Below are positions 1-64,000 of a DNA stretch of 64,000 nucleotides, in pieces. Origin of the DNA: Ylistrum balloti (taxonomy: Eukaryota); contig NW_026782195.1 in NCBI RefSeq assembly GCF_031769215.1, positions 1,674,001-1,738,000 of the forward strand. Reading direction: 5' to 3'. The notes under the pieces were generated by a model. That model saw only the letters and a list, made by a program, of their open reading frames with translations. It ran no database searches and had not been told where the DNA came from. Position 1 is the stretch's first letter. Every line of letters begins with the position of its first letter. The translations under genes and the position numbers were made by a program.

Positions 1-124
1 CCTTTCTTCACCAATGGAAACGGCATTTTTCGTCCCGGATTTCCGCCAGGTTACCAACATCCGGCGCATCACCATCCACCAGTGCTTCAACATAGCCCAA
101 TAGCACCAACATCTGTTCAGAACG
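1..124 (+). CDS. NOL4: NOL4/NOL4L-like, penultimate coding exon (5' part outside window)
   Basis: Frame 1 is open from base 1 (PFFTNGNGIFRPGFPPGYQHPAHHHPPVLQHSPIAPTSVQN). It ends at the donor G|GTATGT (124/125), phase 1, which joins in frame to the exon at 1110. Confidence 0.75.
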
Positions 125-1109
125 GTATGTTTTTATTACCCACAAGTATCTATTATGACTTTGATCTGATCTGTCGCAGGACTTTGATAATTGCAATATT
201 ATCAAACCAGGTTTCAAATTGTACAAGCAACGTTGTAGTAAACAGTCAGTACAGTGTTATCATACTGTATCGCTATTTAACAACGGAGGATCAAACTAAA
301 AACGAAATTACATTTATTTATCATTTTTTAAAATGTTTTATTGAAATTCCAAACTTCTGACGTTTTATTGGTATAGCCTAACCCACTGAGGTTATCAAAA
401 ATGTAATCCTAAGTGGACAAAGGCAACTTTTGTATTTCGTCGAGTTTTAACAGAATCCGTTTTCAGTTCAATACTTTATAGGACCAGTCATCAATAAGGA
501 AATATCTAGTCCTGTCTAAGCGCAACAGGAAGTTACGCGTACATCACTCTTTTCTGTGATATCGTTAGAGATTGTTGACGCAGCCCATTTTATACATACT
601 CAATGCACTTGCAATGCATTCACCATCAGATAGACAGCATTCACTTAGGTTCGTATACAATACAAAAATTTAGAAAATTATTCTTATTTTCTTATGTATT
701 CCTGCAAGAAGCATTTTCCTAAATCGAAAGCAAAATACCTTACCATCAGAAATCGTGTCAGATGCTCTTGACGCGTCAATGTCACCTACGAATGTACAAA
801 AGGTGTCGTCAATACGTGCAACACATTAAGGACTTGTTCAAACGCCCAGGAAACAATGTTAAAAACCTATGATTCTAGTCGTTGATTTCGTTTAGCAAAT
901 CTTTTAATCGGTTAGATCAAATCTGTGTATCTTAGATTCCAAGATAGTGTTTGTATCAGGTAATGTCTTCAGAAGGAATGATTTCCTGTGTGTTATATCT
1001 GGAATAGTGAGTGTTTTACTGTAAATCTCGACCTGTGTATGATTTACGTGTTATGCGTGGAGACAAGACAAATCAGCCAGTTATAACAGTATTGCATTGT
1101 GCTTTACAG

Positions 1110-1270
1110 GCCCAACGGACCTAAGCATGAAGAAACAAGCCTCGAAGAACCAACTGAGCGCCAGTGAGGTGGCGACGATCAAACAACTGATAGCCGGCTA
1201 CAGGGAGTCGGCGGCCTTCCTTTATCGATCAGCTGACGAACTCGAGCAGCTGCTACTGCAACAGAACTGA
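1110..1270 (+). CDS. NOL4: NOL4/NOL4L-like, terminal coding exon
   Basis: Acceptor gctttacag| at 1109. Translation [53 protein letters not shown] closely matches the C-terminus I recall for vertebrate NOL4/NOL4L ([27 protein letters not shown]). Stop TGA at 1268-1270. Confidence 0.85.
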
Positions 1271-4200
1271 CGGACATCATCTCTATTTTAAACTGCAGCA
1301 GGATTCTGTTTTTAATTTTGAAAACACTTGAATGCCTTGGTAACGTCGATATTTTGAAGAGTATATATGATCTACTAAAGTGTTATTTTATAAACATATA
1401 CCTCGCTTTATTTTTCTCCGGATTGTGATTATGTTATTTAGGAGTATTCCCTCATGGTAGTTTTCGGATGTTTCCGGGGAAGATCGGCAATGCCCGGTAC
1501 TTTCGCGATATTCCAAGTTTTATTGAACAAGCTACAAGAATATTGTGGAATATTCCTGGCTCTATTTTTCTATCTACGGTCATGTCTTTCTTTAGTTGCT
1601 ATTTGTAGAGAGATTTTGAAGATTTATATACAAGAACGAAAGGACAGAACATATTAACCTAAAATGCCCGCAAGAACTCCACATGAGTGATTTTTTTTAA
1701 AAAAAATATAGAACTATTTGTTTGAAATAACTCACAAGAAAGGGAATTTATTTATATGGAATATAGAAATTTAATATTCATATCATGCTACCCTGAAAAT
1801 ATATGGCGACAATCGCTACATGTAGTGACTTGTGGGGTCATTGTAATATGTTATCTTTCCTGTACTTGATGGCTCAATGTGGTATGTCTTGTGTGCCTCA
1901 CGTATGTGTGGTACAGTTTGCCTAGTATATCGTAAATCATTAACACAAGGGTAGATAACTCTTGTGATTGGTTTCTCCAGTGGCCGTACGGCAGCCCAGC
2001 GGATCCTATGTATACATATTGTTTGTGCAGTATGATGACCTGTATATAAACATATAAATATATATGAGATTGAAAGTTGAATTATGTAAAGACGTATATT
2101 TAAAGAAATGTTGAAAGACAATGTTAAAATCAATGCTATATCATGTTTTTGAAGAAATGTTAATTATCAATGTGTATGCTATTGGTTTCTGAGTGGTTTT
2201 TTAATTTGTGGATAGTGCAATTTTTGTCCATGATGTTGATTTGATCTCAGGCGTTTTGTCAATTTTAACAATTTTAAAAACTGGATTACACTTTACAGAT
2301 GTGTCATCACAGTCCTAGAAGTATTAGGAGTTTAAAAAAAATACAATTGTTGTCCGAAGATTATTTAACCAGAGACCATATAGAGGATAATTAAGTCCGA
2401 CTTTGGTCAGATCGAGGTAGCCTTAATCAGTTTGAATTGTAAAGCCGGATTGAAATAGACTAATTAAGACTTACGACTTGGTTGCAAATGAAGAAGTAAT
2501 ATATTTCCTAATTCAGCCTTAAAATCGATATTGAAACCATGACAAAATCAGACTTAAGTCAGACTAAGCCTTACGGTTACTAGTTAGAATAAGACTTACA
2601 GATTACTAGTCAAAGAATTAAGATTCAGTCTGCGGTCCAATTTACTTATTAGTTAGACGAAAACAAAGTCAGACTTGAGGTTATTAGTCAAATTAAGGCA
2701 CAAGTCAGACTTTCGATTACCTGTCAAACTTACGATTACTAGACAGACTGAGATAAAGTCAGGTGTAAGTTTACCAAAGATAAAGTCAGACTTAAGATTA
2801 CTAGATAAACTAATATATAGTCAAACGTGAGATTTTTAGAAACTTTTAGATAAAGTTGGATTTGAGTTAACAGTTGAATTAGCCGTTCTATAGTCTTGTT
2901 TGATTATTTCTAGGTTAATGTCTTTAAAACTTTGTTTATTTAAGGTTCACGTGTTAATCTTAGTCCTTTTTTCAATTTGTCATCATTTTCATTTCAGACT
3001 TTTCAAGATTTTCAACAGTAACTTAATGTACATTTACCATAAAATGATTGCACATGGCTTCAAAAAGCTCTGTGTGTGTGTTGTGATAACGGTTTTATGA
3101 CTCTTCGTCTTATGTATATATATATATTTATTTAAGAGTATCGTCTGATTAATTAACGAGTCGGTAACGTTATAGGCCTTAACAGGTACTTTGACGGGTT
3201 CCCTGTCGTTTGGGCAGTCTGCTCTATACTCTGTATAAAAGTGGAATCTCAAAGTGCTAGGGGACACCCATATGTGTCTGGCTGCAGAAACACTATTTTT
3301 GGGTATGAAAGCTTATGTAATGTTTTCATTTTAATATTTGAATCTCAATGCATACTACCTAGTCATGATTTTTTGTGTAAGAAGTACGGTATCCAGTATC
3401 GGACAAGTCAACTTTATATATAGCCGTGGCTTGTTGGATTTTGTATTTAAAATATGCCTTATATCTTTTGTGGGTTTTCAACATTCATATACTTACAACT
3501 GTTACTTCATGATTTTTTTTCGTTTATTATTATTTTTTTTTCATTTTTTTTTTGTTATGTTATTGTTTATTTATATCCCAATACTCATTCAGACAATGTG
3601 CCTGTCCATTTTCTCATCTGATTATTGGAACTTGACGCACGGTTTTAGTAGTTAAAAACGTAATTAGAGTTATCTCCCTTCTTACAAAAAAAATTAGCAG
3701 CAGAGAACTGATTTTAACGTAAATGAGGAGTACTTGAAGTTTTTTTCTCCCTTGGCGTGACGTCATTTGTCCGTACTCTTATTTCTGATAAAGTTTTTTA
3801 CCTCTAGTGCATTACTTAAGATAAAGTATTTATTATCAGTGTTTCCTTCGCTAACACATTCCACTTCATTGATATTGTTGAGAACAATTGTTATTTATTA
3901 ACTCGATATTTAAAGCACCAATGCGTACGATAATGAGTGTTTATATAATTGAGACGATACCTGAAATTCGAGTATAATATATGTTTTCCAGATAAGAAAT
4001 GCTGGATCACCATTTACGCCAACAAGTTTTATTGCAGATAATTGATATATTAAATATCAGTATCAAATACTACCACATAATTGATTGTGTACATCATTCC
4101 ATCAATGATTTCATTCCACGACACGGATTTTGAATAACTTATATTTTATTTATTGTTAATAGGTTTTACAGTACTGAAGTATTGCAATTACGTATCTTGT

Positions 4201-4933
4201 AAAATACTCTAATTCTAGTCGATCTTTTAAGGGCGGGTCCAGTTCATCACTTTTAATAGATTTTTGTTTTCTTTTAATTATTTATTCATTCCATGTTTTG
4301 TTCATGAATGTACATTCCATGACCGTTTTGGTCTGTTAATGTTGTTTATTCTCCATTCCATTACGTACACGGTCCCCCATTTGTTCAGCTCTGTCGTCAT
4401 GAAGGGTAACTGAAATTATCAAACCCAACATTTGTTTTAAGAATCTGAAGTTTGTTACAAGAATACCCATTTAGTCTAAAAATGTTTGAATTGAACTGAA
4501 TCATTGAAATCCAGACAAAGAAATATACGACATGTTTCACGTAAGAGTGTGAACATCCGGGGTCTGTGCACATCCGGGGTCTCGTGTACGACCGGACCGA
4601 GTTTTGTACTTCCGGTAGTTTATTTTTTAATTTGTTTATCAGGAACATGTACTGAATCTCTAAGTGCAATATATGTATTAATGTATGGTTAGGCATGGCA
4701 GTACAGAGGATATTTATAATATATAGTATATATTATGTATTTTGTTTTGTGAACATGAAATAAATTGAAAAAAAATAACGTCAACCAAATGTGTAGTTAT
4801 TTGTCAGCCTGATTTCAGGTCCAATTTAAGCCACACAGACTTGAGACACTTGACAAACAATGCTTTCCTCGAATAATTCTTTTATGTGTAGTTTTCGTAA
4901 AGGGAATGAATTAGTACTTCAACCAGACCAATA

Positions 4934-5082
4934 NNNNNNNNNNNNNNNNNNNNNNNNNNNNNNNNNNNNNNNNNNNNNNNNNNNNNNNNNNNNNNNNNNN
5001 NNNNNNNNNNNNNNNNNNNNNNNNNNNNNNNNNNNNNNNNNNNNNNNNNNNNNNNNNNNNNNNNNNNNNNNNNNNNNNNNNN
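4934..5082. other. Assembly gap (149 N)
   Basis: Run of N bases. Confidence 1.
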
Positions 5083-5727
5083 TCTAATATTTATTTACGT
5101 ATTTGACGAAAAATACCACAGGGAAAATGGCCATTCAAGGACAGGTATATGATGTACTGTATTCAAAAAATGATTCATTACATTGTGATGTTTATCAAAC
5201 TGACAAAAAGCTTTACAACGCAAGTTCATAAGAATTTATTTTAGAATACACGTCTTCAGTCATATCGACAGAACATTTATTCTAAATATGGTATTCATGT
5301 CCGTGTATTCAATATAAGTTGAGGACCATATTCTTCTGCATGGGGCAAAAAGACCCGTACTCGGGGACAATATCATATCAAAGTTTGAAGGAAAGTGTAC
5401 TTAACAGAAGTTCTCCAAATAATACTTTCTATTCCAACAAGTGAATTTCATCGGCTGTTCCGTATGAGAACACCACTATAGAAAGGAAGGCGAACAACCA
5501 GTTAATTATGGGCCCAGATAAAGAAATCTAATCCTTGTTTTTCCATATCGTTAAGGAGTCGGGGACCGATCAAGCCGAAAGGGATGTAAATCATAAAATA
5601 ATCATACATTTGTTCGAATGAAAGAAAATCCTGTTAATAATTTTCAGATGTATGAAGGGTGGGGGGATAGAAGCAAGATAGTAAAAACATCAAACCGCGA
5701 TCACTAATTGTGATGAAAGGGGAGGCG

Positions 5728-6283
5728 AAATAGTGGGAGGTGTACCGCAGAGCTCGGTAGGACTAAATAATGGAAGGTGTACCTCAGAGCTCGGCATGAC
5801 CAAATAATGGGAGGTGTACCTCAGAGGTCGGCATGACCAAATAATGGGAGGTGTACCTCAGAGGTCGGCAGGACTAAACAATGGGAAGTGTGCCTCAGAG
5901 CTCGGCATGACTAAATAATGGGAGGTGTATCTCAGAGGTCGGCAGGACCAAATGATGGAAGGTGTTCCTCAGAGGTCGGCAGGACCAAATGATGGAAGGT
6001 GTACTTTAGAGCTCGGCAGGACCAAATAATGGGAGGTGTACTTCAGAGGTCGGCATGACCAAATGATGGAAGGTGTACCTCAGAGCTCGACAGGACCAAA
6101 TGATGGAAGGTGTACTTCAGAGCTCGGCAGGACCAAATAATGGGAGGTGTACCCCAGAGGTCGGCATGACCAAATGATGGAAGGTGTACCTCAGAGCTCC
6201 ACAGGACCAAATAATTGGAGGTGTACCGCAAGAGTTCTGTATGACTAATTCGTTGGAGGTCTACCTCTACAGCTCGGCAGGAC
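5728..6283. repeat. 37-bp minisatellite, ~15 copies
   Basis: Unit GACCAAATAATGGGAGGTGTACCTCAGAGGTCGGCAT; period 37 (5761, 5798, ...). Confidence 0.95.
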
Positions 6284-7299
6284 ATCGGTTACAAAGTAGT
6301 TAGGTTGATCAGTTCCGACACTTTTTAGAAAGGAGCATCATTTTACTGATAAAGGAATCAACCCAATTGTAATATTTTCAGTTGCACAGGGCTACATTAT
6401 GATTATATCAAACTCGCTTACATTATCTGTCAATATACTTACATTGTTTTAAATGCGTTTATAAAATAGATATCTAGTGAAATGACAGTGTATCATTTAT
6501 TTAAAATAAACTTAATGTCTACAGATATTACATTGTATCGAACTCATTTACAAAACAAGTGTCTGCCGATATTTTCTTGTATCGAACTTGTGTAAAATAC
6601 AAGTGTCTAACGATATTACATTGTATCGAACTTGTTTATAAAAAAGCGTCTACCGATTTTATATCGTGTTTTATAAAACTAGTGAACATTAAGATATATC
6701 ATATTCGTTCCAATCTACTCTTAAAGACCGGTTACCTGTTTTAGGAAAATAATCCTTATATTTACAAATGACAATTACAGACTTTGGAATAATTATATTA
6801 AGAAATTTTCCCGTCCTTAGAGCAGTAGCAGGTTCAACTGAACTGTCATATTATACCGGAACCAGTAGGTGGCGGTACAGTATCTAGGCGTCATTGACAA
6901 CACAGTGTCAACAAAATAGTTCCAAGAAGATGTCTTAGATGGTTCTTTACCTTTATATCACGTTTATATAAAATAAAGTGATTTGAGAACACATAACACA
7001 TTTCCAGTTAGTATAACTAATAAGCTGTATAACGCCGCGCAGTCCAATCACTTGCGTTAGTGTTAATACCGAGTGACTCTTATAACAACACTTCTCATAC
7101 ATACAGATCAACTTATTAATGGCCATAGAATTCACTATATAGTATCCAATGTACAGATTTTATGACAGTACATTACCCCTTCAACATGTACAATACATAA
7201 AACTTGTAATACTGACATGTACGTGGTATCAAACTCAATTACATCGCAGCTGCTGTACCAGAGAGATAAAGGGGGTGGGGGCACTTGGAAGCAGTATCG

Positions 7300-8046
7300 A
7301 TGTACTTTTGACATATCAAGTCCTGTGTCTGCCATTTGTTTTCTTTACAAATCGCTACTTGTCATAAACGATCGTGTGGATTTTGACAAAATTTTGTCTG
7401 AAGGATCCTTGTGTAAACGACAGGTCTACACTCATGGGGCTAGAGAGGAGTGGTCTAATAGAAGAAGCAGACGGATAATTCTAAAACCTGTCTTCTGTTT
7501 GGATGGAGGTATTGTGTCCAAATTGGTCTAAAGAATCCTAGGAATAAGGAGACATTATTTTGTATAAAAGGTGGGTCTTCGCTTCCATTGGCCTGAAAGG
7601 TGAGACCACAAATGAGTAATTTAGCAAACTCTTTAAAAACCATCTTCTTCTGTGGGAATGATCGAATTTTGGCCAAATTTGCTCTGAAGCATCCTAATGC
7701 GAAGAGGAACAATTTTCCTGAGTCGCGGGCCCAAAAGGAATTGTAGAAAAATTTCTTGAAATTCCTCTTCATCTGTAGGAATGATTGGATTTTAATTTTG
7801 TATAAACGACTGATCTGACCCCCAGGGGTCAGAGTGATGGGACACAATAGGAGAAGTTAGGAGCAGTTTTATCATCCTTCTTCTTCTCTTGGGATGAGGG
7901 GCGTGCCCAATACTGCAGGTAGCTTAATATAAAATCTTTGAAATATATTTTCTGTTGCAATCAAAATTATTTGGACAAAATTTCGTTTCTTTGAGTGAAG
8001 GGAACTCAGTCATGTAAACCAAGGGTCAGCAGAATGACAAGGCCCA

Positions 8047-8080
<34 letters not shown>

Positions 8081-8262
8081 GTTAGAGATTAAGAATTGTC
8101 TTCTTTTTTTGCTTGCATAAAGGTATTTCAACAAAATTGGGTTTGAAGTTTTAAAATTTCTAATTTTGAAAAATGTTACAATATATTTGTAAATGAAAGT
8201 GTTTCGAAATTAAAGCTGAAATATCCAGGCAAGCGAATCAGGTCTCCTGTGTCACTTGTTTA
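7300..8262. mobile_element. Decayed non-autonomous Helentron/Helitron-associated (HINE-like) element
   Basis: Blocks such as aaaaccatcttcttc...ttggccaaatttgctctgaagcatcc and the end caggcaagcgaatcaggtctcctgtgtcacttgtt resemble common bivalve Helentron-type repeats as I recall them. It has an internal (AT)n(GA)n microsatellite at 8047-8080. Boundaries approximate. Confidence 0.5.
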
Positions 8263-8586
8263 TTTTAACATAACGTTCAAAACAATTAAACTGGGTGTAT
8301 CACTATGACTCAAATATTACGTCACCGAAATGTCCATTCTCATGTACAGGTAATTTCTTACCTGAATAGGCATGTGTGTATTCGTTCTACAAGAGTCGCT
8401 GGAGCGTGGTACCGCCACCGAAAACCGGTCTGTCTGGTTCACATGTTGACAATGTTCTATTTATACGTGGATCGATGAGATCGCCCGACATGGTTTGTTA
8501 TATTGATGCCAGGTATCGAGAATTCTCCGTTATGTTCTGACGGTAAAACAGTTCCGATGTCGAATTGAATTCGCTCATGCCCTGAC

Positions 8587-9013
8587 ATGGCCGAAGCAGC
8601 CATAGAAACGGATATGGACGGCACTACAGTTGGGGACACTGTTACCCCCGATACAGACAAACAGGTCCACGAGAATTCGGAGTCGACCCACGACTCCCCC
8701 GCCCCACGGGATGAGGATCCAACCTCCATCCCTGACGACGACACACCTCCTCCTGAGATCATCTGGAGTGATAAGAAGTATGGTGTCGGGGATTTCACGG
8801 AGGAGTCAGGTCTCCTCCAGAAGGTGTGTCGATTTTCTGAAGTCCCTGGGAAGGGGAATTTGTCCCCAGGGTTGAAAATATACTCGGATCAGCCCGTGTG
8901 GCTACATAGTCGACACAAGAAACGCCACGCGAAGGCCCGGACTATTTACAAGGACAAGGACGGGGCCTATTTCGAGGTCGGACAAACTCTCCTTATACCG
9001 GACGACTTCCAAG
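8587..9013 (+). CDS. CABIT-domain protein A (GAREM/Themis family), coding exon 1
   Basis: Start gacATGG. Acidic N-terminus, then IIWSDKKY...EVGQTLLIPDDFQG. Donor AAG|GTAAAG at 9013/9014, phase 1. Confidence 0.88.
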
Positions 9014-9234
9014 GTAAAGTAGCCACGTGGTTTTTGGTATTGACAATGTGTATCACTTAGCACACATACACACACATAATTCATGTGTTTTGTTATGCTA
9101 GACAAATGCAAACAGCAATACGGTGTATGTTATCTGTACATAACTAGGTATTTAGACAGGGGTATTATATACCATGACGACCATGATGTTACTGGTGCAG
9201 TGTATTTCAATAAAATGTTTATTACAAAATCTAA

Positions 9235-10548
9235 CCCCTACATACTGATATGTTATCTGTCCCCTACATACAGATATGTTATCTCCCGTGTCCCCTACAT
9301 ACTGATATGTTATCTTTCCCCTACATACTGATATGTTATCTGTCCCCTACATACTGATATGTTATCTGTCCCCTACATACTGATATGTTATCTGTCCCCT
9401 ACATACTGATATGTTACCTCCCGTGTCCCCTACATACTGATATGTTATCTCCCGTGTCCCCTACATACTGATATGTTATCTCCCGTGTCCCCTACATACT
9501 GATATGTTATCTGTCCCCTACATACAGATATTATCTGTCCCCTACATACTGATATGTTATCTGTCCCCTACATACTGATATGTTATCTGTCCCCTACATA
9601 CAGATATTATCTGTCCCCTACATACTGATATGTTATCTGTCCCCTACATACTGATATGTTATCTGTCCCCTACATACTGATATCTGTCCCCTATATACTG
9701 ATATGTTATCTCCCGTGTCCCCTACATACTGACATGTTATCTGTCCCCTACATACAGATATATTATCTGTCCCCTACATACTGATATGTTATCTGTCCCC
9801 TACATACTGATATGTTATCTGTCCCCTACATACTGATATGTTATCTGTCCCCTACATACTGATATGTTATCTGTCCCCTACATACTGATATGTTATCTGT
9901 CCCCTACATACAGATGTGTTATCTCCCGTGTCCCCTACATACATATATGGTATCTGTCCCCTACATACTGATATGTTACCTGTCCCCTACATACTGATAT
10001 GTTATCTGTCCCCTACATACTGATATGTTATCTGTCCCCTACATACTGATATGTTACCTGTCCCCTACATGCTGATATGTTATCTGTCCCCTACATACTG
10101 ATATGTTATCTGTCCCCTACATACTGATATGTTATCTGTCCCCTACATACAGATATGTTACCTGTCCCCTACATACTGATACGTTATCTGTCCCCTACAT
10201 ACTGATATGTTATCTGTCCCCTACATACTGATGTGTTATCTGTCCCCTACATACTGATGTGTTATCTGTCCCCTACATACTGATATGTTATCTGTCCCCT
10301 ACATACTGACATAATACCTTTCCCCTACATACTGATATGTTATCTGTCCCCTACATACTGATATGTTATCTCCCGTGTCCCCTACATACTGATATGTTAT
10401 CTGTCCCCTTCATACTGATATGTTACCTGTCCCCTACATACTGATAAGGTATTTCCCGTGTCCCCTACATACTGATATGTTATCTGTCCCCTACATACTG
10501 ATATGTTATCTGTCCCCTACATACTGATATGTTATCTCCCGTTTCCCA
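9235..10548. repeat. 26-bp intronic minisatellite, ~50 copies
   Basis: Unit CCCCTACATACTGATATGTTATCTGT, with occasional CCCGT-insertion variants. Fills most of gene A's intron. Confidence 0.97.
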
Positions 10549-10842
10549 CCTTAATACTTGTATGTTATTCTATGACCCCGTCCTAAAATTATTGCGGGTG
10601 TTACCCTGAATGCCCCTACTGGTGGTCGACGGAATAAGGATAAACTCTCTGTCGCTATTTACAGAGATTCCGTGGCATCTTAAGCTTGTTGTGTTACCGG
10701 GGAAAAAACGATGATTAACAATATTTATCATAATTACGTAGTGACATTTTGTGTGCCAATGTGTTACCATAGCGTGTTTGTTAATGTTCTACGAATTACC
10801 TCCCTTAGTACAAAAAATTATTTTAACACCTTTGTTTTACAG

Positions 10843-11807
10843 GATGGTTTGAGCTGGTGCCCCCGGACTTCACCAGGGCGCGCTACTGTAAGGACATCGC
10901 TGAAGTTGCTAGTGTGATGCCAAAGAGAATTTTCACTCGGACGAGGTTGAAAGGAATTCGAATAGTTCAGGAAGGCGAGGAACAAAGCTATCTGGAGAGA
11001 AAGGTTTCCGCGGGATCCATCTTACGTGTTGAGGGTACTTTCTCAGCAAAGTGGAGAACGTCTGCAGAAACGGGCCTGATGAAAAAGAAAAGTAAAAACT
11101 GGACTACGGTCGAGGAACAATATCTAAAATGTTTAGACAAGGACGGAAAAGAGGTCATGATTCCATATAAACAAAAAGGTAAATTCAATATTATTTATGA
11201 GAAAGGATCGAAAGACAGTAGATGTATTTTACATATGAAGGATATAATTACGAATTTTTCTTTGCCGCTTAAAGTAAGACTGCTATTCGGAAAACCTCCC
11301 GTGAATCCATGTATTTTCACTGGAATGATGGTACTGAAAAGTCATACGCTGTGTGAAAGTATTGTGGGGAGCACAGCGTCAAACCGGCGTAACGTGTTGT
11401 TCGAGGTGCCTCTAGACTCGCCATGTGTTGTGGAGGTGGCAGAGAACGAGCGTGAGAGTTGTGGCCATCGGCGAGCGTACAAGGACGGTAAAAAACTGTG
11501 TCAACTGTATGCAACGTCATATTCATCACTTATCAAACTTTCACCGGATATGGACACCGACCAGCAGCTGTACCAGCACATCCCTACCGCCAAATCAAAG
11601 CGTGGAGCAGACGACAGTCTCCAGACACTTGATCTCATCACCAACATTAGTTTGACAGAAGAACCAGTTGACACATTCATACAGGAGTTTTCTGACACAG
11701 ATTCCATACAAAGTGCAGACCAGTCTAGCACCCCTGTCAAAGGCAGTCTAATGGAACTCAAGGAGATATCGGGAAATAGGTCACGTGATGATACCACGTT
11801 ATGCTAG
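10843..11807 (+). CDS. CABIT-domain protein A, coding exon 2 (spliced product 463 aa)
   Basis: Acceptor tttgttttacag|GA TGG TTT GAG (GWFELV). CABIT signature YLKCLDKDGKEVMIPYKQKGKF fits phi-x-C-x7-phi-x-(L/I)P-phi-x3-G-x-F. Also has LLFGKPPVNPCIFTG. Stop TAG at 11805-11807. Confidence 0.9.
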
Positions 11808-14800
11808 AAATGCATTTTCATGATTGAAGAATTGCACTAGTGTTCGCAGTGATACTGGTCCCTGATAAAGTAGATGTGTTTTTATAAATGTTAAAATTGA
11901 ACACGACCGCTTAAAGTTTTGCACGTGTAATTTTGTATAACACTTAGGGACCTAGTCATTTCTTGTTTAACGTATTGTAGTGGAATAGCCTTTCAGCAAC
12001 AAAACCTTAACTTCTGAATCATGACCTTCGGAAACGTGCTAACTTTATGACATTAATGGGTGTCGTGGAGAGGATTCCCATGAAGCTCGATTATATATAC
12101 AGTCACGTGCAGATCTTTTACAACGATTTACGTCCAAAGTGTTAGTCTCATATTTTGTGATAGTCATTTCTTAACTGTGAAATTTATTGACTTAATTTAA
12201 ATGTGTAAGTAAATTGATTTATTTATAAAATATGAGTTATTTTTGTGTATTTCTCTTCATCGTCCTGACTAGCTGCAGGTAAATCTCATTCGAAAATTTG
12301 CTGATCGTTAGATGATGGTATGTAGTTACAAAGAAATTATTACAGATAAATTATCTCCCGTTACGAATACATTACATTTCTTTTATGCTTTGATCTGCAT
12401 TTAATACGTCACAAAGTTAAGAACAGTTATACATTTTGAGAGGGATGGAGCAGTCGTAAAATTGATATAAACATATTCAACTTAGTTACCATTATTTTCG
12501 GTTATCCAGCTCATGGTAGCCTCTCTCTTATTTAAAATGTGTACAGACACCGTAATAATTTTGGTAATTTGTGTAAAACGCGTGTTGTCTTGCACTGCAC
12601 AGAATTGTATTTGTTCTACTGATAAAAAGTGTGGGTTTTAAATATTGGACCTTCAGCCAATCACGTACTTAATGAGCATAGACGTTATTGTTATTAAGGC
12701 TTTATATTGACAAGGGAAGTAACTCTATGCCAATATATATTGTCTCCTCTTCTAGAGAACTAGCATATCGACATAATGGCAGAAAAGGCTCTCCTGGAAG
12801 ATGACTGTTAGCTACTGTTGTAAATGGACATATTTGACGTTTCTCATACTTATTAAAATATTTCATACGTAGAAAAAAGTACTCCATTTAGCATGCATAC
12901 AAAATGTGGTCTCAGTGAATTTTTTTATTAAAAATGTGCAAATGCAACATGAAAAAATCGCTTTGTCCAGAATACATTCGAATTCTATCTCATAAATGCA
13001 ATCTCGAAACAGTTGAGTGCCTTTTCCAGACCTAGTTCACATGGTCATTTCTGTTTTTACGGGAGTACTGAACCATGACTTCAGTATTCAAAAAATAAGG
13101 TAACCATGAATTAAGCTACACGTGCCATCTATTGTTATCTTAATTGAGATTACCATTTGGGGATAAAATACCTTTGTGTCTGTTACTTCGTCGTGTTTTC
13201 TTACTAAATGATGACAAATCATGTGCTGAAATTCGAAAAGGTATCTCAAATTAAGCTAAGGCTTGTCTTGAAAAAAAATACTTGAATCACTGGAAATATC
13301 TGTGTTTCAAAGCATCATGTGCGATACATTCAGTATTCGGTCTTAGTTGCCTATGATGGGGCCAAGGGGACAATAGATTTGGCAGTAAAGAGACAATTTG
13401 TTTACGTTATTTGGATTCAAACTGCTCTCGTGGCAATTGTCAATTTTACTCATCAAAATGTATTTCACTTCCTGGAATCCAAATGCTACAAGTCTCACGA
13501 GGATATCATGTTAATAAACTGAAACCTGTATAGAAAGTATCCTGCCTACATGTGGTAATATCTCAGTGAGAGTGTCCCGTATGGTAATACATCTTGTTCT
13601 GTGACAACTTCCGATAGCTACAGCGTGGGCCACGTGTCTGAAGGTATCAGTTATATATTTACTGTGTGTATGGTATATCGGAAAACTATGAGGATGTAAA
13701 ACCGGCACCAATGAACCCACACCAAAGCCATATTTCTGACTGTTACACGATACATCACGCCAACCTGATTTGTGTTTTTTTGGTTTCTGTGTATCTAACA
13801 ATACAACGGGTACAAGTTTGAGAAACAGCTTCAGTTTTGTTTGGAAAACGATTTACAAATCATTAACATTACCATATGTTTGGTTTATAAATAGATCACT
13901 GCATTTAAAAAACAAACAAATTGTGTAAAACTTTATTTATTACGAAATACGTTTACGGTACAACGATCAGATAAACATTTCATTTCGTTTGCAAGATTTA
14001 CTCGCTGGAAACTGTCCTATTTTAAAAACTTTCGATATGTTAGTCAGCGCCGATTGGTAGTAAATATGCTGTCTTTCCAGATTCTTTGTAGAGTTTTTCT
14101 CAGTATTTTGCTGAAAAATAAGAGACGCATGACTTATCTCACTAGTCACCATATTTAATTGTATACTATTCATTTAAAGCTGACACTGCAAGTTAAAAAC
14201 ATAACGTGTTAAGATAGATAGAAATAAAAGTAGAACGCTTTCGAGACCTTCCCTCTATGTTACCGATAACTTCCGGTCAATGTATCTAAGGAAGTGGCAG
14301 ACATTTGAGTCTAAACGTTGCTTGGAAACGTATACGGGGTATCCGAGGGCACAAAAGGCCTGCGTTTTCAATATATTTCAATATCGACATAACGCGACTG
14401 CTAGGTACATCGCTTAAGATCATTTACTCGATTCCATTTTTTTTTCTTCCAAGTGACTGAATAACCTGGAAATTAACATTGAACACGTATCTATGACAAC
14501 CAGATACAATATTAGCCAAATAACAGAAATAAACATTTATATACGTTACGATTTACACACCTTGAGCCGTGCGTTCTGGAGGAAAAAATACACAACATAT
14601 TAACAAACGAATAACTTAGGCCAACTCTACCTTGTTTTTCTAGATTACTGGCATAAATTCCTGTGTAATAAGCTTTACTATTTAGAATTATTTTCTTCAG
14701 AAAAAAAAGAGTTCACTAGTGGAATTTTAGACAATCTACAACAGGTCACCGCTTTGCACGGGCTTTATTAGTCAAGCATTTACACAACCAAGATTGAGAA

Positions 14801-16959
14801 AAAATAACAGTAGTCATATTGTATACGTTATTTTTCAAGCGCTTTAGTGACATAGTAAAATTGGTCGTACCAGACTGTGGTGCACATGCACGTGTTTCGG
14901 GATATATGCGATGGACTGCAGTGAGTTTTCTCTGTTTTCAGTTTTATTGTAACTTTTTAAATATATTTTTGGAAAGCCGAGAAGAACTGATCATCTTCAC
15001 GCAACTTCAAAACCCTTAGGTAAGTTCACTATTTTTGGAGCACGCTTACATGTAATTATATAACATTTTCACTTCGGGCGGTCAATGTTGAAATGAAAAC
15101 CGGTTTGACAGGTTACAAGTCTGTTATACCCTGGGATACCCATACTCATTTCCGAGCAAGGCATAGACTAAAATGTCTTCCACTTCCTGAAATACACTGA
15201 CCGGAAGATATTTTTATCATAGGGGACCTCTCTGAAGCATTTAAGAAACGGAAACCTTTTTTTTTAAACTCAAAATGAAAATTTTAACTTGCATTGTCAG
15301 ATTTAAATCTATTTCTGACATGGATATAATTTTGATATGATACCAGACGGCATTTCGAAGCCGAAGCAAACAGAGATGGAGGATACAGTGTAAATACCGG
15401 AAGTGTTATTTGTTTTTGCGATCATGGAGAACTTCGAGACCAGATTCTTAAAATCTCATATGAAACGAAAACAAATTTAATTTATTCTTTATCACATATC
15501 TCAGAACAGTCAAATTTAATTTAAAAGTAAAAATGCAGAGGATAACATCAAACTGGGTGGCAAATTTAATATATGACGTCACGCCATTGGCCATATAATG
15601 ACATCACAATAGGTTTTCGACTTGACCACCCCAGAAAGATCGCCCCATGATACGCTGTACATTATCACAGCCACGCCATTACATATCAAACACGTCACAG
15701 CCAAATTTGGGCCCAAGTTATCAGATTTTGAGTGTCTGACAATCTTGAATCATACGTTAAATAGTTCGATTGCTGGGCTAAAGGACATCCATAACAAATT
15801 CTTTTACCTGGCACAAGTAATTTTAAGTACTGAAATATAAAATCAATAGTGTTGTCATTTCACGTGCAATTGATAAGTATTGTTGATGCACCTGTTCATT
15901 GTTTTAAATTAAAAAAAAAAAACTGGTTTCCATATCGATCTCTACTGTGCCATATATGCCCGGAGTTTTTTTCCCGTGCATGTCTCATTTGAAACGAGAG
16001 CAAATCCTTCTGACCTGCATTATGTTGACTCAACATGAGCAATCTGTTACACTCGTTCTGCAAGCCGTATGAGCAGTATTAAGCATCTTATTAGTCCTCA
16101 GCTATCATCCCGGATTATTCTTGTGATAGGGTCTTCGGTTGGTTGGAGAGTAGAAAGGAAAGCTGCTTTTGACCGCCTTTCACAGAAACAGCTGCCTTCA
16201 GAAAAGCCGGAATTCCAGACACTATTCCCAAGAACTAAATCGAAGTGAAGCGACCCTTAATAATGCCCTATTTTTATTGAATTTTATTTTTTGTTGTCAT
16301 GGTGATATTTTCTTTGTTGATTTTTGAAATAAAAATATCTGAATATGCTGAGGTTATTTTTTTCAACGAGCCATGGTTATAATTAACTAAGGGAATATAT
16401 GACATCCGACTTGGTATAGAAACATTAATAAGAGAACTACGCTGGTGACTTGTTTTACAGCGGTTTTAGGACTAAACTTACACTGCGAAATGACGAAGAT
16501 TATGAGGAAGTGTTGTGGTCGTTAAAATGGTATCATCGAGAAACTTTCTGTTTCTTTGTGCGATGTGACGCTGGACGTGTTTGATGCTCGTTATTTTGTC
16601 TGATGGTTTTCTTGTTCCTAAATCTGTTCTCCTAAGGGAATGCGACATTACTTGGATTACAATATTTACATGGCAGGTGTCGTCGATGAAGCAGACGAGT
16701 CTTACCCTTCCGGAACACCTTAACGTACCATCCTTGTAAAACATCTCCGTGTACTTGTTGATATTTTTTCCTAGGTAGCTCGAATTTGAAATTTATTTCG
16801 GGTTCTTGTACCAGGTCAATATTGACTTTGTTTTTAAGTTTTATTATCATTTTTAGAGGATTATACGTCATTCTCTGAGTTAAAATATCGTTTTGTGGGG
16901 ATATATAAGGCAGAAAATATCTGATGAATGTAATTATACATCATGTGGGGGATTGTATA

Positions 16960-17345
16960 TGTTTTACATCATTTTAGGGATTATAAAGGGGACCGGGTAA
17001 GGTTTTACATCATTTGGGGACTCTAAAGGGGACTTGGTAAGGTTTTACATCATTTGGGGCAATAAAGGGGACCTGATAAGGCTTTACATCATTTGGGGAC
17101 TATAAAGGGGACCTGATAAGGCTTTACATCATTTGGGGACTATAAAGGGGACCGGGTAAGGTTTTACATCATTTGTGGGACAATAAAGGGGACCTGATAA
17201 GGCTTTACATCATTTGGGGACTATAAAGGGGACCTGATAAGGCTTTACATCATTTGGGGACTATAAAGGGGACCGGGTAAGGCTTTACATCATTTGGGGA
17301 CAATAAAGGGGACCTGATAAGGCTTTACATCATCGTCGGGACTAT
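16960..17345. repeat. 40-bp minisatellite, ~9-10 copies
   Basis: Unit GCTTTACATCATTTGGGGACTATAAAGGGGACCTGATAAG; period 40 (17081, 17121). Confidence 0.95.
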
Positions 17346-18685
17346 AATTCTCCACACATTTTTGGGTAGTGTATATGGTTCCTGTTTTGTGCTTTTAAGG
17401 GGGTTATATCTATTAAAACCAAATCTGTTAGACTCACAGAACATAACACTTAAATGTTGGAGATGAGGGAAGATACGAGAGAGTTTGGTGACGTACCACG
17501 TTCCCTCGGGGAAGGTTTGAGTAATGAGATTCTGCTGCAGTGGTCTTTTAAGATACGGGCGTACATTATCAAGTAGTGAAACCTTCTAAAAGCTTTATCT
17601 TTCTGGTACGTGCTGAACATTAATGACAAATTTAGTCTTTGTATCACGTAGTACACAACCTAAACGGTTATATAACATTAAAACACGAAGACCATGTACG
17701 GGATCTCAGAACTTCCTACGATCCATCATGATACATGTGCTAGTGGCGTTTTATTTAAAATGGACAGAAGACTGGACTATATTGAAAGTAAAACAGGAGG
17801 ATAAAGATTCAAATGAAATTTGATTTCCCAGCTTTTAAATCTGGCCCCAAGATATTGAGATTTAACACTGATATTATACCACACAATGCACATTTGTAGT
17901 AATGCTTAAGGGATATCGATAAAGCAATTTGTACTTTTTGATATCGCCCTTCAGGAAATATACAGAAATCGCACTAATCCTTTCGTCCCATCACGGCCGC
18001 TGGCGGTCCTGACTAACTCAATATGTGTTGTGTTGTTGTTTTTTTTTCTAACATATCCTTGTTTTACTGTAATGCATTTGCCTTTCGTGTTTTCGGTGTT
18101 AATGGTACGGTGCCTTTAATTGTTACTTAGTGTATGGATAAGGCAACGCACTCTTAATGACTATCCGATATCTTTAGTACAATCTTAAATGGAAGTACGC
18201 GAAATTTCTATTAACTGATTTGTGGTATAGAACCCAGAAATGGTGTAATCGATGAAATGAAAGTTTCTGTTTCCTTGGAAATAGAAATTTCTTAAATGCT
18301 ACATATGTTTTATACTCTCGAGATGTTTATTGAAATCAGATAAATCTTCGTATGGCCAAGCTGTGGTTAAAATGTCCATAGGAAGTAAAACATAGTGTGC
18401 ACTTAATGGCATTGGTCAATTTATTTTTATTTACATACGTACCAAAAACAATATACATTGAACACAGCTAACCATGACTACATTGCGACCGAACATTCGT
18501 TGAATAAAAGTTTTATCTTCATTGGAAATCGCCAGAAAGTCGTTGAGTTTGCAGACACTTGGCAATTACTTGTGGTACAGAATGCCAGGCGAAGTTAACA
18601 AGCGGTATTCCGTCTTATCGATCACGTGTTACATAATGTGTTCACATCGGTGTAATTACGCTAAATGGATTTTATCATTACACCC

Positions 18686-19440
18686 TCAATCTTTCCTCTT
18701 GCCTCTCTCCGTTTCTGACGACGTTTCAACGCTATAGTGATATCTAACCTTCATTTCAGTCATGTAATTTTCTGCCGTTTTCTGGAGGTGCGACAAGGTT
18801 TCGGCGTATAAGCCATTCATGCACAAATCGGTCGTGTTCAAAGCCTTTACGAAGAGAGGTACGTTCGCAACCGGAAGTTCGAGTAAACTTTTCTTCTCGT
18901 CCATTGTACATGCTACAATTGTGTGGTCTTTTATGACGTCATGAGTCTGTAGGACAGATGTGAAACTGCATGGTTTTGTGGGCGGCCGACCGTGAAGGAG
19001 TTTGATAAACACTCCTTTAGCCAGTCCTGCCGAAAGTAGATCATTGATACTGTACACATACGCAATATCATCAACATTGATGTGTTTTGATGTTGTCTTT
19101 CTCGCTTCTATCATGTAGAATAATCCCTCAGCGTCAAACGGAAGTAAAACCTCGGTATTGTCATCAGTAAAGCAACGCAAACAACGTAGTAACTTCCGGC
19201 GTGTCAACTTCCGGTAGTTGTTGTAACGTATAAAATCCTCATGGATGTTGATGACCCGGAGAATTCCTGGTTGAACCTCTACCCGTTGGTATAGTCCTTC
19301 AGGTTCACTTTCACATGGAGGTTCCTTCAGCACAAAGCCGGGTACAAATTTGGCTGACAGCATACGGACTGGCATAACTCTAGCGACACTGGCCACAGTC
19401 TTCATGGGCATTTCAAGGTCATCAATTAAACGGAACCAAC
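18686..19440 (-). CDS. CABIT-domain protein B, coding exon 2 (spliced product up to 370 aa)
   Basis: Acceptor catatttacag|GT TGG TTC (GWFRLIDD). CABIT signature LRCFTDDNTEVLLPFDAEGLF; also LLHGRPPTKPCSFT. Stop TGA at 18688-18686. Confidence 0.9.
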
Positions 19441-19591
19441 CTGTAAATATGGAGAAAACGTTTATGTTTTGAATAGTTACTTTCAACATTTTACTTAATA
19501 GAAAGTTTGTATATGTCAACAGGAACCGCAATGTACGGTCACGCTTTACTTAGATATATCAAATAGAATTTTACAATTCTTGAAACAAGGT

Positions 19592-19774
19592 TTTTTTCAA
19601 GTTTTATTTATCAATTTTATTGGCCTCGATGGGTGCGCGCGAGAGGTCTTACTGCGAAGAGAAACTGGAGTATCCAGAGAAAACCCACTTGGCACGCTGA
19701 TGACCTCATATCTTTTGGAGAATCGAACCAAAAACGTCTAGGTGAAAGGCGAGTGTGTTACCAACCCGCCATCT
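19592..19774 (-). mobile_element. tRNA-derived SINE (V-domain-like)
   Basis: Minus strand has an A-box-like TGGCGGGTTGG and a B-box GGTTCGATTC. The central GGGTTTTCTCTGGATACTCCAGTTTC resembles the V-SINE core GGGTTTTCTCCGGGTACTCCGGTTTC. A-rich tail. Confidence 0.75.
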
Positions 19775-20249
19775 AACCGCAATACTTAATGTATACAAAT
19801 ACATATTACAAGTGCGTGACACGTGTTAATGTAAAAAAAAACTACATCATCATGGTAATTGCACCAACACTTCGCGAATGTACATACAGTATTTGTCAAC
19901 AACTAATTTTGGCATGAGTAGCTAGTAGTCTTAATCAGATACTGGTATAACTTTGTACAGCTCCAAGTCCTTAATCGACGCGCACGTAATTATCCAGTCA
20001 CCCGCATATAAAGAAAATCAGTATTCTCTTGACAGAGTTCAGAATTTGTTGGTTTTAGTTGTACATTCTAAATACGTAACATATGTGGCGAACTTTGGTT
20101 CCAGTGACGTGCGTCACCCACGCTAATCTGCCAGAGTATAGAGATGTATGTAGAGTTAGCGATACAAATGACGGCAGCTTCAAAAATATCGCCCAGATCA
20201 TCTGATAGCGTCATCTTACCCATTCTCCGTTGTGCTTTTACAGCTCTCC

Positions 20250-20700
20250 CATCATCTTCCCATGTAGAGCCTCATTCACCATCCCCTTCAGTTCTCGAGC
20301 TATCATCCCCTGTAGCTCCTCTATCACAATCTCTCTTCACTGTATCACCCCTCCCTATAGCTCCTCATTATCATCCCCTCTAGTGCCTCTGTCACATCAT
20401 TCTGTAGAGCCCATATCGTAACCCTAAATAGAACCTTTGACACCGTGCCCTGTAGCGCCCCGTCCCCATCCCCTGCAGCGCCCCGTCATCGTCTTCGGAA
20501 CGGCCCCTATCACCATCCCTTATAGATCCCTTATGAACATTTCTTATAGCTTCCCCATCACCATATCCTGTAACTCCCCCATCACCATCCCCTGTAGCTT
20601 CCCAATAAAAATATCCTGTATCTCCCCCATCATCATCCCCTGTAGCGCCCCGTCATCGCCTTCCGAACCGCACCTATAGTGCCCCTATCACCGTTCCCGG
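20250..20700. repeat. Degenerate C-rich short-period repeat
   Basis: Recurrent ATCACCATCCCCTGTAGC(T/G)CCCC-like motifs. Confidence 0.7.
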
Positions 20701-21559
20701 TAGTATATGCCGCACAATACATCTGAAGTTATGATAGAATTCATAACTGGGTTGAACCGATTATTTTTCGCGGGTCGTCTCTTGGTATTCAAACAGTGTA
20801 CAGGTAGTTCGACATTCACGATTATCGTCACCAATTCCAGTGAATTCGATTCCCTTTTGTGACTTAGCGTCGACATTATGCTAATATGAAGAAAGATATT
20901 GCGCTTAGAACCCATGTAATGTTTTTAATAGAAATAAACTGAAACGAACGAGATCTTGATTTAGAGGCTTTGGCAATGAATGTCAGAATTGTTTTTTCTT
21001 ATATTCCCGAAGCAGTGAAATTATTCGATAATTGAAAACAAAGATACTACACTTGATCTGTTTTCTATCGATCAAACGATGTATAAAAAAGCACCACATT
21101 ACACTGATCCGTTCCGACAGAGAAGAAATAAGATAGTGGTTATATGGAGTTCTTTTAACCTTTTAATACTAAGGCGATTTTCTCTAATTATCACGATCTT
21201 CCACTTCAATCGATTTCCCACGAGCTTCGTCATAAAGGCAACAAGATCGATGCCTAGCTGTTTCTGGATGTTTGTCGTATGGGTATTACGGTTTTCTCAG
21301 ACCTTGAAGGCAGACCTTTTTGCCTTGTGCAAGGTGTATTTAAAGTCATCAAACGCTCGTTCGGAATTCCGCCCTGACGTTAAAGAATAAGCCAATCGAA
21401 CTTTGGTATTTCGGAAACAGACACCAAGCAGATGATTTTCTCAAAGACTCCCAGGTTAAGTTTAAGTGTCTTTAATAAACTTCGGTAACTAGTTTAAGTG
21501 GTAACTCATCATGTGGCCCTACTTTACAGACAACTAATTAACGGCATCTGTTACCGTAA

Positions 21560-21990
21560 TTTTACCTTTCGGTGGACAACTAGAAAAATGTACTTGACGA
21601 CAAAGTCTTACCATTTGGTGGACAACCTGAAAAATTTACTTATCAACCAAATATTACCTTTCAATGGACAACCAGAAAAATTACTTGTCAACAAAGTCTT
21701 ACCTTTCTGTGGACAACCTGAAAAATTTACATATCAACAAAGTCTTACCTTTCTGTGGACAACCTGAAAAAATAACTTATCAACCAAATCTTACCTTTCG
21801 ATGGACAACCAGAAAAAGGTACTTGTCAACAAAGTCTTACCTTTCTGTGGACAACCTGAAAAATTTACTTATCAACCAAGTCTTACCTTTCTGTGGACAA
21901 CCAGAAAAAAGGTTCCTATCAACAAAGTCTTAGCTTTCTGTCGAAACCGCAAAAACGGAACAGATCAATCAAGTCTTACTTTTCTGTGGG
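21560..21990. repeat. ~46-bp minisatellite, ~9 copies, inside gene B intron
   Basis: Unit AAAGTCTTACCTTTCTGTGGACAACCTGAAAAATTTACTTATCAAC; period 46 (21711, 21757). Confidence 0.92.
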
Positions 21991-23584
21991 CAAGCAACGA
22001 ACTTCTTCCTTTTTTTGTGAGCAAGCAATGAACTTAAATTTCCTAAGACAACCAAAAATAGGACTTACAAATCAAGTCTCACCTTTTCGAAGACAGCTAG
22101 AAACTACAGCTTATAAATTAAATCCGGGATTTTCTATGCAAAATTAGAAAAAAGATTTACCAAGTACTTTGGAAACCCATTTGGATAGATATTTAAGGAT
22201 GAAACAAAACCTGAACCAAAGGGCACTTCACATATTGGGTTCATACACATCAATGGAACTTTTTATCTTTTTTTCTCTATTTCTTAAAAAGTTTCATTAA
22301 TCAAAGTGCTATTTTTACGCAAAAAGGAAACAATAACAAATAAATATTTTATATTTACAGCGGTGTTCTTCCATTGGTACATTGATTTTAACATTCACTA
22401 ATCTGAGGCTGTGTTTTCAAATCTCTCGTGTGCCAGCCGCCGGTAAGAAACCCATTGCGGTATCAATGTAGAATGTTGGGCTCAGATTCATGAAAAGTAC
22501 TTTGTGTAAGAAAGCTGCGCACGTTTTCTTGGCGGAGGACTGGAAGATCAAATCATGTTTTTGAAAAAACACAATAATTTGAACAACATATAAAAACAGT
22601 GACTTTTTAAAATTTTTTTTTTAAATATTCCGCTATTTATGTTATCAAGATTGGCCCTCATTTGAATCCGCAGCTTCTTATTTCAATATATTTATATATA
22701 AAGTATGAAGAGTATGATTTCATTTGACATCTTATTGGCAAGTACACTTGAGTTTGTTTTAGTCACAAAGCGTTAGGCGCGGGCCTCTTCACTATTCATA
22801 CGCCATCCGCGTGTTTTTGTTTTCACACAAAGTTTCGACTTGCGCTAGGACCGAGAAAGCAGAGTAAGAGGACAATAAGTATTCACCTTCTTTAGAATGA
22901 GAGCGTGGTATCTCAACCTTCGTGTGGAGATCATTAAGTTGGCAAACACTCGGCAAGCCTCGGGTATTATTCTCAGCACCCATCGGCTGTAAAATTTATC
23001 GATATGCATGTACCATCATAAGAGTGAAAAGAAGGGCAGTAACTCTGGGATATCAGAATGTAAAAAGGGTGAAAGAATCTATTAGTCTTTATTTTTGGAG
23101 TCAACTTTCAAGCAAATGATTATGAACGGCCTAGAATGTACTATACTATTAAGGCTGTATGTACTTGTTTAAGTAAGATAGACCAGATTGTTGATGAAAT
23201 TACCAGGCTCGCTGGACCCGTGTTGCATAGTAATGAATGGCTTTCCGATACTTGTTAGTACAAGATACCCACATACTAAAGTACTGTGTGAATTGTCTCC
23301 TCCTGGTACACCAAGTATACCTAGCCAGTTGTAATAAATAAATCATGGAGACAATCACGTTTACAGTTGTACTAATTTAACACTGTAAATTGAGAATGTA
23401 CATCAAGTCGGAATTCAGTCAGGGAGGTGAACTCTGTCTGCGACACCTCCAGGTTTCGTTTACAAAGCTAGCGTTGTAAACATCAGGTTTTTATGGAGGC
23501 AAAATTTGTACATGTACATTCAGGATTGTGCTTATCTCTGAAATCAACTGTTTCACTTCATCACACCTTATCAACAATTTACTG

Positions 23585-23728
23585 CACTTAATAAGGAGTA
23601 CACTTGTCACTGAAAGCAGTATATGAACTTGATAAGAGGTGCGCTTGTCACTGAAAGCAGTACATGGACATATTAAGGAGTACACTGATCACTGAAAGCA
23701 GTACATGGACTTAATAAAGAGTACACTT
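23585..23728. repeat. 41-bp tandem repeat, ~3.5 copies
   Basis: CACTGAAAGCAGTA at 23608, 23649 and 23690. Confidence 0.85.
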
Positions 23729-25446
23729 ACCGCTGATCAAAATCATCAAGAAAATTCTTTCATGTGAATTATCGGATCTAAGTCGATCAGATGCCGTCCA
23801 CGGAAACCCTTGACAAAGGTCAAGGGTCATTGTAGAGAATAAAGAGCGTCATGTAATCACTGGTTTTACTACAGATAATTACATCGCTGGTCAGTAACTT
23901 GTGATAGGAATCGACCCTCGTTGACAGTTTTCTCTCGCCCATTATCGGACTGCAATCAACTTGGTTTTATTGTACAAATGTAACAAAAAATCAATGTAGC
24001 CGACTGGTGTGGCCCACTTAACACCTGACTGGTGTCCTAATTAAGACACATTGCACGGTATTCAGCTTTCCCTACCTCCCCTCGGGCAACAACTATCTGC
24101 TTGTTCATCAATGTCGACTCGTCCCCGTAGCTGTTATTCTAGAGCAGCGGTAGTCCACGAGAAACGCATTATTGATACAACATACGCCGAAAGTGATATC
24201 TATCAACCTCGTCTTCTCAAGCGTGTCTATGGGTACATAAAGGAAATATATAACTTGTCTACCCGATCGTAGATTAGATATTTGAGTGCCAATCAACCGA
24301 AAATTGACCTAATTCCACATGGTGTATTGATCAGCTGTTACCCCAAGAAACCAATAATATACTAGCGATATAGACTGGTGTGTTCCCGGTGGTGGGACTG
24401 TTTGTCAGGAGGGCGAGGAACAATATACAGATGTAGTTACGATAACTCAATATTGATTAACTGTTTACTCACAAACACAAACGATACACAAGAGAATCGT
24501 TATTCGTCGGAAGTATCTTTGGAAGACGGTGTTGCGTATTTTATTGAAAAGTAACGGATCCAGAGACCCGAGGGATGTTAAATGTTAGATTCCAGATTTC
24601 AACAATATTAAAAGTGCGAGAAGTACATGTAGTTTCGGAAGAATAATTGAACAAACTTTTATTAAGAAAGTCATGTTACCAAGAATTAGAGTACAGCAGA
24701 TGGGTATATGTTTATTTATTTCGTCCAGTTTGACGCATGGATAATGTTATTTACATCCTCTATCTAAATAATGTTGACGTTATTTGTTACTAGTCGCTTC
24801 TGACTGGCAAGTAAAGCGAGGTAGTGAGTTGTCACAGGAAAGAGTTCGTTAAAGAAAGTTGAAAACAATTTGTTTCCGACTGAATAAACTGTATTTATTT
24901 CCCGATAGTAGCGGACAGGAAAGACAGAAATGATGAACATACCATTACTGTTACCAGGAGATGCAGTAGGGCCACAGTTACCCTGACGAGAAGAATGACC
25001 AACATTACCTACGTAACCTATGAAAATGACAACAATTGTGACCCAGTGTACACCTTCTTTACCAAAGAATATTGAGCCAGTTGTAGCCATGTATTTACAT
25101 CCATCAATAATAATCAAAGTTAAGTCAGCCTTTACCTACATCTTAAAACTGACAAAAGCTATGGTCAAATATATATACATTTAGAACAAAACAACAATGA
25201 CAATGACAAAACGATTTGATATTTTTTTTAAAGATAACGACGGAAGTAACGGGTGTTCAATATTACTGTCCACAAGTCCGAATACGGGACGTCAGTTGTT
25301 ACCATTTCAGAAGGCTTTTAAAGATAATTTTTCGGTTAAAGTTGAAGGTTTTTACATAACTAAATAATAATGACACAACAATCACTGACGTCATGTTCTT
25401 GCGTCTATAATTCAGAGAAATAAAACAAATATGTAGTAGCATTAAT

Positions 25447-28400
25447 TTTTACCACTGACAGGTATAACAACAATCGATGTGTTTACCTTTACCACTGACA
25501 GGTATAACAACAAGTTGATGTCTTTACCTTTATCACTGACAGGTATAACAACAAGTTGATGTCCTTACCTTTATCACTGACAGGTATAACAACAATCGAT
25601 GTGTTTACCTTTATCACTGACAGGTATAACAACAATCGATGTGTTTACCTTTACCACTGACAGGTATAACAAGTTTATGTCTTTACCTTTATCACTGACA
25701 GGTATAACAACAATCGATGTCCCTACCTTTATCACTGACAGGTATAACAACAATCAATGTCCCTACCTTTATCACTGACAGGTATAACAACAAGTGATGT
25801 CCTTACCTTTATCACTGACAGGTATAACAACAATCGACGTCCTTCCCTTTATCACTGACAGGTATAACAACAATCGATGTGTTTACCTTTATCAGGTATA
25901 ACAACAATCGATGTGTTTACCTTTACCACTGACAGGTATAACAACAAGTTTATGTCTTTACCTTTATCACTGACAGGTATAACAACAAGTTTATGTCTTT
26001 ACCTTTATCACTGACAGGTATAACAACAATCGATGTCCCTACCTTTATCACTGACAGGTATAACAACAATCAATGTCCCTACCTTTATCACTGACAGGTA
26101 TAACAACAATCAATGTCCCTACCTTTATCACTGACAGGTATAACAACAATCAATGTCCCTACCTTTATCACTGACAGGTATAACAACAATCAATGTCCCT
26201 ACCTTTATCACTGACAGGTATAACAACAATCAATGTCCCTACCTTTATCACTGACAGGTATAACAACAAGTTTATGTCTTTACCTTTATCACTGACAGGT
26301 ATAACAACAATCGATGTCCCTACCTTTATCACTGACAGGTATAACAACAATCAATGTCCCTACCTTTATCACTGACAGGTATAACAACAATCAATGTCCC
26401 TACCTTTATCACTGACAGGTATAACAACAAGTGATGTCCTTACCTTTATCACTGACAGGTATAACAACAATCGACGTCCTTCCCTTTATCACTGACAGGT
26501 ATAACAACAATCGATGTGTTTACCTTTATCAGGTATAACAACAATCGATGTGTTTACCTTTACCACTGACAGGTATAACAACAAGTTTATGTCTTTACCT
26601 TTATCATTGACAGGTATAACAACAAGTTTATGTCTTTACCTTTATCACTGACAGGTATAACAACAATCGATGTCCCTACCTTTATCACTGACAGGTATAA
26701 CAACAATCGATGTGTTTACCTTTATCACTGACAGGTATAACAACAAGCGATATCCCTACCTTTATCACTGACAGGTATAACAATAATCAATGTCCCTACC
26801 TTTATCCCTATTATAACAACAATAGATATGTTTACCTTTATCACTGACAGGTATAACAACAATCGATGTATTTACCTTTATCACTGACAGGTATAACAAC
26901 AAGTGATGTCTTTACCTTTATCACTGACCAACAATCGATGTGTTTACCTTTATCGCTGACAGGTATAACAACAATCGATGTGTTTACCTTTATTACTGAC
27001 CAACAATTGATGTGTTTACCTTTATCACTGACAGGTATAACAACAATCGATGTCCTTACCTTTATCACTGTCAGGTATAACAACAAGCGATGTCTTTAAC
27101 TTTATCACTGACAGGTTTAACAACAATCGATGTACTTACCTTTATCACTGTCAGGTATAACAACAAGCGATGTCTTTAACTTTATCACTGACAGGTTTAA
27201 CAACAATCGATGTACTTACCTTTATCACTGTCAGGTATAACAACAAGTTTATGTCTTTACCTTTATCACTGACAGGTATAACAACAAGCGATGTACTTGC
27301 CTTTATCACTGACAGGTCTAACAACAATCGATGTTTCACCTTTATCACGGACAGGTATAACAACAAGCGATGTACTTACCTTTATCACGGACAGGTATAA
27401 CAACAAGCGATGTCTTTACCTTTATCACTGACAGGTGTAACAACAATCGATGTCTTCACCTTTATCACTGACAGGTATAACAACAAGTTTATGTCTTTAC
27501 CTTTATCACTGACAGGTATAACAACAAGCGATGTACTTACCTTTATCACTGACAGGTATAACAACAAGCGATGTCCCTACCTTTATCACTGACTGGTATA
27601 ACAACAATCAATGTCCCTACCTTTATCACTGACAGGTATAACAACAAGCGATGTCCCTACCTTTATCACTGACAGGTATAACAACAATCGATGTTCTCAC
27701 CTTTATCACTGACAGGTATTACAACAATCAATGTCCCTACCTTTATCATCGACAGGTATAACAACAAGTGATGTCCTTACCTTTATCACTGACTGGTATA
27801 ACAACAATCGATGTCCCTACCTTTATCACTGACAGGTATAACAACAAGCGATGTCCCTACCTTTATCACTGACAGGTATAACAACAAGTGATGTCTTTAC
27901 CTTTATCACTGACAGGTATAACAACAAGTAATGTCCTTACCTTTATCACTGACAGGTATAACAACAATCAATGTCCCTACCTTTATAACTGACAGGTATA
28001 ACAACAATCAATGTCCCTACCTTTATCACCGACAGGTATAACAACAAGTGATGTCCTTACCTTTATCACTGACTGGTATAACAACAATCGATGTCCCTAC
28101 CTTTATCACTGACAGGTATAACAACAAGCGATGTCCCTACCTTTATCACTGACAGGTATAACAACAAGTGATGTCTTTACCTTTATCACTGACAGGTATA
28201 ACAACAAGTTTATGTCTTTACCTTTATCACTGACAGGTATAACAACAATCGATGTCCCTACCTTTATCACTGACAGGTATAACAACAATCAATGTCCCTA
28301 CCTTTATCACTGACAGGTATAACAACAATCAATGTCCCTACCTTTATCACTGACAGGTATAACAACAATCAATGTCCCTACCTTTATCACTGACAGGTAT

Positions 28401-30465
28401 AACAACAATCAATGTCCCTACCTTTATCACTGACAGGTATAACAACAATCAATGTCCCTACCTTTATCACTGACAGGTATAACAACAAGTTTATGTCTTT
28501 ACCTTTATCACTGACAGGTATAACAACAATCGATGTCCCTACCTTTATCACTGACAGGTATAACAACAATCAATGTCCCTACCTTTATCACTGACAGGTA
28601 TAACAACAATCAATGTCCCTACCTTTATCACTGACAGGTATAACAACAAGTGATGTCCTTACCTTTATCACTGACAGGTATAACAACAATCGACGTCCTT
28701 CCCTTTATCACTGACAGGTATAACAACAATCGATGTGTTTACCTTTATCAGGTATAACAACAATCGATGTGTTTACCTTTACCACTGACAGGTATAACAA
28801 CAAGTTTATGTCTTTACCTTTATCATTGACAGGTATAACAACAAGTTTATGTCTTTACCTTTATCACTGACAGGTATAACAACAATCGATGTCCCTACCT
28901 TTATCACTGACAGGTATAACAACAATCGATGTGTTTACCTTTATCACTGACAGGTATAACAACAAGCGATATCCCTACCTTTATCACTGACAGGTATAAC
29001 AATAATCAATGTCCCTACCTTTATCCCTATTATAACAACAATAGATATGTTTACCTTTATCACTGACAGGTATAACAACAATCGATGTATTTACCTTTAT
29101 CACTGACAGGTATAACAACAAGTGATGTCTTTACCTTTATCACTGACCAACAATCGATGTGTTTACCTTTATCGCTGACAGGTATAACAACAATCGATGT
29201 GTTTACCTTTATTACTGACCAACAATTGATGTGTTTACCTTTATCACTGACAGGTATAACAACAATCGATGTCCTTACCTTTATCACTGTCAGGTATAAC
29301 AACAAGCGATGTCTTTAACTTTATCACTGACAGGTTTAACAACAATCGATGTACTTACCTTTATCACTGTCAGGTATAACAACAAGCGATGTCTTTAACT
29401 TTATCACTGACAGGTTTAACAACAATCGATGTACTTACCTTTATCACTGTCAGGTATAACAACAAGTTTATGTCTTTACCTTTATCACTGACAGGTATAA
29501 CAACAAGCGATGTACTTGCCTTTATCACTGACAGGTCTAACAACAATCGATGTTTCACCTTTATCACGGACAGGTATAACAACAAGCGATGTACTTACCT
29601 TTATCACGGACAGGTATAACAACAAGCGATGTCTTTACCTTTATCACTGACAGGTGTAACAACAATCGATGTCTTCACCTTTATCACTGACAGGTATAAC
29701 AACAAGTTTATGTCTTTACCTTTATCACTGACAGGTATAACAACAAGCGATGTACTTACCTTTATCACTGACAGGTATAACAACAAGCGATGTCCCTACC
29801 TTTATCACTGACTGGTATAACAACAATCAATGTCCCTACCTTTATCACTGACAGGTATAACAACAAGCGATGTCCCTACCTTTATCACTGACAGGTATAA
29901 CAACAATCGATGTTCTCACCTTTATCACTGACAGGTATTACAACAATCAATGTCCCTACCTTTATCACCGACAGGTATAACAACAAGTGATGTCCTTACC
30001 TTTATCACTGACTGGTATAACAACAATCGATGTCCCTACCTTTATCACTGACAGGTATAACAACAAGCGATGTCCCTACCTTTATCACTGACAGGTATAA
30101 CAACAAGTGATGTCTTTACCTTTATCACTGACAGGTATAACAACAAGTAATGTCCTTACCTTTATCACTGACAGGTATAACAACAATCAATGTCCCTACC
30201 TTTATAACTGACAGGTATAACAACAATCAATGTCCCTACCTTTATCACCGACAGGTATAACAACAAGTGATGTCCTTACCTTTATCACTGACTGGTATAA
30301 CAACAATCGATGTCCCTACCTTTATCACTGACAGGTATAACAACAAGCGATGTCCCTACCTTTATCACTGACAGGTATAACAACAAGTGATGTCTTTACC
30401 TTTATCACTGACAGGTATAACAACAAGTGATGTCCTTACCTTTATAACTGACAGGTATAACAACG
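25447..30465 (-). repeat. ~40-bp minisatellite (~125 copies) made of gene B exon-1 end plus its splice donor
   Basis: Minus-strand unit ATTGTTGTTATACCTGTCAGTGATAAAG|GTAAGGACATCG. The first copy is the real exon end ATC GTT GTT ATA CCT GTC AGT TAT AAA G|GTAAGG. Confidence 0.97.
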
Positions 30466-30797
30466 ATTGGTGTTTTGTCCTTACACGGAGCACCTGCTAA
30501 TACATCGACGGAAGTGACGTTTTTGGCGTAAACTTTCCTGCCCCTCATCTCTTTATACACAACGAGGGGTTTATGTATATCGTTAGCGCCCTCCAAACTA
30601 GCCAATAACCGGTTCTCTTGCCAAACCTTGACCACTGTTGGCAGACTGTTCTCGTCTAGAATATCCTTCATGGTCTGAGGCTGGTCACTCCAGACGATCG
30701 GGAGGTTGCCGGACATGGCTCCCTGGAGCACGGACTCCGGGTCCATGGCTGTGTCCGTGGAATGTGGCGAAGAGGACTGTGGTAGGGATGTCAACAT
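30440..30797 (-). CDS. CABIT-domain protein B, coding exon 1
   Basis: MLTS...(alternative start gccATGG at 30746)...IVWSDQPQTMKDILDENSLPTVVKV...PIVVIPVSYKG. Donor AAG|GTAAGG at 30440/30439, phase 1, the same position as in genes A and C. Confidence 0.87.
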
Positions 30798-33700
30798 AGT
30801 GTTAGTATCAGCTGTCTATCCTCAGATACACACCAATAACGTGTCAGATCAATATCCCGGTACACTGTGAATCATACAGCCCAACCGTTCATTCATGTTA
30901 CCACAACTAGTTCCTTCCCGGCCTATTTATATTTAAAGAGCAATTTTTCAATAGTCTAGTCTCATATTTGGCATGTTGTTTCCATGTATGTGTTCGTCAC
31001 GATGATACCGCGCGGTGGCTGTACGTTGATTCTATAACACTCGCATGGAGTAAGTCAGAGCCAACGTAAAGGTCTTTTGAAATCCTCCGAAATTCTTCCC
31101 TTATATTGCCCTCGTTTGAATATTCAGATCCGAGACCTTTAAAACTTATAACAGCATTGATCACATGAGACGCTATGCAATGTAAATATACATGACGATC
31201 ACGGGTGAGAAAGTGTTCTTAAGTTACCTCGGTCTATAGAACACACGAAAACGCTATAGCAGTTCATATAATATGATCAATAACCGCGCAGGAAGCCAGT
31301 AGGAATACGCCACTACGGGTGTATTAAGTGTGTAGTAAAACCTAATTTGATATCCGTACAACGTTCGAGGCTGGAACAGTAAGCGAGAATTCTACAAAAA
31401 TTACAAAGTATTCCCCAGAGCGTGCCACGACTTCAGATTGTCTTAATGTGACGTTCAACACCAATCTCAATCCAGCTTCAATGTAGAAGGACGATGTGAC
31501 ACTTTTTGAAGTGAATGTAATATTCTGTAATTTGTCTCGGGTTACCCTTTCAGTGATTCGCGCCGAGTACGTTACGATTGTGTAGATATATACATAATCC
31601 CGCTTCCGTTTAACCAAGTCGTTGCCTTTTTAATATCAGTTTTTTTCTTTCTCCACAGAATAATGTACAGCTTCCATCAACTAACGATACACTAATTCCT
31701 TTTTACACTTCGGTTTACTCAGCACATCTCACTAATGGAATGTTACCATATTTAGTTATTTAACACACATTAAAAACATCGAGGCTTTTAAACATCTAGT
31801 AAAGTTACATCAGCTCAAAATTTATCATACTCCAGTATCGATTCGTCAAAGTAGGCTTTTACACAAGTTAAAACTGCGCCCGGTGTCCCGTAAACTGTTT
31901 TCAATCTACCCATTAAAACATCTGTATAAATCCAGGGTTATATATTAACCGACGTGACTATAACCTCATGAACATAATTGCAGTTCCGTCTATCCTAATC
32001 CTTAAAACGTTTCAATGTGTCAGGAGTAATTACACGCTTGGAATGATAGAAACCTACGCATGCCACGCCACCTACCGGTAATTTCTCACGACAGTTGTAC
32101 CCTCGTCCCTTGGGTGTGACAGTAGGGTAGCTTCCGCTATTTGACTACATATGTTGGTCGTGTTGTGACGTCACGGACCCTGCCTAGGGGGCCTACGTCG
32201 AGTCGTTAAAATGAAGTGATAAGATGTATACTTGACCTTTTCAACTTAATTGTGATGGAATGTCCGATTCCGTATCGTCGTGGTCAATTTCATCTGTCAA
32301 TCTAGATGTTGTGGCCTATTTTGCACTCGGTACAGTAAGGTACCCGATCATTGAACCCAAAATTCCGACATCGAACTTTGACGTCTAGACTTTATTTCTA
32401 AGTAGGAAGGTCATGTATAGAATAACATTTAATCCGATGTTTCGTGGCGTGTCGATGATAATAGGTATATAATTATGTAAGGACCCCCAAATTCGTTCCA
32501 GAGGACACAATGGATATCGTGAAACACACGGACAGCTTTACCAGATTTCAGCTGGATTTGATTTGATTTAATACCATCGCAGTGCAGGGAATACTAATAT
32601 GTTAAAATCCTCCCACAACACAGCTCCATAAACACATTCTCCAAATTGCTTTGTTACCGCTTTGCTAGTATTGTTCACTCGGATCTAATTTATTTTAGTT
32701 TTCTTTTCCCAAACACTGGTTGAGATGAAATATAGTTTGTATTTTTTAAGAAAGCATATACTTCATTATATATAAAAATCCATGTTGTTGGCGCGGCCTG
32801 TGAATCTTTGAGTATGGAAGCTTCAGATATTTTCAGATACTATTGTCACAGCAAGTGATCGAGTGTCCAAGGTCAGTGATAATTCACTTCTACCTCGAGT
32901 GTTGAAACTGCTGTTGATGTCGTCTATTTTAACCTTTTAACCGGTTACTTTAGTAAGGGTGTGTTGTAAAGTGCTGATAAACGATAACGTTAGAGGCAGT
33001 AAAACCGTATTTGTCTAACTGATATGTAAACACCGAAACTACCCGAGCAGTTACTGTGTGTCCTGTTTGTTCTATTTGTTACAAAAGTACCGAGATAAGA
33101 TTTTGCAGCCATTGTATTCAATATATGTTTACTACAACAGCGCGTCTAAATCATTTAACGTTATCCAACCATTCGTGATCTGTCCATACTTGATGTCTCC
33201 ATGTTACGATTGTACTCAGATAAATCTATATTCTTTGTCGCCATCTTTCTTGGAACTATCGGTACGTGGCGTGACCACCCAGAACCTCGGTGTCTCGGTG
33301 GCACTCTGATCTGTCAATTTTTGTTGTCTCATTCTCCGCCAATGTTTGACGTTTACACGGGGGATATTTTTCGATGGCGTCTTGTAATCTTCAATGTACC
33401 ATGGCGATTTCATTGATGCGAACACCATCAGGTCGGGTTTTCAAAACATTTAAGTATTTTACATATACCTTACTATTGAAAAGAATTAATACCATGTCTC
33501 TAAGCTCATTTTAAAATCCACAATATTTGGTGCAATCTGATAAGGATTTTTCCTCCTTCCGCGTGAAACAGACCCAAACCCACACGTACATATTGCTGGG
33601 TCAATACACATATAGAGTATATGGTCCAAAAGAGCGAAATTGCTGTTCCTTCGTCAGAGGTCCTGTTTTACCCACAATTGTAAAGGCAGGTCAATTATTC

Positions 33701-34712
33701 TTTTGTAAATCTACTATTGAAGGAAACTGTATAAAAATTGTCATCACGGTTTAAACCAAAAACCGGGATAATGAAAATATAAGTTTAAATATTTCCTTTC
33801 TCCCATATTTCTAGAAAAAAAATAACGAAAATTGCTTTAGGTGTCGCAGTCGACAGTGTCTGATGATACCGTCCGTCGGCATGTTATAGGAGAAGTGGTC
33901 CCCGTGGTAACCAAATGAATGCAATCTGACAGTCAAAAGTGACAGAGAAGCTGTAAAACCAAACTTCTTCCTGATTAGCAGGTGTTAGTGATGTCTGACT
34001 GTAAAGGAATATACGTTACCCTGTCCTGTAATGTAGAAGAGTTTGAGTTATGTCATTTTTCCCGACGTCCTTCATTTGACTACGACCTTGAAGAAGGTCT
34101 AAGTTTATGCTAAAATGCAGCGTGTCGATCACTCTCTTATTCTTGTTGTTTCGTATGATTTCTTTCTATTTTTTTCAGATTTTGAAGACTAATGGCCAAG
34201 CCTTATCAGGAAATGAAATATCTCACAATAAAACACAGATGGACAGCACAACAAAAATGACATACGAACGAAATGAAATCAGAACTGTGTGGAAAGCTTC
34301 GTCAACTAGAGCCCTGCTGAGGAACGACTGTACAACAATAGGTACTAATTTTAAAGGCAGTTTTTATTGTATTACCACAAATTGCAGTCAACAGAAATGA
34401 GTCACGGGTCACGAGAATTTTTACACGTTTCTAAAGCCTCTATCACATAATATCGTAGTGGCATCTAATGAGACTGTCTGTAAACCCAGCTCTTTTGAAA
34501 TTCCGAGCTCGTTCATCAAGCGGGTACTACTAAGGTCTTGCTGATGTGGAGATGCACTGCTGTGTGATTTGTAACAGTTTTTATTACGTTAGGCCACGGT
34601 AAAACGAACTGCGGTTCATTTCAACATTATGGTGTAATGACCCCCGCCCCATCCATTGTGTAGCGAAGCCAATTTATATTTTGTTTTCAATTGCTGTTTC
34701 TTCATTAAATTT

Positions 34713-35045
34713 CTATCACTTTGCTTAATTATGTTTCTCAATACATAACAAAACACAAAAGATAACAAGGGTGAGGAAATTTAAGGTGGGACAGGGCGCT
34801 TCACTTCATCATTGAACCCCGCTGCCCCATCCTAAATTTCCCCACCCCAGACATACGTTTTGTTGTTCATGTGTTTAACTGGATGAATGGGGATAATCGG
34901 AGAAGAAATTGGTGAGAAAAAGTTAATTAGTGAGAAAATAGTAAAATGCTTCACTTTACCATGGCCCTGTCCCATCCTTAATTTCCCTACACTTGTTATT
35001 TATGTATTATTATGTATTGAGGAAGATAATTTAGTAAAGTGATAG
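34713..35045. mobile_element. Foldback / MITE-like inverted repeat
   Basis: Arm 34713-34797 (ctatcactttgcttaattatg...gtgggacagggc) is the imperfect reverse complement of 34964-35045 (gccctgtcccatcc...agtaaagtgatag). A third partial arm lies at ~34820-34848. Confidence 0.65.
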
Positions 35046-35899
35046 GTGACTTCACTTTACCGTGGGTGGGTGGGGGCGGGGTCCATTCCACCATGCTTCA
35101 CAATATAAAGCCACACTTGGATCACGCGAACCGAGCTGTACATTTGAACGTTAATTTTAGTGACGTCGTGTATTTTTTCCGATGGCTTGGTGCTGGATAA
35201 AAATTTGAAGAGTTGTTTTGGAAATATATACAAACCATTAACAAAGAATTCCTGACCATCTGTCGAGCCACATCAAATTATAATATTGAGGACACATTTT
35301 AAAATATTGTCGTCAAAGTTCTATAGTTGTAGGATTAAACTGCTCTCTACTTCCAGCATTTGTTTAAAGATTTGTAATAGATTCCATTTATCGGGAGAAT
35401 GTACATGTATCAATACGTTTTGTGGATATTTTAAAGTGAAACATCTTTTATGGATGGATAAACACATCGATAATTTTTTATCAGTCCAAATCATGGAAGG
35501 TTTTCTTTTCGCGAGATGATGAATTACCGGCACGGAACTGCCGACGTCCGTTCATGTAAAGCCATGCTGTAGACATTGTTATGAAAAATAAACCATGTTA
35601 GGAGAAATGAGTATAAATGTTTAATATATATTTACACATGACAAATGTATAAAGAGCTAAAAGCATCGACACATGGTACAGCACCAGACAATTTTAATAT
35701 CATATTGTTACAGAAAATATGACCGTTGGACTGATCAGTTAACAAGGTAATTTGTAACAAAGCTTCCTATTGTGATGGCGACGTTCTCCACTTCCTCTGA
35801 GATGTAACAACTAATACACGATATATGGCCGAATTATCGTCCTCCACCTCTCCACCAACAATCATTCGTGGAGGAAGTCACCAAACTCAATTAACTGCT

Positions 35900-38400
35900 C
35901 TCTCGTTTTAGATGTGACTGAAAACAGAAGCCTTGATGTTTCTTATGGAGATCTCGGTTATCTTAATAACGAGGTAATACAAATTCGAAACCAACCAGAA
36001 TTATCGATAGTTCAGCACTGGAAAATGTATATTAATTTCTAATTGACATATCAAAACATTTCTGGAGAAAGGGGAGGTAACATTGTTAGATTAAGTTCAT
36101 GGGTAGAGGGAGAAGAAGAGATTAAAACCAGTTTCTGTTGAGAATATATTGCTGAGAGAGATTCAAGCTCTTTTCATTTTCTTTGTATTCTGGGATTTGT
36201 ATTTGCATCCAAAAGTGATTATGGACTTAATGATTAGATAAGTACGAGAGCTTTTCATGAAGGGTCCTAAACATCGTGAAACCCCGTCCAATAATTGGAA
36301 TATGATATTCAAGATACTTGTAGATTCTATTGAAAACCATGCCATATAATGGTCGAAACGAGAACATGCCGCATTGTATTCACTTTCAGAGTGAGTTAAA
36401 TCCATTCAGTCCATCAGTCTCAATGGAATTTCCAGCATCCAAAAGAAAAAACAAAACACAGGTCAGCTTTCCTCGATATTGATATTAAATCAACTCTTCA
36501 AGATTTACATGACGGATATGTTAAAGTGCCTGCAGATAAGGCATCCTATAACTTTTATGCAAACATTATTACATTCTATGTATACAAGAAGAATTGGGTT
36601 TGCTTGATAACGAAGGAAACCCCAACTATACATTATGCAATCTTTCCAAAGAAGAAATACTATCTAATCATGCTTCGGTATTACAATCGTATAGATTGTC
36701 ATTTAATGATAAGGATACGGACCTGCCCCGTTTATATTTAATTCCTAAACTTCACAAAACTCCATATAAACAACATTTTATAAGTGGCCCGTCTAGCTGT
36801 TTAACCTTTGTCAAAACTACTAACCACCATTCTTAGTACTGTCAAATCTGGGGTATAGTCTTATTGTGATACTGACGTGAAATTTAAACAACTCTAAAGA
36901 GCTTGTGACCAATTTTCAAAATCATCTTCCAAACAAATCTGTTAAAAAGATTATTTGGTTCTTCCACTCTGCACTCCACCATTCCCCATTCTAAGCTGAA
37001 CGAACGCCTTAATTCTCTTGTTACGAGTGTTTTCTTTTCCAAGAAAGGTGAACGGCGGTTTAAGTATTTCTTTCACTTTCCTTAGTTATTTGTAACTTTT
37101 GAAAACTAACGAACACGAATTAAAGAAATTCAATATACACCAACCGTTCTTTGTGTGATTTTACCCATTTCAGCTGAACATGAAAGATGTCCGTTCACAA
37201 CGTTTGAAAAATATGTGTATTGCCTCTGTACCTAGAAATCTCAGCTTCACCATAAACACCACATGGTTTGATATTCTGTCGTCTGTGTAAAAACCTTCGT
37301 GATGATGTGATAATGGCCAAACTCTGACCCACTGGAGACATAAACACAATGAGGAAGTCTCGTGTCTAACCATCTCCTCTATTGATTCCTGTCCCGTGGA
37401 GATTATAAAGACGGAGACATCCCTGTAGAAACAAAGTTGTAACATATAACATACCACACACACGCAGGTTATGTGACCGGTGACAGAATTGGTCGGGATG
37501 AGAATTACCTGTACGTTTATCTTTAAAGAAAATTATAATAATCCATTCTACCTATTTGTGTCACGATAATTGTGATCAATTATCTCCATAAAGGCACAAC
37601 ATTGAAATCCTATATTCCTTTGATTTATCATTATCATTTGACAACTTTATCTAGTGTTGTCAGCATGAACTTCACACAGTGCAGTCTTTACCCAACACAT
37701 TTACCTTAAGGCAGATACGATCGTGATTATTATTGTATTATTTTGCCAACAGAAATTAATATAATCTAATGCCTTCCCTGATTATCATACTTAGCTTTAT
37801 GATATGCTAGTTTTACAAGGAATGAACCATTTATATTCGCTGTTACCTGTGATACATATATTCTATCTTATCGCCTATCAGGTGTTGTTTCTACCTGTCA
37901 TTAAGTCCAGTAGGACACAATTTCCACAAACTCTTCTGTCCTTGTTTTTTTTTCTTTCGAGTTACTCAGGCTCCTGTTAGTGTTGTCCTAAAGTCCACGA
38001 CGCCATGTGTGTCCTCCATTTCTCGTTTGTCTTAAATGCCCCCTTGTTGAGTCTACCAAGTATATACCCAACACCGTCTTAAGGTCTCAGCAATAGTAGG
38101 TGAACAGATACATGTTTGTATTCACACTGATGAGAGTGTATTTAAGAATATGTTACGGTTGTTACCTAGTCGACAGGTCAAACTGGACTGTATATTTCGG
38201 GATTATCGCAAGGTTTCTCTCCCAGTTCATTCGGACTTCAAACACTCTTCACCTGCAAGACAACTGTGTTTTTCTGAACGACCACCGTGTTGCGGTCAGT
38301 TTTTTCTGTCTGTTGCAGACACTATCCAAATTCGAGAAGGCGTCTACTCCGTGGAATGGTTAGCCAACTTTCTAGAACATACTGTTACTGTCGGGGTCTA
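35900..38400 (+). mobile_element. Decayed Penelope-like retroelement (RT region)
   Basis: Frameshifted fragments in the expected order: RELFMKGPKHRE (36244), VPADKAS (36526), NPNYTLCNLSKEEILSNH...DLPRLYLIPKLHKTPYKQ (36594-36770), STLHSTIPHSKLNERL (~36964), and a weaker FLSQFIR block (~38210). Boundaries approximate; the 3' extent is less certain. Confidence 0.78.
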
Positions 38401-39689
38401 AGGTATCATATATATATATATATGGTAGGTAAGAGAGAAGATTTCACTGGCCAGGTGCATCAGACTGAATACTTACCAGGGACAGGTAACTGTGCCAAGC
38501 TTAAGTCTATAACGATAAATGTCTGTATATGGTGCGTTAGTCCAGCATTGTGTATATTATGTATCAGCTTTAACGAGCCCATTAAAGCCGTATATAGCAT
38601 TAACAGCTCTGTAGGAGACAGATTAGTACCAGTTAACATGGAACCAAAATGTGATAACCTGTACCCCATAACTTACTGAGTTTACGTAGCCTGTAACTAG
38701 TGTAATGTAACACGCCATTGGTCTGATGGTACATCAAATCAATTTCCCGAACAGGAGAGAGCGCCAGAATCCCAACACAGCAAAACAGATTGCCTGTTTA
38801 CACTGACTCTCAAGGTCTCTTATTGTTTCATATGCATCTCCGAGAGAAAAGATTTAATCCTGAAATGTGTTGACGTTACAATAAACCCAATAAAACTGGC
38901 CACTTCTACTACTTAAAAATATGTCTACACACACATAGCTGTGTATAAGAGTAATTACACAAAAATGCTGATAATTTGACATATTTTCGAGTCAGACGTA
39001 TCCATTGATTCCAAAACCAGGGAAAGCTATATATATATATAGGATAATTAAGCCAAAAATAACGAGATCAAAGGTAATCGTAATAACTAAACTAACCGGA
39101 TATAATGTGTAATAGGTAAAAACCCAGGTATGGTCTAATATAGTGAGATGAACCTGAGCTAAGTTATATACTCTATATACATAATTTACCGCATTCCTCC
39201 TGATGAAGAATATAGCCCTCCTAAAAAGCAAGCTATAATAAGTTTTGACATTTATGATCGATTTTGTCAAGAAATCGGATTTAATCAATCCTATCTGACA
39301 ATCAGATAGCGTAACATATATCGATTGTTTATACTAGAGCTACCCAAAACATTTTACTGTCGTAACCCATTTTAGTAACAAGAACGGATTTCTTAATATA
39401 CATTTGGGTATAAGTTAGCGACTTCCTATAGCTTAGATTTGACTTCATTTTGCTTTCTGTATTTAAAATAAAATTCAATAACAACTCCACAGGATTTTTA
39501 GGACTTTTAGTAGGCATCTAACAAAACTATTTATAGTCGATAGGACGAGAAATTAACAGAACCCAAAGTGCTGTATCATTTTAAAATGACGTGTTCAAAA
39601 AGGGATTCCCAAAGTCTAAAAATAAGTTTGACATAATTATGATACGTCATCAAATCACCGAAACGTGTTACCTGATCGAGGACATTAAC

Positions 39690-40070
39690 TTAATAAACGG
39701 GTTCAGTCGGGTGTGACAATGTTTATATAGGGTATATCTTCCATGATTCTGCTACAATTCTTGTGTTCTGTCGATGGTACGCCAGCTAACACGAACATGG
39801 ACGTTCTTCTGTCCTTTCAGCCTGTTAGCAGTGATGAATGTCGTTCACCTTCCCTGTCTACACAGAAATATACCCTCTCTATATGTAGTCATTCGAGGTC
39901 TATCAGACCTGGGACACTCGTCAACATGGCCGGTTTGGTTCTGAAGCTGCATTCGCCCAAAAACAGCAGATTGGCTGACATTAAAATGTGTAACGTCTTG
40001 TCTGTATGTCATACCACCTTCAACCATGCCATCTTTCAGCATTTGTCAGTTTTCATCCTGCCATTTTCAA
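39690..40070 (-). mobile_element. Tc1/mariner transposase remnant (N-terminal HTH)
   Basis: KLTNAERW / GMVEGGMTYRQDVTHFNVSQSAV...QTGHVDECPRSDRPRMTT matches the Tc1-type pattern GM...VA.HFNVS.ST...TG.V.DRPRSGRPR.TT. It is frameshifted, and no catalytic domain was found. Confidence 0.8.
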
Positions 40071-43000
40071 ACACAGTTTGAGCGACTGTATGACGTATCA
40101 GTGATACACGTGCAAAGACTGCTTTGTTAGGGTATAGGGTACCTTAGTTTAAAATCCGGATTATCGTTGATTAGGTTGTATCGCTTGATGTGATACGGCA
40201 ACAAACTTTAAAGGAGACACTGCAATGACAAGGTGCATTTGAACAAAATGAAAATAGGTTTTAATGAATTTTTTCATACTGAAATAGATGGCCCATTTCG
40301 TAAGGTCAAGAGTATATAACGAATTGATCTACCGAAAGAACCAAACGAAAAATCTTCTGGGAGAAAGACTGTTTACAATCTCCTACATGTACATGGAAGA
40401 ATCGATTTTTCGTAGACCACGACAGAAGTCTCAAAACTTAAAAAAATGTGTTATCCTGCTCTAGGCTTTGTGTAGCCAAGGGTATCAAAGTTTGTAATGA
40501 AAGTCATTGTGCTTGTAAATTGTTTACACATTTCAGACACGTCGATGTTTTTGTTCGTCGACTTACAAAACCTCAATACTTAAATTCATAATACACGATT
40601 ATGCGTCATTTAAAATTCATGCCAAGGTATCTTTTGTTGTAGCCGATGGCTTTCTTATAAAGCAACGTATTAGATATCATAATTTCTTTTCTACTTTGCA
40701 TTACATTTTCTCATCACTAAATCAGTTTTCTGACACCATGTAACTGTTCCAAAAATACAATTCCTCATGTACAAAGGAATGTATATTTTTACGGAATGGT
40801 AGAAATTTGGCTATTATATTTTGTTAATTACTGTCTGTAAATTATACTTAACTCAAGTTGTATTTGATGTCCGTTAGTATGCCTGGTGGTTTCAACCCCA
40901 CTGTCCTAAGAGTCTTTTTCAGAAGGAGGCATAAATTGGGCTTTTCAAACATTCATGACGGATATTGTGATTGAAACAGGGAGCACTTACCGTTCTGTTA
41001 ATTTTCTTCCTGAATGAGTCCTTTTTGTTTAAATATTTTATGTTTCCCTGTGTCTTTCTTTCGTACATGACCTGTCTTTGTGTTTAATAGTATTACGTTT
41101 GAAATGCTGTTTGTTTTACACGTTGGTGTCATTATTTGGTGCTATTTGGTGCTATGTATACACCATGAAGCATTTAGGAGGACGGACAAACCTTATATGT
41201 TTATATTAGTTCCGAACAGAAATATTTCAGATACAGCAATTGGATTTGAGAGTGCTGAACCATGGGGAATTCCGATCATCATGATCAGAATGCATTACGT
41301 CTCTGGGCTAATCAATACGTTTTGGTGTTACAGGGGAGATGGCTTATCTCGACGGCCAAATCTTTAGCGGTAGAACATAATTAATTTCGGAATGTATGGA
41401 TTTGATTTTCAAACCCAAGTCTTTAAATCGATATTTAGTTAAAAAAAAAATTCAAGAATTTACATATAGGTGGCCATTTTGTCACATCCAATCCCAGAAC
41501 TACAACATTGATATATTATTGTCGTTCATTTAGTTTTAGTTGTAAAAAAAAAAACAAAAAAATATTGAAAATATTCGTTGGAAAGGAGATAATGATTTCT
41601 TAGTGATTGGTATAACAGCAAATTCTGCTAGGAGGAGAGGTCAGGTCATTAGAATAAATTCGCTCGACTGGTTTGACAACTTCTGTCGGATACATGGATA
41701 ATTTGGGAAATATATATACAACAGTTATACAGGTTTTGGAAATATAATATTTATTTCAAATACATCAAAAAGATCTTATCACTGCACTGCACTTTGGAAC
41801 GAGAACAAGAACAGGTTATTGTTAAAAATTGTTACAGGACGTAACTGATAGTAACATGATTGTAACAGGTAGTTACTTGTAGTAACAGGACGAAAGAATT
41901 ATATACTTACAAACCCATCATTAATCATTTTCAGTTTCATATACTTTAATATCACTGAAGCACAAAAAGAATTTTTGAAATCATATCCTTATCTAATAGA
42001 TTACAACTCCAGGGAATTTTCTTGTGTCTATAGTAACAGGATGGACACTCATGGACATATGTAACGTATATACTTATTAGTGTTGTGAATGAGACAGGTA
42101 GCGATATTAAAAAAGAACTGCATGAAGTGTGAAATCTTCAGCAAAGCATCCTATATATCGTCTCCTAAATACTTGTAAATATAGATCTGAATCAGGAGCT
42201 GGGCTAAGTTTAACAAAACGATAAATACATTAAAAATTATGTTACTTTTAATAGACAATGTAAGATACTTTAATAAACAATGAAACATGAATTAAAATGA
42301 AATATTTTTTATTTTTATTTTTATAAACAAGGATTTGGGTGATGTTTTTTTCAGCTTTAGTTAAAGTATATTATAGATATTTCAACAAATGCTGTTGATT
42401 TTCTGTGCTTCTCCTGTTATAACACAAATCTAAATAAACAACAACAAAAATCGACCCCAATGATAAACACAACGAAAGTCATGTTTACAAAACTGAAAGC
42501 ATTTCTGTATATTGTGTTATGAGACAACTAATACTTCTGTGACGTCACCATTTTCACGCTGCTGTCGCTCTGTTGTCACCAGATCCGAGATCTCGATCTC
42601 TCTCCTGTCACACCTGTAACTTTCTATCAAAAGTTACATATAATGATTTTGTATTAAAGTATTCTGAGTATTCTTTTGTCTGTCATTCAGAACTGGAGAG
42701 ACCATTTCGTGGATTGGGAGACTATCAAACAGACCTGCCTTTGATGATAGCAGGTACTTATCACCTGACGACATGTACAAATTTTCAAGTGTTTAACAAC
42801 AGCCTAGATAACGACATAAGTACTGATGAGGTGACCGACAAGTTTACTATAATCAGGGTGTATTTATGTGGATGTGTAAATATGATAAATATTTCTCCTA
42901 AAGATAAGACTACATAATAGCTGCTATAACATCATTACATTGAAATTAAACTCTCAACATCTGAAATACAATTTGAATTGCGTTCTATCCCATGTCTTTA

Positions 43001-44219
43001 CTCATACGGATCCTCAGAGTTTACACACAATTACACTTAAGATATATCGTATTACATGCGCTGTCAAGTACACCACACGAATCACATTACTATTTCAGTA
43101 GGCAAAAAAGACTCGCGTACATTTACATAAAACATCATTACATAATGGACATGAAGATATTACCTAAGTTATGTTTCCAGACATCCTGTTTGAAATCCTA
43201 GTAAAATTATCTCTATGCTTCTATGTCCTTGTCCAGAATCTGTGTTATTAATCTTAGGTCATACAGCTAAACATACATTTTAGGTTGGTTGACGGCGGCG
43301 TCCACTGATGATGGGCAATACGCGGATATTTTCATACGACAGTGGCGTCAAATAATGATAGGGCAACTGGCAGATTAAGTCAAATAAAACGACCTCGCCT
43401 TTCAGAGACTCCGTTCGAGAGCCCGAACGGACGTGAGGTCATCTGTCAGACCATTTGTTTTTCTCTCGGTGCTCGATTACTTCAAGGACAACAAGAGAAT
43501 AATTGAAACCACTTTGTTCCACAATTGTTCTAAGAATTTGTTAAGTTTATATTTCATATGTTCATACGGTTACATTACGGAGGCGTCTACTGATGGTGAG
43601 ACCTTAACGTCTAAAGTAGGCAACCAACCTCACTTGTATATAATTTGATACGGTTACACTTATCATTGTAAATACTTCCGTGTTGTCAATGTCAAAGGAG
43701 GGAAAACGCCTGATAGTGAATAACCTTGACCTATTTTTGTATATCATTTGTATTCATATTTATATATCATTGTCTTCGAGTGTATCTGTTTAATATTAAT
43801 TTTACACATGTAACTACAGTTCATATATGTTTATCTGTATAGAATAGAAGTTCTTATACCACAACCAGTAGAACATAATAGTATTGTATTAATGGTATAG
43901 TGAGAAGAAAATATATATTTGTACTTATTAGTAGACATCCGGTGCTTTCCCCTGATCAGTTTGTCTAACTACCGTGCGCGGTTTTCCTTACAGAGGTTTT
44001 CCCCTGAAGTACAGTATGATAACAAAAAGAGATATTCATTCTTTGCTCAAAAAAATGTCTCATTCTCATTCTTACACATCTTTATTTTAAGGGCTCATGC
44101 TTTAAATAAACGGCCTCTCCATCATTTCAGAGATGTGTCAAGATATAATTCCCGATTACCTTTAGTCAAAAATTTCCTTATGTTCATTCATACATATGTT
44201 TAATCCTAAAAGCTTGTGT

Positions 44220-45100
44220 TTAACACAGACGTCCTCCCCATTCTATTCCTAAAACCGTGTGATAAGGATTCAATAGGTTATTATTGTTCAAATTCTCATT
44301 CATTTCGTCACGAACGATTCTCTGGAGTATTTTCCCAGTGACTAAGTTTGGAATAATAGGTCGATGATTTTCCGCTTTCTTTTTATTGCCTTTTTTTTTA
44401 AATTGACGTAACGTTTCCTTTTTCAAATCCATTGAATTTTATTTTTTGTGTCTGGGTCTACTTGTTGAGAATAATTTTTAATATCTCATCTAGCTTTTCA
44501 AAAGTGTCCGATATAAACTTTGGGTGTATCAGGGTGATTTATTGCCCTCATCATCTTTCGGTTTCGATTTTTTTCTCCTGTGAAATCTATATTGTCTATA
44601 GGCGTGATCTCGCAATGGTTCATAGAGTCTGCTGACTCAATGGGATCCTCTTTTAAAAGACGCTTGTGAATTGCTTGTCTCAAGTTTCAGCCTTCTCTGC
44701 ATCTGGCGATGTGAGTTGACAACTGCCTTTTTACCGCCTGTGTTACTTTCTCCACGGTTTTCGAATTTTTCGGACATAATTCCAGAACAGTTTTGGTTAC
44801 CCATGGTTTTCTCTCTCGTGTACCTCTCATGTTTGTTATTACTGTGTCTTAAGTATTGGGTTAATATGTTTTGAGCTCAATGTTATTTGACGGAGTTATC
44901 ATTCGCCTTACATTAAATGTATTGTTTCCAGTGTCTTTTTCAATGACGTGTTGTTTATCAATTTTACGTCTCCCGTGCTCTTTTTTGCTTTTATTCCGTA
45001 TCATGAGGTGTCCAATTACTCTTAACATTATCCCAGAAAGGAATTCTGTAGATTCAGTGTTTGTTACATTCAGTTCCAATTTGTTTTGTGTAATTCGCCT
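44220..45100 (-). mobile_element. Decayed CR1/L2-type non-LTR retrotransposon ORF2 fragment
   Basis: NPKLFWNYVRK linker motif (44798-44766) and KKGNKKKAENHRPI...GKILQRIVRDEMNENLNNNNLL (N-terminal RT motif KKG....NYRPISL..V.GKILE.I). Multiple frameshifts. Confidence 0.82.
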
Positions 45101-45179
45101 CGAATGACCTTTGAAAGAGTTAAATATCTAATTGTTCGTTTTGGTAGCTGCAGTATTTGAAAAGGAGAGAGATATGGTC

Positions 45180-45990
45180 AAGGACTCCATGCAGAGAGTA
45201 AGGATTGTTACACAACAACAAAAGCTATCCGAATCTGAGTCCATGCCGAGAGTAAGGCTTGTTACACAACAACAAAAGCTATCTGGCTTGGAGTCCGTGC
45301 CGAGAGTAAGGCTTGCTACACAACGACAAAAGCTATCTGGCTTGGAGTCCACGCCGAGAGTAAGGCTTGTTACACAATAACAAAAGCTATCTGACTCGGA
45401 GTCCACGCCGAGAGTAAGGCTTGTTAACAACGACAAAAGCTATCTGGATTGGAATTCCAAGTCGAGAGTAAGGATTGTTATTACACAACAACAAAAGCTA
45501 TCTGGCTTGGAGTCCATGCCGAGAGTAAGGCTTGTTTCACAACAACAAAAGCTATCTGACTCGGAGTCCACGCCGAGAGTAAGGCTTGTTACACAATAAC
45601 AAAAGCTATCTGGTTCGGAACTCCATGTCGAGAGTAAGGCTTGGTACAAAACAATAAAAGCTATCTGACTCGGAGTCCACGCCGAGAGTAAGGCTTGTTA
45701 CACAATAACAAAAGTTATCTGGCTTGGAGTCCACGCCAAGAGTAAGGCTTGTTAACAACGACAAAAGCTATCTGACTCGGAGTCCATGCCGAGAATAAGG
45801 CTTGTTAACAACAACAAAAGCTATCTGACTCGGAGTCCATGCCGAGAGTAAGGCTTGTTAACAACGACAAAAGCTATCTGGCTTGGAGTCCACGCCGAGA
45901 GTAAGGCTTGTTACACAATAACAAAAGCTATCTGGCTCGGAACTTCATGCCCAGAGTAAGGCTTGTTACAAAACAACAAAGGCTATCTGG
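45180..45990. repeat. ~54-bp minisatellite, ~15 copies
   Basis: Unit GCCGAGAGTAAGGCTTGTTACACAACAACAAAAGCTATCTGGCTTGGAGTCCAT; period 54 (45245, 45299), with 52-bp variants. Confidence 0.95.
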
Positions 45991-47934
45991 ATCGGAGGTG
46001 ATTCCGAGCACGAGCACCAAAGGGGTCACAGTCAACAAGAATTAAGCAATAGAGATAAGAGATATATATCAATTTGACATGAAATCAGATAAGGGTGATC
46101 ACTGACACGGAGTCCATGTCGAGTGCATGTAACACACAATAATGGATCGTTATACATCATTATATATTAAGTTGATGTCAAATCATAAATTTGGTGTCAG
46201 TGGCCCGAAACCCATGCCGAGTGCGAGGACAGCGTACGGCCGAGTTTCTGATTATCACTTAGCAATTTCAGAAACTCAATTGATTTAAAGGGTCACAATT
46301 CGTGCCGTATTGAACGATGTTCTCCTTTCACTAATCGAAACGTATAAATATGCAGGGAGAAAACACAAATGGGATGGTCGTTTTCAAAATTTCCAATATG
46401 GCGACACTCGCCTTAAGCAATGCGAACTTTTACAGTTAAAGAGACCAACATTCAATTAGATTGGCAAAACAAACGATATGGAACTAAAAGGGAGGTTTAT
46501 ATAATATTTATGATAGCTAATTGATACCCAGCTAATTTAAGTCAGATTCTGACGAAATCTTTAGGGAGAATCACGATTCATATCTATCACAACAGGAAGA
46601 CATATGGGTTATTCCTACAATCAACAAAAACGTATTAAACCCGTCCGTTCAACCATCGTAAGCCACTTGTCTGTATATCTGTTCTCTGGATCGGACCTTT
46701 ATGCATTTTACAGATACATCACTCTGCGTTTTTAATGAACCGCCGAAGCCCCGAGGACAATTTGACAGCAGCACTACCGTCCTCTGTCATGTTTGTGGAC
46801 GTGGGTTCATTTTTAAACCTGATTTATGGTATTTTAAATAATCTGTCTTAAAATGTGGTTACATCTGTACAAGTAATTTCAATTCTGTACGTGTATAAAC
46901 ACTTTAAATTTGGGATTGTTTTTAAAAAAGTTTTTCACCTCTTCTATTCCAACGACTATATGTCAGGGATTCAGCTTAACAATTTGCACTTTGTCGATGA
47001 GGGCAGGATGAAACCAAAAGTCTTGTACCATAAACCCCTCTCTCTGACAATGATTGTCTAGGACTGACATGCACAAACTTCCTTCTCTTTATAACGTTAC
47101 TAATCTTTGAAACATCTTTCTTCCCTTAAACATTTTATTTAGATTTCTTTCCGGTATATTACACACTTAGAAATTTTTCCGATCTCAAAATTGATGTTTT
47201 TATTCAATGACTAATATCTAATATTATTTCCTTTTCAATTCTAATAGAAACTGTACTTAACAAACCGTATTTGTGAGTGATATTACCTTTCATTCTCACA
47301 CGCCATGTTTATATCTGAATCTTCATACCATGTACTTTATATCGAGTGTTTGTTTAACGTCAGTTACGTTAACTTTATATCACATTCCTGATATATAGTG
47401 CTTGTTTAATATCAGGATATTACGTTCCTGATATCTAATGTTTGTTTAAAGTCAGTTAACCTGATATTAAGTTCCTGATATCTAATGTTTGTTTAATGTC
47501 AGTAAACTTGATATTACGTTCCTGATATTTAGTGTTTGATATTAGCATCATGAAACATAAAAAAAAACCCTTGAAATGAAGTTGCTAACATCCGCCCGAT
47601 GTTGATTCATCAGTTCCGAAAATACGCGTGACGATGCATCCATCTTCTCCCGGGATTTCCTTTACGTAAAATCGATGTTTCTTCAAAAATCCACAGAAAT
47701 TAATCATTTATGGAAAACCCTGAAAAACTCCGAAGGATTTTCACAAAAAAAAAGACAACGATGTCTGTTTGAACTGTAAACAACATAGTCGGCATGCAAT
47801 TACAAACGATGTGTTTAGATATGATGGCGTCATTGTGAAGTTTTGTAGTAGTATAATGAAGAAAGACTTCCATGCCGTTCATATTTCACGTTTTGTTGAT
47901 GTAGAAAAAAAAATAAGTTACCGTGCTGTCTTTT

Positions 47935-50520
47935 GGTCATATGTTGGTGTTCTATGACTGTCCTGTGATTTTGTGTTGTAGTTCTATGACTTTCCGGAGA
48001 TCTTGTGTTGGTGTTCTATGAATGTCCTGTGATCTTGTGTTGGTGTTCTATGGCTGTCCTGTGATCTTGTGTTGGTGTTCTATGGCTGTCCTGTGATCTT
48101 GTGTTGGTGTTCTATGGCTGTCCTGTGATCTTGTGTTGGTGTTCTATGGCTGTCCGGAGATCTTGTGTTGGTGTTCTATGACTTTCCGGAGATCTTGTGT
48201 TAGTGTTCTATGGCTGTCCTGTGATCTTGTGTTGGTGATCTATGGCTGTCCTGTGATCTTGTGTTGGTGTTCTATGGCTGTCCTGTGATCTTGTGTTGGT
48301 GTTCTATGACTGTCCTGTGATCTTGTGTTGGTGTTCTATGACTGTCCTGTGATCTTGTGTTGGTGTTCTATGGCTGTCCGCAGAGATCTTGTGTTGGTGT
48401 TCTATGGCTGTCCTGTGATCTTGTGTTGGTGTTCTATGGCTGTCCTGTGATCTTGTGTTGGTGTTCTATGGCTGTCCTGTGATCTTGTGTTGGTGTTCTA
48501 TGACTGTCCTGTGATCTTGTGTTGGTGTTCTATGGCTGTCCTGTGATCTTGTGTTAGTGTTCTATGACTGTCCTGTGATCTTGTGTTGGTGTTCTATGGC
48601 TGTCCTGTGATCTTGTGTTAGTGTTCTATGGCTGTCCGGAGATCTTGTGTTGGTGTTCTATGACTGTCCTGTGATCTTGTGTTGGTGTTCTATGACTGTC
48701 CTGTGATCTTGTGTTGGTGTTCTATGGCTGTCCGGAGATCTTGTGTTGGTGTTCTATGGCTGTCCGGAGATCTTGTGTTGGTGTTCTATGACTGTCCTGT
48801 GATCTTGTGTTGGTGTTCTATGGCTGTCCTGTGATCTTGTGTTGGTGTTCTATGACTGTCCGGAGATCTGGTGTTGGTGTTCTATGGCTGTCCTGTGATC
48901 TTGTGTTGGTGTTCTATGGCTGTCCTGTGATCTTGTGTTGGTGTTCTATGGCTGTCCTGTGATCTTGTGTTGGTGTTCTATGACTGTCCGGAGATCTTGT
49001 GTTGGTGTTCGGAGATCTTGTGTTATGATGGCTGTCCTGTGATCTTGTGTTGTGTTCTATGGCTGTCCTGTGTCTTGTGTTAGTGTTCTATGGCTGTCCT
49101 GTGATCTTGTGTTGGTGTTCTATGGCTGTCCTGTGATCTTGTGTTGGTGTTCTATGGCTGTCCGGAGATCTTGTGTTGGTGTTCTATGGCTGTCCTGTGA
49201 TCTTGTGTTAGTGTTCTATGGCTGTCCTGTGATCTTGTGTTGGTGTTCTATGGCTGTCCGCAGAGATCTTGTGTTGGTGTTCTATGGCTGTCCTGTTGTC
49301 TTGTGTTAGTGTTCTATGGCTGTCCGGAGATCTTGTGTTGGTGTTCTATGACTGTCCTGTGATCTTGTGTTGGTGTTCTGTGGCTGTCCGGAGATTTTGT
49401 GTTGGTGTTCTATGGCTGTCCGGAGATCTTGTGTTGGTGTTCTATGGCTGTCCGGAGATCTTGTGTTGGTGTTCTGTGGCTGTCCTGTTGTCTTTTGTTG
49501 TAGTTCTATGGCTGTCCTGTTGTCTTGTGTTGGTGTTCTATAGCTGTTCGAAGATCTTGTGTTGGTGTTCTATGGCTGTCCTGTGATCTTGTGTTGGTGT
49601 TCTATGGCTGTCCTGTTGTCTTTTGTTGTAGTTCTATGGCTGTCCTGTGATCTTGTGTTGGTGTTCTATGGCTGTCCTGTGATCTTGTGTTGGTGTTCTA
49701 TGGCTGTCCTGTGATCTTGTGTTAGTGTTCTATGACTGTCCGGAGATCTGGTGTTGGTGTTCTATGAATGTCCTGTTATCTTGTGTTGGTGTTCTATGAC
49801 TGTCCTGTGGTCTTGTGTTGTAGTTCTATGGCTGTCCGGAGATCTGGTGTTGGTGTTCTATGAATGTCCTGTTATCTTGTGTTGGTGTTCTATGACTGTC
49901 CGGAGATCTTGTGTTGGTGTTCTATGGCTGTCCTGTGGTCTTGTGTTGTAGTTCTATGGCTGTCCGGAGATCTGGTGTTGGTGTTCTATGACTGTCCTGT
50001 GATCTTGTGTTGGTGTTCTATGACTGTCCTGTGATCTTGTGTTGGTGTTCTATGGCTGTCCTTTGATCTTGTGTTGGTGTTCTATGGCTGTCCTGTGATC
50101 TTGTGTTGGTGTTCTATGGCTGTCCTGTGATCTTGTGTTGGTGTTCTATGGCTGTCCTGTGATCTTGTGTTGGTGTTCTATGGATGTCCTGAGATCTTTT
50201 GTTAGTGTTCTATGGCTGTCCTGTTGTCTTTTGTTGTAGTTCTATGACTGTCCGGAGATCTTGTGTTGGTGTTCTATGGCTGTTCGAAGATCTTGTGTTG
50301 GTGTTCCAAGACTGTCCTGAGATCTTGTGTTGGTGTTCTGTGGCTGTCCGGAGATTTTGTGTTGGTGTTCTATGGCTGTCCGGAGATCTTGTGTTTGTGT
50401 TCTATGGCTGTCCGGAGATCTTGTGTTGGTGTTCTATGGCTGTCCGCAGAGATCTTGTGCTAGTGTTTTATGGCTGTCCTGTGGTCTTGTGTTGTAGTTC
50501 TATGGCTGTCCGGAGATTTT
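47935..50520. repeat. 32-bp minisatellite, ~80 copies
   Basis: Unit GTGATCTTGTGTTGGTGTTCTATGGCTGTCCT, with a frequent CCGGAGATC variant. Confidence 0.97.
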
Positions 50521-50839
50521 TTTATGGCTGTTTGTTGTTGACTATTCCGTATTTTGGGGTAAATATACTATGTTCCATACTTGTTTTTGTGATTCATGAC
50601 TTCTCGTGTGTGATGTATTTATCCTGGAGAGCGATTCTTGAGATACCGAAAACTGCTAACGCTCTCTAGGATATCGTTTGTGGACGGAATGTGTTTCCAA
50701 GTCTGAGATACAAAGAAATCAATCTCTTTTAATCTTGTTATTCACTCGATTTAAAGAGAGGTTTAGTAAAGCTGAATTTAGATTATTGTGCCAGTGATTA
50801 ATTTTGGAGAAAACTTTCACCTGTGTCGTGTTGTATGCA

Positions 50840-51125
50840 CGTGTTGAGATCCTAGACTCCATAGATCTCACGCGCATTGTGATCCTAGACTCCATAGATC
50901 TCACGCGCATTGTGATCCTAGACTCCATAGATCTCACACGTGTTGTGATCCTACACTCCATAGATATCATGCGCATTGTGATCTTACACTCCATAGATCT
51001 CACACGTGTTGTGATCCTACACTCCATATATCTCACACGTGTTGTGATCCTACACTCAATAGATCTCACGTGCATTGTGATCCTACACTCCATAGATCTC
51101 ACGCGCATTGTGATCCTACACTCCA
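50840..51125. repeat. 33-bp minisatellite, ~9 copies
   Basis: Unit GATCCTAGACTCCATAGATCTCACGCGCATTGT; period 33 (50881, 50914). Confidence 0.93.
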
Positions 51126-52744
51126 CATAATGAGATCCTTTTCTACATAAATATCCCCCATATCGAAATCCTTTTTTTCATAGATCACTCTCTTATCGAG
51201 ATCCTTAGATTCTGCTCTCAGTAAACCCCTAAGTACTGAGTTTACATAAACCATTTCACTATCATGAATTCTGACTATTTTGGAAATAGATACTTTTGGC
51301 TAGATCTTTTGTAAAGCTAAATCAATTATCCAAAAAATGCAACTTAGATGAATGTTTTCATATAGAAAAAATGTTACAGATGTGTCTCATTACGTCCTTA
51401 TTGCATCTAATCTACAGTTCCTAAGCCACTGCCCAGCCTCTCCAGCAGCACATTGCCATAGTCTCCCGACCGTTTTACCTGTAAAAACAATATGAATCTA
51501 TATATTGGTGTCCCTGTCAGGATGTCAGTCTAGAAAATGTGAACTTCCTATGAAACCTTACATTGAATTATATTTAATTATCTCTTGGAATATTATCATG
51601 TTTATATGTGTATAATTTAAAGAAACAAAATCATTTAAGACGATAATCATTTCCATAAATTGTTCGTGAATTAAAGATTATGTTTTATGTTATGGAATTT
51701 AAAAAAAAAATATATATATATCAGATTTTCGCTCGAAAATTGGAATTGAAAAGGAACACCTCCATTAATAACTATATGTAATTTAACTGGAAAGTTACGT
51801 TGTCGAATATTTAAAAATATCGCTGTATTTCACGAATAATGAAATTAAAAAAACAATTACGATAAATGTCTACCGTTCACAGACGACAATGGAATCTTAA
51901 GTAATGATTACTTTGAGAAGAAATTAAAAAAATCCCATCAACTTGTAACTTTTTTTTCTAGTTTGAACGTTATATTTTCTGGTTTCTGTATGGGAATGAA
52001 GACTTTTTTCATTGAATATTGTTTCTATGTTATCAGTGACGTATGTAAATATCTGAATTTTACGTTTACACTGGTTTGACGGATCAAATGAAATATTTTA
52101 TTGTCGCCATTATCATATACTGTAGAATGCGAGCTGGCCTTCCCGAGTTCGGCAACCGGATATAACCGGATACACCTACATACACATGAGTGATTTGAAT
52201 TAATATTTTTTTTATTTACTAAATGACATATCTTTTGTTCTTATGCGGTTTATATTTTTCAGCAGGTGTTAGTTAAATAGTATTTCTTAAAACACTTCCT
52301 TAATAACACGCGACATATATCCTGGTTGCGTTTTAGACACCAGTTCTGAACAAAAGGGGAAATTCAGTTTTCGCCTAAAGCAATCGAGGATCTGAAAAAT
52401 CGTATATACAGCTAGGTTATGTGGCATTTCTGAAACTATACGTGTTTTAGTGCCAAATTGTTCCTAATTGTCTTGGCTGAGAACGGCAGAGCTTTGTGTC
52501 TAGAAAGAATCGCCGTTTTATGACAGGAAAAGATATTTCAGCTATACATCTTACGATTTCATTCTCGTGATACCCTTCATAACCTTGGTTTAGCCCTTAA
52601 AACTACAAACATTACAAAACAATTCGTTGTCAATGGTTTTGCTATCATTACCGAAGACACATTTGTCTTGTTCCATGCATTAATGGCAGTTATTTCTCTG
52701 AAGTCTGCGGATGTAAGATACAATGTAAACTCAAAATCTCTTGA

Positions 52745-54310
52745 TACTAAACCGTCACAGGACATCATGTACAGTCTCTATTTCTGGATACTGTCACATG
52801 ATACCACGTACACTCTCTATTTCTGGATACTAAACCGTCACAGGACACCACGTACACTCTCTGTTTCTGGATACTAAACCGTCACAGGACACCACATACA
52901 CTCTCTATTTCTGATACTAAACCGTCACAGGACATCACGTACACTCTCTATTTCTGATACTAAACCGTCACAGGGTACCACATACCCCATCTATTTCTGG
53001 ATACTAAACCGTCACAGGACACCACGTACACTCTCTATTTCTGGATACCGTCACATGATACCACGTACACTCTCTATTTCTGGATACTAAACATGATACC
53101 ACGTACACTCTCTATTTCTGGATACCGTCACATGATACCACGTACACTCTCTATTTCTGGATACTAAACCGTCACATGATACCACGTACACTCTCTATTT
53201 CTGGATACCGTCACATGATACCACGTACACTCTCTATTTCTGGATACCGTCACATGATACCACGTACACTCTCTATTTCTGGATACCGTCACGTGATACC
53301 ACATACACTCTCTATTTCTGGATACTAAACCGTCACATGATACCACGTACACTCTCTATTTCTGGATACTAAACCGTCACATGATACCACGTACACTCAC
53401 TATTTCTGGATACCGTCACATGATACCACGTACACTCTCTATTTCTGGATACTAAACCGTCACATGATACCACGTACACTCTCTATTTCTGGATACCGTC
53501 ACATGATACCACATACACTCTCTATTTCTGGATACTAAACCGTCACGTGATACCACGTACACTCTCTATTTCTGGATACTAAACCGTCACATGATACCAC
53601 GTACACTCTCTATTTCTGGATACCGTCACATGATACCACGTACACTCTCTATTTCTGGATACCGTCACATGATACCACGTACACTCTCTATTTCTGGATA
53701 CCGTCACATGATACCACGTACACTCTCTATTTCTGGATACCGTCACGTGATACCACATACCCTATCTATTTCTGGATACTAAACCGTCACATGATACCAC
53801 GTACACTCTCTATTTCTGGATACCGTCACGTGATACCACATACCCTATCTATTTCTGGATACTAAACCGTCACATGATACCACGTACACTCTCTATTTCT
53901 GGATACCGTCACATGATACCACGTACACTCTCTATTTCTGATACCACATACCCTACTCTCTATTTCTGGATACGTACACTCTCTAACCGTCACATGATAC
54001 CACGTACACTCTCTATTTCTGGATACTATTTCTGGATACTAAACCGTCACATGATACCACGTACACTCTCTATTTCTGGATACCGTCACATGATACCACG
54101 TACACTCTCTATTTCTGGATACCGTCACATGATACACTCTCTACTGGATACCGTCACGTGTACACTCTCTATTTCTGGATACCGTCACATGATACCACGT
54201 ACACTCTCTATTTCTGGATACCGTCACATGATACCACGTACACTCTCTATTTCTGGATACCGTCACATGATACCACGTACACTCTCTGTTTCTGGATACA
54301 AAACCGTCAT
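52745..54310. repeat. 39/44-bp minisatellite, ~38 copies
   Basis: Unit ACCGTCACATGATACCACGTACACTCTCTATTTCTGGAT, with or without an extra ACTAA. Confidence 0.96.
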
Positions 54311-55137
54311 ACTTATATAACATGTCACAACGATAATACGGTGATTTTCTTTTCAAAGAATATAGTAGACGTTTTAGTTCATATCAATATTCTGGCGAGC
54401 AAAGTACACCTATAATTCCAACGTTAAATCATTTTGTAAGGGAAAAGTTTTAGAAGGTGCGGTTTTTGATGTACAGTAGGTCTGCAGTGACGTTTCACAT
54501 TTTAAATGTTCGTTGCACAATGAGGAAAATTCAACCCGAAAATCCCCTGAAATTAACATATTTGTTCCGCATTACCAGCGAAGCGAGAAGGCACTGTACA
54601 TAACGTTACTACAACGTCGGTAGATAGTACAGGGTGTCTGCCTTGAAGAAAAGAGAAGGTACGTGATATTGTTATTATTAGACAACAGTGATGGTGACAG
54701 TCACTACGTAGTAAAATCCGATAGATAAATAAATAGTACCGATTTCTGAATTACGGTCGTAATCTGGCTAGCTATCGTGTAGGAACTCGTGTCATCACGG
54801 CCAGCCGGAAGTAAGTTAAAGTGTTATACTACATATATAATATGTCTTGTGGGCCAGGCCACAGTTATTTCGTTGGATGACGAATGAATGAAGTACTTCA
54901 GACTACAGTGTGTTTGCTCCAACATCTGCTGTACAGCTGGGGTAAATTTATGGACTGGATGTGCCACGATTTTAATATTTACATTTTTTTCTCCGTCATC
55001 TTCCTGTTTAATAGACGTGGGAGTGGAGAAGTGTGTGTACTGGGAAAACACTGCATAAACAAAGTTACAATTCAACGATACACGTGTATTTTGTTGTAGC
55101 TGAAATGGACAGCACCCCTGACCTTTAATTTATCAAA

Positions 55138-55459
55138 ATGCATCCGTGTAAGGACCAATCTGACCTTCCAGATCATCATAATGATGTGATTCCGAAACCT
55201 AATCTGGAGTTCGAAGATGGCACTCACTCAATTTTTATGATAATTCAGAAATTTCCTTTCCCCGTGGTTGTTCTGTGCGATACAACCAGGTGTCCGATTC
55301 CTGTGGACAGGTCGCGATTCAACTTTGATTTGTCGCAACCTCTGTTGTTCTACCGTAAGAGGAGTATTCAGAAGATTCCGGCCAGATCTGTGTACGTGGA
55401 CGACACTGACCAATACCAGGAGGCTGGTGACCCCCTACTCATCCCAGAGGACTACAAAG
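55138..55459 (+). CDS. CABIT-domain protein C (GAREM-like adaptor), coding exon 1
   Basis: MHPCK...QKFPFPVVVLCD...QPLLFYRKRSIQKIPARSVY...EAGDPLLIPEDYKG. Donor AAG|GTACGT at 55459/55460, phase 1. Confidence 0.87.
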
Positions 55460-56244
55460 GTACGTACCGTTAAGATATCTCCCTCAGATTAATCGAAATC
55501 ATTGAAGGATTGTTTTTCTAGTCGATAAAAAATATAGTTACTTCTTAAGAAAAACAAGATCGTTAAGAAAAAAATCAAAACAAAACTTTTAAATCGTTTA
55601 ATCACCTGTCAAAATTTCCAACCTTGCTTTGTTTTGTCTATTACAGGCAATCTGATTTCCTAACGCAGTATTATATAAAAGTTCTTCCGAGTCTAGACCA
55701 CCTGTCGTGACTTGTAGAAATACACCGTCAGATCGGTATCCACTAGGCAGCCTTATCTAAAACATTAATAAATCAAACGAAAAAACTCGCCTACTTGTGT
55801 TACCCTGAAGAATGCCATGCTTGATCTTGTAAAAGACGTTACGAGCTTTTAAATATATATGATTTTTAAATGTGTAAATCTCTCGTCTGATTTTCTCAGG
55901 GGTGTTTATGAACGTTTGGTCATACAACAGGATATAGAAAGCATGACCGATTTAGGATAAAGGGTTCGTCGTATAATTAAGACTGGCGACTTTCGCAGTA
56001 CTGTCTGTGAAATGTGTGTTTAAAATAGGTTCCAAAACATATTTCTATTGTAGGTTTTGCATGTATTAACTACAGTAGAGGTGAAGGTTACAATTATTTC
56101 CAAAAGTATATATAGAAACCAAGCGATAGGAAACTTTGTCACTGGTGTACCAACCTGTCATAGTTTTGTAATCCACATATCTAAGTGTAAATGTTCGTGT
56201 ATCCATTTAGTGTGAAGGTCTGTAAGACTGATGTATTTTGTAAT

Positions 56245-58230
56245 TTTTGATAATTGTAAAGGTCCGCGAGACCCGTGTAATTGTTAAGTGTAAAGGTCCG
56301 CGAGACCCGTGTAATTGTTAAGTGTAAAGGTCCGTGAGACCCGTGTAATTGTTAAGTGTAAAGGTCCGTGAGGCCCGTGTAATTGTTAAGTGTAAAGGTC
56401 TGTTAGACCCGTGTAATTGTTAAGTTTAAAGGTCAGTGAGACCCGTGTAATTGTTAAGTGTAAAGGTCCGTGAGGCCCGTGTAATTGTTAAGTGTAAAGG
56501 TCTGTTAGATCCGTGTAATTGTTAAGTGTAAAGGTCTGTTAGATCCGTGTAATTGTTAAGCGTAAAGGTCCGCGAGACCCGTGTAATTGTTAAGTGTAAA
56601 GGTCCGTGAGACCCGTGTAATTGTTAAGTGTAAAGGTCCGTGAGGCCCGTGTAATTGTTAAGTGTAAAGGTCTGTTAGACCCGTGTAATTGTTAAGTTTA
56701 AAGGTCTGTTAGACCCGTGTATTTGTTAAGTGTAAAGGTCCGTGAGGCCCGTGTAATTGTTAAGTGTAAAGGTCTGTTAGATCCGTGTAATTGTTAAGTG
56801 TAAAGGTCTGTTAGATCCGTGTAATTGTTAAGCGTAAAGGTCCGTGAGACCCGTATCATTGTTAAGTGTAAAGTTCATAGAGAACTTGTAATCGTTAAGT
56901 GTAAAGTATAAAGGACTGTGATATCTGTGTGTTAATTAAGTATAAAAGCCCGTGATGTCCGTGTGTAAATTAAGTATAAAGGCCCGTGATGTCCGCGTGT
57001 GAAATAAGTATAAAGGCCCGTGATGTCTGTGTGTTAATTAAGTATAAAGGCCCGTGATGTCCGTGTGTTAATTAAGTATAAAGGCCCGTGATGTCCGTGT
57101 GTTAATTAAGTATAAAGGCCCGTGATGTCCGTGTGTTAATTAAGTATAAAGGCCCGTGATGTCCGTGTGTTAATTATGTATAAAGGCCCGTGATGTCCGT
57201 GTGTTAATTAAGTATAAAGGCCCGTGATGTCCGTGTGTTAATTAAGTATAAAGGCCCGTGATGTCCGTGTGTAAATTAAGTATAAAGGCCCGTGATGTCC
57301 GCGTGTGAATTAAGTATAAAGGCCCGTGATGTCCGTGTGTTAATTAAGTATAAAGGCCCGTGATGTCCGTGTGTGAATTAAGTATAAAGGCCCGTGATGT
57401 CCGCGTGTTAATTAAGTATAAAGGCCCGTGATGTCCGCGTGTGAATTAAGTATAAAGGCCCGTGATGTCCGTGTGTTAATTAAGTATAAAGGCCCGTGAT
57501 GTCCGTGTGTGAATTAAGTATAAAGGCCCGTGATGTCCGTGTGTTAATTAAGTATAAAGGACCGTGATGTCCGTGTGTTAATTGTATAAAATTAAGTATA
57601 AAGGCCCGTGATGTCCGCGTGTGAATTAAGTATAAAGGCCCGTGATGTCCGTGTGTGAATTAAGTATAAAGGACTGTGATATCTGTGTGTTAATTAAGTA
57701 TAAAGGCCCGTGATGTCCGTGTGTAAATTAAGTATAAAGGCCCGTGATGTCCGCGTGTGAATTAAGTATAAAGGACTGTGATATCTGTGTGTGAATTGAG
57801 TATAAAGGCCCGTGATGTCTGTGTGTTAATTAAGTATAAAGACCCGTGATGTCCGTGTGTTAATTAAGTATAAAGGCGCGTGAAGTCTGTGTGTGAATTA
57901 AGTATAAAGGTCCGTGATGTCTGTGTGTTAATTAAGTATAAAGGCCCGTGATGTCTGTGTGTTAATTAAGTATAAAGGTCCGTGATGTCTGTGTGTTAAT
58001 TAAGTATAAAGGCCCGTGATGTCTGTGTGTTAATTAAGTATAAAGGCGCGTGATGTCCGTGTGTTAATTAAGTATAAAGGCCCGTGATGTCTGTGTGTGA
58101 ATTAAGTATATTGGCCCGTGATGTCCGTGTGTTGATTTAGTATAAAGGCCCGTGATGTCTGCGTGTGAATTAAGTATAAAGGCCCGTGATGTCCGTGTAT
58201 TTATCAAATTAAATGGCAAGTGATGTCCGT
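56245..58230. repeat. 34-bp minisatellite with two sequential subfamilies, inside gene C intron
   Basis: Type A TTAAGTGTAAAGGTCCGTGAGACCCGTGTAATTG (~56245-56880), then type B TTAAGTATAAAGGCCCGTGATGTCCGTGTGTTAA (~56900-58230). Confidence 0.96.
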
Positions 58231-61200
58231 GTATTTAGATGAAAAGTGTGTGTGTCGTGTATGTAAACTGAGCGACACAATAAGAATGTTTAACAAACAT
58301 GATTTTGAAATAACATATTATATTGTTAAAATCAATTCCCTTTGAACAGTAAGTATATTGAGGATGGGAAAGTAAATAGTTTATGATAACGAATGTTCGA
58401 AAAAAAATTGATTAATAATTCTGAGGGGTCTGTAATTCCTACAGGTGATTACGTGGAATATGTTAGCTATGTCTGTAACACGATCATAACACCATTTGCT
58501 AATCATGATCAGTTCTCGTATTTATGGGACAATTAAGTCGCCATTTATTAGGCCAACATTAAAAATCCCACGGCTATTAGTGACAACAGACTAACAGAGT
58601 CTGTGTAATTGAGGTCGGAATCACAGGGACATGAGAACCGTAGCACAGTGAAGTCAACGTTCCCAGTATCATGCAATACTATATTGGAATGTGTTGTTAT
58701 GTGTTTGAGACTTGGTTACGCTGTGTGACTTTTTTGACAATCAAATTACGAGTTTTCAAGATAATGAAAAGTTTCCGACATACATTTGCGGGGGATGCAG
58801 TTTTACCGTACCACAGTATTCCCAAACACGTGCAGACAAACTAACGACACTTTGACATAGAAAGTTAAAACGCATTACACGTATTACAAATCTCCGTCAT
58901 TTCCAACAAACACTATTCTATGAATTCCTTTGATGACACATGCGTTGTTATTTAATGATTGGCCATGTTTTAAATAAATTTCAAATAGGTACATGACATT
59001 CTTTAGAATAATATATATATAGCTGGGTTTTTTTTTAATACGTTGAAATGACTCGACTCCATGAAAAACGTCTAGGCTTTGTTCCTTAGAAGCTTATTAT
59101 GAAATTAAATATCTTATGATTTAAATGAGTGGTAACAGGTGAAATATATCTGGATCCAAACTCTTTTTCTGTGTTTACATTGTGTAAAAAAAGGAGGAAT
59201 TTGAACTTAACAATACTAAAGCTATGACTTAGTACTTGAACCATGACTTCACGGCGATGTAGTTAACACTTTGTAGCAGTCATATACGTTATAGACACAA
59301 ATACACAGTAGAACCTTTGAAACCCGTCCTCTGGTACACTCGTGATCTCTCTTAATCATTTAGAACTGAGTCAGTCACATTATTTACGTACGGTTTCCGG
59401 ACACCAAACAAGTCCTCCATACAAAATATGGTTGACTTTAATGTTATACACGCCGTGATAAATGGCTGCTAACAAAACAACGCAAATCCCAGAAAATACC
59501 TCTGAGTTTGTAACAAAATGGCCGATAATTACTTGTAGGTAACTAATGAAGTATGAAAATGTCTGTATAGATTAGTGGGCATGAAAATTATTCGAGGTTA
59601 TTACTTTGAGTCCTGTGATTGGATGGCTGGCACTAACGATTGATGGCATCATATTACAAAAACAATCGTGAATCACTTATTGCGAGTCCCAATTTCCGGT
59701 ATTGCGTGAAGCGCCCTTTTGGTCAAAGTTCATCCTGTCAGCTAATCAAAACATTCTAAATTGTTAAACCACGTGCGGTATAGCATGTATGTTGGAATGA
59801 TGAATTGATACTTTGGAAGTTGAATAACACTCACATATTTTGATAGAAAAAAAATTACGAACACATAGAGTCCTAGTATAGATGCCCTAACCTAATTTTA
59901 GATTGTTTCTGTGAATTTAGCAATACATGTTTTACTTTGTTTTCATAAAAGATCTTATTTGATAAAATGACCGAAGAAGTTCCATATAAAGCAACAGAAA
60001 CGAACAAAGTAGACAAATATATTTAGCTGACAATGAGAATATCCTGTTCACGGCACCAACTATCCACAAATGTGTTCGTCAACAACCCATGACGAGCGGA
60101 GAGTGGATGTTATTGCATGTAGTTCAATCGTTGTGGGCACAACAGGAAATGAAATGATCTTTGCTATAGCTGACTATGTACCAGTTTATCTTTCATCTAT
60201 GTCTCTCGCCAGACTATGCTATGTCCTTATTACACCTGCTGTCGCTTTTCTTTCTCACTAAATTATTCCTTAAGTGAGACACGGCCGTCTACTTTACAAC
60301 AATCTGTCCACCGCTGAATTGACTTCTCCGCCCTTAGAGTACAGACCAATCTGTCCGTGAACGGATGATGTTTACCCGACTATAGTCTTGGATGAATTAG
60401 ATCTTAGTACTTGCTCTTATGGGTACTTCCAGTTTCATGTGCATGTATTCAAACTACTAGTATTATTGGTATGGACTGATTATCAGCTTATCCTGTAGAA
60501 TTTATTAACAAATTTATGAATTAAGAAATCATAATTACTCCTAATTTACATATTTCAATTTTTGTTTATAACACAATGTAGAATTTTCTGATACCAAATC
60601 AATCGACATGAAAATATCCATCCTCAATTTTCAATGATTTGTCGCAAGTGGCAACATTGATGTTCTCCGATAATAATTGTTCAGGTCAGTATAAAATCCG
60701 CCAATTTCTGTCTCCGAAAAGGTGCGAAGGAAGCTACGGAAACGGCCGAGTGATTTTGTTTCATCTTGCGAAATAAGTAGGTCTTTATGATGATTGTCAA
60801 TCTGGAATGAAGCGACTGAATAATTTACTTTCATATCAAATCATTTGTAGGGGATACCTAGTATCTTTATGTATATGGTATCAACATTATTTTACTGAGG
60901 AGAAAAAAACCCTATTCGAATTTGTCCTAGTATTTTATAAACAGTCTAAAACCCTCGTAAATTTACATTGTCTGGCCTGATATCTCGCCAAATGTCACTC
61001 GCATACTGACACTTACCATTAAGAATTTGGTGAAATTTAAAACAAAATTACAATCCATCAAAAACACACATTTTGTCATGCAAATGTTCCAATAGTATGT
61101 TTGGCATTTGGAATCACTAGATTATAACGTAGAATTAAGTGACACAAAATGAAACAGATTTCTCCGTACTATGCGAAAACCCAAAATTCCCGTTAATAAA

Positions 61201-61606
61201 ATGTCGACATTTTAATACAGATCGCCCTTCTTTCTTTATGGTCGTCCTTTTCAATTGATATTAATTCTGAGATTAAATTGGCCACTTTACTCTCAGTATG
61301 TATAAGTCCAAGATAATTCTTAGGCATCCTTATGCATCCTGCCATGTTAGAGACTTATAACAACATAGCATTACTGTTTTCACAGTAGGATTTTTTTTTT
61401 AATTTTGACGTCCTCGTGAAACATTATCATATTAGGACTAGGTGACTTCTGATCAAATTAATCCTTAAAACTAGATTTATATTGAAACTTTATCATACAT
61501 AAACATTTAGAGAATTATAGATCGCGATCTGTTTTTTTAAAAATCAAACTGCGTTTATAAATGTCAGTGTAAAATATTCACATGAACTTTTCTTCATCCA
61601 TTCCAG

Positions 61607-64000
61607 GTTACTTTGCTATACTGAAGAGAAGAAATCTTTCCGGAACAACTGACAACAATGCACCACACTTTACGAAGATCGAGGATATTGCCCAGTCTGA
61701 CACAGAAAAGTTCCTAATTGGTGGTCAAAACCGGGTAAAAGCATACCAAGTAATCAATGGAAAGGATGATGACCAAAGTTACTATGATCAACAGCGGATG
61801 CTCTTTCCTGGGGATGTTCTACGGAAACTCAGGTTAATTACATCCGAGACGAAAAAGAAAACCAAATTCTTACGACGAAGGTCTCTGATAACAGAGAAAT
61901 TTCTTCTCTGTTTGGATGAGGCAGATCGAGAAGTTATCATTCCATTCACACAGACTGGATTGTTCTATGCTCTTACAACGGCATCAGGAAAGGGCACGTG
62001 TCCTGTAATGCAAATGAGCGAAATTGTAGCCAACAAGTTCTTGCCTTGTGTTGTGAAATTAGTGTACGGTCGCGTTCCCACGACGCCTTGCTTCTTCCCT
62101 GGTCTTTTACAACTCGACCAAGGGTATTTGGAGCAGTCTATCGTGGCTGCCACTATCATGAACAAGAAAAACATCCTTGTAGAGATACCATCCACTTGTA
62201 AGATGGAGTTTCGTGTAGCACATACGAACGATGAGCTGATTTCACACCAAGGATACAAAAATGCAGTCGACGTATCTAGGGAAAAGATTCATTCTTACAT
62301 GAGGAACATCAAAGTCTGCCTAAGTTGCAAATCCGATGACCAACTGCACAGCTGCGAGTCGTCCGGATCCATAACCGTCGGTGAAAGAGTATCACAGGTG
62401 TCACTGGAACCGGAAATGGAACCTCCAAAACCGTGCACGAAGGATATCAATAGAGATTCGGGTTACATAAAGATGGCACCGTCAAGCGATGATTTGTGTA
62501 TGCAATCCGATGGAAAACCAGAAATCAGTCAGGATCAGTATGTAAAGATGAAACTCACTTCACATACGTCCCCACCCCCTGATTATGTTCTTAAACTCTT
62601 CTTGGAGAACAAACTTTTTGAGGTGCCTGTATATTCCAGTGATGCAAACCAGACCGTTGACACTGATGATACAGAAAACACCTATACTTTGAAGGGGGCG
62701 GAGAACAGAAGTCAACACGTCACCACGCCTCCCGACCTACCTCCACCGCCTGTTCCATGTCCAGGAACGCCACCTTCTCTCTGCGGGGGTTCGCCATCAC
62801 AGGACAGTGGTATTTCAGATATTGGTTTAACAGATACTCGACGTCCGTCCACATTTATATTCGCTGAAAGTGAACAGAACCCGGATGATAACACATACGA
62901 CATCCCGCAGATTCCAACACGGCGTGTTAGCGCTCCGCCAAATTTCGATACCGTGCCTATCATTCCGGATTCCAAACAAGGCGCTTCACCAAAATTATTT
63001 CAATTCACCCGATCTAGATCCGCCAATAAGCGAGTGTCGAGCACGCCGTCTGAAATGTTGAAAGAAGATGGGAGACTGACGAGTCCCACAGATACAATAC
63101 ATGAGCACGACTTCGCCACAGAGAACCCTTGCTACGAAAACATCGAGGGCATGAAAGAAATCCAGGCGAAACTAATAGAACATCAAAACTTAACGGAATC
63201 GATCGACCCTGATGATGATCTGACATCGTTCCGCCTTCCGTGGTACCTTGAATCGTTAGACTCTTCTGAAAGGTACCAGACACCTCCCTCATCTTCATCT
63301 CCGCAACGGCACGACGATGATATTCATGATCCTCTTTACTACATGTCTCCGAACGATATCGACCACAGCGTTTATCGCACGCCGACCAGTAAAAGCCCCG
63401 GATTATCAAGTAGTTCGGTTTCACTTTCAGATCCGTTCGACAACGTCTTTGATATATCGCCATGTAATCCTACGCCACATGATTACTTAGAACTGATTGA
63501 TGCAGTTGCAGGTGAAAAGAAAGAGGAAGAAGATGACGAAGACGTGTATGATGTCATACCGGATATACCCGGTACCAAACCTCTGTCAGCACCACAGGGA
63601 ACGCTGAAAATGTCTGACAATGAATATGTTGATTGTTTAAACTCTGACCTAGTTGAGAATGAACAACCTCCACTTCCCCATCACATGCAACCCGTTACTT
63701 ACACGAACTCTTGTGTAAAAGCCAATGAGGCTTGCGAAGAAAGTAGTGATACTATTGGCACACACCTTGACGACGACGAGGGTGATAGTACAAAGATACA
63801 AGAAAGTGATCACGCCAAAGAACGGGAGAATGGAAACGTCGAAAACGAGGGTCATCACCAGATCAGCGAGATTTCTGATTCAAGCTTAATCTGCCACATC
63901 GAATCTGAAGTTGAATGTTTATATGGAGAGGAAACGAAAGATGTAAACAAAGATTCGGATTTTGAAATTGATGAGGTAGACCAAGCCGAAAATAACAGTA
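61607..64000 (+). CDS. CABIT-domain protein C, coding exon 2 (3'-incomplete, >=797 codons)
   Basis: Acceptor cttcatccattccag|GT TAC TTT (GYFAIL). The frame has no stop to the window end. CABIT signature LLCLDEADREVIIPFTQTGLF; also VKLVYGRVPTTPCFFPG. Then an acidic, Pro/Ser-rich tail with YIKM, YVKM, YDIP, YENI, YLEL and YDVI. Absent from the supplied ORF track, probably because it lacks a stop. Confidence 0.9.

Follow-up and report, generated by a model that had tools for sequence, protein, structure and literature searches.

Gene content of the locus

The 64-kb window analysed here, a continuous stretch of Ylistrum balloti DNA, holds three two-exon genes (referred to as g1, g2 and g3) located after the end of a NOL4-like gene, on the forward, reverse and forward strands, respectively. 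The first-pass annotation had proposed these three models with the same phase-1 split site, and every coordinate it gave was reproduced. The features are as follows.

1097..1270, + strand: last coding exon of the NOL4-like gene, to the stop codon, upstream of the CABIT cluster
8587..9013, + strand: g1 exon 1, coding; disordered N-terminus and first CABIT core strands, ending in LLIPDDFQ plus the first nucleotide of a G codon
9014..10842, + strand: g1 intron, phase 1, GT-AG, holding a 26-nt minisatellite at 9235-10537
10843..11807, + strand: g1 exon 2, coding, including the stop; remaining CABIT and an acidic/Ser-rich tail of ~85 aa; Pfam CABIT 39.4 bits
18686..19440, - strand: g2 exon 2, coding, including the stop; remaining CABIT and ~18 aa; Pfam CABIT 32.8 bits
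19441..30439, - strand: g2 intron, 11 kb, phase 1, GT-AG; its position matches the intron in Mizuhopecten and Mytilus
25448..30464, - strand: 40-nt satellite, ~127 copies; the array begins inside g2 exon 1
30440..30797, - strand: g2 exon 1, coding, read 30797-30440
55138..55459, + strand: g3 exon 1, coding, ending at the Y-x-G split LLIPEDYKG
55460..61606, + strand: g3 intron, phase 1, GT-AG, holding 34-nt minisatellites at 56247-58232
61607..62320, + strand: CABIT-coding portion of g3 exon 2, up to residue ~345; Pfam CABIT 31.9 bits (exon 2)
62321..64000, + strand: g3 exon 2, disordered Tyr/Pro-rich tail; the ORF runs ~746 nt past the window, closing with a SAM domain

The encoded proteins are 463 aa (g1), 370 aa (g2) and 1153 aa (g3) long, the last extending past the window end; the spliced g3 product is identical to residues 1-905 of P0054, the 1153-aa protein annotated on the contig. 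All three introns begin with GT, end with AG, lie in phase 1 and split the coding sequence after the same Y-x-G residue, the split sites being LLIPDDFQG|WFELV in g1, VVIPVSYKG|WFRLI in g2 and LLIPEDYKG|YFAIL in g3. Further, all of the motif blocks quoted at first reading occur in the proteins (L.C..V.IP....G.F, L.G..P..PC.F, [ST]IV..T......L.E.P and Y...[IM]K[LV]), and they fall on invariant or near-invariant columns (C188, G204, F206, G241, P244, C248, F250, T269 and E279) of a 19-sequence mollusc alignment.

No fourth CABIT copy was found in the 64-kb window by tblastn with all three proteins as queries. Pfam returned no match for nine other ORFs scanned (eight of at least 100 aa and the 57-aa NOL4-like end), no Rfam family was matched in the window, and beyond g3 no further gene was called within 10 kb. 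Public annotations already include predictions of the three genes, labelled "uncharacterized" or "CABIT domain-containing".

The CABIT domain and the intron position

The assignment of the trio to the CABIT family, originally made from sequence motifs, was borne out by the Pfam CABIT model (PF12736, gathering score of 24 bits), which all three genes exceed: with exon 2 alone, g1 scored 39.4 bits (E = 6e-10), g2 32.8 bits (6e-8) and g3 31.9 bits (1e-7), and the whole proteins reached 53.5 bits for g3 (as P0054) and 61.4 bits for the g1 orthologue P0001. Searches of paralogue against paralogue gave E-values from 3e-36 to 6e-15 at 24-29% identity, in agreement with the low identity outside the motifs reported at first reading; these values, together with the Pfam scores, place the resemblance among the three beyond chance. 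Furthermore, a scan with a CABIT profile recovered five proteins with more than one CABIT stretch, and neither g1, g2 nor g3 (as P0054) was among them; thus, each protein has one CABIT domain.

The AlphaFold2 model of the domain (g3 CABIT part; pLDDT 87, pTM 0.82) is all-beta, carries an SH3-like insert (model residues ~105-214) and has a C-terminal helix; in the Atlas, it resembles a cluster of mollusc CABIT proteins with a TM score of 0.81. Its best neighbours among solved structures are IdeR/ScaR, FeoA (3e19) and the integron protein 3g1j, the same structures that were reported as neighbours of the THEMIS CABIT2 crystal (bioRxiv 10.1101/2024.10.01.616165). The predicted fold resembles that of THEMIS and THEMIS2, members of the same domain family, in its beta core, in the conserved cysteine (L.C) placed in the inserted SH3-like head, where it is buried in the THEMIS CABIT2 crystal, in the helix that follows, and in sharing the weak structural neighbours of CABIT2. 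No CABIT entry was returned by PDB sequence searches, using g1 exon 2 or the CABIT profile as queries, nor by fold searches.

The first-pass annotation also treated the shared intron position as a property of the cluster. The site is indeed the same in all three genes, but it is not specific to them: eight additional genes from six species use it, among them a scallop GAREM-type gene not linked to the cluster and a CABIT-SAM gene of the brachiopod Lingula, both with a phase-1 intron after Y-x-G. The intron is therefore an ancestral, family-wide feature, and we rejected the idea that it shows the trio to have arisen recently from one ancestor. All three genes keep the two-exon structure of the family, split behind the Y-x-G turn in a hairpin of the beta core. 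We also considered that the intron could mark the boundary of the inserted SH3-like head; this was rejected, given that it lies ~18 residues upstream, within the core hairpin.

Architecture of g3 and proposed roles of the three proteins

The sequence following the CABIT domain comprises ~18 aa in g2, ~85 aa in g1 and ~800 aa in g3. The proposal that the paralogues are specialised by tail length holds in that the main difference does follow the CABIT domain, but it fell short with respect to g3, whose architecture is GAREM-like throughout and includes a C-terminal SAM domain past the window end. The g3 tail contains a Pro-rich stretch at about residues 482-495 (PPDLPPPPVP) and tyrosine sites at Y394 (YIKM, position 62464), Y538 (YDIP, 62896) and Y617 (YENI, 63133). 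Both Y617 YENI and Y538 YDIP are kept in all 12 bivalve orthologues, while Y394 and Y419 are kept in 9 of the 12. Judged by consensus, YENI would be a Grb2-SH2 type motif, YDIP a Crk/Nck type motif, and Yx[KE]M a PI3K-p85 type motif.

The C-terminal SAM domain was recognized by building a profile from the C-termini of g3-clade proteins together with their gastropod and cephalopod relatives; this profile matches PDB 2dkz with E = 3.9e-9. The AlphaFold2 model of this region shows five helices (pLDDT 85), superimposes on 2dkz with a TM score of 0.64 and an rmsd of 1.7 A, and matches other SAM domains with probabilities of 0.97-0.99. As a single sequence the g3 SAM gave no match to 2dkz, and the Pfam SAM models remained below threshold on individual C-termini; hence, the domain is shown by profile and fold only. 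We take 2dkz (LOC64762) to be the SAM domain of human GAREM1, which is consistent with its match, at 5.8e-17, to P0186, a scallop protein named GAREM in UniRef. No g1- or g2-clade protein was found among the SAM matches in a searched set that did not contain the window's own g1 and g2, whose tails are too short to leave room for such a domain.

GAREM proteins consist of a CABIT domain, a P-rich region, phosphotyrosine sites and a SAM domain (PMC8086153). In these terms g3 is GAREM-like in its predicted architecture, resembling GAREM1/GAREM2 (FAM59A/B), the Grb2-associated Erk/MAPK regulators of vertebrates, in a single N-terminal CABIT of ~340 residues, a disordered Pro/Tyr-rich tail of ~700 residues and a C-terminal SAM nearest to 2dkz. 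Several differences are evident, however. The tail of g3 has roughly double the length, and its SAM has diverged much further than the SAM of the scallop protein P0186; where GAREM1 carries, besides a P-rich Grb2-binding region, an ITIM-like SHP2 site (LPpYEEL), g3 has the conserved YENI, YDIP and YxKM motifs, and inspection of the P0054 sequence revealed no [ILV]-x-Y-x-x-[ILV] site and no clear counterpart of GAREM Y453 (LPpYEEL). The g1 and g2 proteins, for their part, differ from GAREM in having neither such a tail nor a SAM domain.

CABIT proteins bind Grb2 (PMC13381594). By analogy with vertebrate GAREM and THEMIS, whose partners include Grb2 and SHP phosphatases (SHP-1 in the case of THEMIS), the g3 tail would be phosphorylated by tyrosine kinases and would then serve as a docking site for SH2/SH3 adaptors, with the CABIT and SAM domains linking the complex to its partners. 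Being CABIT-only proteins, with a short acidic tail conserved across molluscs in the case of g1, g1 and g2 would in all likelihood contact CABIT partners of the same class but recruit no SH2 proteins, and would thus act as modulators or competitors.

Age of the cluster and alternative readings

The arrangement found in Ylistrum balloti recurs among molluscs. In Mizuhopecten, g2 is accompanied by a convergent g1; in Haliotis rubra, a NOL4-like gene is followed by g1 and then by a convergent g2-type gene; and in Mytilus galloprovincialis, g3-type, g2 and g1 genes keep the relative order and orientation seen here. In Argonauta, a g1-type gene is followed by a convergent weak CABIT gene; the contig also encodes a g3-type protein, whose accession number differs by two. 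The end of the NOL4-like ORF in the window is almost identical to the end of the Haliotis rubra gene located upstream of the g1 orthologue, the product of which carries the PF23079 domain (HTH_NOL4_2nd). Thus, the arrangement is common to scallop, mussels and abalone (in the latter as NOL4-like, g1 and g2), and probably to octopods; the NOL4-like neighbour was observed in scallop and abalone.

Pecten maximus LOC117325232 and LOC117325230, and Mizuhopecten LOC110448781 and LOC110448782, are direct orthologues from the same cluster, identities being 89% for g1 (Pecten maximus LOC117325232), 96% for g2 (Mizuhopecten LOC110448781) and 66-67% for g3. These orthologues are annotated only as "uncharacterized protein", and we found no study of them in the literature searched, nor any paper pairing CABIT with molluscs, in keeping with the little-studied invertebrate module described at first reading. 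In phylogenetic trees, each paralogue forms its own strongly supported clade including bivalves and gastropods, as the first-pass annotation anticipated in regarding the duplications as old. The trees do not resolve the deep branching order among CABIT clades, and therefore the three genes are not established as each other's closest relatives.

Taken together, we consider it likely that three paralogous genes for single-CABIT cytoplasmic adaptors form an old tandem cluster in the window, directly downstream of a NOL4-like gene, with g3 encoding a GAREM-like docking protein. Such a cluster would stem from DNA-level duplication before bivalves and gastropods diverged, probably also before cephalopods did, and would have retained its gene order and strands ever since (g1 forward, g2 convergent, g3 forward).

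CABIT proteins such as THEMIS and GAREM are important, yet their mechanistic study is young: the first experimental structures appeared in 2024-2026 and, to our knowledge, almost nothing is known of the family beyond vertebrates and one fly gene. In this context, the trio is an ordinary though sound gene-family finding that does not overturn current views. It indicates that the CABIT genes of molluscs fall into several ancient lineages, of which three stay together in a conserved cluster next to NOL4, and that the family has a single ancestral intron. Moreover, a mollusc GAREM-like protein with invariant tyrosines of putative Grb2 and Crk type, and a p85-type motif kept in 9 of 12 orthologues, offers testable predictions, and g1 and g2, as compact and constrained natural "domain-alone" CABITs, could help to define the binding partners of the domain.

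A possible though doubtful alternative is that g3, or the whole cluster, is the true mollusc orthologue of GAREM1/2, in which case the GAREM locus of early bilaterians would survive in the NOL4-linked locus, and g1 and g2 would be local derivatives from which the tail and SAM domain have disappeared. The complete GAREM architecture of g3 speaks for it, as does the NOL4-like gene adjoining the cluster in both scallop and abalone; likewise, human GAREM2 and ASXL2 are both located at 2p23.3, in keeping with a linkage older than the two rounds of vertebrate genome duplication. A further point in favour is that human FAM59A/GAREM is located at 18q12.1, and NOL4 lies downstream of ASXL3 in 18q12.1 (PMC11121404). 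Against it, GAREM1 and NOL4 share the cytoband without being neighbours. A competing candidate for this orthology is encoded by the unlinked Mizuhopecten gene LOC110451178 (P0186, "GRB2-associated and regulator of MAPK protein" in UniRef), whose SAM matches 2dkz by itself, whereas the g3 SAM alone matches nothing. In trees of invertebrate CABIT sequences, P0186 is loosely associated with the CABIT-SAM protein of Lingula and not with g3, and the named members of the 25-row group containing g3 are all molluscs. A language-model search of the Atlas did not discriminate between g3 and P0186.

More speculatively, the NOL4-linked trio could be the surviving form of an ancestral bilaterian CABIT locus from which GAREM arose, its tandem single-CABIT genes could also have been the raw material of the double-CABIT THEMIS, and g1 and g2 could be dedicated antagonists or co-factors of a g3 scaffold. 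We regard this as improbable; if true, a three-part co-located regulatory module would have been kept for more than 500 million years.

It is very unlikely, in turn, that the trio encodes THEMIS-like immune regulators forming a haemocyte signalling module, as was hinted at first reading; the sole support for this is that THEMIS, which acts in T-cell receptor signalling, has the CABIT domain in common with them. THEMIS has two tandem CABITs (CABIT1 and CABIT2), in contrast to the one in each of g1, g2 and g3, and Drosophila Serrano (Sano), the other characterised invertebrate protein of the family and likewise cytoplasmic, acts not in immunity but in epithelial tube length and in planar polarity via Dishevelled (PMC2776533). 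Serrano itself differs from the trio, in that the arthropod CABIT proteins recovered (Hyalella, Centruroides) form a clade separate from g1, g2 and g3.

With regard to the preferred reading of a functional tandem cluster, splicing in relatives is supported by intron-less transcript contigs with uninterrupted ORFs from a related scallop (L005 and L006) and a mussel-type species (L007). The g1 orthologue L005 aligns collinearly to 8422-9015 and resumes at 10841, in agreement with the junction 9013/10843, and the g3 orthologue L006 aligns to 55014-55460 and resumes at 61605, in agreement with 55459/61607; support for the g2 junction 30440/19440 comes from gene models and one mussel-type transcript. 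The dN/dS values are 0.082 for g1, 0.028 for g2 and 0.022 for the CABIT part of g3, with dS of at least 1, and the g2 protein is 96% identical to that of Mizuhopecten despite a dS of ~1; purifying selection thus acts across the trio, with g1 and g2 under very strong constraint. That any of the three is a decaying, non-functional duplicate or an ab initio prediction artefact is extremely unlikely, given their intact reading frames, these low dN/dS ratios, the spliced transcripts of their orthologues in relatives and the two invariant tail tyrosines of g3, even though the tail evolves fast (dN 0.31), the ~126 near-copies of the g2 donor lying downstream could disturb splicing, and the only sequencing run matching the window, the contig of which crosses an intron-exon border unbroken, is consequently DNA and uninformative on splicing.

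The satellite unit combines the last ~24 nt of exon 1 of g2 with the GTAAGG donor, and a homologous array with a 48-nt unit is found in the g2 intron of Mizuhopecten.

Gene structures and CABIT family membership

The first-pass annotation had described three divergent CABIT genes (g1, g2 and g3) split by an intron at one common site. Its coordinates were reproduced exactly and its observation was confirmed, while its interpretation held in part only. The coding features of the window are:

1097-1270, + strand: last coding exon of a NOL4-like gene, nearly identical to its Haliotis rubra counterpart
8587-9013 and 10843-11807, + strand: g1 coding sequence, 463 aa
30797-30440 and 19440-18686, - strand: g2 coding sequence, 370 aa
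55138-55459, then from 61607 past the window end, + strand: g3 coding sequence

All three introns (3/3) are GT-AG and in phase 1, splitting the same glycine codon of the motif I-P-x-x-[YF]-x-G|[WY]-F, and the spliced g3 product is identical to residues 1-905 of P0054, the 1153-aa full g3 protein on record for contig JAUZWB010000288.1 (assembly GCA_031769215.1). No fourth CABIT copy was found in the window by tblastn with the three proteins. Contigs from public runs carried uninterrupted ORFs with UTRs for the g1 and g3 orthologues of a related scallop (L005 and L006, respectively) and for a g2 orthologue (L007, mussel-type). Aligned to the window, L005 breaks off at 9015 and resumes at 10841, and for L006 the corresponding positions are 55460 and 61605; therefore, the predicted g1 and g3 junctions are in use in a related scallop. 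A search of public runs yielded no RNA from this species. The sole public run with the window sequence is DNA, and its contig passes the g1 acceptor unbroken; over the 1361 nt of 10540-11900 it displayed a 1-nt deletion and 10 substitutions (4 inside g1 exon 2), differences likely due to another haplotype or individual. A stretch of 149 N occupies 4934-5082 (assembly gap or mask).

The CABIT assignment was borne out by the Pfam model (PF12736, gathering score 24 bits), which exon 2 alone passed in each gene (g1, 39.4; g2, 32.8; g3, 31.9 bits), with 53.5 bits for whole g3; mutual identity among the three was 24-29%. A confident AlphaFold2 model of the g3 CABIT domain (pLDDT 87, pTM 0.82), built from an alignment of 19 mollusc sequences, predicts a C-terminal helix and an all-beta core, with a small barrel inserted in the core (model residues ~105-214), and an ESM Atlas mollusc CABIT cluster matched it with TM 0.81; neither sequence search nor Foldseek returned a solved CABIT structure. 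The family is large, with 637 representatives at E <= 1e-3 in an exhaustive search and at least six or seven mollusc lineages, and g1, g2 and g3 are new members of this known family that public annotations already predict; the literature searched for CABIT and molluscs yielded no studies of these genes.

The source genome is that of a pectinid: g1 shares 89% identity with Pecten maximus LOC117325232, g2 96% with Mizuhopecten LOC110448781, and g3 66-67% with its Pecten and Mizuhopecten orthologues. Against orthologous coding sequences, dN/dS was 0.082 for g1, 0.028 for g2 and 0.022 for the CABIT part of g3, with dS of 1 or more.

Intron descent and age of the cluster

The single intron position proposed for the three genes stands, although it is family-wide and not special to the trio. 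The same phase-1 split after Y-x-G was found in Haliotis g1, in Mytilus g1, g2 and g3-type genes, in Mizuhopecten g2 and Argonauta g1-type, and also in Mizuhopecten P0186, an unlinked gene, and in P0116 of Lingula, which encodes a CABIT-SAM protein. The common intron thus shows descent by DNA duplication, not retroposition, and does not single out the trio. Both P0186 (NEDP02002935.1) and P0116 have two exons, with introns of ~10 kb at Y-x-G|WF. Many ORF-only database predictions start at profile positions 84-87, i.e., at exon 2. The intron as insertion point of the SH3-like head was rejected, as the modelled site falls ~18 residues upstream of the head, within a core beta-hairpin.

The g1-g2-g3 cluster is old. 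Mizuhopecten carries g2 followed by convergent g1; the abalone Haliotis rubra carries NOL4-like (+), g1 (+) and g2-type (-) genes; Mytilus galloprovincialis carries a g3-type gene (1337 aa), g2 and g1 in the relative order and orientation of the window; and the octopod Argonauta carries a g1-type gene, then, in convergent orientation, a gene whose weak CABIT similarity is highest to g2, with a g3-type CABIT-SAM protein on the same contig, two accession numbers away. Two trees, of 114 and 60 CABIT domains, placed g1, g2 and g3 in separate clades, each with strong support and with both bivalve and gastropod members, and a cephalopod group was sister to the g1 clade; deep branching among clades was without resolution in both trees. 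The NOL4-like/CABIT adjacency is common to the window and the Haliotis rubra locus.

Protein architectures and the relation of g3 to GAREM

Past the window end, P0054 terminates in a conserved domain of ~70 residues. As a single sequence this domain yielded no match; when 21 C-termini of the g3 clade and of related gastropod and cephalopod proteins were combined into a profile, the profile matched PDB 2dkz at E = 3.9e-9, with other SAM domains far behind. The 2dkz record reads 'hypothetical protein LOC64762', SAM_PNT domain, which we take to be human GAREM1; a literature search for this identity returned no paper giving it. The domain was modelled as a five-helix bundle that superposes on 2dkz (TM 0.64, rmsd 1.7 A) and on further SAM domains, including those of BICC1 and ANKS3. 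Furthermore, the g3 tail holds a polyproline stretch and tyrosines Y617 (YENI, fitting the Grb2-SH2 consensus Y-x-N by consensus reading) and Y538 (YDIP, Y-x-x-P), kept in 12/12 bivalve orthologues, as well as Y394 and Y419 (Y-x-[KE]-M), kept in 9/12. GAREM is laid out as CABIT, P-rich region, pY sites and SAM (PMC8086153), and g3 has the same layout, its pY sites being predicted. Most likely, g3 works as a tyrosine-phosphorylated docking adaptor.

The evidence on whether g3 is also the mollusc GAREM orthologue is divided. The NOL4 linkage recalls the human cytoband 18q12.1, which holds both FAM59A/GAREM (GAREM1) and ASXL3-NOL4 (PMC11121404 for ASXL3-NOL4). However, P0186, on another Mizuhopecten contig, is the protein named GAREM by UniRef; its SAM alone matches 2dkz at 5.8e-17, a close resemblance and much closer than that of the g3 SAM, and it lies outside the g3 grouping in CABIT trees.

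Both g1 and g2 are CABIT-only proteins lacking SAM: no protein of either clade appeared among the SAM matches, and their tails are too short for this domain. The g1 C-terminal tail is acidic/Ser-rich and mollusc-wide; g2 is hardly more than a CABIT domain, under the strongest constraint of the three. We infer that both would bind CABIT partners without SH2 docking.

Repeat arrays in introns and spacer

A 40-nt satellite (~127 copies, 25448-30464, - strand) begins inside g2 exon 1, its unit corresponding to the last ~24 nt of the exon plus the GTAAGG donor, hence ~126 decoy 5' splice sites; splicing at the second copy is predicted to lengthen the transcript by 40 nt and to bring in an in-frame TGA. 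Mizuhopecten g2 has a homologous 48-nt array (~78 copies, 10475-14243 of locus L002) beginning 117 nt past the donor, which indicates an array family common to two scallops, between which g2 dS is ~1. Minisatellites also occupy the introns of g1 (26 nt x 49, 9235-10537) and g3 (34 nt x 58, 56247-58232), with units unrelated to that of g2; the introns are homologous. Between g2 and g3, additional arrays fill the spacer (45182-45997, 47942-50517 and 52739-54299).

What the first reader, a model, noticed from the sequence alone, without database searches (positions are those of the whole stretch)
25447..30465. Splice-donor amplification: ~125 tandem copies of gene B's own exon end and 5' splice site
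Seen: the ~40-bp unit is the last 28 nt of coding exon 1 (IVVIPVS[Y/D]K-G) plus the first 12 nt of the intron. The exon runs straight into a 5-kb series of AAG|GT donors: GTAAGG, GTAAAG, GTAGGG, GTAAAC, and at least 8 perfect-consensus GTAAGT (e.g. ~27139, 27219, 27379, 27540 and their +2219 copies), which match the consensus better than the real GTAAGG donor. In the exon frame the first repeat reads GKDITCCYTCQ-TGA (stop 30407-30405), upstream of the second donor at 30399. Every donor except the first therefore gives a premature stop. Inference: a copy-number-variable decoy or poison donor array that could tune gene B dose through NMD, soak up U1 snRNP, or provide AG|GT ratchet points. It is also a live case of the tandem-duplication route to intron and exon remodelling.
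Basis: partly seen in the sequence, partly recalled or inferred. Interest (0 to 1): 0.88.

Follow-up and report, generated by a model that had tools for sequence, protein, structure and literature searches.

The report
Splice-donor minisatellite in scallop CABIT gene
A 5-kb tandem repeat in the first intron of a scallop gene is built from about 126 copies of the preceding exon's last 27 bases plus its splice donor; repeats of this kind are already known from amphioxus and human genes and are not known to disturb splicing, so this is an unusually large and old example, not a new mechanism.

Summary
Window 25448-30464 is a 40-bp minisatellite of 126.6 copies on the minus strand. Its first unit is the end of coding exon 1 plus the authentic donor (AAG|GTAAGG, exon ends at 30440) of a two-exon CABIT-domain gene. 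GT survives in 117 of 126 units; 12 pseudo-donors equal the real one and 8 are AAG|GTAAGT. Any downstream donor includes the in-frame TGA at 30407-30405.

New here: Mizuhopecten yessoensis has a homologous 48-bp, 78-copy array at the same intron position, although dS between the two genes is about 1. An outgroup scallop shows no array in the first 370 bp of its intron. A 2219-bp block of the array is duplicated with one mismatch, so only about 70 units are independent.

The functional reading (poison-donor rheostat, U1 sponge, ratchet points) has no support. The donor positions are the most variable part of the unit. A non-junction array in the neighbouring gene is also shared between the species. 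In published cases (human F7, IFI6, CBS; amphioxus "mirages") the pseudo-sites are silent or only the two nearest are used.

The scan has noted many similar junction-seeded arrays elsewhere in this genome. Verdict: a new, very large member of a known kind.

The parts
30440..30797 (-). ATG at 30797 by homology with the M. yessoensis model; the exon ends in phase 1 after ...IVVIPVSYK-G.
   Evidence: ORF; tblastn with P0001 residues 1-120, 92.5% identity; protein alignment.
30434..30442 (-). Authentic 5' splice site AAG|GTAAGG (last exon base 30440, GT at 30439-30438).
   Evidence: Sequence. 7/9 match to CAG|GTAAGT and U1 duplex -10.0 kcal/mol. Joining it to 19440 restores the conserved SYKG|WF.
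25448..30464 (-). 40-bp minisatellite, 126.6 copies. Each unit is the exon end (about 27 nt) plus the intron start (about 13 nt). 117 units keep GT.
30405..30407 (-). First in-frame stop (TGA) if the authentic donor is skipped.
   Evidence: ORF 30405..30797.
29754..29762 (-). Nearest AAG|GTAAGT pseudo-donor, 680 nt downstream of the real donor. It is one of 8; the G of GT lies at 29759, 29598, 29438, 29358, 27540, 27379, 27219 and 27139.
   Evidence: 8/9 match, -12.0 kcal/mol.
25952..28209 (-). Copy 1 of a 2219-bp higher-order tandem duplication inside the array.
   Evidence: Autocorrelation and exact run analysis: one mismatch, at 27749.
28171..30428 (-). Copy 2 of the 2219-bp duplication. 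It ends 10 nt short of the GT of the real donor.
25345..25425 (-). Degenerate unit just beyond the distal end of the array. It is of the M. yessoensis type and contains ACATGACGTCAG.
   Evidence: Sequence; alignment A2.
19441..30439 (-). Intron 1 (10,999 nt). It is collinear with the M. yessoensis intron.
   Evidence: Acceptor ttacag|GT at 19440; blastn collinearity.
18686..19440 (-). Coding exon 2 (CABIT domain core) including the stop codon.
   Evidence: Pfam PF12736, E 6.3e-8, 32.8 bits against a cut-off of 24; 96% identity to P0001.
21562..21993 (-). Second minisatellite in the same intron (46 bp, 9.4 copies). Its sense strand also carries AAG|GTAAGA. Its relation to the junction array is unproven.
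   Evidence: Alignment test p about 0.05, resting only on a shared 9-mer. No counterpart in M. yessoensis.

Best explanation
This is a junction-spanning ("mirage"-type) intronic minisatellite.

Origin. A short tandem duplication copied the last ~27 nt of exon 1 and the first 13-18 nt of intron 1 of a CABIT-domain gene. This happened before the window species and Mizuhopecten yessoensis diverged.

Growth. Because the extra copies lay on the intron side, the exon and its first donor stayed intact and the duplication was tolerated. Unequal exchange or replication slippage then expanded and reshuffled the array separately in each lineage. The window species now has 40-bp units and the other scallop has 48-49-bp units. 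Nested higher-order duplications, including a near-perfect 2219-bp block, are traces of this turnover.

Splicing (inferred). The gene is most likely spliced from the first, most upstream donor to the acceptor at 19440. The >100 pseudo-donors are silent or give only minor unproductive products.

The array is best seen as a nearly neutral by-product of a minisatellite-rich genome, not an evolved regulator.

Shown: structure, origin from the exon, orthology of the arrays, lack of extra conservation at the donor positions. Inferred: which donor is used and selective neutrality.
For: - Array and unit anatomy.
- The exon end is an ancestral, conserved coding motif across bivalve orders, so the repeat derives from the exon and not the reverse.
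- The M. yessoensis locus L001 is collinear with the window. It holds a homologous 48/49-bp array of 77.7 copies at 10475-14243, 118 nt after the donor GT. A degenerate unit lies directly at the exon edge.
- The window keeps a relic unit of the M. yessoensis type at its distal edge.
- dS between the orthologues is 0.97 and dN/dS is 0.028.
- An outgroup scallop contig shows no array in 370 bp of intron.
- Nested duplications are typical of unequal exchange.
- Minisatellites cover 24% of the window in 15 arrays.
- Donor positions are the most variable part of the unit.
- The neighbouring gene's non-junction array is also shared between the species.
- Published precedents: human F7, LMNB2 and PDGF use only the authentic donor, and IFI6 and CBS add only the two nearest pseudo-sites (PMC1557585). 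Amphioxus mirages do not disturb splicing (PMC3087553; PMC3902484).
Against: - No transcript data for either scallop could be examined, so silence of the pseudo-donors is extrapolated from vertebrate and amphioxus cases with 5-26 copies.
- Eight pseudo-donors match the consensus better than the real site. In F7 minigenes, perfect-consensus pseudo-sites did compete.
- The unit consensus is about 80% alike between species despite dS near 1 (my count from the consensus units and alignment A2). This could hint at constraint. It is also expected if a many-copy consensus preserves the ancestral unit.
- Another follow-up in this scan reports that such arrays are unusually frequent and favour donors in this genome. 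That would call for something beyond random seeding.
Confidence: 0.75

Rival explanations
1. One reading: the array is an evolved, copy-number-variable set of decoy or poison donors. It would lower or tune productive mRNA through premature stops and NMD, or act as a local sink for U1 snRNP.
For: - 117 GT sites, of which 12 equal the real donor and 8 are stronger.
- All downstream donors include the TGA at 30407-30405.
- The array is retained at the same site in two genera with dS about 1.
- CBS and IFI6 do use proximal pseudo-sites.
Against: - The donor hexamer is the least conserved part of the unit in the window array.
- The proximal copy in M. yessoensis has no GT, and the second donor in the window species is the weak GTAAAG.
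- A non-donor array nearby is equally persistent.
- F7 experiments show upstream-first selection, with pseudo-sites silent up to a consensus value of 91.
- U1 is very abundant, so about 100 sites on one pre-mRNA cannot titrate it (general knowledge).
- There are no RNA data.
Confidence: 0.1
2. The array is a cis-regulatory element of another sort. It could be a promoter-proximal run of U1 sites that supports elongation and suppresses premature polyadenylation. Alternatively it could be a transcription-factor site array acting as an intronic enhancer.
For: - The array lies directly after the first coding exon.
- The M. yessoensis units carry 43 perfect TGACGTCA palindromes, against 1 in the rest of the 36-kb locus.
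- The window units carry ATCGAT 40 times.
Against: - The two species do not share the candidate site. TGACGTCA occurs 0 times in the window array.
- The CpG-containing core is visibly decaying to TG in many units.
- There is no expression or binding evidence.
Confidence: 0.06
3. Assembly artefact: all or part of the array is over-expanded by the assembler.
For: A 2258-bp stretch recurs at a lag of 2219 bp with a single mismatch. That is unusual in an array whose units otherwise differ by about 12%.
Against: An independent assembly of another genus has a 3.8-kb homologous array at the same site. Unit variants form a coherent nested pattern. At most the extra 2.2 kb is in doubt.
Confidence: 0.05

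Closest known systems
Human F7 intron 7 minisatellite (37 bp, 5-9 copies), Borensztajn et al. 2006, PMC1557585
   Same: The first monomer spans the exon-intron boundary, so the authentic donor is followed by reiterated pseudo-donors. The array is a length-variable minisatellite.
   Different: F7 has 5-9 copies with only 4 nt of exon per unit, and its pseudo-sites are identical to the real donor. Here there are about 126 copies with about 27 nt of exon per unit, and the pseudo-sites have diversified: some are stronger and most are weaker. Splicing has been tested for F7 and not here.
Human IFI6 (6-16) intron 2 and CBS intron 13 junction minisatellites, as summarised in PMC1557585
   Same: The donor is reiterated 15-25 times, and use of downstream copies changes the transcript.
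   Different: In those genes the two nearest pseudo-sites are used constitutively. Here usage is unknown. A stop lies in the first unit, so any use would be unproductive.
Amphioxus "mirages" (Adh3, troponin C, globins BflGb6/9, PGBD5), PMC3087553 and PMC3902484
   Same: Minisatellite-like tandem duplications of exon-intron boundaries in an invertebrate. They are recurrent across genes, length-unstable, show concerted evolution, and are reported not to disturb splicing. They have been proposed as a route to new introns.
   Different: Mirages have a few to some tens of units of 10-160 bp. No orthologous array conserved between genera at dS near 1 was described in the papers read. I found no report from molluscs in the held library.
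Recursive splice sites (ratchet points), from general knowledge
   Same: AG|GT occurs in every unit.
   Different: A ratchet point needs a pyrimidine tract and AG placed directly against GT. Here the tract ends at an earlier AG (TCAG), 8 nt upstream. The intron is only 11 kb.

Membership tests
Junction-spanning (mirage / F7-type) minisatellite | Head-to-tail array with a minisatellite-size unit | tested here: met
   40 bp, 126.6 copies, 88% matches.
Junction-spanning (mirage / F7-type) minisatellite | The terminal unit contains a genuine exon-intron boundary | tested here: met
   Exon confirmed by the CABIT hit and by orthologues. The junction SYKG|WF is conserved. The exon end matches the unit 30-mer with 2 mismatches.
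Junction-spanning (mirage / F7-type) minisatellite | The splice signal is reiterated in the intronic units | tested here: met
   117 of 126 units keep GT at the homologous position.
Junction-spanning (mirage / F7-type) minisatellite | Normal splicing from the authentic site is retained | not testable with these tools
   No RNA data. The only indirect evidence is that the annotated M. yessoensis protein and distant orthologues join the first donor to exon 2.
Junction-spanning (mirage / F7-type) minisatellite | Length instability or polymorphism | not testable with these tools
   Only one haplotype was available. Nested and near-identical duplications suggest recent turnover.
Regulated unproductive splicing (poison splice sites coupled to NMD) | The alternative sites are conserved beyond neutral expectation | tested here: not met
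   The donor hexamer is the most variable part of the unit. The proximal copy lacks GT in M. yessoensis. A non-junction array is equally persistent.
Regulated unproductive splicing (poison splice sites coupled to NMD) | The alternative isoform carries a premature stop | tested here: met
   TGA at 30407-30405 lies in the exon frame. It is only 5 and 45 nt from junctions 2 and 3.
Regulated unproductive splicing (poison splice sites coupled to NMD) | The alternative isoform is observed and responds to NMD block | not testable with these tools
   No transcript data. A protein search with the read-through ORF found only a genomic contig of another species.
Recursive splice site | A 3' splice site (pyrimidine tract plus AG) placed directly against GT | tested here: not met
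   The unit reads ...TTGTTGTTATACCTGTCAG TGATAAAG|GT. The first AG after the tract is 8 nt upstream of the AG|GT.
CABIT-domain protein (host gene) | Pfam PF12736 above the gathering score | tested here: met
   32.8 bits against a cut-off of 24, E 6.3e-8 on exon 2. Homologues carry PF12736.

The most novel reading that the evidence does not exclude
Junction-seeded arrays may not be random in this scallop. A splice-site-linked duplication process, or selection for promoter-proximal U1-site arrays, would create and maintain them. The CABIT-gene array has been kept at the same site in two genera separated by dS near 1. It would then be a maintained cis-element in which more than 100 competing donors set the yield of productive mRNA, with copy number acting as a heritable dose control.
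Probability: 0.1. Interest if true: 0.75.

Novelty: new member of a known kind. Interest (0 to 1): 0.42.

Why it matters
This array is about five to twenty times larger than the vertebrate cases on which the upstream-first model of 5' splice-site choice was built. It holds 117 GT sites in 5 kb, 20 of them as strong as or stronger than the real donor.

It also has an orthologous, independently evolved counterpart in another genus. That gives a natural test of whether upstream-first donor selection holds at this scale and in a mollusc.

Together with the other scan notes, it suggests that mirage-type repeats, so far described in amphioxus, are common in scallop genomes. If so, they would contribute to intron growth and remodelling there. 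They would also complicate gene prediction and assembly at exon-intron junctions.

Tried and rejected
- Other arrays copied from their own gene's junction: the 26-bp array of gene A, the 34-bp arrays in gene C's intron, the 40-bp array at 16963 and the 46-bp array at 21562 were each tested by local alignment against shuffles. None was significant. The best scores were p about 0.05, resting on a shared 9-10-mer.
- Rfam scan of 17000-33000: no family found.
- Pfam on exon 1 alone: no significant hit. Its identity rests on alignment to full-length CABIT proteins.
- Search for transcripts or ORFs reading from exon 1 into the array: one hit only, a genomic contig of another scallop.
- Copies of the unit elsewhere in the window: none.
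- My first segmentation of the M. yessoensis array was noisy. I replaced it with a segmentation-free 6-mer profile.
- Two attempts at dS used wrong exon coordinates.
- A words look-up in the scan notes failed or returned nothing.
- Whole-array assembly artefact: rejected, because an independent assembly of another genus has the array.
Full report
**Observation.** Tandem Repeats Finder reports one array at 25448-30464 with period 40, 126.6 copies and 88% matches.

Read on the minus strand, the array starts inside an open reading frame. That frame ends ...PIVVIPVSYK-G, followed by GTAAGG. Anchoring on the junction 19-mer gives 127 sites: the real junction plus 126 repeats.

The spacing between sites is 40 bp in 94 cases and 41 bp in 17. 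A few units are shortened. A 30-mer of the unit occurs 116 times at up to 3 mismatches, against 0 expected by chance. All copies lie in the array, and the last one is the exon end itself with 2 mismatches.

The donor 9-mers are as follows:

| 9-mer | Count | Note |
|---|---|---|
| AAGGTAGGG | 46 | |
| AAGGTAAAG | 23 | |
| AAGGTAAAC | 19 | |
| AAGGTAAGG | 13 | includes the real donor |
| AAGGTAAGT | 8 | |
| GTGAx, shifted by one base | 6 | |
| AAGGTAAAT | 2 | |
| no GT | 9 | |
| truncated terminal unit (AAAAATTAA) | 1 | also without GT |

By pairing to the U1 5' end, the real site scores -10.0 kcal/mol and the eight GTAAGT sites score -12.0. The GTAAAx sites score -6.8. The nearest GTAAGT lies 680 nt downstream of the real donor.

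The exon frame continues GKDITCCYTCQ and stops at TGA 30407-30405.

**Host gene.** Exon 2 runs from 19440 to 18686, after the acceptor ttacag|GT. It hits Pfam CABIT above the gathering score.

The closest protein is Mizuhopecten yessoensis LOC110448781, 368 aa and 96% identical. The window therefore comes from another pectinid scallop.

Aligning exon 1 and exon 2 to full-length CABIT proteins shows that the junction motif is conserved. It reads PIVVIPVSYKG|WF in the window, PIVVIPLGYAGWF in Mytilus and PVVVMPAGYKGWF in Pinctada. The exon end is thus ancestral coding sequence, and the repeat was copied from it.

Two paralogous CABIT genes in the window have an intron at the same phase-1 position: gene A at 8700-9014 and 10836-11579, and gene C at 55138-55460 and 61600 onward. 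Their intronic arrays are not derived from their own junctions.

**Internal structure of the array.** The units form nested higher-order repeats. A 7-unit pattern is repeated next to the exon, and blocks of about 640 bp recur.

In addition, 25952-28209 equals 28171-30428 with a single mismatch. This is a tandem duplication of 2219 bp that reaches to within 10 nt of the real donor's GT. That is either a very recent event or an assembler over-expansion. Without it the array would be 2.8 kb, or about 70 units.

**Orthologue.** The M. yessoensis locus L001 (GCA_002113885.2) is collinear with the window across the promoter, exon 1, two intron patches and exon 2.

Its exon 1 ends AAAG|GTAAGA. The next 47 nt are a degenerate copy of the unit whose donor position reads AAAAG|TCGGG. 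After a 65-nt spacer comes a 48/49-bp array of 77.7 copies at 10475-14243.

The two arrays align to each other, and the consensus units share GTAAGGACAT and TGTTGT-ATACCTGTC. The M. yessoensis unit has an extra segment containing GACGTCA. A degenerate unit of that type sits just beyond the distal end of the window array. The 40-bp unit is therefore probably a shortened derivative that was homogenised in the window lineage.

The M. yessoensis units keep ATACCTGTC, as in the window exon, whereas its own exon now reads ATTCCCGTC. The array thus preserves older synonymous states of the exon.

dS between the orthologues is 0.97 and dN/dS is 0.028.

A third scallop is equidistant from both species and therefore an outgroup (Logan SRR27895283). 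It has the same exon end but no array in the 370 bp of intron on its contig. The array therefore probably arose after that split and before the split of the window species from Mizuhopecten. The caveat is that the contig is short.

**Tests bearing on function.**
- A segmentation-free profile shows which part of the unit is conserved. After removing one copy of the 2219-bp block, the exon-derived part of the window unit is retained in 70-90% of units. The consensus donor hexamer and the following intron-derived bases are retained in only 10-40%.
- In M. yessoensis the best-kept parts are the GACGTCAA segment and GTAAGG. The two species show no common pattern of constraint on the donor.
- The pseudo-donor nearest the exon is weak in the window species (GTAAAG) and absent in M. 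yessoensis. [quoted passage not shown] With two species this is only a hint.
- As a control for persistence, gene A's 26-bp intronic array (9235-10537) is not junction-derived. It also matches a 32-bp array at the orthologous place in L001, at 74% identity and E 7e-11. Long-lived arrays are therefore not special to donor-bearing repeats.
- Other arrays in gene B's intron are lineage-specific.
- No Rfam family was found in the region.

**Background rate.** Fifteen minisatellites cover 24% of this window. If arrays were seeded at random, about 0.9% of splice junctions would lie in the terminal unit of an array that extends into the intron.

Extrapolated to a whole scallop genome, that gives hundreds to thousands of cases. 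This is my own rough inference, and it assumes this window is typical.

The scan's notes list many donor- and acceptor-seeded arrays in the same genome. Another follow-up (s1-258768) judged them unusually frequent and biased toward donors. I could not test that claim here.

**What is known.** Minisatellites whose first unit spans an exon-intron boundary are described in human F7, IFI6 (6-16), CBS, LMNB2 and PDGF (PMC1557585).
- In F7 only the most upstream donor is used.
- F7 pseudo-sites with a consensus value up to 91 stay silent. Only perfect-consensus sites compete, and even then the upstream site is still used.

In amphioxus the same structures are called mirages. They occur in several genes and at both donor and acceptor sides. 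They show concerted evolution and length instability, and they do not disturb splicing. They have been proposed as a source of new introns (PMC3087553; PMC3902484). I found no report for molluscs in the held library.

**Verdict.** The structural interpretation is supported, and I extend it with an orthologous array in a second genus.

The regulatory interpretation is not supported by any test available here, and the experimental precedents argue against it. It is not excluded, because no RNA data exist for this locus and because eight pseudo-donors match the consensus better than the real site.

I file the array as a new, exceptionally large and old member of the mirage / F7-type class. Interest is moderate.

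Noticed in passing
window 1-64000: Fifteen minisatellite arrays with units of 24-54 bp cover 24% of the window (16% without the focal array). This genome is extremely rich in minisatellites.
   Followed up: partly
L001:10475-14243: The M. yessoensis units carry 43 perfect TGACGTCA palindromes (the cAMP-response-element sequence), against 1 in the rest of the 36-kb locus. The window array has none, but carries ATCGAT 40 times.
   Followed up: partly
window 9235-10537 and L001:35533-35745: The 26-bp array in the intron of the neighbouring CABIT gene A matches a 32-bp array at the orthologous place in M. yessoensis (74% identity, E 7e-11). This is a second minisatellite shared by the two genera, again with a changed unit length.
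   Followed up: partly
window 21562-21993; L001:15190-16848: Further arrays deeper in the same intron carry donor-like A(A/T)GGTAA on the sense strand in both species, but they do not align with each other or with the junction array. They could be older, displaced junction arrays; this is unproven.
   Followed up: partly
window 8700-9014, 30440-30797, 55138-55460: All three CABIT paralogues in the window end their first coding exon in phase 1 right after the motif IP-x-x-[YF]-x-G. The intron position is therefore conserved among paralogues.
   Followed up: partly
window 25448-30464 (minus strand): Each unit also contains an acceptor-like stretch (a pyrimidine-rich tract ending TCAG) 8 nt before its donor. 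The array therefore offers many potential pseudo-exons of 8 + 40n nt, all of them frame-disrupting.
   Followed up: no
   Followed up: no
window 56247-58232: Two adjoining 34-bp arrays in gene C's first intron contain AAAGGTCCGTGAG on the sense strand. Similarity to gene C's own donor (AAAG|GTACGT) is marginal (p about 0.06).
   Followed up: yes
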